Assembly (NCBI RefSeq): GCF_006345805.1
Contig: NC_043003.1
Location: 52,266,001 to 52,330,000, forward strand
DNA length: 64,000 nucleotides
Source of the DNA: Octopus sinensis
Taxonomy: Eukaryota
Direction: 5' to 3'
Part shown: piece by piece, positions 1 through 64,000 of the stretch
Numbering within the stretch: position 1 is the first letter of the stretch
Layout of the letters: each line of letters begins with the position of its first letter
The notes under the pieces: model-generated
What the model saw: the letters and a program-made list of their open reading frames with translations, nothing else
Database searches by the model: none
Told to the model about the DNA's origin: nothing
Translations under genes and position numbers: made by a program

Positions 1-24
1 CTTTTCGTGTTCAGTCCTTAATTG

Positions 25-27
<3 letters not shown>

Positions 28-96
<69 letters not shown>

Positions 97-156
97 CACA
101 CACACCTATATATATATATACATGCATACATATATATATATCTATATATATATATA
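28..156. repeat. (TA)n/(CA)n compound microsatellite
   Basis: Read directly; the YIYI-type ORFs over it are artefacts. Confidence 0.95.
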
Positions 157-755
157 ACAAATGAAAGACAGAAGATAGAATATATATACAGAAGATGTAT
201 ACACAAAATGAGCCAACAACCAGGAAAGAAAAACACTTGCAAGAGTTGTGATATGAAATCCCACCACCCTGAAGAAACCAACCCATAAGAGGACTGTGGA
301 AAGGGAACAAAATCATGGTGGCATTCTAGCATGACCACAGCTGTATGGCTGAAATGCCTAAAACAAATAAAGGATCGATCGATCCATTGATCCATTCATT
401 CATCATATAAATGTATATTGTGTGTGTGTTTATTTATATATATATATACATATATATATATAGCATAATCACTACCAAAACTGGAGAAAAAAATTTAATG
501 AGTGAAAGCAAGGTCTGGAATCAAAGGGCTTCAGAGTTATTTTAGCAAAAATCAAAGTCTTAGTAGAAAAGCTGACAAATCACAAATCCCTTCAAGTAGA
601 TGGCCCTGCTCAATATGTAGAGAAGGTGTACTTAGTGCAAGTTAAGGACACATAAGAGTTACAACAATATTAGAGGAAGGTCAACAAGGAAGATAGTCTT
701 TATGTGTGGCAGGTAAAATAAACATTAGAAATATACAGAAAATAGACACCATCAA

Positions 756-1660
756 ATGCCAGTGGGGTACCTAGAAGTAGTTGATAGCTTTCATTATTTA
801 GGTGACCAAGTCAGCAGTGAAGCGGGGTGCTCTGAGAGTGTAGCTGCCAGAATAAGAATAGGTTGGTTGGGCAAAGTTCAGAGAGCTTCTACCTTTGTTG
901 GCAACAAAGGACCTCTCCCTCAGAGTACAAGGCAGATTGTATAATGCCAGCATACAAACAGTTGTGTTTCACTGCATGAAACATGGGCTGTGATGGCAAA
1001 GGATATGCGAAGGCTTGAAAGAATAGAATCTAGTATGCTCTGCTGGATGTACAATGTCAGTGTGCCTGTGTTGAAAGAAAAATTGGGTATAAGAGGCATC
1101 AGATGTAGTGTGCAAGGGAGACATCTGTGTTGGTATGGTCACATGATGCATATGAATGATGCTGCGTAAAGATGTCCCTAACTGTGGAGGGAATTTGTGG
1201 AAGAGGTAGACTAAGGAAGACATGGGATGAGGCAGTGAAGCATGATCTTCAAATGTGGGGTCTCTTGGAGGCAATGACAAGTGATCATGACCGTTGGCAA
1301 TTTGCTGTGCATGAGAAGACGCATCAAAGCAAGTGAAATAATAGTTGTGGCTGGTGCTGGTGACACATAACAGCTTCAGTACTGGTGACACATAACAGCT
1401 TCGGTACTGGTGACACATAAAAGCACCCATGATGGTGATATGTAAAAGCACTTGTACTGGTGACATGTAAAGGCATTCATAACAGTGACATGTAAAAGCA
1501 CCCACTACACTGTGTGGTTGGTGTTAGAAAGGGCACCCAGCTATAGAAACCAAGCCAAATTCGGACTGAAACCTGATGCAGCTCTCCGGCTTACCAGTTC
1601 CAGTCAAGCTGTTTAATCCATGCCAGCATGGAAAACAGTTGTTAAATGACGATGTTGATG
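756..1660 (+). mobile_element. 5'-truncated RTE-clade LINE (ORF2 C-terminus, 3' UTR with minisatellite, (GAT)n tail)
   Basis: Frameshifted LEVVDSFHYLGDQVSSEAGCSESVAARIRIGW..KFRELLPLL..ETWAV..LKEKLGIRGIRC..WYGHM..RKTWDEAVKHDL; ORF end near 1335; about 24-bp repeats at 1365-1503; tail gttaaatgacgatgttgatg. Confidence 0.88.
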
Positions 1661-1674
1661 ATATATCTTATATA

Positions 1675-2137
1675 GGAGTCCAGGTTTCGGATGCGTAAAG
1701 GAGGGTTGGAATAATGACTGCCCTGTACACCATGAGTTTGGTTTCGGTTCGGATGTCCCAATCAGCAAAAACTCTTGTTCGGAGCTTGCCGAAAGCTGTT
1801 CCTGCACACTTCAGACGGTGTTGGATTTCATCGCTGAGGTCTACCTTTGCTGACAGATGGCTCCCAAAGTAGCAGAAGTGGTTCACATTTTCCAGTGGAT
1901 TTCCTTCGAGTTGAATCGATGGCGGGTTGTCAACACGGGCATTGGGGGGAGGTTGGTAGAGTAAGTGAGTCTTCTTGATGTTGATGCTCAGTCCAAGTTT
2001 CTCCCTTCCGGCACTAGATGTCCGCACTGTGACCGATCTTTTCGAGCAAGAATTGGTCTTATCAGTCACCTGCGGACTCACCAATAAATTTGCGCGAAGA
2101 CCATCATCCTCGACCTTGAGGGATTGCCATAGTAGTA
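1675..2137 (+). mobile_element. 5'-inverted RTE (BovB-like) LINE insertion with 14-bp TSD
   Basis: About 1675-2003 reads on minus as LGLSINIKKT..YFGSHL..LLYASETWT; about 2003-2088 reads on plus as LPSGTRCPHCDRSFRARIGLISHLRTHQ*; then 3' UTR and short (TAG)n tail; ATATATCTTATATA at 1661-1674 and 2138-2151. Confidence 0.88.
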
Positions 2138-2155
2138 ATATATCTTATATAATAG

Positions 2156-2316
2156 GTGTAGGAGTGGCTGTGTGGTAAGTAGCTTGCTTACTAACCAGAT
2201 GGTTCCAGGTTCAGTCCCACTGCGTGGCATCTTGGGTAAGTGTCTTCTACTATAGCCTCAGGCCAACCAAAGCCTTGTGAGTGGATTTGGTAGACAGAAA
2301 CTGAAAGAAGTCTGTC

Positions 2317-2354
<38 letters not shown>

Positions 2355-2652
2355 GGGCGAGCAACAGGTTGCTTAGCCACATACTGAAAAATCAGAAATA
2401 GCAGTCAAAGACTGTTTATTTCTATTTTCCACAAATATGACTCCACATACAACATATTTATATATACATATATATATATATAACTTTTTTTTAAAAGTTC
2501 CTACCGATAATGGTTATAACTTGGTGGTTCGGCAAAAGAGACCGATAGAATAAGTGCTAGGCTTACAAAGAATAAGTCCTGGAGTCGATTTGCTCAACTA
2601 AAGGTGGTGCTCCAGCATGGCCACAGTCAAATGACTGAAACAAGTAAAAGAG
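2156..2652 (+). mobile_element. tRNA-derived SINE, type A (head, internal TA microsatellite, 3' body)
   Basis: Head ggagtggctgtgtggtaag..ggttcagtcccactg; 3' body at 2520-2652 ending gtcaaatgactgaaacaagtaaaagag; matches many other copies in the window. Confidence 0.85.
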
Positions 2653-3907
2653 TACATATAAAAGAGAGATTCTGTCTGTTTGTGTATTTGTTCATTTGTT
2701 TGCCCACCAAAATGAAAGTAAATGTTTCAAGGGAAGAAGCTATTATGCTTTTTCTATATTTGTTATTATGCATTTCCTAATTGTCTCAACAACAATTATT
2801 CAATGATACGACACTAATTGCACACAAACCTATGAGGAACTGCATTGAGGCAAATATTCTATAAATAGTCTATAGTGGAAAACACTTGCCCAAAGAGCCA
2901 TGTAGTGGGACTGAACTCAGAACCATTCAAGTTATAAGAAATAATTAAGTCAATTGTTTGTACTTTTATTCTTTTATCTTGTATTTTGTATAATCTTATA
3001 TAATGATAAAAGACGATGATGATGATGACAATAATGATACAGAAATACTCCACCCATAACTCAGTTACTTCTGATTAGTTCAAAAATTATAGAGAGTAGT
3101 TGAAATTATAGAAAGGTCACAAAGAGGTACAGTGACTGTAGGAAGTTTATTGAAGTTGTATGAACTATTTACAGATTATAGAAAAGTGTGGGACCGACTA
3201 TAGAAATATAGTGGAGCCTACAGAAATACAGAGGTCTGAATGGCCTGTTACTCTTGAGTTTCTATGGCATAGCAGTTACTTCTTCAGACAAGTCAGGCAA
3301 GTCCAGTCTCTCCCATCTGCAGAAGCAGCTGTACAGAGTAACAAGCTATTGGCTCAGCTTAAATAAACTACTGTACTCTAAGCTTGTATTGAGTACATTT
3401 TCTTCAGATCATTGCCCAACAATGGTGGGTAATGATCTGGATGAACATATTATTGAATATCTAATATATATATGCATAAACATTTATTCCCCCCACCATA
3501 CTGCCTGTTGTGTGTGTCCCCCCCCCCCGTTTCATTGTCTGCCATCATACTCTTGTTTCTTTGGACCAGTTGTACTCAGTACAAAATACATTCCCTTCCA
3601 TCCTCTTGTACTGCTCCCCTCCCACCAGTCTGTGTGCTGTCATACTCTCCTTCCTATGGCCGATTTGTACCTCTCTCCCACTTTGTAAAGTCTGTCAACA
3701 CTCTTGACTTACTCTGCCATCATATTCTCCTTCCTTTTCTCTTACACATCCTGGGTTTCTGTTTTCAATCTGTCTCCTGGATCTTATTGCCATCTGTCAC
3801 TGCCCCATTCTCTTGGCAACATTGCCTTTACTATATATACATATCTTAGAATACTGAGTTCACCTGCCTATCCCACAATTTAGGTATGGGAGCCTACATT
3901 GGATCAG

Positions 3908-3908
<1 letters not shown>

Positions 3909-3963
<55 letters not shown>

Positions 3964-3973
3964 TTATCTATCT
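3909..3973. repeat. (TATC)n microsatellite
   Basis: Read directly. Confidence 0.95.
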
Positions 3974-3974
3974 A

Positions 3975-4175
3975 CACACACACACATACACACAGCACTT
4001 GACAATCGATGTTCATGTGTTTACACCCCTGTAACTTAGCAGTTTGGTAAAGGGGTGTGATAAAATAAATACTAGGCTTAAAAAATAAGTCATAGGGTTG
4101 ATTTGTTCAACTAAAACCCTTCAAGGACGTGCTCCAGCATGGCCTCACTCAAATGATAGAAACAAGTAAAAGAAT
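3975..4175 (+). mobile_element. SINE type A, diverged 3' half
   Basis: cttgacaatcgatg..gtaacttagcagtttgg..gctccagcatggcc..gaaacaagtaaaag. Confidence 0.75.
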
Positions 4176-4214
4176 AAATGAATATATATGCATGTATGTA
4201 TGTATAAAATCTTC

Positions 4215-4390
4215 ATTGCCATTTAACATGTTTTCCATGGTGACATGGGTTTCACAGTTTGACAATAGCTGGTAAGGTCAGAGGCTGCACAAGGCTACAT
4301 TGTCTGTTTTGGCATAGTTTCTATGGTTAGATGCCCTTTCTAATGCCAACCACTTTACGGAATGAACTGGGTGCTTTTTACGTGGCACCA
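4215..4390 (-). mobile_element. Diverged RTE 3'-UTR fragment
   Basis: ttttccatgg..gatgccctttctaatgccaaccact..gggtgctttttacgtggcacc matches the reverse complement of the 1500-1660 tail. Confidence 0.65.
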
Positions 4391-4525
4391 GTATCTGCTT
4401 TTTTTGGGGGGGGGGGGGGATCATCACCCGTGGTTTTTATTTGGCATTAGCACTGACAGGGCCATCAAGTAAGTAACTTGCAAAACAAAAATCCCTTCAG
4501 ATATATATATATATATATATATATA

Positions 4526-4668
4526 TGGCGTTAGGAAGGGCATCCAGTCGTAGAAACACTGCCAGATCAGACTGGGCCTGATGCGGCCTTCCGGCTTCAC
4601 AGACCCCAGTTGAACCGTCCAACCCATGCTAGCATGGAAAGCGGACGCTAAATGATGATGATGATGAT
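4526..4668 (+). mobile_element. Short RTE 3'-end insertion inside a (TA)n array
   Basis: tggcgttaggaagggcatccag..cccatgctagcatggaaagcggacgctaaat(gat)n, flanked on both sides by (TA)n. Confidence 0.85.
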
Positions 4669-4694
4669 ATATATATATGTATGTATATATATAT

Positions 4695-4758
<64 letters not shown>
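4668..4758. repeat. (TA)n(GA)n microsatellite
   Basis: Read directly. Confidence 0.95.
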
Positions 4759-4762
<4 letters not shown>

Positions 4763-5289
4763 GGGAGAAAGAGAGATAGAACATATGGGTATAGTGTGTA
4801 TGTATGCCAACACGGATATATGTGTAATATTATTTTGTTAGTAAACAGCTATACACATACTCACAAACATACCTACAAACTTACATACCCATGGACGCAC
4901 ACACGCATACTCATATATATGCATACACATGTTTATTGTTTACATATACATTTTACATACTCACGAACACACACACGCTATGCATTCATGCTGATACGTA
5001 TGAACTCGTAGAATTTTCTCACAAATTTCTTTCTACACTGTTCTAATAAACTTTTTTTCTAATTTCACTGAGTTCGGTGAATTCTATTTTGCTTAGACAT
5101 TTAGGAGCCATATTTTCTTTCTTTTTTTATTTTTTCAAAAACATTCTACAATAAAATTGGTAACTGGGACACATTTGTTTTTGGCGATTGGCGATGTATA
5201 AGTATTATTTTTTAAATTTAAAACTTTAACGTTGACACACAACTAATTAGAAAGCTATTTGTAAAAGGAAAACTAACAGGATTACGTAA

Positions 5290-5292
<3 letters not shown>

Positions 5293-5364
<72 letters not shown>

Positions 5365-5365
5365 T
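5293..5365. repeat. (TA)n(CA)n microsatellite
   Basis: Read directly. Confidence 0.95.
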
Positions 5366-7170
5366 TAGATCCCAATTTCAACGAAAAATATTCAGGAAAG
5401 AGCGAATGTTAAGGACAAAATTACTAATGGTAATCCCAACTTCGCTTTTAGGAGCCGGGATCCGTGATGATTTTGGGGACATTTTTTTTTCTCCTGGTAT
5501 GGGTGAGTTGTGTCTTATATGATATCAATACGGTGTGCAAATATATATATATATATATATATGTGTGTGTTTGGTAAGTGCCAATGCACGAAACTTTCGA
5601 CCCTTGATTTCACTCTGCTAAATACCAATAAAAATATACATATACTCATATGTTGAGTTCTATTTTTCCTGTTTGCATCACCAAATATATACACATACAT
5701 ATATACATAAAAAAATATGTATATATGAGTGTGAGTGTGGGAGTGTTTATATATTACACTCAGTACTTTGGTAATTCATTAATTTGTCATAACGATTCCA
5801 TATACTACGTCTTATTGTCAACAGGCGTTTTTTTTTCTTGTTTTCTCCACCCACGGTTATGTTAAGTTCCTTTTAAGAAGCAACTCAATTGTCTTATGAA
5901 TGAAATTACGTTTCAGCGAGATGTTATAACATAGTTACACGTTTACAAAACAATTATGTTTCTTCGTTTTTTTTTTGTTTTTGTTTGTTTAAATATAAAT
6001 TTAATTTTTTATTTTATTTATATTAATCATTAAATGGAATAAAGCATTACGAGAGCTGCTGGCTATGGGACAGCTGCGACACCTTTCAACAGTGATTCAG
6101 CTGTTTTTATATTAATAAATAAGAAAGTTCAAAAGCTAAGTGAAGTAAAAAAAAAAATAAAGTACCAGCTTCAAAGCCTAAATGAAATGTTTTGTTTCAG
6201 CACACGGTCATTGCTTGGTGCCATTAAACAAGATTTTAAACAACACCTCTAACCAAATGTAAAAGTTCTTTACGTGTATGTTTGTTTGTGTGTGTGTGCG
6301 CGGTAATTGGTAACTATCAAACTAAACTTCGCTGATTTTTGATGATTTCATTTTCGATTATTTTATGTAATATATGTTGCATATATAATGAAGAAAATAA
6401 TTGATCTTCCATCGGTTTCGACGATGAAAATTCACGGTCTTATATCAACTAAACTATATTTACTTTGTGTACGTAGTTGTGTATTCCGCATACACACTTG
6501 TCTCTTTAACGTAACAGAATCGGTGTGACACTAGGAGACAGACTGATCCTTTGAGTTACAAGTACCGTACATACGACGAACACATTTTGTCAGTTCCCAT
6601 ATCTCTTAGAAAATTTAGGTCGACTTTGTACGATCGAATCGGGACCCTCATGATTATAAAGAGAACTTTTGAACAACTCTCCTCATGATTTTATGATTAT
6701 GAACTGAGTATCCTAATCATATCTTCACTTTTATTTACATCTCTCTGTTTGTCTGTACACACACACACTCTTACGTATGCGTGCGTAAAGTGTGTGTGTG
6801 TAACATTTTATCGTTTACTATAGTCATTGGATTGCGGCCATGCTAGAGTACCGCCTTGAAGGGTTTCAGCCAAAAGAATCGGCCCCATGGGGCTAATGCA
6901 GTTTCGCACCTCTCCTTGAAAAATGCATTAAAAAATTTTGTTTTTCAGACTCCTACGTTTTAGATGTCGGAGATTACGAATATGGAAAAAAAGATTAATC
7001 CTCATCCCCCATTAACATTTTTGATTTTGTTTACTTGAAAGAAATCGTAACGAATTGACGAACATGTGCAAATCAAAATTAAATACAGATAAAAGCATTA
7101 AATTGAAAAGAATTTGCGTTTTACTTGTATTTGTCTTAAATAATAATTTAATGTAAATTAAATATACACC

Positions 7171-7674
7171 AATAATAAGTCTCTGAGTGAGATATAAACA
7201 GTAGCAGCACGACATCGTGAAGTATATTTATCACCTAAATGTGGCTAACCCTTAAGGGTCAATACTACTGTAGCTTGTAGCCCCAGGAAGACATCTTCTC
7301 CACCTGGTTATTGACACACTACCTGTGCCCTATCAGTATTTGCTAAGGGAAGTCATCGTTCCCATCTCCAGCTTGACGTGATACACACGGACCAGAGTTT
7401 CTGAATATTGACCTGTCATTAGCATGTGACATCCACCAGTTGGCAATGGGAAGTGGCTCTCAATGCAAAAATATATACTTTTTCCATTGACGAAAAGTCA
7501 CTGATTTTAAAAAAGTGGAAACAAGCAATAATAAATCTCTGAGCGAGGTATAAACAGTAGCAGCAAGACATTGTGATGGGGCACAGATAGTGTGTCAATA
7601 GCCACTGGAGGGGATTTCATCCTGGGGCTACAAGCTACAGTAGCATCGACCCTTAAGGGTTAGCCACATTTAGG
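7171..7674. repeat. Interleaved direct (50 bp) and inverted (about 100 bp) repeat module
   Basis: Direct repeat 7171-7220 vs 7527-7576; inverted repeat 7234-7335 vs 7574-7674. Confidence 0.85.
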
Positions 7675-8924
7675 ATTGTAGATCTGTTTGTCAACAATAT
7701 GCTACCGCTGCATGTAGTGGAGTTTCCCACCTTGGTTGGTCTGATCAAGATGCTAAACCTCATTAAAACATTGATGTCCCACCACACTCTGGGCAGGATG
7801 ATCTTTGCCAGCCATTAACAGCTGGAGATGTATCTTACAAGGTATTTATAAATCAAAATTATGCAAGATTATTAAATTATCATTATGGCGTACTTCATAT
7901 TTTCTTAATTTAATTTAATTATTTATCAAATAATTATTTTCTTAATGTAATAAAATGTATAATAGCTAATTGAAATAAATGTCATAATATATAATATATG
8001 GTATATATATATATATGTATATAACCCATGCTAGCATGGAAAACGGACGTTAAATGATGGTGATGATATATATATACATATATATATTCCACTCATGATT
8101 AAGTCTGCACAGCCATAACAGCAGTCTTTAATGAAATCACAAATAAAGTTCTGAACTTATCAAATTCCGACCATCATTCCTCCCTCATGTCGGTTATTCA
8201 TCATACCCAACGCATCACCTATCAAGGTAGTGTCACTATTTTCAAAAGTTTAATAACAAGGCTTTAAATGATAAGCATCAGATGAAAGTGAAACATTAGA
8301 AGCAAACCAAAATATTACCTAAAAATGACCTCAAAATTGTGTGACGTGATCTCGTTTTCAAGGTTATTTTAGAAGAAAAAAAGAGTTGTACCAAAAACAT
8401 AGTTTATTTGATAGTCTTTATATATAGATAGATGATAAGCAGCTTTCTTTATTATAGTACAGATTTGACTAATTCAGAGAAACATTACTTTCATTATTCA
8501 CACATCATCACTCTTGTAATTTTTGTTCAAACTGTAAGTGTGACACTATTTTCACTTTCTAATGAAACCTGGTCATTGTAGAGCAGAGACTTTCAAGTAA
8601 CTAAAGCTGATTGTCGAGATAACATTGAAAATATGTAAAAGAAGATAAAGTTTATTTCGTAGCCAAAAGATTACTGAATCTTTTGATACCCCATACGTCA
8701 AAATTCGCAACTCAGTATTTGAATGCATAAGGAACATATGTGCACGCATGCACACACACACAAACTCTCTTTTATATATATAGATATACAATTTCTGTGC
8801 CAAGATGGATGTCCAGAAGGGATCCTGAGTTCACCAAGGATATATAAATTTTTCCCATACTAAATGTTGAAAAGTACTTTTCCAAATAAATTTAAATATT
8901 CCTATTGATTGTCCATTATCATCA

Positions 8925-9150
8925 TCATCATCATTTAACATTCACTTTTCCATATTCACATGGGTCAGATGGAGTTCGTTGAGGTAGATTTTCGATAACT
9001 GGATGCTCTTCCTGTCATTGCCCCTTATCTGTTTCCAAGTAAGGTAATATTTCCCCATAGCTGGACATAATTTCATGGAAGACTGGAAACAAAAACTTGC
9101 TTGTATGATGTTGATTTACAACTATCATGTGATATCTAGACAAAGGTAAA
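8925..9150 (-). mobile_element. SINE type B 3' part ((GAT)n-tailed), diverged
   Basis: (atc)n ttaacattcacttttccat..ctggatgctcttcctgtc..gtaaggtaatatttcc; reverse complement resembles 17470-17712. Confidence 0.65.
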
Positions 9151-9444
9151 CACACACACTCACACATGCATACGTATATGTACAGAGTGTGTAAGATATT
9201 TGAAGACAGATCTAATGTTTAGAAAAAAAAACATATATAACTGTTTTTGTTTCCAACTTTGACCCTCCATAAATACAAAATTTTATTTGGGAATTTATGG
9301 GAGCAACTGTCTTCAAAGACTCATATTGTTGTTGAATGCTTGAAATGAGGTGTAGATAGACAGCAGACAACTGACATAGACTTGCCCAAATGCTTCAATA
9401 AATTAACATTGATATTTTTTTCACCGTTGTTACAATCATCTGAA

Positions 9445-10530
9445 ATGGAACTGTCAAAGTGCTATATTCAAGCAATTTTGCTTTTCAACTTCAAAAAAAG
9501 GATATAAAGCAACTGAAACTGCTCACAATATCAATGAAATGTTTGGTGAGGAAATGACCAATGAGTGGTCAGTTTGAAAATGGTTTAAACAATTTTGCAC
9601 TGAAGACCTGAGCCTTGAAGATCATGTGTGTAGTGGGCACCCATTTGTCATCAATGACAGTCAGTTAAAGACCATCATTGAGAAAGATCCACATAAAACC
9701 ACTCGAGAACTGGCAAAAGAACTTAGCCAGAAAACTGCTTGCAACCATTTGCATTATTATCATCAACATCATTGTTTAACATTTGCCTTCCATGCTAGTG
9801 TGGGTGGGATGGTTTCACAAGGGCCAGCCAGACAGAAGCCTGCACCAGGCTTCTGACACGATTGGGAAATCAAAAAAGTTCAACAAATGGGTACCACACA
9901 ATTTGAATGAAAATCAGAAAATGTGTAGATATGAAATTTGCTCATCGCTTCTTCTCTGTAACCAGACTGATCCATTTCTTGACCATATTGTAACTTGTGA
10001 TGAAAAGTGGATTCTATACAATAATAGAAAACATTCTTCATGGTGGTTGGACCAAAATGAAGCACTGAAAACCTGTAAACCCAAGCTCTTCAAAAAGAAG
10101 GTTATGGTAACAGTTTGGTGGTGTACTGCTGGACTCATCCACTATAACTTCTTAAAACTCAGAAAAAACCATTACTGCTGAAACATATTGCCATGAAATT
10201 GCTAAAATGAATGAAACTCTGCTACTCCTCCATCCTAGACTGGTCAACAGAAGAGGGCCAATCATTGTTCATGACAATTCTTAACCACACATTTCACTAA
10301 TGACACTCCAGAAGTTGAAGGAACTTGGCTATGAAGTTCTTCCCTACCCAGTTTATTCCTCAGACCTTTCTCCTACCGACTACCACTTTTTCAAGCACTT
10401 GATGGTTTCCTGTGAGAGGAGTTCAAAAATCAAAGTAATGCTGAAAGTGCATTCAAAGAGTTCATCAGCTCCAGAACTCCAGATTTTTATGTTACCAGAG
10501 TAAACAAACTTGTAACTCGTTGGCGAATAA
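9445..10530 (+). mobile_element. Decayed mariner (D,D34D-type) transposase
   Basis: ATG at 9445; WVPHNL, TCDEKW, HDN and YSSDLSPTDYHFF motifs across frameshifts; interrupted at about 9752-9856. Confidence 0.9.
9752..9856 (-). mobile_element. RTE 3'-end fragment inserted in the mariner
   Basis: tcatcaacatcattgtttaacatttgccttccatgctag..gcctgcaccaggc splits the NHLH / IGKSKK codons. Confidence 0.7.
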
Positions 10531-10714
10531 AATTTCAGCATTGTGAAATATATTGTGATGAATTTCATGTTTCAAAACGTTTTTACTCAGCATGATTGAT
10601 TGATTGATTGATTGATGTATTTTGCCAATAGAGAAAGAGTCGATTTCTAACGTAGATCCAAGGCTCCTTCATTGCAATTTCAACATCAACAAGGTATTTT
10701 TGTATGTATATATG

Positions 10715-10778
10715 TATGATGCATGCATGTATGTATGTATGTATGTATGTATGTATGTATGTATGTATGTATGTATAT
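10715..10778. repeat. (ATGT)n microsatellite
   Basis: Read directly. Confidence 0.95.
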
Positions 10779-11559
10779 GTGCAGATTTCTATGTTTTGCT
10801 TTATGTATGTATTCTCATGCATATAGTTGCATATCTAGACATGCTCATATATATTCAAATGATAAACTTCTGGTAAGATTTACAGATTTTTACAGTTCCA
10901 GGGATGGATTGGATCTGTAGTCTTCAAATTAGCTTTCTCCTTTCTGGTTTTGAGAAGCCTAATTTCTCAAGAGTGATATTTAGGCAGTGTGTTACATATC
11001 CCAGGGCCTCAATAATTATGTATGTATTGCTGGTGGTGGTGGTGGTGGTGTTGGGGAGGTCAGTGTTGGTATGGTTGTGTGGTTAAGAATTTTGTTTCTC
11101 TACCATGTGATTCATTTGTCACACAGCATAGCACCTTGAGCAAGTATTTTCTACCATAGCCCTGGCAGACTAAAGCCTTGTGGGCAGATCTAGTAGATGG
11201 GAATTGAAAGAAGCTTGTCATACGTGTAATAATTGTATGTGTGTGTGCACATATGCATTTATGCATACTTTCATGATATCATTTGAAGTTCAAAGGCATT
11301 CAAATAAAGACTATCCTGCCTTTTATCTTTCACACAGTGTATCTAAGATTACAAAAACAATGTGTCCTTTTTGAGTGTTTGATTTGTTTTGCAGGTTGAG
11401 TTAGCACATGGGAAACACCCTCCTTGATTCATGTAAATGTAATTCTGTGTTATATTGTAGTTGCTGTTGTTTAACAACTTTGAAAAGACTTCTTTGTTGA
11501 TATGTGAATGGAAATTTAAATGTCATGTATTGCAGTTTATTGAAAAAATGAATGAAATA

Positions 11560-12122
11560 TTGGGTTATCTGGAAAGTTCGTGTCAATTTTTAAAGGAAAG
11601 AAAAAGGTCAATAAATACTTGCCATTACATTTTTAATCAACCAAATATGAACCATTTTGTTGCACAATGCGTCTCCATCTTTCCTTTAACTCGAAAATAC
11701 CTTCTTCCCAGAACTGAGGTGGTTTCATGGCAAAGAATTCATCAAGGTATCTTTTTACGTCATCCAAGGAATTTAAATTTTTACCATTAAGACTATTCTG
11801 CAGAGACCTGAATAAGTGGAAATCTGAAGGAGCAATATCTGAATATGGAGGGTGGGGTAACACATCCCAGTCAAGCTGCAGCAATTATTGTCTGGTTCCC
11901 AAAGCATCAAGTGCCAAAAATGAACTTTCTTATCTTCCATTTTAAAAAGTTACAGAAATAACACAGGTTATAGGAACATAAACCTTCTTCCACAAAAAGA
12001 TAGCTTAAACTGTGCTCTAAATGGAAGTGTAGTCAAATCCTATTTTATGGACTCAACCATGTTCTAAAATAAGTCAAAAGGTAAGCTACTATAAATCGGC
12101 ACGAACTTTCTGGTCATCCCAA
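11560..12122 (-). mobile_element. Internally deleted mariner with both TIRs
   Basis: TA|ttgggttatctggaaagttcgtgtcaattt ... aaatcggcacgaactttctggtcatcccaa|TA; MEDKKVHFWHLMLWE (ATG 11940) joined out of frame to LQLDWDVLPHPPYSDIAPSDFHLF. Confidence 0.9.
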
Positions 12123-12332
12123 TATTTTGAAGAAATGTGTAATATATCACTAGCAAGCTCACTTGCTATACTGTGCTCTAGAAGCATTTATAGCATTGGT
12201 TTGCATCTTTCAAGATGTTGCATGAATGCAACTAATGACAACTAATCAACAAACTCTATTAATCCTCTCAAATATATAATATGAAACTGTTTAACTTCAA
12301 TCCATTGTTATTTTGAACACATGCAAGCTTAA

Positions 12333-12553
12333 CCCTTTAATGTTCAGATTACTTTGTCAAATGTAATACTTATTTACTCACATCATTTTGAATTCATCAC
12401 GTAGTATCCCATAGCTTTGAGATTTCAAAGACATGACAGTCTATATTTAGAATGACCTTGTAGGGTAAGTGTGAGAGGCAAATCCAGCCAATTTGAATAT
12501 AAATTAGGTAGAAATTATTTGGGCATGATATGGCCAGTTTAAATGCTAAAGAG
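12333..12553. mobile_element. piggyBac-like MITE
   Basis: TTAA|CCCTTTA ... TAAAGAG|TTAA; second copy at 53144-53363. Confidence 0.7.
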
Positions 12554-13379
12554 TTAAATCATAAACTGTATAACTACAAAACTGACACCCCACTCCCAAA
12601 AACTACTTGCCTTGTGCCAAACTTTGAATACAGTTTACTGTGATATTATTATCAGGTCTGTAAGGGTGGTTAAATGGTAATGCACCGAGCAGTAATTAAT
12701 TTCATTAATTAATGACTAGGTTCAAATCCTGCCAGTCAGCTTCAGTGTTCCATTTTATCACATCATTAGTCTGCAGAAAATATTTACTGTATTTATTTCA
12801 ATAGGCTACAGCTACCCCAATACATCATGTATAAGTATGAGGTTGGGTGAATGGGTACAAGTTATATTATACAATAGAAATTTATACAAGGTCAAGGGGT
12901 CACCAGTTGACTAGGGTACACCAAATCCCAAGAAACATAGTTAGCAAAGATGATAACAGGACCTTTTGCTTAGTATATAAGATAGCTGTTGTGTTGCTGT
13001 TATTAATGCTTTTTTTAGCCCTGCACAAACTTATGGTGAAATGCATTTGAGCATTGACATCCCATCTTTTTATTTTCTAGACATAATATACATAGATAGA
13101 CTGCTTTGCCATAAAATTGTTATGTCTTGGGCAACTGATTTAATTTGTGCTAAAGTCTTATAGAACAGAGACTACTGTGTATAACATAGGAGCAAAGTTG
13201 TTAATGTTGCATATGAAAACATTATGACAGTAGTTGGTAGTGTTTTGCAATATCCTTCTTCCAATAGCTACAAAAGAAATTTTCTTTTCACTAAGACATA
13301 GTAAAGAACTCTTGATCAGTCAACTTGCTGGTGCCAGTGTTAATGCATGTATAATCACATTAATATTAAAACATATATA

Positions 13380-13590
13380 ATGGCAGTGAGCAGGCAGAAT
13401 CATTAGCATACCGGACAAAATGTTAACTGGTATTCTGTCCGTCTACATTCTGAGTTCAAATTCTGCCATGGTTGACTTTGCCTTTCATCTTTCCAGGGTC
13501 GATAAAATAAGTACCAGTTGGATACTGGGATTGATATAATTGACTATCCCCCTCCCCCCAAATTGCTGGCCTTTTACCAAAATTTAGAAC
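13380..13590 (+). mobile_element. tRNA-derived SINE, type C
   Basis: ggcagaatcattagc..gagttcaaattctgcc (B box)..gactttgcctttcatctttccagggtcgataaaataagtaccag; minus copy at about 27218-27423. Confidence 0.75.
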
Positions 13591-13614
13591 CAATATTAGT
13601 ATATATATATATGT

Positions 13615-14212
13615 AAAGGTGCAAGTATGGTTATATGGTAAGTAGCTTACTTCCCAACCATGTGGTTTTGGATTCAGTCCCACTATGTGGTACTCTGCAC
13701 AATTGTCTTCTACTACAGCCACTAGCAAAGCTGGGGATGGGGGGGGGTCCACACTGGGTGGCACTTTTGGGTCACCTGCAGGCAATATGTGATTTTTGTG
13801 GGGTCCAGGATTGGTAAACAGAAGGGCCACCCTGGGTGGGACACACTCTAGCTATGCTAGTGACTACTGCCCCAGGCCAACCAAAGCCTTGTGAGTGGAT
13901 TTGGTAAGTGGAAACTTGAAGAAGCCCATTATGTACGTATATCTGTGTGTATGCGTGTTACTGCCACCTTGCTATAACTTCATGCAATATTTGTAAAAGA
14001 AATGTTATAGTCATGCAAGCAGCATCAGTTGGTTTCAATCTTCTGTGAAAACATGTCTGGTCATGGGGAAACAGGGGAGAGTTGGCAACAGGAAGGGCAT
14101 CTGACTGTAGTAAATCTACACCTTTACAACCTCTGTTCAACTCATGCAAGCGTGAGAAAGAGGATGCTAAACAATGATGTTGATGATGATGATGATAATG
14201 ATGATGGATGTT
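13615..14212 (+). mobile_element. SINE type B (type A head with RTE-like (GAT)n tail), carrying a hAT MITE
   Basis: Head ggtaagtagcttac..gattcagtcccact; tail gttggcaacaggaagggcatctg..catgcaagc..(gat)n. Confidence 0.75.
13720..13862. mobile_element. hAT-type MITE inside a SINE head
   Basis: TIRs CACTAGCAAAGCTGG and reverse complement CACTAGCATAGCTAG; 8-bp TSD ACTACAGC (13712-13719) vs ACTACTGC (13863-13870). Confidence 0.7.
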
Positions 14213-15416
14213 ACTAATTGACATAATTGATGATTAATTATGCAGTACTAAACAGCATTTATTTGACTGCTGAAATTTAATGAAGGTATAGCTACACTGT
14301 TAACTTCACTGCAAAAGGTAAACAAACCGGCAGAAAACTTTGGAATTGTCCTGATGGATTTTTATCTCTTTTTGGAGATTCATGACAGATCAAATAGCCT
14401 CATTTTCTGTTCATGGCTATTTATATCAAATACAAATGCAAAAACAAGACTCAGATGAAGTAATAGAGATCAAATCTGAATTTAAAGAAAAGTATCAGCC
14501 TAAACTAAACATAAAATATACTTCCATACTTCTATATTACTGCATAAATATGTTCTACACTAGAATACTGCTTACACATCCTAGGATGAAGCACACATCT
14601 TGGGATGTAGCATGCCACCTGGTCAAAGGTCATGCAACTAGTTGACAAGTCTTTACTTGACTATATTCTTCAACCACTTGAAACCATTTAACATTTAAAC
14701 TGACTTCTCTCTATTTCTTATCACTGCTTCAATAGTCTCGACTGCTCTGAATTTACTGATGATAAACCAACATAATTCAGCCTCAACAGGGGAGTTCCCC
14801 TGTGGTCATTTGATCTGCTTGTTACAAATAGCAATATGATGGCATAAATGATGCCAATGCCTTCTAGACATTCCAATTTCAGCAGCACATATTCAGGAAA
14901 TATTTTTAATGCATTAAAGCTTATGGGAGGGCCCAACTTTGCATATAGGACCTGGAGTGATATTTTTGAGGCATTGTTTTTGCAAACAAGTGCATCTTTT
15001 AAATGCCATCAAATACAGTAACTGGCAAATCTCTTTCTGATCACACCCCAGCAACTTAAAAAGTAGGACACATTGTCCTAGATACATTACAACTATGTTT
15101 ATAGCTAGAGAGAAAAAATGGCATGCTTATAGTTAGAATATCTTTGATAAGGTCTATTCAGTCTTGGCTAATCTAAAGCTGAACAGCTACAACAGTTCCA
15201 CTTCTTGAATACTCCTTTCTCATTCTCTTTTCTCTCTCTCTCTCTCATCTCAGCTATCATGTTGCACCTTCTCCAATCGTTGTATGGAACAATTTTTTCT
15301 TCAGAACTTTCTACCAATCTTCTTTGATCATGTTTACCATTTAGCTACTAATCTACAAAAATTCAAATTTAATATTCTGCTCATTTACTTTAAGCACTTG
15401 TTCCCCTATAGTGTAC

Positions 15417-15588
15417 AGGTGTAGGAGTGGCTGTGTGGTAAGTAGCTTGCTTACGAACCACATAGTTCCGGGTTTAGTCCCACTGTGTGGCACCTTGGGC
15501 AAGTGTCTTCTACTATAGCCTTGGGCTGACCAAAGCCTTGTGAATGGATTTGGTAGACGGAAACTGAAAGAAGCCCATCGTATATATG

Positions 15589-15619
<31 letters not shown>

Positions 15620-15843
15620 GTGTGTGTATATGTTTGTGTGTCTGTGTTTGTCCCCTCAACATCGCGTGACAACCGATGCTGGTGTGTTTATGTCCCCGTA
15701 ACTTAGTGGTTCGGCAAAAGAGACCAATAGAATAAGTACTGGGCTTACAAAGAATAAATCCTGGGGTTGATTTGCTCAACTAAAGGTGGTGCTCCAGCAT
15801 GGTTACAGTCAAATGACTGAAACAAGTAAAAGAGTAAAGAGTA
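15417..15843 (+). mobile_element. SINE type A, full length
   Basis: Complete head, microsatellite and body; tail (agagtaa)n. Confidence 0.9.
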
Positions 15844-16554
15844 TTGTTCTGAAAGATCATAATCACGACTCTTTCTCCATAACCTAAATGAAAAAATGAC
15901 TACAAAAAAAAATATATATATAATATCTAAAAAGGTGTCTTTTACTAAAGTAAACTGGCCAATAAGAGCATTTGTTACAGTCTTGAATGATTATTTCTTA
16001 TCAGGTTATTCATTATACAGTTGAAGGAACTTTCACTGGCCCTTACTATATCATCTTGAAGCTGATCCAGATCCCTGTCATCTTTCAAATGTTTTTCTTT
16101 TTCTTCATATTAATAGTTTTGTTGTCATTGATGAAGAATTCACATGGTCACTCAGCCTGCTAAAAGTAGTAGCCTAATCTTCTTGACACACATTCTCTGC
16201 CACCTTAAAAAAGAGGAAGTACACATTATATAAATTTAGAGACCATATATCTGTGGGCTTGACTGGAATACTTTTGATCTTAAAACCTGCTCAGTCAGAG
16301 CTGACAGGAAGTTAAGCAACAAAAAGCAACTTCTATACAGTTGATTTCTCTCTATATTTCATTCCACCTTCTATTATGCATTTCATTCTCACAATCTGTT
16401 GATATTGTGGACATTCTCCGTGAGCAGAGACTCAAAGTACATCCTACAGGAGTGACATATCAAACTACTTTCATTCAATAACAACAACAACAACAATAAT
16501 AATAATAGTTCACAAAAACATATTCAATTAGGTAATGAATGACAGAATGACAGT

Positions 16555-17080
16555 GAACGTAGTGACACTACACTTGAAATCAGCAATATTTTTACCATGT
16601 CTGACATAAGAATTTCCTAAGCTGTTAGTCTATAGATTTCATCTGTCCATCTTCACTTAGCAAGCTTCTTATCAGATGGTAACATTGCTGCATGCACTGA
16701 GTAAGTCCTCTATGACCCACGTATTATTGACTCAGATGTTTACCAGGGTTAGGCTATGTCACCTGACATTTGTTCCCATATATCAACATGCTTGTTGTCA
16801 GTTCTAAAATTGCTCACTCATTCATAGATGATACTACTCCTCACCACTCCTCCTTGACATCTGCACATACATGTCATTGATATGTAACCTAAGCTCATTA
16901 CACCAAGCCTGCAGGTTCTTCACAAACCTTGAAAATATCATGTGGTATATGGTAATGATCCTTTGCATTCTGATTTCAGAGCCTAACTGGGTCAACTTTA
17001 CCTTTCATAATTCCAAGGTGAATAAAATAATTGCTGGTCAAGTACTGAGGTGTACGTAATTGACTATGTCCCAGGTGATA
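16555..17080 (+). mobile_element. Old Jockey/CR1-superclade LINE RT relic
   Basis: LEIS (LDISKAFD-like), SDVYQG*AMSP, HSFIDDTTPHHSS (YADD-equivalent) in broken frames. Confidence 0.6.
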
Positions 17081-17289
17081 GTACCCAGTAAAAGAGTGAC
17101 TAGAGAATACAAAATTGTACCATCTCCAATAATGAACAATGTACAGCTGTAACCTTAACTCTTCACTTTACAAAAGTTCTTCATCATCGTAGGTCATTTG
17201 AACAATGAATTTGAAATTGGCATCTACAGCCATAGATATATTTCCTCAGATACATTCTTTTCTGTTAAGCAGTTCTTCTAAGTATTAAG

Positions 17290-17712
17290 TACAGATGTGG
17301 CCATGTGGTTACGAAGTTTGCTTCTCAATTACATGGTTTTGGGTTCAGCCCCACTGCATGGTACCTTTGGCAAGTGACTTCTATAGCCCTAGATTGACTG
17401 AAGCCTTATGTGAGGATCCAGTTGATGGAAACTGAAAGGAGCCAAAGAAGTCTGTTGTACATGTGTGTGTGTGTGTGTGTGTGTCCTTGTCTTACCATAG
17501 TGTGATAGTTGTAAATGAGTGTCACTGTCATACAAGCAGTATCATTTGTTTCCAGTATTCTTCAAAAACATGTCTGGCTACAAGGAAATATTACCTTCCT
17601 TGTAAACAGATGAGAATTGGCAATGGGAATGGCATCTGGTCATAGAAAATCTGCCTCAATAAATCCCATGCAAGCAAGGAAAGGTGGATGAATGATGATG
17701 ATGATGATGATG
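17290..17712 (+). mobile_element. SINE type B
   Basis: Head gtggccatgtggttacgaag..gggttcagccccactg; (TG)n; RTE-like tail ending (gat)n. Confidence 0.75.
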
Positions 17713-17783
17713 GTTTCTGTTATAGCCAGCTCATTTTAAGAGTTAGCAAACATGATAATACAGAGATAGAATCTCCAAAGCAT

Positions 17784-17932
17784 TCATCTAAAACAAAAAG
17801 AAAAGATGATACATTTGATAATGTCCTAAATAAACTGTAAATTTACAAAAGATAAGATGACCTCATCTGGAACACTATTTATCATAGGTCTGCTAAGCGA
17901 TACCAACAATTATATATGTCTAGAAATACACC
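17784..17932. repeat. Left arm of an inverted duplication (partner 21010-21152)
   Basis: gatgatacatttgataatgtc..ataggtctgctaagcgataccaacaattatatatgtctagaaatacacc closely matches the reverse complement of 21010-21152. Confidence 0.8.
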
Positions 17933-19060
17933 TCGTGTTCTCATGCAAAGTACTTCATTTCATGTTGCTCTGGGATCATTTTGTCATCTGACATGTGGCA
18001 CCCGGTGAACCTGGTAGGTAATATCGATTTTATGGAGAGAGTCAGCTTATGTGTACACAAACATTTGATCTCTATAAGCAAATCCTCTGTTGGTTGTTCG
18101 GCAATTTCTTGCTGAACTTACATATGTTGTCTAACGATGAGAGTCAATGAATGAATGAATGAATGATTGATTGATACGCACACACACACACACACACATA
18201 CACACATACATACATACATACATGTAAAAAGTGTCATAGAATTTTTTTTAAATTCTAGAAATTCATTTTATTGATCAAAGATTTTTTGTCTAAATGTCAA
18301 GAGATACTCTGAAAAATAGAGGCAGCATATAAAATATAAGGAACAAATTAATTTGTTAAGAACTAACTTAATTGAGAGAAATGACACAATGACAATGGGA
18401 TGTGAAGACTGAAATCTTACCATAACAGGCTTAGTTTTCCTTGCAGCACCAACAAAAGTGGAGAGAAGTATCTCAACATGGTCATTTGACTTATAGCAGC
18501 CAAATCTCCCATAAGTTACAATCTGCTGTCTTGAAAGAAAGAAGACAGACTAGATAATGTAGTCTTGGATATACAAAATCTGAGAGAAGGACATCGTAAC
18601 CAGGGCTGGAAAATCTTTGATTACTAAACTCCTCAGTTACAGCTGAACAGGGCTAAACAATAGCAATTTCATGTTGCCATATACCCAGAAATCACATATT
18701 TCAGCATCAATGAAGAGAGTAATAAACATACTGTGGTTTGTTTTCACTGATTTCACTGATGCTGAAATGAAAAGATCAATTCACATTCCACATCTTGGTA
18801 TTTTTTTTTCTGAACCAAACTTCACCTGAAGAAAACATTTTTTTTTTCATGATGTAATTGAATTTATTCATCAATAAAAAATGCATCTGCAACAGCTGTA
18901 GTGAACCTTTAACACATTTGTGTTCTTATATATATATATATATAATTATTGATAGTAGGGAATATAAAATTCCAAAGCAACAGGGAAAATCAGACTCAAT
19001 TTAGTAATACTAAATCAGATTTCATGATATATTAAATATATATAGAATTAAGATAGAACC

Positions 19061-19621
19061 TCCATTAAGTAATTCATTAATAATGAAAGATATTATCTAT
19101 TATAAAATATAAATTTAAATATATTACTATTAACATTGTACTAAAAATTTCTATACTGATTAATACACTTTAAAAAGCATACACATTAAAACGACATTAT
19201 CAATATTGTGCTAAAAATTTCTATACTAAATAATACACATTAAAAAAATACACATTAAATTATTATAATGTATACAATTTATAAATGTATAGTGTAATTA
19301 TAACATCTTTATCTATGTTGTAAATTTATTTTATGCTATTGAGACTTGAAGAGTGGCTATGTATCGTTGGATTGAATAATGTTAATTTTTGAGATTATTG
19401 ATTTTGGTATCATAGATTTGTATACATAGTCATGAAACGCATGTCATCGTTTTAATGTGTAATATTTAGTATAGAAATTTTTAGTACAATATTGATAATA
19501 ATGTTGTTTTAATGTGTATTAATCAGTATAGAAATTTTTAGTACAATGTTAATAGTAATATATTTAAATTTATATTTTATAATAGATGATATCTTTCATT
19601 ATTAATGAATTACTTAATGGA
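19061..19621. mobile_element. AT-rich foldback element with about 185-bp arms
   Basis: tccattaagtaattcattaataatgaaagat.. (19061-19245) vs reverse complement of 19441-19621; two internal copies of gtactaaaaatttctatact per arm. Confidence 0.8.
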
Positions 19622-19637
19622 AGTGCTGTCTCTTAAT

Positions 19638-19677
<40 letters not shown>

Positions 19678-20107
19678 CACATACTAAAGCAGGGCTGGTT
19701 TCAGAATCTTTGAAAGATTCAAGTAGTAACAGTACTAAACAGTAATGTTTGTTGCCACTTTGCATGGAACAGCTATGCAAAAGTGACAACAAACATTATT
19801 ATATATATATAAATACTCTTTAACTAGTTTCAGCTCGAAATCTGTGGTCATTCTGGGGCAGTTAAACTCCTCAATGGCAGATGTCTTTGATGATGATATA
19901 GTCTTAGATATACAATGTCTGAAAATAAGACAAGGTGGCCGTCAAGTTTTCAGCATCATTGATCATGTTTACTTTTGTAGGACTGGTCTGTAGTTAAATA
20001 ATGCTCTTGTAAAATCACTATGTTTTCTACCTGACTGCAACATATATGTATATATGTATGTAAAAATGTATCTATGTATGTTTGTATGTATGCATGCATG
20101 TCTGTGT

Positions 20108-20480
20108 CCATATATATATATATTATTTGTTTCAGCCATTTGACTGTAGCCATGCTGGAGCACCATCTTTAGTTGAACAAATTGACTCTAGAACTTAACC
20201 TATCGGTCTCTTTTGCCAAACTCCTAAGGTATGGGGATGTAAACACACCAACATCAGTTGTCATGTGATGGTAGGGGAACAAACACAGACACACAAACAC
20301 ACGCACACACACACATACAACAGGCTTCTTTCAGTTTCCATTTTTTAAATCCACTCACATGGCTTTGGTCAGCCTGAGGCTATAGTAGAAGATACTTGCC
20401 CAAGGTGCCACACATTGGGACTGAACCCATAATCATGTAGTTGGGAAGCAAGCTTCTAACCACACAGCCAGACCTGCACC
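20108..20480 (-). mobile_element. SINE type A
   Basis: Reverse complement of the full head and body. Confidence 0.85.
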
Positions 20481-20928
20481 TGCTACAGAAAAAGACTACA
20501 TGGAAAAAAAACAAAAAAACACAACGTGAGGATGTAGCACATGCAAAGTATTAATAAGATGCTCACAGAAGGAAAAGAGTGGTTGCTTTATGTTTCGAGC
20601 ACAGCTCTTCTTTGGAAACAGGAAACAGGAAAGTCTAAAGGAAAAGGAAGAAGGAGGAAAAAATCGCCAACACACACACACACATGTATTTTTTAAGCCT
20701 GTTATTAGTGTTGATGTTGTCATTGCTATTGTTGTATGATTATGAATAAGAAGCAGTTATTCATAATTTTGCATTAAAATATCTTTTTGGAAGTTAAATA
20801 TTTAAATAGAAGTGGAATATTATATATATTGCATAGATGCATCTATCACCCCTTTGCTCCCAACATCCATATAAATTTTCCTCTGCAGTCTTGGGCTGGT
20901 ATCACCCTTTTTGCAAAGCGCTTGATGG

Positions 20929-20982
20929 TCCTACCACTAGCAAAACCAACAAGGTAGCTGGTTGGTTTTGCTAGTGGTAGGA
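20929..20982. other. Perfect 22-bp hairpin with 10-nt loop
   Basis: TCCTACCACTAGCAAAACCAAC aaggtagctg GTTGGTTTTGCTAGTGGTAGGA. Confidence 0.9.
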
Positions 20983-21794
20983 AATGTTTGTGCTAGGAAA
21001 GAAAATAGTGGTGTATTTCTGGACATATATAATTGTTGGTATTGCTTAGCAGACCTATGATAAATAGTATACCAGTTGTGGTCATCTTATCTTTTGTAAA
21101 TTTACAGTTTGTTTATGACATTATCAAATGTATCATCTTTTTTTTAGATGACCTGAGGAAGACTTGGCTGTTATTTCTAGCAGATTGAGTGATGAGAGTC
21201 TGCTTTGTTGGTAGATGTGATTGCTACTGATTTAGGTTGAGATTGGTCAATCTTGATTGAAAAGACGATGATCAAGGGCATTCCAGCTGAGACCATCCCA
21301 TTTTTTCAGAGGTATGTATCTCTACATGTGTTCTTGCCTTACTGAAGACACGGGGGAAGTCTGACTGTTATTTTTAGCCAGGTGAGCGTCCACATAGAGG
21401 CTCCCTCTTTGGTTCGTAACAGATACTGTTGGTGTCATTGCTTAGCCTCTGGTCAGACCTGATTGAGGAGACTGACAATCAAAGGCATTCCTACTGTGAC
21501 CATCTCATTCTTTTTCCTTAGGTCAAGGAACCTAGGATCATATTAGCCAATGTGCCCTTATCTAAGATGGTGAGATTTGATTAGATACAGATTTAGGTGC
21601 TATTTCTAGCAGGTCGGATGACCATATAAAAGCTCCTTTCTTGGTTTGACAAATATCATTGGAAATGACGGGGTGAGATGATTGGTAAACATAGGGAGAT
21701 AACTCTGATGTTTTTGAAAAATCTTTAAATTGAATGGAGGGAATGGTTTGCTGACTTGTGAAAGGCAATCGCAAAGCATAATGAATCTTTGAAT

Positions 21795-22136
21795 AGGTGC
21801 AGGAGTGGAAGTGTGGTGAAAAGTTTCCCTGCCAGGCAAGTGTGTTGTACTATAGCCATGGGCTAACCAGAGGCTTGGAAGTGGATTTCATAGATGGAAA
21901 TTGTAAAAAGCCCATAATATATGTGTGTGTGTGTTGTATTTATCCACCACCACTAGTTGACAATTGGCGTTGGTTTGCTTACGTTTTCGGAACTTAGCGG
22001 TTCGGCAAGAGTTCGATAGTAAAAGTACTAGACTTTAAAATAAATAAGTACTGGGGTCGATTTATTTTACCAAGCTCTTTAACGTGGTACCACAGCATGG
22101 CTGCACTCCAATAACTAAGACAAGTAAAAGATAAAG
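21795..22136 (+). mobile_element. SINE type A, diverged
   Basis: aggtgcaggagtgg..cttagcggttcggc..gacaagtaaaagataaag. Confidence 0.7.
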
Positions 22137-22200
22137 TATTTATATATGCTATATACTAACTTCATCGTTCATGTGGGATGCAATTTTTTTTTGAAAACTT

Positions 22201-22690
22201 ATAATAATATAATAATAATGAAATTATTGAATACAGTGCTCAAGTGCACCACAACTTGTCAAAAGTGCATATAAAAAATATGCAGTAATGTACAAATGTT
22301 TGGGAAGTGAACACTGTATGAGTCAGATACATGCTTGCGTGTGTATAGAGGGGAGAAGATCAGGTGTAGTGTTGGCGAATCTCTGGAAGCATGGAAGTTT
22401 TGAAGGATGCAGTGCTCCGACAACTAACAACTGATACCGGCAGTTTATTCCATGCTTCAGCAACTCTTAGCGAGAAAAAATGTTTCCGAAAGTCATGGGA
22501 GCTGTGCTGTTTTCTGACTTTGTAAACATGTCCACGGGTGTTAGACAGGTGGATTTTGAAAAGGTGCTCAGAGTTATTGTTTGTAAGATCGTTAATAATT
22601 TTATGGGTGTCTGCCAAGTCAGCTGCCAGACGTCCGAGTTTCAATGTATCCATGCCCAGGGAAGTAAGGCGTTCAGAATATGAGCGACAT
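22201..22690 (-). mobile_element. CR1-clade LINE 3' end
   Basis: YSERLTSLGMDTLKL..SNTRGHVYKVRKQHSSHDFRKHFFSLRVAEAWNKLP..FKTSMLPEIRQHYT*; (ATT)n tail. Confidence 0.9.
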
Positions 22691-23825
22691 TGGACAAAAA
22701 GAATTTGAGAAACACTAATTTAAACTTATCCCTTGTAGTTAACTTACAACTATTAATAAAATAGGTATCATTAAGGGCGATTTAGCCAAGTTTGTGTGGC
22801 CTCGCAAATAACAAAAAAAAAAAAACCTTGTGGTCTTGCACCAAAATTTACAAAATAATGATTTGGTGATGCAAACAGGAAAATAGAACTAAAGACATGA
22901 ATACGTGTATTTTCTGGCACAAGATGAAGCACCAACTGGTGTTGAAGAGTATATAAATTGGAATTAGTGAGTTTTATATATATAAAAAAAAAAAAAAATG
23001 GTTTGACCTGAAAAAGAGGCTGTACCCTATGACTTTCACCGCTCCATCCCCAGAGGTAGACTATCTAGGACTGTATTAGTTAAAGTCTAATTCCTTTTTA
23101 CGAGAGAACTGGATATTAATTATTTTTCCAAATAGGTCATGAAACTATCCAGTTCTCTCTCGTTACTTGCTAGTAAATTGTGGTTTAACCACTGATCACT
23201 TTTGATCGAATTGGTTCATTGTCCTGTTGTATTTTTTTTCCTTTTAAGAACAGTGTACTACCATTATCTAATGTATCCCTTTTGTTTAAGGCTGTTGGTG
23301 ATGAAACTTATCTATTTACAGGGCACCTACAAGAATTAAGGCAAGAAATTTTTATTTATTTAACCCAATGATGGCATAGCCAAACCATACAATTTTTTTT
23401 ATTGAGTCAAAATATATATATCTGGAGTCCCTACTTCATATTAAATCTTTCGTTAACTTTTCTAAGATCAAAGACATTTTAGAAATTAGACAACCATTCC
23501 CTCGCTAGTTTTTTGTTGGATAGCGTACAACATTAACCAATATACCCCTTATTTTTCACACTGCAGAGAAGAGTTCAAGGGAGGTAATTACGGTTAAACC
23601 AGTTTTTACCTGTTAGATCGGACGAGAAATTTTGAAATTTGTCAAGTTTATGTTAATAAAACAGACTTCGCAGAAAAAAATTAAAAAAATTACGAGTACA
23701 ATTTATTGCTTAATAATTATAGATTTTATAAATTCAATTCAATGATAATCAAGCCGAAACACAACTTTCTAAAAATACAAAGTTCTCATATGACTTGTTC
23801 ACACCAAATATTTGGTAAACATTCC

Positions 23826-23933
23826 TGGTGAAAGTAAAGAATACGCACACCCGGTGTTTAGGGTTAGGGGTTAAGGTTAGGGTTTTTGTTACGCCGAAAA
23901 CAGGTGGTGTGCGTTTTCTTTACCTCCGCCAAC
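23826..23933. mobile_element. Small MITE-like palindrome with TTAGGG core
   Basis: gtaaagaatacgcacacc .. tttagggttaggggttaaggttaggg .. ggtgtgcgttttctttac; second copy at 58473-58546. Confidence 0.75.
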
Positions 23934-24199
23934 ATTTCTAAGATTATACGTCGTCAACCTTATAAATAAGTTCTATGCGATTTTTTAGTGTCGTTATTGT
24001 AGTGGCTGTTTTTCAAATTAGACTGAGTATTGTTTCTTGATATAAAAACGGCATAACTATAGATGTATACTCACTCCTATCGACTTTGTTGCCGCATAAC
24101 TTTCAGAAAAATGGATAGTTTTTAACGAAATTTTCAGCAAATAATCGCTTAGATCTTGTAGATTGATTGTATGTAAAGATTTGTTGGAAAAAAATCTTC

Positions 24200-24364
24200 A
24201 GAGTGGCTGTGTGGTAAGTAGCTTGCTAACCAACCACATGGTTCAGGGTTCAGTCCCACTGTGTGGCATATTGGGCAAGTGTCTTCTGCTATAGCCCCGG
24301 GCCGACCAATGCCTTGTGAGTGGATTTGGTAGACGGAAACTGAAAGAAGCCTGTCGTATATATG

Positions 24365-24397
<33 letters not shown>

Positions 24398-24602
24398 TTG
24401 TCACCCTAGCATTGCTTGACAGCCGATGCTGGTGTGTTTACGTCCCCGTAACTTAGCGGTTCGGCAAAAGAGACCGATAGAATAAGTACTGGGCTTACAA
24501 AGAATAAGTCCCGGGGTCGATTTGGTCGACTAAAGGCGGTGCTCCAGCATGGCCACAGTCAAATGACTGAAACAAGTAAATAGAGTAAAAAAGAGTAAAG
24601 AG
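24200..24602 (+). mobile_element. SINE type A, young copy
   Basis: CpG-retaining full copy, inserted between related cataacttt..gaaaa.tgg..gaaatttt motifs of a probable non-autonomous DNA element. Confidence 0.9.
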
Positions 24603-25167
24603 AAAGGTGGATGAGAGGAGTTTCGGAAAATTCACGACCCGACATTTTCCCCCTCATAACTTTTAGGAAAATGGGTATTTTTTAATGAAATTTTATACTA
24701 ATGCCTTTCAAACTGTATAGATTACGAGTAGAAAGAAATTTATTGGCAAAATTTTATGGCAGGGTGCGAGGGAAGGAGTTTCTAGAAAACGGAGTTTCGG
24801 ATCAGACGGCCTATATAAGTTGGAATTTCTCCGTGTTGACGAGGATTTTTTCCTGTTTTTTTTTCTTCGGTACAGTCTTCGAAATGATGGGAGGCATTTT
24901 TTCACGAAAAAAAAAAAAAGAAAATAATTTTGGAAGTTTATGATTTTCTTTCACTCCAGTCATCTCCTCACCACGCCAGTCTGGAGGGATTTTAGCCAAT
25001 TTTAATTTTCACTACGTGCTTAAAACCCGCGAGAGAAACATTTTCGGTTTAAAAATAAATATGTTAATAATTTCAGAGAAAAATGTGTGATTTAAGGGAG
25101 ATCTAACTGTTGTTTCTAGCACAGCTCAAGACCTCCCTCCTAGTTTCTTTCTCACTATCACACCTCT

Positions 25168-25490
25168 TTACTTGCTTCAGTCATTTGACTGCGGCCATGC
25201 TGGAGCACCGCCTTTAGTCGAGCAAATCAACCCCAGGACTTATTCATTGTAAGTCTAGTACTTATTCTATCGGTCTCTTTTACCGAACCGCTATGTTGGG
25301 GGGACAAACACAGACACACAAACATATACACACATACATATATACACACATATATACGACACTGGTCACAAGGTTTTGGTCGGCCCGAGGCTATAGTAGA
25401 AGACACATGCCCAAGGTGCCATGCAGTGGGACTGAACCCAGAACCATGTGGTTGGTAAGCAAGCTACTTACCACACAGCCACTCCTGCGC
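25168..25490 (-). mobile_element. SINE type A with internal deletions
   Basis: Reverse complement of head (25350-25490) and body (25168-25320). Confidence 0.85.
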
Positions 25491-26079
25491 TTATTGATGT
25501 TTTACAATATTTTTCTCCCCATAAACACATTTTATGGAATAATGATACCAAACACACGTGTAGACCATTGCTGGGATATAAGCAAAGAAAAAAATGGTAA
25601 TTTGAATATTTACTCGCACCCCAACCAAGCGAAGCTGTATATGTGTATGTGCAAAAAAAAAAAAAAACCAACAAAAAATAAACATTTTCTATCAGAAAAT
25701 TATGGTATCAAAATGAATAATCTTTTACATACCTCTTATTAAAATCACTCTGGCTAAATACCAGCAATAATCTTCTCAGGCTCTCAACAGACCAATCACC
25801 TGCCTCTAGTTCGCCAACTATGTCTGCAACATCAACAGTCCAGTCTAACTACGAAGTTCTCACACATACCTGTTGTAACCTATTGTGTAATGCTAATTCA
25901 TGTATGGCAGTCATTGTATTTTATAACGGAGAATAAAATGTCGCTTACCAGTTCATTTCATCTTACGTTATATATCCATTCACACATTATCCATCACTTA
26001 CCATTTCATTATAAGTAGTGACCCTAAGCTAAAACATCTTTGTTATAGATCCATCCCATTCTTATAAAAATGATAATTT

Positions 26080-26450
26080 TGTCCAAACTGATGTGCTAAA
26101 CTCAAATTATCATTTCTGCAAAGCTTTAAAATTTCCAAATGAAACTTATAACATATGCTGCTCAGGTGGTAAGGTAAGATTGCCAGCACTACCAGCTCCT
26201 CAACCTCTTGTAGATCTTCTGGAAGGCACTTCCACCCAGTCAAAGGATTTTCTGAACAATATCAGACAATACAATTTTGCATTTCAAATTACATGGTTTG
26301 GTGCATCTAAGGAGATAGTTGAACATGGATTTATGCAGACGTTCAAAGTTCAAGGGCAAGTCTATCACCTCATTGGTTTCCTGTTACCCACAAATGAACA
26401 ACCACAGTTCCTCCAAATTTACTTTGAGTGATGTAGGACAACAAACTTGA
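26080..26450 (+). mobile_element. Helitron Rep N-terminal fragment
   Basis: FCKALKFPNETYNICCSGGKVRLP..FLNNIRQYNFAFQITWFG..TFKVQGQVYHLIGFLLP..PQFLQIYF, the conserved stretch upstream of the helitron_like_N domain. Confidence 0.88.
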
Positions 26451-26840
26451 AGGAGGTGTCAAAACTTCAGATGATGGGTCATGTTAGATGCAGTGCCGAC
26501 TGTCAAAACGGAGAGTATATCCACTGATAGCTTTTCGGCTATCACCCCCAATTTTCTATGACTGGTTAGGGCCTGGAATACTCCAAACGGACTCATGATA
26601 AGTTGCTTAGTTGAATTAGCCCATCAATTACTCCACAGATGTTTTGTCATCAATGCTGCACTTTCCCGTATTATCTGTTTCAACACAGCTATAATATATA
26701 CATACAAACTATATCATTTTAATCCTAAGCAACGCCAGGTATCTCTGCTAGTATTCAATATAAATAGATCGAATATGAGGGTTGATAACAGATTAAGTGA
26801 TCCTTTTCTTTATTATTTGTGTTATATTATTGACAATGAA

Positions 26841-27170
26841 GGTGCATGGCTCAGTGGTTAGAGCGTCGAGCTTACGATCGTGAGGTTGTGAGTTCGATTC
26901 CTGGACCGGGCTGCATGTTGTGTTCTTGAGCAAGACACTTTATTTCACATTGCTCCAGTTCACTCAGCTGTAGAAATGAGTTGCGATGTCACTGGTTCCT
27001 AGCTGAATCGGCCTTTGCCTTTCTCTTGGATAACATCAGTGGTGTGGAGGGGGAGGATGGTATGCATGGGTGACTGCTGGTCTTCCATAAACAACCTTGC
27101 CCGAACTTGTGCCTCGGAAGGTAACTTTCTAGGTGCAATCCCATGGTCATTCGTGACCAAAGGGGTTCTC
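26841..27170 (+). mobile_element. tRNA-derived CORE-like SINE (type D)
   Basis: A box TGGCTCAGTGG, B box GAGTTCGATTCC, then tgtgttcttgagcaagacacttt..cactcagctgtagaaatgagt. Confidence 0.8.
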
Positions 27171-27217
27171 CTCCATTATTGACAGACCTAGAAAGGTGAT
27201 GACATTGTAATGTTACT

Positions 27218-27423
27218 CTGATTTCAATACAAGGCCCGCAATTTTGAGGGGGTGGTGTTTGTCAGATGAATCAACCTTAATATTCAACTGGTACTTATTT
27301 TAATGACACTGCAGGGGTGAAAGTTGAAGTTGACCGTGGTGAGATTTGAATTCAGGACGCAAAGTTCCAGAGCAAACACCATGACATACTTTGTTTGATG
27401 CTCTAACGAGTCTGCCAATTCAC
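27218..27423 (-). mobile_element. SINE type C, diverged
   Basis: Reverse complement matches 13380-13590 (ggcagactcgttagagc..gaattcaaatctcacc..taaaataagtaccagttg). Confidence 0.7.
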
Positions 27424-30400
27424 TATCCTACACCAAGCCTGAAAGATAAATTATGTCAGTCATTATATCTTTGTATCTGCCAAATCCTCTTTGTAGTTCT
27501 GCTGTTCCTGCATATTATTGTTGTACTTATTCATTAGGTTACAGTGATGAGTAGCATGATATAATGATGTTGGCAGAATAGGAAGTGTTGGAGATAGATT
27601 TGTAGCCATAGTAGTAACTGGGGAAACTGATGATGTTGACTAGTTAGAAACATTATAAAAAAGGATCTTATGATCAAATGGCAGCTTAGTTGAATTGCTG
27701 GTGATGTCAAGTTTAGCAGATGTGTTTAGGGAAGGATATTTAAAGGCTGTTTTCCAAATGGCATTGGGATTTTAATTTTCACATTTTATTTAAATAGAAG
27801 TGCATCTGCAGGAAACTTTACTGTATTGTTTCAGTAACAAACCATATGTCCAACTTTGTAAAATAGGTTTACTAACACTCTTAATTGTATATAAAGTAAA
27901 CTTTTGGCTTGAGAGAACTAGCCATGTATAAGATACATTGTAATGGTTGAAAAATAAAAAACCTTTGAGTAGATACACATTAAATCTTCCAATTCATGGA
28001 GTGTGACCTTTTTATGCAGGCTCTTTGTACTACACCATTAAACTTTGGACTATAATTAGTACTTTCAATTTTCTTGCAGTTTAATTAGTCCCTTAACTGA
28101 ATGAATTCTAGTCAAGTACCATTATTAACTGATACTACTTTATAGGAACACCAAGCCTGGAAATGGATAATAAACATTTCCTAAAGTTTTCTGAGTTCTT
28201 ATAGGAACATAAAAAAGCTTCAATTCAAGTAGTGACTGAATCAACTATGATCCTCATATTCTCAATATTATTGTACGTACCCACAGCTCATGTGAAATCT
28301 TTTACAAGTTTATGCCTTAAGTTCCTTATCAGTACAAAAATCTGATTTTAGCACACATCACAAGACCTAACAAATTTTAAATATTTCTCCCCAAGATTAG
28401 GCCACTAAACACAAACCCTTGCATTTTTCAGTACTTGTTGTACACTTATATGTATGTCTTGAACTGTTCCATGAAAGAACTTTTGCATGATCAGGTTCTT
28501 GAGATATTTTAAAGATGAAAGACAATTCTCTACAGTTAGTTAAGGAGTTGTACATCTGGCAAATTGTCATTCTAAAAGACATGGTTAAGATAATTCTTTT
28601 CCAGCAATGTGTTTTTTAGAGCAATCATAAAGTGAATGCATTAAAATTATATTTTGTCTTCAACTGTGAGCATCAGTAAAATTGATTCATTATCAGTGTC
28701 AGAATGTAAAGCACTTGTAAAGAACACTGCATCAAACTGATTTAAGTTATGCTTTAGTCTTTCGAGAACATCAACATGACTGATGGTTTTTACCAAGCAT
28801 GTGAATGATTTTCAAATTCTATTATGATAATATGGGGGAGGAGTATAACTTACCAATTCACAGAAAATCTTTCCAGAAAAAACAAACAAACAAACAAAAT
28901 ATGAATATATCAGTAACATAAATCCCCAGTTAGAAAATGCCTTAATCTTTTCATGCACTGCATTGTTTTCACATTCAATATTGCTTCAATTTCTTTGCAT
29001 ATTATAAAGTATATGACAAATATACACCAGGAACTTTTCATTTTGAGACATTATTCATGATATGGTAAATGCCACAGCATCAGTAGTAAATGTTTCACAC
29101 CCAGTGGAGAATGATTAATGTTGCCAAAATAGGTATTGTCTAAGAAGTGTTTTTGTTTTCTTAAAAACTTCTTGATTCTTTCTCCAGTACGAGAACAAAC
29201 TACATATGTAAACTTTGGTATAAACTGGTGACAATAGTTTATCAACCCCCAATGATTCAAAGATTCTTCAATTTATTCTGATTTACATGCCTTAGCTTTT
29301 TGTAACTGTTGGATTACAAGGTAGTTTTATCCCCTCCTTTGAAATATACGGAACATGTATGATTAATAGTTTTGTTTGGATTGGTTCCTTTCATACCAGT
29401 AACAGGTGCATTTTCTCAATTCTTTAATTTATTCTTGTCACCCTGATAATTAATTTTGTCAGCTACAAGAAGAACTGTACCATGCACACATATATATAGT
29501 GATTGCTCTATCTTCACAGACGATTGCTGTCTCCTTATACTTTGTAGTAAATGGCATTTCTGACTTTCTATCCACAACCTTTCACACAAAAACATGTGTG
29601 TGTGTGTGTATTTGTGAAAGATATATTTTGTGAATTTACTGATAAGAGAAAAATATACTTGATTCTCTATCACCACATTGAGCCTTACAATCCAGTTATA
29701 GTATATAATTTAAAGGTTAAGGTTTAAATATAAATTATATAAGACAAAGTTAATAAGTCCTTCAATGCAAAGGTTTATTTTGGTGTTTTTGATTTTTTTT
29801 TTGTCCTAGGTAGGTATATTAAAATATATGTACATTTTGTCATACAGATTGTTTTGTAAGACATTTTCTTGTTCAACTGTCAACTGAAGATTACAGTGAC
29901 CTTAGTAAGGTCTCTATATCACTCCCTTTGGCAGTGCTGACCAGTTTTGATTCCACTAGGGAATATCCAGGTTCTTTTGGCCACATTGTAGAGTGACATT
30001 TTAACTGCTGCTATCAAGGGTCAGAAGCAATTTCCTACTTAATTATTTTGTTTAACTACTTGCTGAGGATTTACTATGGCTTTATCTTCAAGTATCTCTG
30101 CTATATTCATGAAGTGTTCTCTGCAATTTACCCCTTTCAGCTCTGTTATCTTTCTGAAGATCAATATCATCCAGGTATGACATTGCAAATTTATTTGGAA
30201 ACACACCTCCAGAGGAAGTACTGTATGCCTACTGCCAATCGTTGTTTCACATGACTCCATGAAACCATCATATTTCAAATACTTCATTTACCCATTCCAT
30301 ATTTTTTTTTCTCAAACTACAACTCAATTTTTAGAATATTTTTCATTAAATCAGATTATGCTATAAATTCAAGGCATCACTTCCTATTGCTACTTAATAG

Positions 30401-31474
30401 AAGGTCTTGTACCATTCCACCAGCTCTACAGAGTTTGTATTCTAGGATTAAAGAGTTCACTCTTTACTGTATCAATTTACATTCAGAGTTATTGCTCTTG
30501 CAGCTAATAAAATCCATATATCTGTGCAATATCAGTAGAAAACATTTTGTATGCATGTCTAATTTCCTTGACAGGTTACTTTGATTATAGCTGAAGGGCC
30601 ATATCTCACCATAATTTAGGGAAAAGGTATTTAGCTACCAAGGGGAGATCAGAGTGAAAGTCTAATATTAAGAATAAAGTTTGTGCTTGTGATATAGTGT
30701 GGAGAGACAATTACCAAGAGATTTCTTACATACACTCTTATAGACATATATATAGATGTTTTTTCATGCGTAAATTGAACAAAATTAACATATCTGAACC
30801 ATGTTTTTGTTCTATCACATCTTCAATGGGTTTAGAACAACTGTTTAATGGTGTAAATTCTATTCATTATGTTTTAAGTGGTCACAATACTGGCTGTTGA
30901 CACCATTGATCATTTATTAAACATCAAGGTCAGATTTTTAAAGTTTATGAGTAAGAATTTCTGCATGTGCCCACAGGCAGAAATTAGCTTATTTTCTTTA
31001 GGATTGGAGTAGAATGGCAAATAATAAAACCATTTATATAACAGTGACGTGTTTATTAATAATATGCTAAGTCGAGCTCACACACACAGGGGCTTCTCAG
31101 TTTCTGTCAACCAAATAATTTTCATCGAAGGTCACATAATTTTGATCCAGTTTTAAATGATGGTGCCCTATTTAATACTGCCCGTGTATTTCAGAAATAC
31201 ATGATGAAATGAAATAAGCTGTTGAATGTGTGTGGCGTGAGTGCTATGTAGCTATATGCTTGTGTAGTTACCGGTGACATAAGCATGGTATTATACTTTG
31301 GTCGTTATCTCTTTACAATAATTTTCATCGAAGGTTTTATATTTCAAGCAGCTGTAGTTCAATTTTGTTTTTCTTGTTAACAGTTGGTGGAATCTGCTGT
31401 TGATGAGATAGATGATATGCTTTGCAATACTGATTTTTACAATAGTATGGTGGAATCATTATTGTTGTCATTTT

Positions 31475-31897
31475 AATAATAATAATGAAATTATTGTATA
31501 CAGTGCTCAGGTGCACCACAACTTGTCAAAAGTGCGTATAAAAAATATGCAGTAATGTACAAATGTCTGGAAAGCGAACAGTGTATGAGTCAGATACATG
31601 CTTGCATGTGTATGGAGGGGAGAAAATCAGGTGTAGTGTTGGCAGATCTCAGGAAGCATGGAAGTTTTGAAGGATGCAGAGCTCCGACAACTAACAACTG
31701 ATGCTGGCAGTTTGTTCCATGCTTCAGCAACTCTTAGCGTGAAAAAATGTTTCTGAAAGTCATGGGAGCTGTGCTGTTTTCTGACTTTGTAAACATGTCC
31801 ACGGGTGTTAGACAGGTGGAGTTTGAAAAGGTGCTCAGAGTTATTGTTAGTAAGATGGTTAATAATTTTATGAGTGTCTGCCAAGTCAGCTGCCAGA
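31475..31897 (-). mobile_element. CR1-clade LINE 3' end, same family as 22201-22690
   Basis: ADTHKIINHLTNNNSEHLFKLHLSNTRGHVYKVRKQ..EICQHYT*; near-identical to the 22-kb copy. Confidence 0.9.
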
Positions 31898-32560
31898 TAA
31901 TGTCTACTTTTCCATACATGGGTCAGACAAAATTTGTTTAAACAGATTTTCTAGGGCCTGATGCTCTTCTTGTCATCAACTGTCACATATCTAAACAAAA
32001 TATTTTTTACCCTAGTTCAGACATTTTTATCATGGATGTTTGCAAACAAATGACACCATTTATATAACAGTGACATGTGTTTATTATTAATATGCTAAGT
32101 CAAGCTCACACACACACAGGGCCTTCTCAGTTTCTGTCAACCAAATTCACTCATTGCTTGTGCTTATACCAAATATTATACAATATCATATTTCTCATTT
32201 TTGTTGGTGAGCCTATTTTTAACAATACTCAACCTTTCATTACATTATCTCTTTATCTTATCAACTCTAAATAGGTGATGCTAGAGAATTTGGGGTAACA
32301 TTGTAGTTCAAAACAGTTTCATGGATCAAGGCATGTCTTAAATTATTCAATATAGTTATTCTAAAGTTTTACAGGAGATATTTCTGGTGAAATGCCATCT
32401 AGAAAGAAAGATTTGTCTTACCTACAATACATAAATTACTACTTCATTCAGAGTCAAACAGTAGAAAATCCAGTTGGTTATATCATTCACATAGTTAAAA
32501 ATTTGAACAAATGAAAGTCATGTTTTACAAATTGAAACAAACATTGATATATATTCATTG

Positions 32561-32596
32561 TATTTTCAAATAATTTCATACATTTTATTTATTCTT
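32561..32596 (-). terminator. Putative poly(A) signal block of ZNF-A
   Basis: Minus strand AAGAATAAATAAAATGTATGAAATTATTTGAAAATA, identical to 46767-46802. Confidence 0.65.
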
Positions 32597-33399
32597 TACA
32601 CTTTATATTTTTAATTTATTCTTATTCTTTGGCACTTCAGATTTTTAAAGATAATAAATTTCATGAGACAAGATTTAGAGTGACAATACATGACAAAAGA
32701 AAAAAACAAACATCATTTGTTTCCTAATACACATACTTTTGATGGCAATTAAATAATGATAAAATTGTGACAGCTGTATATCTATAAGCAGACTAATTAT
32801 CAAAATTAATTCAAAATAAATTAAACTGAAAATGCAACAACACATTATCAGTAATAATTTGATAGACAGGTTTACACACTTATATAAAATATAATAATAA
32901 TTTACACCACAGTGGCACAAGAGTTTACAATCAGAAAGTGGAAAAGTTACATTTATGAAATTTTGAATATTTTTCAGAAGAGTTTCTCAACGAGTATAGT
33001 ATATCAAAAGATATAAGTCTATTCTAAAAAGTCATGATTGGGGAAATATTTTCCTCTGAAATAATTCTACTAAAATGTCACAATAACATTATAACAATTA
33101 CTTTCACACAATTTCTAAGAATTACTATACATTCTAATATAGCATAGTTTCTACAGGTTTCATGTTGTGATAACTTCATTCATTGCCAAAAACAAAAAAC
33201 AAAAAAAATGTTTTCCAAGGTTATAACAGTGATAGAATTTCACAACTGCACCAATATATAAATGGAACTAGCTAAAACACAAAGAGAATAGTTTAATCAT
33301 AAATATCACCCGTATAAATATTTTAATATGTCCATGTGAGAATGATATACTGTGTACATCACAGTGGAGTTTACCAAATGTTTACAACAGACAATATGG

Positions 33400-34880
33400 T
33401 ATGAGAAAAGTTAAATACACCAGAATATATTTAGTTTTCCATTAAAATGATTTGGCTAAAGATTTCTCAAGTTTATGTCTGTCTCAAAATGTCGGGCAAA
33501 TGTGTTCAGTCAAGCTGAGTCTCAGTTTTGGTCCTCACATACAAAGATGCTATCTAGTTTTATACTTGTCAAAACTACAGCATTTGATGACTAATTCTGA
33601 AAACCTATAGTGATTACTATATTTGACTACAAGGAGACTGTAGTACTGTACTTTTGTTAGTTTGTCATGCCCTTCCAGATAGGTGAGGCTGTTGATGTTC
33701 ATTCATCTGTAGATTGATGTTATATGGGCCTCCAGTGGGTTGTAGTTCTGAGGCTGAGTGAAGTGTTTAGTAAAGGAGTTCGCTGAGAGATCATCAAAAA
33801 GTGCGAGTCTAGCATTTGTATCAACTTTGATAGGTTTAATTGTGTTAGAGGGCTTGTTTCTTTGATTTGTATCTTTGTGCTGTTGAAGGAGACTAGATTG
33901 TCATATAAACACATTGAAAGTTGTTTTCAAGAGGCTTGTTCATGGAGGTAGTATATGATTGAGGTGTGGTTTTTAGGATGTACATCAATGTTGCTGAACA
34001 TAGGAGTGAAGGGTGGAACTGTCGGCAGAAGAAAGGTTGTGTCTATTTTTAAGTGATAGTAAATTTATAATTAATGTACAGGAAGAAAGGTTTGATTGAC
34101 ATAACCACACCTTGAATACACCAGAGTTTATGGAGTGTGAATCTGCACATGTTGCAATTGTCTAACAGGAATCCAAAAATGAAAGACAGATGGAGACCAT
34201 ATTTGGGCAAAGTAACTAGGTTTTTATACTAAACATGGTCAAAAGATTTGCTGATTTCAGATGCGACAATTTTGCTTGCACTAGAGTTATGTAAGAGCAA
34301 AACTTCAGTTTATCTGCATCCACAGAAATTATATTGTATTTAATCATCATCTTTGAAAAGCTAGGAGTGATATATTGGCAGTCAGGGAAATTACCCATTT
34401 TGAAGAATATGAGACACTTTATTAAATCGGAATAGATTCTGGTAGGTATAGACTAACTGGTTATAACTCAGGAATACACAGATTAAGTGTGATTAAAAGA
34501 AAGTTAAAAGTTGTCTTGTTGGGCTGAAGTGATTCAGGAGATTTTTGCACATGATGATTGAATTCATGTGGTTTGGATGAAATTGGAGACATTGGGAAGG
34601 AGAGATTGAGAGAGTGTTGTAGAGCATGTGCAGTGTGGAATTGAAGCGAAGAACAAATGACAAAGTGGATGAGCAGCTAACATAAGCTGTCTTGTTTGTG
34701 GAATGGTGGGTTGAGGTCAGTAGAGAACACTTTTGTGCAAGGGATCATAAAACTCAGGAAGTGAGAGAGCTTGCAGGCTATGTCATGCACAAAGACACTT
34801 CTTTTCTGCGTTTCAGAGGTGGTTGCTACAGTGGATACAAACTTTTATGTTCATGTTGATTACAGGCATTAGTTGCATGA
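33400..34880 (-). mobile_element. Decayed Jockey/CR1-superclade LINE ORF2 in the putative ZNF-A 3' UTR
   Basis: FASNSTL-like (about 34640), PDCQY, EISKSFDHV*YKNL..YGLH, INSGV.QG..FLYIN, ADSSTLH and NLVSFNSTK, in RT order. Confidence 0.75.
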
Positions 34881-35223
34881 AAGATGTGTTGGCCAGTAGT
34901 CAAAATAACTACTTGTTGAAGGTGGTGTTGTTAAAGCTGACAGCATATTAGGTGGATAATGCCCAACTCAGATAAAACAATGAACATTTAAAAATTAGAC
35001 CGGTATGTTCTCTTTAAAGCAAGATTAAAATACTTTTGCATGCAATTAACTAATCTGGTCTAAAAACATGCTACATAATGTCACAATTGGTTAACAATAT
35101 TTTTAGTTTAGGCTATGTTTTTCAGAAGAGATAAAAGTTACTTCCTTAATATACTGCAAAAAGGACAGCTAACATGTTGCAACAGATGTTAATGGTCAAA
35201 TCCCAGCACTTAGCGTAAAATGA

Positions 35224-37146
35224 TTATTCTACTGCATGAACATGCTGGTGAATATTCAAAGTTGTTTTATGTGAAAATGTTTTACCACAGATTTCGCAAT
35301 GGTATGGTTTTTCCCCTGTGTGGATGCGTTTATGAATAGTTAAAATGATATTTGCAGAGAACGCTTTATTGCAGATGTCACACTGATAGGATTTTTCTCT
35401 TGTGTGAATACGTTTGTGAAGAGTCAGATACTCGTTGCGAGAAAATGTTTTACCACAAGTATCACAATGGTATGGTTTCTCACCTGAATGAATATGTTTG
35501 TGTCTGATTAAATATCTCTTCTGTGCGAATATTTTCCCACAGACATCACATTGGTGTAGTTTTTCACCAGCATAAAAATGATCGTCAGCTGAATTTTCAC
35601 CTCCTGCAAAATCTTTACCAGAGGTATCACAATGATAAGAACTTGCAGTGTGGATATGTTTGTGCTTAATTAAATATCTCCCCCGTGCAAACTTTTTACC
35701 ACATACATCACACTGGTATGGTTTTTCACCTGAGTGAATGTGTTTGTGACGAGTTAAATCTCCACTTTGAGAGAATGCTTTACCACAAACATCACACTCA
35801 TAAGGTTTTTCCCCTGTATGAATACGTTTGTGACATCTCAAATAATCATTGCGAGAGAATGTTTTGCTACAGATCTCACACTGATATGGTTTCTCTCCCG
35901 AATGAATAAGTTTGTGAGAAGTTAAATACCCATTTCGAGTAAAAGCTTTACCACATATATCACAGCGGTATGGTTTTTCCCCTGAGTGAATATGTTTATG
36001 CCTAATTAAATATCTCTTCCGCGAAAATATTTTACCACAGATATCACACGGGTGTGGTTTATCTGAGTGAATATTTTTATGAGAGGTTAAATTTTCAATT
36101 ACAGTGAACTTTTTACCACAGACATCACACTGGAAAGGTTTCTCAATAGTGTGAATACGTTTGTGACGAGATAAATCTCCACTTATAGAGAATGCTTTGC
36201 CACAGACATCACAGTGATATGGTTTCTCACCTGTGTGAATATTTCGATGATTGCTTAAATGTCCACTTTGAGAAAATGATTTGTGACAGACTTCACACTG
36301 GTATGGTTTCTCATCTGAATGAATACGTTTATGAGAAGTTAAATTTCCACTTGTTGAGAACGATTTACCACAGACATCACATTGGTATGGTTTCTTACCT
36401 GTGTGTATTCGCTTATGACATGTCAGATGTCCACTTCCAGAGAATCTTTTACCACAGACATCACATTCATATGGTTTTACCCCAGTATGAATACGTAGAT
36501 GACGTTTCAAATAATCATTCCGAGAGAACGTTTTAGTACAGATATCACACTGGTACGGTTTCTCCCCAGTGTGAATAAGTTTATGATAAGTTAAATATCC
36601 ATTTTGGGAGAATGATTTGCCACACACATCACACTGGTATGGCTTCTCATTGACATGAACACGTTTATGAACAGATAATGCTTTAGTTTCAGAAAATAAC
36701 TCACCACAGATATTGCAACGATAAGGTTTCTCTTCCGTATGAATACGTTTATGGGCTGCAAAACTTTCACTGGAGTAGAATGTCTTACCACAAACGTCAC
36801 AGCGGCTTGGTTTTATTCCTGAGTGTATTCGTTTGTGACGTTTCAGATTATCATTGCGAGAATATCTTTTACTACAGACATCACAATGGAATGGTTTCTC
36901 TATTGAATATGTACATTTATGGCGAGTTAATTTAGAATTGTCTGAGAAGGTTTTACCACAGATGTCACAGTGATATGGTTTTTTTTCATTGTGGATATTC
37001 TTGTGATTAGTCAAACTATCAGCATCAGAGAATATGAGTAAACATATGCTGCACGTATAGAATTTCTTTGTTAAACGTAATCGTGGCACTTTAGCTTCAG
37101 GTTTTGGTTCATCATTATCTTGACATTTACTTACTGTCTCCTCCAT
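35224..37146 (-). CDS. C2H2 zinc-finger protein ZNF-A, 640 aa, 22 finger units (20 canonical; F2 and F18 degenerate)
   Basis: Open frame with TGEKP-type linkers; in-frame TAA five codons upstream of ATG 37146; no recognisable effector domain. Confidence 0.95.
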   Translation of the reverse strand: MEETVSKCQDNDEPKPEAKVPRLRLTKKFYTCSICLLIFSDADSLTNHKNIHNEKKPYHCDICGKTFSDNSKLTRHKCTYSIEKPFHCDVCSKRYSRNDNLKRHKRIHSGIKPSRCDVCGKTFYSSESFAAHKRIHTEEKPYRCNICGELFSETKALSVHKRVHVNEKPYQCDVCGKSFSQNGYLTYHKLIHTGEKPYQCDICTKTFSRNDYLKRHLRIHTGVKPYECDVCGKRFSGSGHLTCHKRIHTGKKPYQCDVCGKSFSTSGNLTSHKRIHSDEKPYQCEVCHKSFSQSGHLSNHRNIHTGEKPYHCDVCGKAFSISGDLSRHKRIHTIEKPFQCDVCGKKFTVIENLTSHKNIHSDKPHPCDICGKIFSRKRYLIRHKHIHSGEKPYRCDICGKAFTRNGYLTSHKLIHSGEKPYQCEICSKTFSRNDYLRCHKRIHTGEKPYECDVCGKAFSQSGDLTRHKHIHSGEKPYQCDVCGKKFARGRYLIKHKHIHTASSYHCDTSGKDFAGGENSADDHFYAGEKLHQCDVCGKIFAQKRYLIRHKHIHSGEKPYHCDTCGKTFSRNEYLTLHKRIHTREKSYQCDICNKAFSANIILTIHKRIHTGEKPYHCEICGKTFSHKTTLNIHQHVHAVE

Positions 37147-37310
37147 AATGTCTGTTGGTTATCAAATACCAATGTAATTCTTTTTTTTTAAATTTTACAA
37201 ATTACTTCATGGTTAATAAACAAAAGTCACATGTCTTCTTGAAAATGTCATTCTTCTGTTTTTCATACCCTTCTTTATGAATTCCTTTATGAATGTTTGG
37301 TGAGAAATTT

Positions 37311-37320
37311 CCTGAAATAA
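37311..37320 (-). other. Putative 3' splice acceptor of the ZNF-A coding exon
   Basis: ttatttcag|gaaatttctcacc, matched by atttcag|gaaacttctcacc at 51273-51280 in ZNF-B. Confidence 0.7.
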
Positions 37321-37601
37321 TATAGCAACATAACATAAGAATCATGAACATTCTTAGTATATCTATCATGCAGTCTAGTCAATTTTAAGAGACAAAATGT
37401 AGTCTTGTTAACAGTGTGCTCAGAAATATCACCAAATTGTTTTCTAATTTTTCTTTTATCTTTGACTGCGGCCATGCTAGGGCACTGCCTTGAAGGGTTT
37501 AGTTGAATAAACTGACTCCAATATCTTTGGCTGAACTGTTAAGTTATGGAGATATAAAGAAACCATCACTGGTTGGTGAGGGACAGACAAAAACGCACAC
37601 A

Positions 37602-37918
37602 TAATCATCATCATTGTTTAACGTCCGCTTTCCACACTAGCATGGGTTGGACGATTTGACTGAGGGCTGGTGAACCAGATGGCTGCACCAGGCTCCAATC
37701 TTGATCTGGCAGAGTTTCTACAGCTGGATGCCCTTCCTAACGCCAACCACTCTGAGAGTGTAGTGGGTGCATTTTACGTGCCACCGGCACGGGGGCCAGT
37801 CAGGCAGTACTGGCAACGACCTCGCTCGAATCATTTTACATGTGCCAGTAAGGCGACACTGGTAAAGATCACGCTTGAATGGTGCCTTTTATGTGCCACC
37901 AGCACGGACGCCAGTTAG
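37602..37918 (-). mobile_element. RTE 3'-end insertion at the microsatellite position of a minus-strand SINE A remnant (37460-37600)
   Basis: (atc)n attgtttaacgtccgctttcc..gatgcccttcctaacgccaaccact..tgccaccggcac repeats. Confidence 0.85.
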
Positions 37919-38298
37919 ACGTAGTAGTGTTGTAAATGCCTGCTCGGTTTTTTGTACTGTTCACACGTCCAGGTGATCTGGAAATAACAGTCAACATCAC
38001 CAACAGATTCATTAAAAAGTTAAGATGGTAACTTGGTTTTATATGAGAATAACACAACCTAAACAAATATCTCATACATCCATCAAACGCTCCAAGGTAC
38101 AAGTATTTTTCTTTTAACTGTAGATGGTCTATGCACAACCTGCGATGTTGCAAAATGCTTTATTTTGTGATCTTCGTGGTTTATTATGGGGAGATTGTGA
38201 GCTCAAGTAGAGCTAGCGTAATCCACGATGAACCAAATGCATAGTTTATAGACTTGTTTCTGTTTCTTTACCTTACGGAAATAATTATATCAAATGAT

Positions 38299-38683
38299 TG
38301 GCTGTGTGGTAAGTAGCTTGCTAACCAACCACATGGTTCCGGGTTCAGTCCCACTGCGTGGAATCTTGGGCAAGTGTCTTCTGCTATAGCCCCGGGCCGA
38401 CCAATGCCTTGTGAGTGGATTTGGTAGACGGAAACTGAAAGAAGCCTGTCGTATATATATATATATGTGTGTCTGTGTTTGTCCCCCTAGCATTGCTTGA
38501 CAACCGATGCTGGTGTGTTTACGTCCCTGTCACTTAGCGGTTCGGCAAAAGAGACCGATAGAATAAGTACTGGGCTTACAAAGAATAAGTTCCGGGGTCG
38601 ATTTGCTCGACTAAAGGCGGTGCTCCAGCATGGCCGCAGTCAAATGACTGAAACAAGTAAAAGAGTGAAAAAGAGAGAGTAAG
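38299..38683 (+). mobile_element. SINE type A, young copy
   Basis: Full CpG-retaining copy, nearly identical to 24200-24602. Confidence 0.9.
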
Positions 38684-38699
38684 ATGAGAGGGAGGCTCT

Positions 38700-39595
38700 A
38701 CATGGTCGTTCAGGTTGACAGATATAGCAGTCAAATCTCACTCATATCACAAATTACTACCTTAAGAAATAAAAGGACATGCTGAAAAGAATGTGATCGT
38801 TGACTATACTTAAAAAAAATTTTTTTATATATATATTTAGAAATAGGATGGGGAAGTTACGGCTGGGAAGCTTTCAACCATTCTGCTAACTAGGAGCTCA
38901 ACAACAACTACGAAATAATTTCTGACAATACCATTATACTGCCAGCTCAACTAAGGAGCTGCAAGGTGGGTTGCTTGAAATGAAAATAATAGCAGTCAAA
39001 TCCCTCTCAAATATTAGCCTGCCACCTTAAAAACGGCAGAGTACTTTGGATAATACTGCAAACAAAAAAATAAAATAATAGGTGGAAAGCCTTTATTGGC
39101 AATCTTTCGTCTCCCCTTTATTTTACGTCTGCTCAATCGGGGCTGACATGGGGCTAACAAACAATAGCAAAAGTGTCCCTCAAATAACACTCTACTTTCT
39201 TTAAGAAATTACATAACATAACGTAATGACAGATCTACAGAAAGATGGGATGGTCACAGTTGTAATGCATTCGAGCATAAATTTACTTGTACAGGCTTGA
39301 ACAATAACAATGAAGACCGGAAGTAGCACCATTATCTCCTTCTTCAATGTCATAGTCCTGCACATAATTTAACCAAGCGTTTGAGCCAATGAGGGAGTCT
39401 CTGTGTGGTTGCAGACTACTAAAAATAGCAGCAAAACTCACACCTCCCACTGTCTAAAATATACAATGATGATACATAGGTTAATGTAGTCCTACATATA
39501 CTATGACTGAATTAAAACTGTGATGGTCATGGCTGGAATATCTCCTATCGTAAATCTCCTAGATTAACATTTACCTTGGGTTAAACAAACCAACA
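38700..39595 (+). repeat. Four adjacent diverged copies of an unclassified, about 200-bp (AAC)n-tailed element
   Basis: Recurring tagcagtcaaatc..cctcaaat..gatggtca.gg.tg.aat..ggggctaa(ac)aacaa; other copies near 15050, 16150, 17730, 18480, 21035-21510 (minus) and 52150-52905. Confidence 0.6.
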
Positions 39596-39889
39596 AATAT
39601 TTGCATAATTAACAATGAGGTTAACTAACAATTAGGAAAAATGACATTTCAGTCGCATGAAGTCTCTGATATTGTAAAACTACAACAAACAACGAAATTA
39701 TAAAATTAACGAGCAATAAGGAAAATATATTTTCAACTAAATTGAAATTTTCATAATTATAATTTTGTCTCAGAATAGACGAAATGTTGAGATAAAATCT
39801 AATTTTTTTTTTCTTCTGGAGACAAGCAACTTATGAAAGAATCACCGACACAATAACCTTAAAGATAGTCGAGATATATTTGTACAACA

Positions 39890-40215
39890 ACTTACTGTTT
39901 TGTAATCTCTTTCTCGTTCATTTTTGATGTAGATGTGATTGTTGTAGGAAAATGAAGACATTGAACAGAAACAGAAAAGACGTTCATAGCATTAGTGATG
40001 GGAAGAACAAACTAAGTGATATACTTGAATAACATACATAACTAATTTACTAACACCACCAGCCTTACTTTCGTAGCTGACTATTCACTAAAAATATGTA
40101 AAATGTGTTGAACAAAGGAATTCTCACATGTACATTTAAAGAAGGCGATAATGGTAAAATCTGTGCTTCATCGCAAAATTACTATAAATGGAAGTTGTTT
40201 TGATAAAATGGCTTA
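39890..40215 (-). promoter_or_regulatory. Putative non-coding first exon and promoter of ZNF-A
   Basis: Donor aaaaca|GTAAGTTG (intron starts 39895) and TCAGCTACGAAAGTAA (40065-40080), both also found at 59720-59925 upstream of ZNF-B. Confidence 0.62.
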
Positions 40216-40336
40216 AATGAGCGCAGGTTGACTCCTGGCAGTGGTAATGGGGTACATGAACCCAGGGAAAAAGTCAAAGAAAACTTTGATAAATGATAAA
40301 GTTAATGATTTTTGGCAAACTTTCGGTAAAAATCTA

Positions 40337-40422
40337 TGACGTCATGGGTGGATGTGTGACATTGTCTTTCATATGCTTGACAGAGCTGAACAGTCAAATA
40401 CACGCATTCCTGACTGACGTCA
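40337..40422. promoter_or_regulatory. Two perfect CRE palindromes (TGACGTCA)
   Basis: At 40337-40344 and 40415-40422, about 260-340 bp upstream of the conserved ZNF-A motif. Confidence 0.4.
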
Positions 40423-40672
40423 TATACTAATACCGAAATACTGCCTAAAGTTTTGCAATTTTGATTTATTTTATTTTTTCTGTTGTTTTAAGATCTTCAA
40501 TAAAACGTTTATTTTTCACGTACTGTAATATAAATTGTAAGTTTCATCGGAGGAGGGGCAGACCTTGTATTTGCACATATAGGCTTCTCTTGTTACATAC
40601 ACACATATATACAGTTATATACATATACGCTACTGAATGACAAGGGAACAGGAATTACATAATCAATTTCAG

Positions 40673-40754
40673 TAGCCTACAGCTGTTTCTGCCGTATGAA
40701 GCAGTGCACTAGGAGTCCAGTGCCTGTACAACATCTTATAGTTTCCTCAGAGCT
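40673..40754 (-). ncRNA. Type I hammerhead-ribozyme-like motif, copy 1 (base of stem II decayed)
   Basis: Minus: TAGCT-CTGAGGA-[about 55-nt stem II]-GAAA-CAGCTG-TA|GGCTA; 5-bp stem I, palindromic stem III, GUA cleavage triplet. Confidence 0.6.
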
Positions 40755-40862
40755 ATTAAAACGAAAGGTATGTTTATTTCAGAAAACGATTGAATACATA
40801 CACACACACATATATAATTAAATAAATGATAAAAGACCAATAATTATGGAATCAACTTCATT

Positions 40863-40945
40863 TGCTAGCAGTTGTTTCTGCTATAAGCTGCAGTGCACTC
40901 AGAGGTGAGTGTTTATGCATCACCTTATGGCTTCCTCAGAGATTC
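40863..40945 (-). ncRNA. Hammerhead-like motif, copy 2 (stems I and III decayed)
   Basis: Minus: CTGAGGA-A-GCCATAAG..CTTATAGC-A-GAAA-CAACTG; core offset 189-190 nt from copy 1. Confidence 0.5.
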
Positions 40946-41339
40946 TAAAATGAAATGATCGTTTGATAGTGAAGCATATGTATATTGAGTTCTAACACAA
41001 GGTTATTTATATTGCTATGTCAAATATTTGAGTAAAAAAAAATACACAACAGACTGCAGGAAACAGTAACCCTGAGACATCTAATGACAAATGCTGTAGT
41101 TCTCAAAATGACTGATACACTCACCCAAATAGTGAAAATCTCTCCTCCCTACTCTTTATTAAGAAGACAAAACAGAGTTTGCACCCATATAATCTTGCTT
41201 TGTTTTCTATGATATTGGACAAGATAAAAAGTTTAGACTCTTAATTTTATTAAACATGGTAATTTTTCTATTTCCTCAATTCTCACCGCTCTATGATCAA
41301 TGAGAAATACTGAACTAAGATCAACATTTTATTGGCTAT

Positions 41340-42305
41340 AGGCACAGCTGTGAGCGTGTGGTAAGAAGCTTGCTTCCCAACCACATGTTTCCGGGTTTGG
41401 TCCCACTGCATGGCAACTTGGGCAAATCTTCTAATATAGCCTCAGGCTGACCAAAGCCTTGTGAGTGGATTTGGTGGACAGAAAATGAAAGAAGCCCATT
41501 ATATATATCATCATCATCATCATCATCATTTAGCGTCCGTTTTCCATGCTAGCATGGGTTGGACGGTTCTACTGGGGTCTGTGAAGCCAGAAGGCTTCAT
41601 CAGGCCCAGTCAAATCTGGCAGTGTTTCTACGGCTGGATGCCCTTCCTAACGCCAACCACTCCGTGAGTGTAGTGGGTGCTTTTTACGTGCCACCCGCAC
41701 TGGTGCCAGACAGAGCTGGCAAACGGCCACGAATGGATGGTGCTTTTTATGTGCCACCGGCACGAGGGCCAGGCGAGGCTGGCAACGGACACGAAACGGG
41801 GCGGTGCTGGCAACGGTCGCGAAACGGAAAGTTCTCTTACATGCCACCGGCACTGGTAACACATCTGCAATTTCCATTGATCGATTTCGATTCTGATCCT
41901 CACTTGCCTCAATGGGTCTTCATATATATATATTTATAATAGGATTAGCTCGTATACGAGTAGGTATATATTTGTAAAAAATGAACTGAAACATGTTATA
42001 ATGTATATATAAAAATTAAAAATTGTATAATACAGCAGCATTTTCGAACTTCATTTTTTACAAATATATATATATATATATCTGTGTGTCTTTTGTGTAT
42101 GTGTTTGTCCCTCCATCACTACTTGACAACCGGTGCTGGTGTGTTTACATCCCATTGCTTAGTGATTTGGGAAAAGATACTGATAGAATAAAAACTAGGC
42201 TTAAAAGATAGGTCCTGGGGTTGATTGCTCATCTAAAACCCTTCAAGGCAGTGCTTCAGCATGGTCACAGTCAAATGACCGAAACAAGTAAAAGAGTGAA
42301 AGAAC
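41340..42305 (+). mobile_element. SINE type A split by an antisense RTE 3' end
   Basis: Head 41340-41500, 3' body about 42075-42305. Confidence 0.75.
41507..41920 (-). mobile_element. 5'-truncated RTE (ORF2 stop region, minisatellite 3' UTR, (GAT)n tail)
   Basis: Minus starts aagacccattgaggcaagtgag, like 1315-1338; several tgccaccggcac units. Confidence 0.85.
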
Positions 42306-42580
42306 AGTTATAAAATATGGTCTGAGTAGTGAAGGCATTCAATGTCAATTCATAATTCACTTAACATGCTAGTGGTATGTGGTTTAAATGATGGCCTCTG
42401 TTCCTTGTTCATAGCTGGTCTCATACCTCCTCCCCTCAGGCATTCCAGACCTACTCATCTTTCTACTTGATATCATTGTTCCACCCAAACTCCCAATCCT
42501 GCACAAATCACGAAACTCATTCACATCTCTACAGAATATCATCAACCTGGAATCTCCTTTCTGCTTGTGTTGATTGGATA

Positions 42581-43075
42581 CCGTAAATCCTCGAGTATAA
42601 TCTGCATTTTTTTCGCAAAATTTAAATGTCAAAATCCCTAATGCGTACTATATATGAAGTTAAAAATGAAAAATATTTTCTAAGTAATGTCTGAGTTTCT
42701 ATTTGCTGTTCGGCAATGTTTATTCAGACGCATTTTGTGATGTTGGGAGTGAAAATACCTTAAGCTAAGCCTGAAAGCAATGAAATCATAAAAGAATCAT
42801 CCATAACTTGCAGTAAGCAACATTTATTAAAATAAAAGTATTCAGAACACAGAATAACACATAACAAAAACAATTTTCAAACATATTTACATTCCCATAT
42901 AACACTTAAGAATATCACCATTATTGTATTACGCATGTGTGGAAGTGTTTGTTTGACTAGGTGCTACAGGCTTCATTACGCACGACTCAAGTTAGAGAAG
43001 GGGGGGGGCGTATTATACAAAGGTTTAGGTTTTTCAGAGGTACAGCCCCTGCATATTATACTCAAGGATTTACGG
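42581..43075. mobile_element. Tc1/mariner (Tc2/pogo-like) MITE
   Basis: TA|CCGTAAATCCTCGAGTATAAT ... ATTATACTCAAGGATTTACGG|TA, 20 of 21 TIR bases match. Confidence 0.88.
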
Positions 43076-43224
43076 TAATTTATAGCTCCAAACTCACAAA
43101 TCTCAAACACCTGAAAAGGTCATGGACACTACCCCTTCCACCAGACTAAGTTTGTAAGAAAACAACAAAATTTAAACAATTATACTTTGAAATGTAAAAT
43201 CTACTAGGAGTGAAAACAAAAAAA

Positions 43225-43560
43225 ACTTTAGTATCTTTTATTTGTTTCAGTCATTAGACTGTGGCCATCACCTTGAAGAATTCTTAGTTGAATGAGTCAA
43301 CCCATTCTATCAGCTCCTTTTGCTGAACTGCTAAGTTATGAGGAGGTAAACACGTCAACACCGGTGGTCAAGCAGTGAGGGTGGGGTGGAAACAAACACA
43401 AAGACCAATATGTATATAGAGAGATGATAGGTTTCTTTTCAGTTTGTCTACTATATCCACTCACAAATCTTTGACTGACCCAGGGCTATAGTTGAAGACA
43501 CTTGCACAAGGTGTCATGCAGTAAGACAGTACCCAGTTCCTTACCACACAGCCATGCCTG
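43225..43560 (-). mobile_element. SINE type A, diverged
   Basis: Reverse complement of body and head. Confidence 0.75.
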
Positions 43561-43800
43561 CATATTGTCTATAGTGTAAAATTTAAACTCAGAAATCAGA
43601 ATTTGGAATATGAGATACTTTGTGGGCTGACTTATTTGAGATTAAGTTTTAATGTTCTGTCTCTCTGTTTATATGTGTGAACATCTAGTTATGTGTGTAT
43701 GTGTGATGTCTCTCTCTATCAGTGTGCGTATATTTGTGCATGAGTGTTTTTGCCTCCAGTGGCAAAACAGGTTGAATGCCCAGTAATGTTCTGAATCGTC

Positions 43801-43862
43801 ATTCTATAGAATGAGATGATTGGGTGCAAAGAGTTGCATCCAATCATCTCATTCTATAGAAT
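43801..43862. other. 29-bp hairpin with 4-nt loop
   Basis: ATTCTATAGAATGAGATGATTGGGTGCAA agag TTGCATCCAATCATCTCATTCTATAGAAT; one G-T pair. Confidence 0.9.
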
Positions 43863-44177
43863 TTGTTAAAAACAACAATTGTACAGCTTCAAGGAAATTC
43901 AATGTTGTTCAGAGCAACGTTTGGCTGTGGACAAAGAGCCAGGTCCAACACAACATAAAATGCTAAGCAGTAACCAATGTTTAGGAGAAAGCAAGCTTAC
44001 TATCCAGAATTAAAAAATGAATTGTCTGAATGGATTTAAGACTAGAAGGAAAGAGAAATACATTGTAACAACACTGCATGTCAGGTTATTGGCAGAAGCA
44101 AACTAAATAAAAAAGGAAGGTTGCAGAATCTGATTTTTGATGATTTAATTCTTAGAGATAAACTCATTTTGTGAACA

Positions 44178-44460
44178 GGTGCAGGAATGACTGTGTGGTA
44201 AGTAGCTTTCTTCCCAACCACATGGTTCCGGGTTCAGTCCCACTGTGTTGCACCTATAAATATATGTGCGTCTGTGTTTGTCGCCCCACCATCGCTTGAC
44301 AACCGATGATGGTGTGTTTGCATTCCCATAACTTAGCAGTTTGGCAAAATAAACCGATAGAATAAGCACTCGGCTTACAAAGAATAAGTCCTGGGGTTGA
44401 TTTGTTCAACTAAAGGTGGTGCTCCAGCATGACCACCGTCAAAGCACAAACAAATAAAAG
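44178..44460 (+). mobile_element. SINE type A with internal deletion
   Basis: Head joined directly to the body after cccactgtgttgcacc. Confidence 0.8.
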
Positions 44461-44599
44461 AATGAACTTTTATTAACATTTGCTATTTTTTTCACTCAAT
44501 AACTTTTAAGCTAAAGTTATGGTAGCAAATGCAGGAATCATGCCAGTTTTAGTGTTCATACCATAGTTTTTTTTTATATCCATAGATGTGCTTTGTATG

Positions 44600-45440
44600 C
44601 TTTTGAAGTTGTTGTTTCTACAACCTGAGGCATCTGCAAACTCACACAGAAGCTCTGAAACAACCCATCTATGAGTTAAATTTCACAGATTATAGTGCCC
44701 TTGTCCACATAGACAGCTCTGCAATGCATCATCCCTTGCTTTGCAGAAGCTGTCTGGGACTTGGGCCTAGAAGCCAGTTTAAACAAAACAGAAGTCCTCC
44801 ATCAACCTATACCACCCCTTCACATCACCATTAGGGAGAATGAAATAAAGACAGTCAACTAATTTATCTACTTTGGGCACTCCATCTCATGATACTAAGA
44901 ATCAACATGGAAGCCGACAATAGACTGGCCGAAGTAAACAGTGCATCCATGGACTTGTACAATGTCTGGAACAATAACCATGAGGAAGGGAACCAAGATC
45001 AGTGAGTACAGAACCATTGTTCCAACCATATTCTTGTATGACTTGTGAGCCATCTATTGGCACCACCAACTTATTGAGCAATTCAATCAGTGCTTCTTTT
45101 ACATTTTCCTTAACATCCAGTGGCATGACTGTCTAACATTGAGATCCAAGAGCAGGTGGGGGTCACCAGTAGCAAAGCAACACTGCTGAATACAGCTAAT
45201 GCTGGGTGGATCACATCACTGACTTCCTAAGATCATGTCATATGGTGAACTCTTCTCTGGTTACTGATAGAGGAGCACCAAAGAAGACAAAGACTCCCTA
45301 AAAAAAAAAAATCTCTGGGTGCCTGCCACATTGGTCATCACCATTAGTCTGGTCTTGCTGTTGATTATGAAGCCTGGTATCTCACTGTCCCCTGGGCAAT
45401 ACCTTCATTTGAAGACACCTACAGGACCAGCCTTACTGAC
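44600..45440 (+). mobile_element. Decayed RTE (BovB-like) RT fragment
   Basis: YNLRHLQTHTEALKQPIYELNFTDYSALVH..FAEAVWDLGLEASLNKTEVLHQP, then broken C-terminal motifs. Confidence 0.75.
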
Positions 45441-46766
45441 AAAAAAAAAAAAAAAAGAGGGAAAACAAAGAAACAACCATCCCTGTTTATCCTGAATTAG
45501 ACTTAGTGGGTATCAGCAAGCCTGCAACAGACAAACATACACACTCCACTCTGTAAACCTCCGTTCATAATCTTCAGAGATTGTATTGCACTAGTGCAAA
45601 TATATATATAACATTGGATTATCAGTTTGACATAAAGTTTCTTCTCATGTATGTTTTACATTGTTATGGAACATATGGAGTAATCAGTTAGATACCATAT
45701 GGTATAATAAGCACTTTGATGACGTATTTATACACATTAGTGGAACATTCCTATCAAAACTTCTAAGTGCAAACATAACAGAATGAAAACCATTGTTTGA
45801 GATGTACAAGAAAAGTATTTACTGTCACAGAAGCCAGCTGTGCTAAAGATGTGAATCTCTCTTCAAAAATCAAAAAAGATAAAGAATAACCACAGACAAC
45901 TGTTCCACATTTAATATAATATTTTTTAAGGTCTTTGTTTGCAGTATCCAGTTCTTTACTTAAATAAAGTTACTTTGCATCGGCATTAAATTTAGAAGCT
46001 GTTTCTAAACTGTACTTCATCATTATAAAGACTATCGCAAGTATAGTGAAATTCACAAAACAGCCTGTCCCATATTTGTCTGTCTGCATATGATGAACAC
46101 AAGCTGGTTAAGACAGAGCCCTCACAACTTGAACAGTCTGACACTCATGACTAATTGTAACACCTCATAGCTTTAACTGCTTTCTGGATCTTACATTTAC
46201 ATCTAACTTGCTTAACATCCACTATATGGTCCCATCAAAAAGCACTGGTTAAGAACTGCTCCTGCTATTGCTGTTCCAAAAAAGTTCTTTTATTAAAGTT
46301 TCTAATACAGAGTGAAATGGCATTTTATCCAAGATATTACTTTTACTTTCATGATATGGTGTATCAGCTTGAGTCGCATATTTCCAGTTGTAGCAGTTGA
46401 TAACAAGGCTAATAGATATTCAATGAACATTATTCTCAACCTTTAGCATTCTTTACTCACTGATAAACTTAAGAAATAATTAGCATTATTATATGCTGTT
46501 TGCATTCAACATCTCAGTGACAATTCTTGAAGAATCAGTACCATTCTTTGCATTTCCTTGTAAATGCTTTACTCACCCTCAGCTTAGGCTATGTCTGAGA
46601 TTATACAATATAGTTAGTCTTCAATTTAATAACAAATACATTCATGGTAAAATTCTTAATTCAAACATCTGAACAACAGAAAAGCTTGGTATCTCTTGTG
46701 GAGTCAAAATTAAACGAAAATCACTCCACCACCCACTAAATAAAGCAGACATCGATACAATCATTT

Positions 46767-46802
46767 TATTTTCAAATAATTTCATACATTTTATTTATTC
46801 TT
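46767..46802 (-). terminator. Putative poly(A) signal block of ZNF-B
   Basis: 36 of 36 bases identical to 32561-32596; contains AATAAA. Confidence 0.65.
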
Positions 46803-47649
46803 CAGTCTTTGCATTCTATTTGTTATATATATATATATTCTTTTTCTTTGGCATTATATAATTTTGAAGATATTTTCATGAAAAACAAGCTTTCAAAGGA
46901 TAAACCTTACATCAATTAATTTTCAAAATACACATTTGTTGTTAGCAATTAATGGCAATGAAATTATGATAAATGTAAGTATATAATCAAACTAATTATT
47001 AAAGTTAATCCAAAGTAAACTAATTGGAAATGCAACAACACGTTTTCGAACATTAATTGGACACATGGCTTCATGTATTTATATAAAATATAATCAGAAG
47101 TTACACTACATTCATAAGAATTGATCAAGTAAATGGCTACAGAAACACATACAAGCTTAAAGCACAGGATCCTTAGGTGAATCACTGATACTATATTGGA
47201 GGGTTCAGGATCAAAGTTTATAAAAATAACTGCTAACTTCTGTCAGCCCAAGAGGGAAAAGTGAAATGGCTGGAATAATGTAACATGAAAATATTTCAAA
47301 GGGGTAAAAGACACATTTATGGAATTTATAATGGATAATTCTTTTAAAACCGCAAGTATTTGTGATGTCAAATGACAAGGTTCAAGAACGATGAAACTTT
47401 GAATTTATTCTATTTAAATTTCATAAAACACTCCATTTTCCCACTTTTACCATAGATACCACCTATATCAATGTTCATGAACAGTTAATATACTGTTTAG
47501 TGAAAATGTTATACTGTGTATATTGCTGTATAGTTATCAATTCCACGAATAAGTTTGTAGTCAAATCAAGTGTATTCCAAGTAAATTTTCACCACAAATA
47601 CCACAATGATATGAGAACACCATACAGCAAATGAGTTCATTCTTGTTAC

Positions 47650-49100
47650 AAGATTACATTTAGTCATCCTTTGAAATTGGGGTAAAGATTTCTATAAGTT
47701 CATGCAGGTCTGACATTTTTAGGAACATATTTTCAATCTAAATCAGATTCAGCCCAGCACACTGTCTAGTTTTAATACTTTATTGTCAAATCTAGACTAC
47801 TTGATGGATTAATTTCGTACACAATATTTATTCCATCTGAGTAAAGGAGAAATGCAGACATCAGGCACCTGAAGGCTATGTTCACAGCAAAAATGTAGGC
47901 CAAACAAGAATTCCAGTATGTTGCAGTTCAGGGAAGGATTGGGTGTAGTGTTTAGAACAAGATCACCATAGGAAATCATTTTAGGGACTTTGATGGATTT
48001 TACTTATGTGTTGTCCATAACTAGATGAGGTGAAGTACAAGACTGATACTTTGATTTGTGTTTATATGATGTTGAAACAGACTAGAGTGTTACATTCTAA
48101 TTGATGGACATTTTCAAGAGCCCTGTGCAAAAAGGTAAAGCAGGTTTGGTGTAAAATATTTAGGTTGTGCACCAATGTTAATGTATATAGAAGTTTCAAG
48201 GGTTAGTGTAGAATCATATGTATAGAGATGACATTGAGACAATCTCAATTATAACAGACCGAAAGTATAAGCTCAGGACTGAAGAGAGTATTATCAGCAA
48301 AGGTCTGACAAGAAGTCTATGATAGAGATGTAAACTAGAGTTGGGGTAATTTAGCTAAAATGTTTTCATACCAAACATGTTTGAGGAATTTGCTGATTTC
48401 AAGTACCACAACAGTGCTTTCACCAGAATTCCAAAGAACAAGAACTGGTGAATAATGAAGGAAAGCAAGTCTCCAGTTGATCTAGATCAAAACAATGAGT
48501 TGTCAGAGAAAGTGGTTTACAACTGTTTCTAATCATCAGTTCTCGAGATAGTGGAGAGAGCATTATAAATATAGGTCTGTAGTCAATGGGGCCTGAAGTT
48601 ACCCATTTTCAGCAATGCACCCAGTCACATGCTTTCATGGACTGAGAGCTTGTGTGTGTGAGAGTGAGAGATTGAATCGTTTAACAAGGACAGAATAGGT
48701 GCTTTGCTTGAGAGGGATGGAAAGAATAAAGTCAGGACTAGTTATTTCAATTAAATCATCAGATATTTGAATGTGAATATTGTGTGAATATAATGGTGAA
48801 ACTAGAAGGAAAATTGCAGGGAGTTTTGTTTGGCATATAGTGTGGAGTTATATAAGTGATGCAAGGAGAAAATATATAGCTTTTACAACTGATGTGCTGC
48901 TTATAAAGTTATTTTCCTGAGGATTCTATGTAGCCAGAAGAGACTCTCTTGGTAAGAGACCAGAAAACTCTGCTGCAGTCTGGGAGGGAAGAAAACATCC
49001 AGGCTATGTCATGCACAAAGACAACTTTCTGCTTTACTTAGAGCAATTCCCAAAATGGAGTTGTTGCTGTTGTTGTTGGTGGCTTATTCTATGTTTTACA
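47650..49100 (-). mobile_element. Decayed Jockey/CR1-superclade LINE ORF2 in the putative ZNF-B 3' UTR
   Basis: DYRPI (about 48575), RSTGDLLSF (about 48460-48483), GESTVVVLEISKFLKHVWYENILAKLP (about 48345-48430); colinear with 33400-34880. Confidence 0.78.
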
Positions 49101-49461
49101 GGCAGAGTTCTTTGTGCAACAAAGCTTTGAGTAAACAATGTGGAGATTCTGAACTTCAAGGGAACTGGTTGTATGAAAGATCTGGAGGGATATACCAAAG
49201 AGGTCAGTTTCAATCACTCAGAGTTGGGATGGAGGCGGAAAAGAGGAAGACATGGACTGAAACAGATTTTTTTTTATTCAATAATGAAGTTAATACTGGC
49301 AAGTATTGGCCACATCAAAATTTTTGGTTAACAACATGATTAGTTTAGCAATGTGTTTCAGCAGAGGTAGTAGTTATAGCTTTAATGTATTGCAAAAAAT
49401 GGATAGCTATCATGTGTTAACATATATTAATGAGCCAGCTCCAATACTGTACAGAGTATAA

Positions 49462-51150
49462 TTACTCTATTGCATGAACATGCTGGTGAATACATAAAGT
49501 AGATTTGTGTGTGAATTCTTTACCACATTTATCACATTTAAATAATGGCTTATCTTCTGTTTGAATACATTTATGTTCAGTCAAAGTTATATTATCAGAA
49601 AATGTCTTACCGCAAGCATCACACGTATATAATTTTTCTTTTGTGTGAATACGTTTGTGAAGTGTCAAATATTCACTTCGAGAGAAAGCTTTACCACATG
49701 TATCACAGTGGTATGGTTTCTCACCTGTGTGAATACGTTTGTGCTTAATTATATATCGTTTCTGGGCAAATATTTTACCACAGACATCACACTGGAATGG
49801 TTTTATACCGGTGTGTATGTGCTTGTGGATAGTTAAATCTTCACGTGTAGAGAAATTTTGATCACAGATATCACAGTGATATGAGTGCGACCCTGAGTGA
49901 ATGTGTTTGTGCCTCACTAAATATCTCTTTTTCAAAAATATTTTACCACAGATATCACACTGGTGTACAGTTTCTGCGTGACTAACTTTATGAGTTGCTA
50001 AAATCTCCATTGTAGAGAACATTTTACCACAGGTATCACACTGGTAAGGTTTCTGAATGGTGTGAATACGTTTGTGACGAGTTAAATCTCCGTTTATAGA
50101 GAATGCTTTGCCACAGACATCACAGTGGTATGGTTTCTCACGTGTGTGAACAGTTCGATGATTGCTTAAATGTGCATTTTGAGAGAATGCTTTATGACAG
50201 ATTTCACACTGGTATGGTTTCTCATTTGAATGAATACGTTTATGGGATGATAAATTTCCAGTTGTTGAGAAAGTCTTACCACAGACATTACACTCGTATG
50301 GCCTCTCACCTGTATGTTTACGCTTATGACACGTTAGATTTGCACTTCCAGAGAATGCTTTACCACAAACATCACATTCATATGGTTTTTCCCCAGTATG
50401 AATACGTGTATGACGTTTCAAGTAATCTTTACGAGAGAATGTTTTATCACAAATATCACAGTGGAAGGGTTTCTCTCCTGTGTGAATAAGTTTATGAGAA
50501 GTTAAATACCCACTCTGAGAGAATGTTTTGCCACATACATCACATTCGTATGGTCTTTCTTTGGTGTGAACACGTTTATGGATAACTAATGGTTTATTTT
50601 TGGAAAATGCTTTGCCACAGACATCACATTCAAATGGTTTCTCATTGAGGTGAGTGCGTTTATGGTTAATTAATGTTTTACTTTTAGCAAATGCTTTACC
50701 ACAGGTATGGCAACGGTAAGGTTTCTTCTCTGTATGAGTGCGTTTATGAGATGCCAATTTCCCAAGGGCTTTGAATGTTTTGCCACAGATATCACAGTGG
50801 AATGCATTTTCTGCAGTGTGGATACGATTGTGGCGGGTTAAATTGTTTTTCTGTGAGAATGTTTTCCTACAGATATCACACTGATATGGTTTGTCACCTG
50901 TGTGGGTAGACTTATGACGAGTTAATTTTGAACGGACATTGAATATTTTACCACAGATATCACAGTGATATGGTTTTCTGTCTGTGTGGATATGTTTGTG
51001 ATTATTCAAACTTTCAATATCAGAGAATATTAGTAAACAGACATCACAGGTGTATAATTTCTTTGCTACACCTAACTGTGCCTCATCAGTTGTATCTTTT
51101 TTCTCAGATTTTATTTCAGTAAGAACCTGATTCTCAGATGTGTCCTCCAT
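49462..51150 (-). CDS. C2H2 zinc-finger protein ZNF-B, 562 aa, 19 finger units (18 canonical; F18 degenerate)
   Basis: Open frame; the first ATG is at 51150 (MEDTSE, matching MEETVS of ZNF-A); the track start at 51168 is a TTG. Confidence 0.95.
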   Translation of the reverse strand: MEDTSENQVLTEIKSEKKDTTDEAQLGVAKKLYTCDVCLLIFSDIESLNNHKHIHTDRKPYHCDICGKIFNVRSKLTRHKSTHTGDKPYQCDICRKTFSQKNNLTRHNRIHTAENAFHCDICGKTFKALGKLASHKRTHTEKKPYRCHTCGKAFAKSKTLINHKRTHLNEKPFECDVCGKAFSKNKPLVIHKRVHTKERPYECDVCGKTFSQSGYLTSHKLIHTGEKPFHCDICDKTFSRKDYLKRHTRIHTGEKPYECDVCGKAFSGSANLTCHKRKHTGERPYECNVCGKTFSTTGNLSSHKRIHSNEKPYQCEICHKAFSQNAHLSNHRTVHTREKPYHCDVCGKAFSINGDLTRHKRIHTIQKPYQCDTCGKMFSTMEILATHKVSHAETVHQCDICGKIFLKKRYLVRHKHIHSGSHSYHCDICDQNFSTREDLTIHKHIHTGIKPFQCDVCGKIFAQKRYIIKHKRIHTGEKPYHCDTCGKAFSRSEYLTLHKRIHTKEKLYTCDACGKTFSDNITLTEHKCIQTEDKPLFKCDKCGKEFTHKSTLCIHQHVHAIE

Positions 51151-52216
51151 GGTGTCTCTCAAATACAAATGTGATTCCTTTCTTTACATAACATATAAAT
51201 TACTTGAAGGTTATATAAGTGATGTCATAATACATGATAATGTCATTCTTCATTTATGTGGGTGAGAAGTTTCCTGAAATGAAATAAAACAGCATAAGAA
51301 AAGAAAAAGAGTAAAACAAACAAAGGTTACTAGAGACAAATAGATTGGACAAAAGATAATGTTAAAACAACAAAGTTAATAAAAAAAAATTACAGAGCTA
51401 CAATAATACAAACATAAAACTTAATTATAGAAGTGTTTGTTGTAATAATGGTAAAGCAGGAAATGACAGATGCTAATTTTAGGAAGCCAAAGATGTCAGG
51501 TTGTCAGTTTGTACTTGAAGAAGGTCAATTGTGCATAATATGATCTAGGATGATAATGGACAACAAACAAGAGATAAAATGAGCAATTATCTTTAAAGAG
51601 AAAATACAGGAATATCCTCCAAAATATAGATAACAAATGTAAAGAAGATTTAGAAACCAAATACCTCTGTACACATCATTAGGCTGGTGTATGTCACTCA
51701 CAGATAATTCTCATAAAGACATATTTGTATGGCAGTCAAATAAATATCACTATTGTAAGATACCTTGTCAAGCCATGAACATTTTGTTACAAAATCTTTA
51801 TGACAAGTGCATCATAATTTGCATGCATTGGTCTTAGCTCAAAGATTTGTGTTATACAGAAATATAATGGAGATATGGTTTAAAAAGAATGGTCACAGGA
51901 AATAATGTCAGGATAGTTATTTTCTTTAATGATCCATATTGGGTTCTTGGACTCTTTAAGCTACATCATAGGCAACTCATCAAATGGAGCAGTAAGTGAA
52001 TAAGAAATGACAAAGAGTAAAGGGAATACTCAACCATTTTACATCGTTTGACTGGGTGCATTTTAATGAGCCACCAAAAGAGAAGATTTTAATACAGGCA
52101 AAATGTCCTGGTACAGAAACAATAACACCAAAAAGGAAGCCATTACGAGGTCTTACAACCTGCCAGAATCAGCAGCCAAATATTCCTCAAATCACACACT
52201 ACCTTCTTAAAAAAAT

Positions 52217-52803
52217 AGGAGTGGTTGTGTGGTAAGTAGCTTGCTTACCAACCACATGGTTCCAGGTTCAGTCCCACTGCGTGGCACCTTGAGCAAGTGT
52301 CTTCTACTATAGCCTTGGGCCGACCAAAGCCTTGTGAGTGGATTTGATAGACGGAAACTGAAAGAAGCTCGTCATATATATGTATATATATCATCATCAT
52401 CGTTTAGTGTCCGCTTTCCATGCTAGCATGGGTTGGACGGTTCAACTGGGGTCTGTGAAGCCAGAAGGCTGCACCAGGCCCAGACTGATCTGGCAATGTT
52501 TCTACGGCTGGATGCTCTTCTTAACGCCAACCACTCCGTGAGTGTAGTGGGTGCTTTTTACGTGCCAGATGAGGCTGGCAAACGGCCACAATCGGATGGT
52601 GCCTTTTATGTATGTGTGTGTATGTGTTTGTCCCCCCAACATCGCTTGGTGTGTTTACGTCTCCGTAACTTAGCAGTTCGGAAAAAGAGACTGATAGAAT
52701 AAGTACTAGGCTTACAAAGAATAAGTCCTGGGGTCAATTTGCTCAACTAATGGCGGTGCTCCAGCATGGCCACAGTCACATGACTGAAACAAGTAAAAGA
52801 GTA
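52217..52803 (+). mobile_element. SINE type A split by an antisense RTE 3' end (52390-52610)
   Basis: Head 52217-52380, (atc)n RTE tail inside the TA tract, body 52612-52803. Confidence 0.85.
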
Positions 52804-53143
52804 CATCTATTACACTGTCTGTATACAAGGTTGCATGGTTCACAGCTTGAATACTTTTGGGCTTAGGTCTTCTCAATCAGAGGATCTAGAGCTAAGCAAC
52901 AACATCACTACTAAACTACTTTTCCATCACCACCTTAACTGCAATTATTCCTGCTGACACCATCTTTTGCCCATACATTTAGCTATCACAACTACATGCT
53001 AAATAGTCCCTCAACTCTCCTCCAACAACTTAGCTTCTCATCATCAGAACACGATCAAGTATTAATGAACAAAATTACAACACCCTCTTTCAGACAACTA
53101 AAAGCCAAGGGAAACCACTTCATAAACACAAAAACTGATTTAA

Positions 53144-53363
53144 TCCGCTAATGTTCAGATTATTTTGTCAAATATATTGCTTATTTATTCACATTGCTTT
53201 GAATTGATCATACATTATTGCATAGCTTCAAGATTTCAATGGTGTGTTTCTATATATTGAGAATGACATTACAGGGTAGGTGTGAGAGGATGGATCTGGT
53301 CAGTTTTAACATAAAATAGGTAGAATATTTGGGTTGGATATAGGTGGATTAAATACTAAAGGG
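53144..53363. mobile_element. piggyBac-like MITE, second copy
   Basis: Colinear with 12333-12553; ends TAAAGGG|TTAA. Confidence 0.7.
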
Positions 53364-53389
53364 TTAAGTTTTACAGAGCTCAACAGCAG

Positions 53390-53790
53390 CTTAATCCTCA
53401 ACAAAGACACAGCACGTTCATTCAACAAAATAACTACAGACACCAACCCCATAAACATAGACCTTGAAAGCATGTTCTAATCTTCTAACAGGGATATGAC
53501 AGTCTTTGTTCTATCAATACAAAGAAAACACAAACACTGCTCATAAAAAAAATATCACCATACCACAACTCCTTTAATCATGAGTTGCAGTCACAATAGC
53601 TCTTGAAGCCATCCCAAATGTTGAGTCACACCATCATTGAGGATCTCACCTAGTATATCTTTAACAAAGCTAGGACCATATCTCCATACAAACCCTTCTT
53701 ATCAGGCACATAAAATACTTTAGCTCTCAACAATTATTGATACCCTACAAAACTTAAGTGAGGCCCACAATGGAGTGGGATCCAGAAAAA
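53390..53790 (+). mobile_element. Old Jockey/CR1-like LINE C-terminal relic
   Basis: INIDLES and QQLLIPYKT*VRPTME motifs. Confidence 0.55.
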
Positions 53791-54489
53791 GGCCATCAGA
53801 CTGATTTGTATAAAGTCATAGACACACTCCAACTTCTAACCCACGGGCATGCTGCCCCCTCTTCCTACCCTTTCCTTTTGCTATTAAAATGATCCTGGCT
53901 TCTTAAAGCTGGTTGGGTCCATGCCACTTTCACTCAGGCTTTCCATTCTACTTAACTCTCTTTCTCTTACCCGCTTTGTTGTGTCCAGCCCCACCTCACA
54001 TTAATCACTACACTCAGTTGTTCCTCACAATGTTGACCCCCTGGAATTTCATTGCTGCTCAAATCTTAGAATATACCTATGTGGTTTCTGCTTTTTTGAG
54101 CACACTAAACAACTATGTAGAGGATGGCCTGCCATTTGAGTTTATTGAAAAGACAGAGATTAAGGCTGAAATAAAATGAGGTAACGAGTACGTATCTAAT
54201 AATTAGTGTGAGCATTCTACTCACCTTTCTACAAAGATTTCTTTCAGAGAATTTCCCTAAGCAAAATGAGATAGAATCAACCCCTGAGTAATCAAACTGG
54301 CCATATCATGCCTTTCAGATGTACCCTACAATGTCATTCTGAAAGCAAACAATCACATCATCAAAATCCTGAAGCTATAACATAACGCATGATTAATTTA
54401 ATTTAATGTCAATAAATAAACATAAGATTTGGCAGAGTATTCTGATTGTTCAACTGTTTTTGATTCCTGAATTTTGACATAGGTATCAC

Positions 54490-55330
54490 GCAATGCCCTC
54501 TATTTGTTCATCAGGCACAACTTTGTTGAGCCATGATCATGACCAGCTAATTGAATGGTTGAAAAGATTTGGACTTCTAGCTCAAAATTGCATCTGTGAT
54601 TGGGGCCACAACTGTTTATTTGTGAAATGTTTGTGGTTACAAACTGGAAGAGTACTGCTAAATACAATAGGAAACTTATAACAATTAGAAAAGATCCAAT
54701 CTTTGATAACAGCTATGTCCGGTTGGATAGAATCCTAGTTGCCATACTGGTGCTCATTCTGTGTCCCATTAAAAGTTATAACGGCAATTTGGAATTCAAC
54801 CCCTGAGTATTGAAACTACAGATTTGAAGTTGAAATCCTATAACTGACTGGTCAAATTTTTGTTGAGCTGCTTTAGCTGAACATCAGATATGTAATCCCA
54901 CTTGCAGTCATAATAGCAACAAACAAAATTCCTGCACAAAATACAGGTGAGATGCACACAATAATGGCACTTGAGTATTGGGCAGATTTGAATTAAGCAC
55001 TACCCACAGTGTTTATCTATATATCTGATATGCTGGTTAACAACTTTGTAATCAATGATACTCTGCATGTCTGCCCAGGAAGTATAATATTTACCGATGA
55101 ATGGGCAGCAGATCAGAACTTAAGAGTCATGGATTCTTGCACTTGACTATAATAACATTCCATGTTGTTTGTAAATGAAACCACAAATGCCTACACAAAT
55201 CATGTGGATTCATGCCAAATGCAGATAATGCTATATTTATGATAGCTTCTCAGACTTGTTCATGAAATACTTGATTGCATCCACATGGCAGAAGAGATAC
55301 CCCAATAGACAGTTGGGACATTCACAAGCT
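54490..55330 (+). mobile_element. Merlin (IS1016/ISXO2-like) transposase relic
   Basis: QLIEWLKRFGLLA..C, TIRKDPIFDNS, TDWSNFC, HVCPGSIIFTDEWAA and FVNETTNAYTNHVDS. Confidence 0.75.
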
Positions 55331-55361
55331 CAAATAGCTGAGCAATATACATTTTGAAATA

Positions 55362-55975
55362 TATGAGGTCTGATCAATAAGTGTCCAGACTGTTGCCATA
55401 GTGACAAAGCTAAAGCAAGCAGAGTGAAGCTGCTTGGCAAAGATTGACCTTGAACTCTGCTGTGTAGGTGTCTTAAGTTATAATGTTCTAGTTCATTTCT
55501 GTTGTTTACAGCAGTACTTGAACTGAAGATGTGTAGCGTGTGATCATTGCATTGACCATAACAGAGGAAGTTGTCAGGGTGATACTTGCTCAGAGGCCTA
55601 TGCAAAATTGCAGAAAGTGTATGAAGAGGGAGTATGAACTGCACACAAGTGTATAAGTGGTTCAGGTGCTTCCAAGATGGTTGAAAAATGTCGATATTGA
55701 CGAATGTTCTGAGAGACTCGCAACCAGCAGAACTGAGAAAAACACCGCAGATGTGCATGCAGCTCTGAGGGGGAAAATCATCGAATCACCATCCATGAGT
55801 TATCAGAAGATATGCAGATCAGTTCAGTCCAGTATATTATGACTGGAGGTTTGGGTAGGAGATGCATGTCTGCCAAGTTTGTGCCAAAACTGCTTTCAGC
55901 TGACCAAAATGACACTTGGGTTTCAAGTTGCACAAGATCTTCTTGATTGTATTAAGAACGATGAAAACTTTGCAG
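55362..55975 (+). mobile_element. Mariner 5' half (TIR and HTH region)
   Basis: TA-tgaggtctgatcaataag; QVYKWFRCFQDG, ITIHELSEDMQI and SAKFVPKLLSADQ. Confidence 0.8.
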
Positions 55976-57549
55976 GAAACTTTTTTCAGATTATGCTGGT
56001 ATCTTTGGAATATTCATTTAATAAATTCTAGGAAGAAAATAGTGGCATAGTCCTCAAAAATAATTGGGTTTTTTTTTTTATTTTCAACATAATTATAATC
56101 TACATTATTGATGTGTATGAGAAAAAGTTGAGGTGTCTGAAATATTTGCCTTTCTCATATTTTTTCCTTAAATTCCAACATAAGCTATACCAACTGAGAC
56201 ATATCTGTAGAAAATTTCACAACAAAATGCTAATTTTTCTGAAAGTTAATACAACTGGAGGGAAGGGCACATATTCACAGTTACGCTGGCAATTCTTCAT
56301 ACAATTTACGGCCGTAAAAAAAACAAAACAAAAAGCATGAATGTCCTTAAACTTTACAAAGACAATAATGCATTGAATATGCATATTTTTAAAGTATAAA
56401 ATATATGCTCAAAAAGGATAGTAGGGTCCAAAACCATAATGTCTTCAAATTTCGATTTAGGGAGGGGGTGGGGTGATTATTTTACTTTATTTTTTGCCAA
56501 CTCCCTTACCTGAGTTTTTTAGTTTAATCTGAAAATTTTCCAATTATTCAGATATTTCAAAAAGTTACACATACTTTTGAAAAATCCCAATATATTGGGT
56601 CATCCTATAATGAAGTTGTTTATATTTCTTTTATTTTTCATAATTAAGATAGTTCTTTTTGAATCTAAAATATACTCTCTTTCATTTTCTACAATCTTCT
56701 TCCATCTATCTGGTAGACTAGCAAGGCCCCTCTTCCAAAATTCATTTGTCCGTGACATAAAAATACTCCTCCAGTACTGTTCTGACCTTGTCTACAGAAT
56801 TCATATTTTTTCTGTCCGAGACATGACAGTAAAGAAGAGCACACATTCACTCTCCATGCACGATTAGACTTGGAAAGTTTGTGAGGAACCTATTTGGCTG
56901 ACTTTACCAATGACACACAGGTGTCAATGATAATCAGTTGGGGCAATGCCTGGCAAATATGGTGGGTGGGGCATTGTTGTCCATTCAAACTACTCCAGCC
57001 TTTGGAATGTCATCCTCGCTGTATGTGGCCAAGCGTTATCCTGATGGAAGAACACCTTTCATCTTGAAACCAAAGATGGTCGTTTTTCTTCTAGCGCTGA
57101 CTTCAGCTGCTTGCAGTAGATCTCCTTTGTTATTGTTTTGTTTGGGTTTAAAAGTTCAAAGTGGACTAAACATTTTCATATCCCACCAAACAGATAACAA
57201 TACCTTACGTGGGTGAAAACCTTCTCTAGCCTGGGGTGCTGGTGTTTCTCCTTTCCCTACCCACTGTCTTCAGCACTTGACATTTTTATAGAGAATCCAT
57301 TTCTCGCCACCAGTCACTATTCGGTCCAAACAAGGTTCATTCGTGAGACATGACAGTAAAGAAGAGCACACATTCACTCTCCATGCACGATTAGACTTGG
57401 AAAGTTTGTGAGGAACCTTATTGGCTGACTTTACCGATGACACACAGGTGTCAATGAATAGTTGAATGACTAAATCCAAGCTTCTCTGCCAGTTCCTCAA
57501 CAGTTACAATGGGATTTTGTTCCACCAGGGTTTGCAGAACGTCCTTGTT

Positions 57550-58282
57550 GGGCGATCTTTCGATTTAACTGGCAAAAATGCCAAACTAAACAGCTGTTAA
57601 GGTACAGCGTTCGGTAAAATCCATAAACAATTTATATTCATTTTCGTGGGTAGAAATGTACATTTTGTTTGAGGTCAGCATAAAGTGAAAGAGAGACGAA
57701 ATGGACAAAGGCGTGTGTATGTGTTGATGAGGGGTGCGAGACAGAAAGTATGTGCTGTATGAGAGAGAGAGAGAGAAGTGTGTTGTCAAAGAGGGGTATT
57801 GCTCTGTGTCACTAAAAAAAAAAATAATGCGAGAAAAACTAAATAAAAAATTTACATTATCACTCTCTCCCTCTCTCTTTTTTCACACATACACACACAG
57901 AGCAAGATACACCTCTCTCTCTCTCTCTCAGTCAATTGCACACCGAAAAAAGATGCAAGAAAAAGTAAATAAATAAGTAAAAATTCACGCTATCATTCTC
58001 TCTCTCTGTCTCTCTTTCTCAGTCAATCACTCATACATTCATTGAAAAAATTTTAAAAAAATGTACGCTGTCACTCTCTATCTCTCACACATACACACCT
58101 TGTCTAGCAACCCTCACTATTAACACATACACAACTCCATGTCCCTTTTGTCTCTGACTTCAAACAAAATGTACATTTCAAACCACAAGAATAAATAAAC
58201 ATTTTTTTACGGAATTTACCGAAAGTAAGGTAACAGCTGAGCTGCGCGCGCACGCCTTCGAAATAAAATGAAAGATCGCCCC
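57550..58282. mobile_element. Foldback-like MITE with long imperfect TIRs, nested in the mariner
   Basis: Ends GGGCGATCTTTC / GAAAGATCGCCC; 57590-57735 vs reverse complement of 58108-58240; CT-rich internal modules. Confidence 0.7.
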
Positions 58283-58472
58283 ACCGTTGACACTGGCTTA
58301 CGCTTATTGTCCGATCCCCATATACTGCATTAATATTCCTCGCACTTTCTGTTGCGTTGTTGCCTTTATTGAACTCATAAAGCAAAATATGGTTCTTTCT
58401 CACTTCCATTGTAGCTTTGAAAGAACTCTTAAAATCGAACTGCATTCTTCAAAACTTGCACTAATAATGACA

Positions 58473-58546
58473 AGGTAAAGAATACGCACACCCAGTGTTT
58501 AGGGTTAAGCCGAAAACGGGTGGTGTGCGTATTCTTTACCTCCACC
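58473..58546. mobile_element. TTAGGG-core palindromic MITE, second copy
   Basis: Perfect 20-bp IR AGGTAAAGAATACGCACACC (58473-58492 / 58522-58541) around gtttagggttaag. Confidence 0.75.
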
Positions 58547-59719
58547 AAAATTACTACCTGCTTTTAGAGCAAGGTAGTGCAGATAGTTTATCCCATCCTC
58601 CCTACGACCTTTAGTTCATGAAATGAAAAACCGCATTATTTACGTGATGACCAAATACTTACAAGATAAATCAGATTTTTAAATCTGAAAAAAAAAAAAT
58701 CCGTGTTTTATTTTAAAAAAATGTTATTATTTTTTATTTGCAGAATTAAGATTTTGCAAAACATACTCATCCGAAAAAATTACGATTTTTGACGCACTAG
58801 ATAACTTCCGACTCTATTCTATAGGAATGCAGTATTGTCCAGATTTCTTGTTCGTTCCCCAAACACAAGAACATTGTGGAAGAATTACTATTTGGATCAA
58901 GCAACACGATCCTTAAATATCTGACACAATTAGATATTTTCATACTTAAAGATCACATTTTAAACCTTATTAATTGCTTAATAATGTTCGCATATGTATT
59001 TTATATTGTGGCTTTCGTTTATTTTCTTTTGAATATACGGTGATATAAAATCGCCCTTCTTATTTGATTGTGGGATATTACAAGTTTCAAATTTCATATT
59101 CTGTCGATTCACAAAAAAACTAAACATTTATTTTAATTTACCTCATTTCTGTTTAAATACATTGAATATTATATCTCCGTTTCTCCATCATTTCTCTTTT
59201 TACCTCAAAAACATTCTCTTAAATAATCAGACCGTTAAAAAATAAATAAAAATTTTCCGTCCGACCGTTATGTTTCATTACAAAGGAGGAATAATTCAGC
59301 TCGACTTAACAGCAACATAATAAATTAAATAAATTACACATGCTATATTAATAATTTTATACTACATATTACCCCCAAAAGTTGTTCCCTGTTCCTTCTT
59401 TCAATTAAAAAAACAAAAACCGTTTTTTTTTTACCTTCAGGTGAACTTAAATATAGCCCGGAAGCCATGTTCCATATTTTTTTTTGCTAATTTGAAACCT
59501 TAACAATTACCATTTTATTTCAGAACTGAAATGTTAAATAAAATGTAATTCAGAAAGAAACTTATAAAAGAACAGCGATATTTATAAGTTAGAAAAAAAA
59601 AATTGAAAATATTTTAAATGAATCTGGAAATAACACGAACATTTGGTAGACTAAGTTTTCTCACTATGCGTATAACGATGTAAAGTTGATAAAGAGTAAA
59701 TATATATTATATATGTGCA

Positions 59720-60045
59720 ACTTACTGTTTTCCGATATCTTTCTTCTTCACTACTTGATATAAATAGATATAGTTAAATTATAGGAATACGATGCCATTA
59801 ACAGAGGCAAGAAATTAATAAAGTCTTCTATAAGACATTACCGATAGTCAGGACAAACTAAGCGATACATCTAAATGGAATTCATAACTAATAGATCAAC
59901 TCAATAGCATTACTTTCGTAGCTGATTCTGGAATAAACGTATATTAAATGTATGAAACAAAATTTTAGTCATGTTAAAATTGACTGTACAATTTGTGTAG
60001 CATCGTTAAGTAATTATAGTCGGTAATTTTTTTAATAAAATGGTA
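59720..60045 (-). promoter_or_regulatory. Putative non-coding first exon and promoter of ZNF-B
   Basis: Donor aaaaca|GTAAGTTG (intron starts 59725) and TCAGCTACGAAAGTAA at 59910-59925, matching 39890-40215. Confidence 0.62.
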
Positions 60046-60445
60046 ACGGTAGAACGGGATAAAATGTTATGGACTTAGTTTTAATTAATCCGGAGCGTAT
60101 CGCTTTAAAATATTTTTTGGTTGCATTTTTTTCATTATTTTCTTTGCCATTAACACACCCATCACCATCATCATCACCACAGTGGGCATCATGACAAACT
60201 AAAAAAAACAACAACAAAAAAACTGAGCAGCAGGCTAAATACATGGATATTTACGGCAAATAGAAATGAAGTCACTTTTCATTGAAATACACTAAATAAT
60301 CAAATAAGCAGAGGATACCCGGACAGAAATAAATGTAACGACGAAAGATGCGGGCTCTACTTCATAGCTGTGCCAAAGAATTGCTCTGGCAGTCGTTCAT
60401 AGGCAAGTGTTTTGTGTTAATACGCAAGAAAGCTGATGGATTAAG

Positions 60446-60491
<46 letters not shown>

Positions 60492-60650
60492 TGCGAGAAT
60501 TATTCAGTAGCCATGATAAAACTCCGGGTTTCGGATGTTGGGGCGGAAAACCACGCCGCTATCTTTTCAGTTATCCGGCCATCGAAAAAAGTCCTCTATT
60601 TACATAATATCGAGGTCTCTTTCATTCTTTTGTTGTCTTACCATTTCTAT

Positions 60651-60652
<2 letters not shown>

Positions 60653-60716
<64 letters not shown>

Positions 60717-60737
60717 TGTGTGTGTGTGTATGTATGT

Positions 60738-60772
<35 letters not shown>

Positions 60773-60927
60773 GTATGTATATATATATATGTATATATAT
60801 ATATATGTATGTATATATAAATATATGTATGTATATATAAATATATGTATGTATATATGAATATATGTATGTATATATAAATATATGTATGTATATATAA
60901 ATATATGTATGTATATATAAATATATG

Positions 60928-60987
<60 letters not shown>

Positions 60988-61011
60988 ATATATATATATA
61001 TGTATATATAT
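60653..61011. repeat. Compound (TA)n/(ATGT)n tract with a 20-bp higher-order unit
   Basis: ATATATGTATGTATATATAA repeated about 7 times at 60801-60940. Confidence 0.95.
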
Positions 61012-64000
61012 GTTGGCATCCTTTTTGTCTCGGGAGACAATGGAGTTGCGCATAAAATAGTCTAGTCCGGCCTTTACATTTCATGTCCTGATACATTTCC
61101 TGATGTGGCTGTGTAGTCCTACCCTGGACAAACACTCCCTCTGGCAGGTACTGCAAATGTAGGGAAGACTGTTCCTGGCTGGTTGTAATGCCATAGTTTC
61201 TTGTTGACGTCTTTTCTTGTCTTTCCATTTCTCCTCTCTCTCACTCTAACTCCTTTGTATTCCCTCTTTTACGGCACGTCGCCAATCTCCACGGTTGCCG
61301 GCAACTGCTTCCCAACCGCTAATATTGATGTTGCAGGCCTTCAAGTCCCTTTTGCAAACATCCTTGTAACGTAAGAACGGTCTACCCACAGACCTAGTAC
61401 CCCTAGCAAGCTCTCCGTAGAGTATGTCCTTGGGGATTCTGCCATCTTTCATACGGCTAACATGCCCAATCCATCTAATACATCTTTGTGTGAGGAGTGC
61501 AAACATGCTTGGTATTCCTGCTTGCTTGAGGACATCTTTGTTGGGGATATGATTCTGCCATTTGATGCGGAGGATTTTCTGGAGGCAGCGCAGGTGAAAG
61601 ATGTTTAGGCGACGCTCTTGGCGTGTGTATAGCGTCCAAGTCTCACTTCCATACAGTAGTGTGCTAAGTACACATGTCTGGTAGATCTTCATTTTCGTGG
61701 TCTTGGTCAGCTTATTGTTGTCCCATGCCCGTTTGAAGAGTTGGGCCATCGCAACAGCTGCCTAGCCAATGCGTATATTGAGCTCAGCGTCAAGGGATAG
61801 GTTGTAGGTGACGGTAGAGCCAAGATAGGTAAACTTCTCCACCTCTTGTAATCTGTGGTCTCCAATATGTGTGTTTGGGATGTCCGATGTAGCCTGACCC
61901 ATGATGTTGGTCTTCTTAAGGCTGATAGCTAAGCCAAAGTCGTTACATGCTTGCTCAAAACAGTTAATGAGCCTTTGGAGGGCTTCTTCTGTGTGTGATA
62001 AGAGGGCGGCATCATCAGCAATTAGCATCTCTTTGATCAGGACGTTTCTGATTTTGGTCTTGGCACGCAGGCGCGAGAGATTGAACAGTTTCCCGTCACT
62101 TCTACTGTGCAGAAACACTCCATCATCTGATGTCTGAAAGGCATGTGAGAGTAAGAGCGAGAAGAAGATGCCAAATAATGTAGGAGCGAGGACACAACCT
62201 TGCTTTACCCCGTTTTTTATTTGGAAGGCGGCTGATGTTGAACCATTGTTCTGTATGGTGCCTTGCATATCATCATGGAAAGACTTGATGATCCTCAGCA
62301 GCTTTGGTGGACATCCGATTTTTTGGAGCAGGATGAAGAGGCCTGTTCTGCTTACCGAGTCAAAGGCCTTTGTTAGATCAATGAAGGCCATATATAATGG
62401 CATTTTCTGCTCTCTGGACTTCTCCTGAAGTTGGCGTATGGAGAATATCATATCAATAGTTGATCTGCTTCTTCTAAAGCCACACTGCGATTCCGGATAG
62501 ATTCGAGAAGCAAGTAGTTGTAGCCTGGCCAGGATAACGCGAGCAAAGGTCTTTCCAACAGTGCTTAGAAGAGATATTCCACGGTAATTGTTACAATCAC
62601 CACGGTCACCTTTGTTTTTGTAAAGCGTAATGATGTTAGCATCCCGCATATCCTCAGGGACTGTACCCTCTTCCCAGCACTGACACAGAAGCTCATGAAG
62701 GTGCCGAAGCAGGATGGTGTTTTTGCCGGCTTTGATGATCTCTGAGGGGATGCCGTCTTTTCCCGGAGCCTTGTTTCTTGCTAGGGAGTCAATAGCCTTG
62801 GTGAGCTCTGCTATAGATGGCGGACTGTCAAGTTCGCACATGACTGACAAGATCTTGACACTCTCGACTGCAGCCGCAGCCAGTGTAGTCTCCCGTGAGT
62901 AGAGATCCTGGTAGTGCTCCACCCATCTATCCATTTTCTTGCTTTGACCCCTGATGAGATCTCCAGTAGTTGATTTCAGAGGGGCTGACTTGGTTGCGGA
63001 TGGACCGAGGGCCTTCTTCAAACCGGCGTACATCCCACGGATGTCGCCCCGTCAGCAGCTGACTGGATACTCTGACAGATTTCCTGCCAATACCTATTTG
63101 CACAGCGTCTGGCTGTCAGTTGGGTTTTATTTCTTGCCTTTCTGAGTTCTTCGAGTGACTTTGTAGAAGAATCACTCTTGTATTGCATCAGAGCTGCACG
63201 CTTTGCTTCGATAACTGGCTCCAGCTCTGAGAGCCCAGCATTGAACCAATCTGGGTTTTGCCTTTCTCTCATGCCGAAAGTATCTATTGATGTCGTATGC
63301 AAAGCTTCCCTGATATAATTCCACCTACCTTCAGCAGAGGAGGTTGGGCAGCTACTGAGGGCAACCTTGATAGAAGCAGCAAAAAATTTTCGCAGTGTAG
63401 GGTTCGAGGTTCTGGCAGTGTTAATGCGTGGTCGGCCCACTTTCTTGGAGCGATGGACTTTTTTAGGCAGAATCCTCACCCTACTTCTAATTAGTGAGTG
63501 GTCTGTGTTACAATCCGCGCTGTGGTAACTGCGGGTCAATAGAAGAGAATTCAGAAAGGATCTCCGTGTAATGATGAGATCCAGCTGATGCCAGTGGTGA
63601 GATCTTGGATGTCTCCAAGATGCCTTGTGGGATGGCATGTTGGTAAAGAATGTGTTTGTGATGCACAAGTTATGGTATGTGCAGAATTCGAGTAGTCTCT
63701 GACCATTGTCATTCATGTTGCCAATACAAAAGTGTCCAACACAAATGGGCCACGAATCATGGTCAGATCCCACGCGAGCGTTAAAATCCCCTAGAAGGTA
63801 GATATTTTCAGTTGTTGGTATATTTTTTTATGACACAGTTGAGATCTTTGTAGAACTGGTCCTTGGTATCCTCTGAGCTGTAGAGAGTGGGAGCATAGAT
63901 GTTGAGTAGATGTACTGAGTCAGAAGAAGTCGAGAGGCGCAGTGAGAGGATACGCTCAGTGCCTCCTGATGGTGGTTCTATTGAGGAGAGTAATGAGTTT
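61012..64000 (-). mobile_element. Large RTE (BovB-like) LINE: APE endonuclease, RT and C-terminal zinc knuckle; disabled; runs off the window
   Basis: IYAPT..YLLGDFNARVG, SDHSL-like TDHSL, KAPGKDG, NYRGISLL, FIDLTKAFD, GVKQGC, IADD, CSTC..HSHIRKC* (stop at 61081); nonsense codons at 61762 and 61246; frameshifts near 63025 and 63830. Confidence 0.95.

What the first reader, a model, noticed from the sequence alone, without database searches (positions are those of the whole stretch)
32561..49462. Both ZNF paralogs carry the same LINE relic, in sense orientation, in their putative 3' UTRs
A ~1.5-kb ORF2 relic starts about 300-450 bp after each stop codon and is colinear between the genes (for example gctatgtcatgcacaaagaca about 445 bp past each stop). 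The insertion therefore predates the duplication and was retained in both long UTRs, while the introns turned over. Possible explanations are exapted UTR regulation (editing, small-RNA targeting, stability), a link between TE-derived small RNAs and ZNF expression, or a role as a recombination substrate for cluster growth. A ZNF-plus-LINE-UTR cassette could mark a whole subfamily.
Basis: partly seen in the sequence, partly recalled or inferred. Interest (0 to 1): 0.72.

Follow-up and report, generated by a model that had tools for sequence, protein, structure and literature searches.

The report
Duplicated octopus ZNF genes share 3' UTR
Two neighbouring octopus zinc-finger genes do share about 2.7 kb of matching DNA after their stop codons, but it is the ordinary leftover of a whole-gene duplication (a probable long 3' UTR), not a LINE retrotransposon relic.

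Summary
The window is Octopus sinensis chromosome CM016865.1. It holds two minus-strand C2H2-ZNF paralogs: A (CDS 35224-37146) and B (CDS 49462-51150).

Confirmed:
- The quoted 21-mer occurs once after each stop.
- The 3' flanks are colinear for about 2.9 kb, at 71% identity.

Not confirmed: the LINE ORF2 relic.
- Six-frame Pfam scans of both flanks found no domain.
- An unfiltered RT profile scored the flanks like shuffled sequence.
- tblastn with 120 LINE RTs found nothing there.
- All three methods detected the real LINE pieces elsewhere in the window.

What is there is a DNA-level duplication of a whole two-exon gene. A non-coding exon 1, both splice sites and the long last exon are all shared. 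Every homologous non-coding part is about 70% identical, the same as four-fold codon sites (69%), so the flank decays at roughly the neutral rate.

Evidence for a real ~2.65-kb 3' UTR, without transcript data:
- A 36-bp identical block holds the only positionally shared AATAAA.
- Neither flank carries an interspersed repeat, against about 30% repeat cover in the introns and intergenic DNA.

The only coding fossil in the flanks is about 200 bp of decayed zinc-finger sequence, sense-oriented, at the same position in both.

Verdict: ordinary, low interest.

The parts
35224..37146 (-). Gene A coding sequence: 640-aa C2H2 zinc-finger protein, wholly within the last exon.
   Evidence: ORF list. It is a called gene in GCA_006345805.1 CM016865.1. 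It is 58% identical to B. Against B, dN is 0.19 and dS is 0.60.
49462..51150 (-). Gene B coding sequence: 562 aa counted from the ATG.
   Evidence: ORF list. Called gene. The ATG context is aligned with A's.
32570..35223 (-). Gene A putative 3' UTR, about 2.65 kb from the stop to just past the conserved poly(A) signal. Homology to B continues to about 32329.
   Evidence: 70.9% identical to B's UTR. No Pfam domain. 0% intra-window repeats and a largest indel of 40 bp.
46776..49461 (-). Gene B putative 3' UTR, about 2.69 kb. Homology to A continues to about 46586.
32561..32596 (-). 36-bp block identical in A and B (AAGAATAAATAAAATGTATGAAATTATTTGAAAATA). It contains AATAAATAAA at 32584-32593 and is the probable polyadenylation signal of A.
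   Evidence: It is the longest exact run in the alignment. About 0.007 runs of 34 nt or more are expected. It holds the only AATAAA/ATTAAA hexamers that share a position in both flanks.
46767..46802 (-). The same 36-bp block in B, with AATAAATAAA at 46790-46799. A T/GT-rich stretch follows in both copies.
34774..34797 (-). The B copy is at 49000-49023. In gene sense it reads TGTCTTTGTGCATGACATAGCCTG.
   Evidence: About 0.21 runs of this length are expected by chance, so it is not significant by itself.
33207..33367 (-). Eroded zinc-finger fossil in A's 3' UTR, sense orientation, about 1.86-2.02 kb past the stop.
   Evidence: blastn to ZNF coding DNA of other loci (E=5.7e-6). The finger-DNA profile gives 5.8 bits at the position homologous to B's fossil.
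47436..47637 (-). Zinc-finger fossil of about 2 fingers in B's 3' UTR, sense orientation, about 1.83-2.03 kb past the stop. It translates as ..YHCGICGEN...FSLNSILTVHEH..
   Evidence: 26 sense-oriented blastn hits to ZNF coding sequences and none antisense. The best hit is to the CDS of A, E=2.4e-9. nhmmer gives 11.9 bits, E=0.001, against a shuffle maximum of 5.7.
37147..37311 (-). 5'-UTR part of A's last exon. It is preceded by a conserved acceptor, TTTCAG|G, with the AG ending at 37312.
   Evidence: Alignment and coordinates. All three frames carry stops before the ATG (read from the sequence).
51151..51273 (-). 5'-UTR part of B's last exon, with the acceptor AG ending at 51274.
39895..40211 (-). 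A's non-coding exon 1 plus promoter-proximal DNA. It ends in the donor CAG|GTAAGT, with GT at 39893-39894.
   Evidence: A low-copy block, 39860-40211 against 59690-60043, at E=1.4e-27. Alignment. 71.1% identity.
59725..60043 (-). B's non-coding exon 1 plus promoter-proximal DNA, with the donor GT at 59723-59724.
37312..39894 (-). Intron of A, 2.58 kb. It carries SINE copies at 37600-37847 and 38277-38755. It aligns with B's intron only within about 100 bp of the splice sites.
51274..59724 (-). Intron of B, 8.45 kb, with at least 6 interspersed-repeat intervals.

Best explanation
A and B are tandem paralogs in an Octopus sinensis C2H2 zinc-finger cluster. They arose from a DNA-level duplication of a complete two-exon gene. 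That gene has a short non-coding exon 1, one intron, and a long last exon. The last exon carries about 120-165 nt of 5' UTR, the whole coding sequence and a probable 3' UTR of about 2.65 kb.

The shared sequence after the stop codons is that UTR plus about 230 bp beyond it, inherited by both copies. It is not a LINE ORF2 relic.

Shown: since the duplication, the unconstrained sites of both copies have diverged about 30%, in the UTR as elsewhere. Only the poly(A)-signal block stands out as conserved.

Inferred: the UTR stayed colinear because insertions and large indels in a mature-mRNA exon are selected against. The intron and intergenic DNA were free to be remodelled by SINE and other insertions and by deletions.

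Shown at the DNA level, with origin inferred: the only coding fossil in the UTR is about 200 bp of decayed zinc-finger sequence, sense-oriented, already present before the duplication.
For: Source and gene calls.

Colinear homology from 32329 to 37341 against 46586 to 51305.

Conserved splice sites at the edges of the homology blocks: acceptor TTTCAG|G and donor CAG|GTAAGT.

Uniform divergence across the homologous parts:
- 3' UTR 70.9%.
- Post-poly(A) flank 69.5%.
- 5' UTR 69.2%.
- Exon 1 plus promoter 71.1%.
- Four-fold codon sites 68.6%, n=105.
- In simulation, a true identity of 68.6% aligns at 70.6%.

No LINE signal:
- Pfam was negative in six frames of both flanks, while the window's own LINE gave RVT_1 at 7.8e-34.
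- The unfiltered RT HMM gave -1.5 bits for the flanks, with shuffles at a mean of -1.7 and a maximum of 2.1. The relic at 44.3-45.3 kb gave 42.6 bits.
- An RT stays detectable down to about 25-35% decay from the intact element.
- tblastn with 120 RT proteins maps LINE pieces only at 768-1202, 1671-2135, 44619-45261 and 61021-63826.

Support for a real UTR:
- A 36-bp identical block holds the only positionally shared AATAAA.
- Repeat cover is 0% in 5.34 kb of UTR against 29-33% elsewhere. From 41 repeat intervals in about 50.2 kb, 4.4 are expected in the UTRs, so P(0) is about 0.012 (my arithmetic).
- The SINE copies are 84-93% alike, so they are younger than the 70% paralogy.

Finger fossil.
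Against: - No transcript data were available, so the exon 1, splice-site and poly(A) assignments rest on conservation between only two paralogs.
- Non-conserved AATAAA/ATTAAA hexamers exist closer to both stops, so shorter UTR isoforms are possible.
- About 70% of each intron is single-copy within the window yet not alignable between the paralogs. This requires heavy insertion and deletion turnover, or TE families with no second copy in 64 kb, which I could not demonstrate.
- A LINE relic that was already more than about 30% decayed at the time of duplication would escape every test used.
- No octopus repeat library or whole-genome search was available.
- Pfam did not recognise the finger-fossil peptides.
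Confidence: 0.8

Rival explanations
1. An old LINE inserted in sense orientation into the ancestral 3' UTR. About 1.5 kb of its ORF2 has been retained in both paralogs as an exapted regulatory module, for editing, small-RNA targeting or stability.
For: The flanks are colinear and predate the duplication. Real LINE fragments of at least one family lie elsewhere in the window. An element decayed by more than about 30% before the duplication could not be detected.
Against: - No RT, EN or other domain in any frame.
- RT HMM scores equal those of shuffles.
- No tblastn hit with 120 RT queries.
- No other copy of the flank in the 64-kb window or in 168 kb of other octopus loci, although a SINE control gave 37 hits there.
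- Stops occur at random density.
- Divergence equals that of four-fold sites.
- No long inverted repeats and no Rfam match.
Confidence: 0.04
2. The flank is a functionally constrained long 3' UTR. It would act as a post-transcriptional regulatory platform, for example for the expanded octopus microRNA set, possibly shared by a wider ZNF subfamily. Its retention would then be more than passive.
For: No repeat insertion and no indel above 40 bp in 2 x 2.65 kb, while the introns and intergenic DNA were remodelled. A conserved poly(A) block. A 24-bp exact block at about +430 nt.
Against: - Bulk identity (70.9%) is no higher than at four-fold sites (68.6%) or in the post-poly(A) flank (69.5%).
- The 24-mer is within chance expectation, about 0.21.
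- No homolog of the UTR lies next to any of about 15 other ZNF arrays sampled.
- Selection against insertions is a generic property of exons and needs no special function.
Confidence: 0.15
3. The flank is not transcribed, because the transcripts end at proximal poly(A) sites. The colinearity is then a neutral leftover of the duplication, and the lack of repeats is chance.
For: Neutral-level divergence. Proximal AATAAA/ATTAAA hexamers at +800 in A and at +75 and +183 in B. No transcript evidence.
Against: - Homology elsewhere stops within about 100-320 bp of the exon boundaries, but it persists across all 2.65 kb here.
- P is about 0.012 for zero repeats.
- The proximal hexamers are not conserved, whereas the distal one sits in a 36-bp identical block with only about 0.007 expected.
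Confidence: 0.12
4. One copy is a retrocopy of the other. An mRNA with its long UTR was reverse-transcribed and inserted, which would explain why homology is confined to exonic sequence.
For: Homology is largely restricted to the parts that form the mature mRNA.
Against: - Both copies keep the intron at the same position, with conserved donor and acceptor sites and homologous intron edges.
- Homology continues about 230 bp past the poly(A) signal, and neither end has an A-rich tail.
- Promoter-proximal DNA is shared.
Confidence: 0.01

Closest known systems
Tandemly duplicated C2H2 zinc-finger gene clusters of coleoid cephalopods (Albertin et al. 2015, PMC4795812, recalled from my own knowledge and seen here only as a cited reference; Holzinger et al. 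2025, PMC12513265)
   Same: Octopus-lineage C2H2 genes with many fingers, neighbouring and in the same orientation, in repeat-rich (SINE-rich) DNA, with paralogs diverging after duplication.
   Different: Nothing essential differs. This is one such pair. The papers I searched do not discuss UTRs, so the long shared 3' UTR and the two-exon structure are only added detail.
TE-derived (exapted) 3' UTR segments, such as LINE or SINE fragments embedded in the UTRs of vertebrate genes including KRAB-ZNFs (my own knowledge)
   Different: No TE could be shown in these UTRs. They are the only long non-coding stretches in the window without any interspersed repeat.
Degenerate or fossil zinc fingers downstream of the stop codon in vertebrate KRAB-ZNF genes (my own knowledge of the ZNF evolution literature; not checked in a paper here)
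   Same: A sense-oriented remnant of finger-coding sequence lies in the 3' UTR of both paralogs.
   Different: It lies about 1.85 kb beyond the stop, not directly after it. It is only about 2 fingers long, and no finger signal lies between it and the stop. It may be a fragment of an older neighbouring ZNF rather than a truncated tail of the same array.

Membership tests
LINE (non-LTR retrotransposon) ORF2 relic | Similarity to a reverse-transcriptase domain | tested here: not met
   Pfam in six frames found no RVT_1. The unfiltered RT HMM gave -1.5 bits, equal to shuffles. tblastn with 120 RT proteins gave nothing in the flanks. The positive controls worked.
LINE (non-LTR retrotransposon) ORF2 relic | Similarity to an AP-endonuclease domain or another ORF2 or ORF1 domain | tested here: not met
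   No Pfam family at E<=10 except one chance TadE match at E=1.5. tblastn with the EN and C-terminal ORFs of the window's LINE gave no hit in the flanks.
LINE (non-LTR retrotransposon) ORF2 relic | Interspersed and multi-copy: other copies elsewhere in the genome | tested here: inconclusive
   No other copy in the 64-kb window or in 168 kb of seven other octopus loci, where a SINE control gave 37 hits. The whole genome could not be searched.
LINE (non-LTR retrotransposon) ORF2 relic | A 3' tail (poly(A) or microsatellite) and target-site duplications bounding the insert | tested here: not met
   No insert boundaries exist. Identity is flat at 0.62-0.81 along the whole flank, and direct-repeat searches gave only short chance pairs.
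Tandem gene duplicate (DNA-level paralog pair) | Colinear homology across exons and adjacent flanks, in the same orientation | tested here: met
Tandem gene duplicate (DNA-level paralog pair) | Shared intron position with conserved splice sites, which excludes retroposition | tested here: met
Tandem gene duplicate (DNA-level paralog pair) | Similar divergence in all unconstrained parts, indicating a single event | tested here: met
   69-71% in four non-coding parts, and 68.6% at four-fold sites.
Bona fide 3' UTR | A polyadenylation signal at its end, conserved between the copies | tested here: met
   AATAAATAAA lies inside a 36-bp identical block at +2.63 and +2.66 kb. T/GT-rich sequence follows it.
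Bona fide 3' UTR | Transcript evidence (RNA-seq, Iso-Seq or 3'-end reads) | not testable with these tools
   The exact proteins were found only on the genome assembly and not on any transcriptome-type contig.
C2H2 zinc-finger coding fossil | Sense-oriented DNA similarity to finger-coding units, in several registers and to several genes | tested here: met
   B has 26 sense hits and 0 antisense hits, the best at E=2.4e-9. nhmmer gives E=0.001. A is weaker, at the homologous position.
C2H2 zinc-finger coding fossil | A recognisable C2H2 domain at the protein level | tested here: not met
   Pfam found nothing on the translated fossil peptides. Only partial C..C and H...H residues are visible.

The most novel reading that the evidence does not exclude
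The ~2.65-kb 3' UTR, kept free of insertions in both paralogs and carrying a sense zinc-finger fossil, could be a selected post-transcriptional control module. For example, microRNA or small-RNA sites that also match ZNF coding repeats would allow cross-regulation within the family. Such a module might mark a wider octopus ZNF subfamily that could not be sampled here.
Probability: 0.07. Interest if true: 0.35.

Novelty: already known. Interest (0 to 1): 0.1.

Why it matters
It matters little beyond annotation. The result removes a false lead: there is no LINE-in-UTR cassette here. It gives a cleaner gene model for two Octopus sinensis ZNF paralogs, each with a non-coding exon 1, a single intron, a last exon that carries the whole CDS, and a ~2.65-kb UTR. 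It also gives a small worked example of how, in the SINE-rich octopus genome, exonic non-coding DNA stays colinear while introns and spacers are rebuilt. If the UTR were later shown to be shared by many paralogs, it could help to define a ZNF subfamily and its regulation.

Tried and rejected
1. Finding orthologs or close paralogs in order to compare their 3' flanks.
- The full-length ZNF search was swamped by vertebrate ZNFs, with no hit above 57% identity.
- The N-terminal profile search returned only short proteins at 59% identity or less. None has the subfamily's C..CLLIF first finger.
- The exact sequences are not in the clustered collection.
- All three homolog searches are now used.

2. 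Transcript-type contigs carrying either protein: none. Only the genome assembly carries them.

3. Seven other octopus ZNF loci (L003-L009, 168 kb) were sampled.
- The UTRs have no homolog there.
- One apparent hit, in L008, is an (AAT)n microsatellite and no better than shuffles.

4. Searches of the window and the UTRs that found nothing:
- Rfam and tRNA scans of the window.
- Inverted and direct repeats in the UTRs, which gave only short chance pairs.

5. Retroposition as the duplication mechanism is rejected, because both copies share the intron and neither has an A-tail.

6. A 14.2-kb tandem unit with alignable spacers is rejected. Outside the exons only a low-copy exon 1 block matches, and it lies off the diagonal by 5.6 kb because the introns differ in size.

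7. The similarly placed SINEs in the two introns (38296-38691 and 52216-52803) are 84-91% alike. That is too similar to be positional homologs at 70% paralogy, so I treat them as independent insertions.

8. The first Pfam attempts with raw DNA references failed because of stop codons. They were redone with X at each stop.
Full report
SOURCE AND LAYOUT

The window has 35-38% G+C and is rich in microsatellites. Both long ORFs are called genes on Octopus sinensis GCA_006345805.1, chromosome CM016865.1. The record coordinate is the window coordinate plus 52,266,000.

The window holds exactly two C2H2 zinc-finger ORFs, both on the minus strand:
- A: 35224-37146, 640 aa.
- B: 49462-51150, 562 aa counted from the ATG.

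The two proteins are 58% identical in the best local alignment. A codon comparison gives dN 0.19 and dS 0.60.

CHECKING THE OBSERVATION

The 3' flanks are colinear:
- A relaxed blastn gives one alignment, 32527-36802 against 46735-51049.
- A global alignment of the flanks alone scores 311, against at most 10.5 for shuffled partners.
- Identity is 71.2% over 2555 ungapped columns, with 716 gap columns.
- Identity is flat along the flank, 0.62-0.81 per 150 nt.

The colinearity claim is therefore correct and far beyond chance. The quoted motif sits in a 24-nt exact run. At 71% identity about 0.21 runs of that length are expected, so it is not significant by itself.

IS THERE A LINE ORF2 RELIC?

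I found no evidence for one.
- Six-frame translations of 32000-35223 and 46500-49461, with X at each stop, gave no Pfam family at E<=10 apart from one chance TadE match at E=1.5. In the same scan the window's own LINE at 61.2-63.8 kb gave RVT_1 at 7.8e-34.
- I built an RT profile from 60 homologs of that LINE's RT and ran it without filters. The best score in either flank was -1.5 bits. Forty shuffles gave a mean of -1.7 and a maximum of 2.1. A genuine decayed relic at 44.3-45.3 kb scored 42.6 bits.
- tblastn with 120 RT-family proteins maps LINE pieces at 768-1202 (+), 1671-2135 (-), 44619-45261 (+) and 61021-63826 (-). Apart from five weak hits (E 0.002-0.009) inside the two ZNF coding sequences, nothing else matched, and nothing in the flanks.
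- In-silico decay of the intact LINE shows that an RT is still found at about 25-35% divergence from the intact element. Each flank is only about 15-17% from the duplication ancestor, which is half of the pairwise 29-31%. An ORF2 that was recognisable when the gene duplicated would therefore still be visible. Only an element that was already badly decayed by then could hide.
- Stops occur at the density expected from base composition: 69 in 1074 codons, against about 1 in 14 expected (my own calculation).
- The flanks have no second copy in the window. They have none in 168 kb around other octopus ZNF genes either, where a SINE from this window gave 37 hits.

WHAT THE GENES LOOK LIKE

Homology upstream of the ATG runs to a conserved acceptor, a pyrimidine tract followed by TTTCAG|G. 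The acceptor AG ends at 37312 in A and 51274 in B, which is 165 and 123 nt before the ATG. Homology then fades within about 100 nt.

A low-copy block, 39860-40211 in A against 59690-60043 in B (E=1.4e-27), ends in a conserved donor, CAG|GTAAGT. Exon 1 therefore ends at 39895 in A and 59725 in B.

All three frames between the acceptor and the ATG contain stops (read from the sequence), so exon 1 is non-coding.

Each gene thus has two exons and one intron, of 2.58 kb in A and 8.45 kb in B. The shared intron rules out retroposition as the source of the pair. So does the end of the 3' homology, which lies about 230 nt past the poly(A) signal with no A-tail.

IS THE FLANK A UTR, AND IS IT CONSTRAINED?

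The longest exact run in the flank alignment is 36 nt, at 32561-32596 in A and 46767-46802 in B. About 0.007 runs of 34 nt or more are expected. This block contains AATAAATAAA, the only poly(A) hexamers that sit at the same alignment position in both flanks, 2.63 and 2.66 kb after the stops. T/GT-rich sequence follows in both copies. I infer that this is the poly(A) signal.

Repeat content also points to an exon:
- The two putative UTRs (5.34 kb together) contain no sequence repeated elsewhere in the window. The introns, the spacer and the left flank are 29-33% repeat.
- There are 41 repeat intervals in about 50.2 kb of that other non-coding DNA. That gives 4.4 expected in the UTRs, so P(0) is about 0.012 (my arithmetic).
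- The largest indel between the two UTRs is 40 bp.
- The SINE copies in the introns are 84-93% like other copies, so they are younger than the 70% paralogy.

At the substitution level nothing marks the UTR out:

| Part | Identity between A and B |
|---|---|
| 3' UTR | 70.9% |
| 230 nt after the poly(A) signal | 69.5% |
| 5' UTR | 69.2% |
| Exon 1 plus promoter | 71.1% |
| Four-fold codon sites (n=105) | 68.6% |

The non-coding values come and the four-fold value. In simulation, a true identity of 68.6% aligns at 70.6% with my scoring.

The flank therefore decays at about the neutral rate. Colinearity was preserved, most simply by the ordinary selection against insertions and large indels in exons. 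That step is inferred.

I found no long inverted repeats that could form editing substrates. There were no Rfam or tRNA matches.

A CODING FOSSIL, BUT FROM ZINC FINGERS

Comparing the UTRs with other octopus ZNF loci showed one segment that matches zinc-finger coding DNA, always sense to sense.
- In B the segment is 47436-47637, 1.83-2.03 kb past the stop. It has 26 hits to ZNF coding sequences and none antisense. The best hit is to the CDS of A, E=2.4e-9, 64.7% over 150 nt.
- A profile of the 35 finger-coding units of A and B scores 11.9 bits there (E=0.001), against a shuffle maximum of 5.7.
- The translation still reads YHCGICGEN...FSLNSILTVHEH.
- The homologous position in A, 33207-33367, is more eroded but still matches (E=5.7e-6; 5.8 bits).
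- Pfam does not recognise the peptides, so this rests on DNA-level evidence.
- The rest of the UTR shows no finger signal, and control regions gave only single weak hits.

A small sense-oriented coding relic that predates the duplication does therefore exist in both UTRs. It is about 0.2 kb of zinc-finger sequence, not 1.5 kb of ORF2. I cannot say whether it is the tail of a once longer array or a scrap of an older neighbouring ZNF.

COMPARISON WITH WHAT IS KNOWN

Lineage-specific C2H2-ZNF expansions in cephalopods are well described, and duplicates are noted to arise in tandem (PMC12513265). A link between ZNF expansion and TE load across metazoans, octopus included, is also described (PMC10547256). 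Neither paper discusses UTRs.

This pair is an ordinary member of such a cluster. It fails the tested defining features of a LINE relic. It meets those of a DNA-level tandem duplicate.

LIMITS

- There are no transcript data, no octopus repeat library and no whole-genome search.
- No orthologs or close paralogs could be retrieved.
- The idea that the UTR marks a whole subfamily was tested only against seven other ZNF loci, with a negative result.

VERDICT

The colinear 3' flanks are real. The LINE identity and the exaptation reading are not supported. What is there is a duplicated two-exon ZNF gene with a probable long 3' UTR that drifts at the neutral rate. Interest is low.

Noticed in passing
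window 61021-63826 (-), with a microsatellite at 60640-61014: A nearly intact LINE lies about 1 kb upstream of gene B's exon 1, on the same strand. It is split into three ORFs: a partial endonuclease, an RT (RVT_1 at 7.8e-34) and a C-terminal ORF. Its 3' end abuts a (TA/TATACA)n microsatellite. Its RT is 79% identical to an O. bimaculoides protein and 60-70% identical to proteins annotated in fish, amphioxus and echinoderms. That is an unusually wide spread and could reflect an old, widespread clade or horizontal transfer.
   Followed up: partly
window 47436-47637 and 33207-33367 (-): A zinc-finger coding fossil of about 2 fingers lies in the 3' UTR of both paralogs, sense-oriented and at homologous positions, 1.83-2.03 kb past the stops. 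No finger signal lies between it and the stop.
   Followed up: yes
window 39860-40211 / 59690-60043, 37312 / 51274, and 39893-39894 / 59723-59724: Both ZNF genes have a conserved non-coding exon 1 and one intron, of 2.58 kb in A and 8.45 kb in B. The donor CAG|GTAAGT and the acceptor TTTCAG|G are conserved. The gene calls held for the assembly cover only the ORFs.
   Followed up: yes
window, e.g. 2154-2669, 15425-15838, 24201-24618, 25167-25484, 38296-38691, 41356-41752, 44185-44466, 52216-52803: An abundant SINE-like repeat of about 400-600 bp occurs in both orientations, with copies 71-93% alike. It gave 37 hits in 168 kb of other octopus loci. A longer variant carries an extra ~180-bp segment (41356-41752 and 52227-52611). 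No tRNA or Rfam match was found.
   Followed up: partly
window 38296-38691 and 52216-52803: SINE copies sit at nearly the same distance upstream of the two ATGs, about 1.15 and 1.07 kb. They are 84-91% alike, much more than the 70% paralogy of the genes. I read them as independent insertions, but gene conversion is not excluded.
   Followed up: partly
L004 and L005 (O. sinensis CM016885.1, 10.05-10.08 Mb and 10.41-10.44 Mb): Two ZNF-containing loci 356 kb apart are 99% identical over 23.5 kb and encode the identical protein P0182. This is either a very recent large segmental duplication in another ZNF cluster or an assembly duplication.
   Followed up: partly
window 22209-22630 and 31476-31897: A 422-bp low-copy direct repeat at 94.5% identity, 9.3 kb apart and downstream of gene A. 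It is much younger than the gene duplication. Its nature is unknown.
   Followed up: no
window 35224-37146 (-), residues ~500-530 of protein A: Protein A contains a broken finger (..SSYHCDTSGKDFAGGENSADDHFYAGEK..). It differs from B by one-finger (28 aa) and roughly two-finger indels, so the arrays have changed their finger number since the duplication.
   Followed up: no
window 44619-45261 (+), 768-1202 (+), 1671-2135 (-): Decayed LINE RT fragments of the same clade as the intact element. The one at 44.6-45.3 kb lies about 1.5-2.2 kb downstream of B's poly(A) signal and antisense to the ZNF genes. It is the only LINE relic near either gene, and it is not shared by A.
   Followed up: yes
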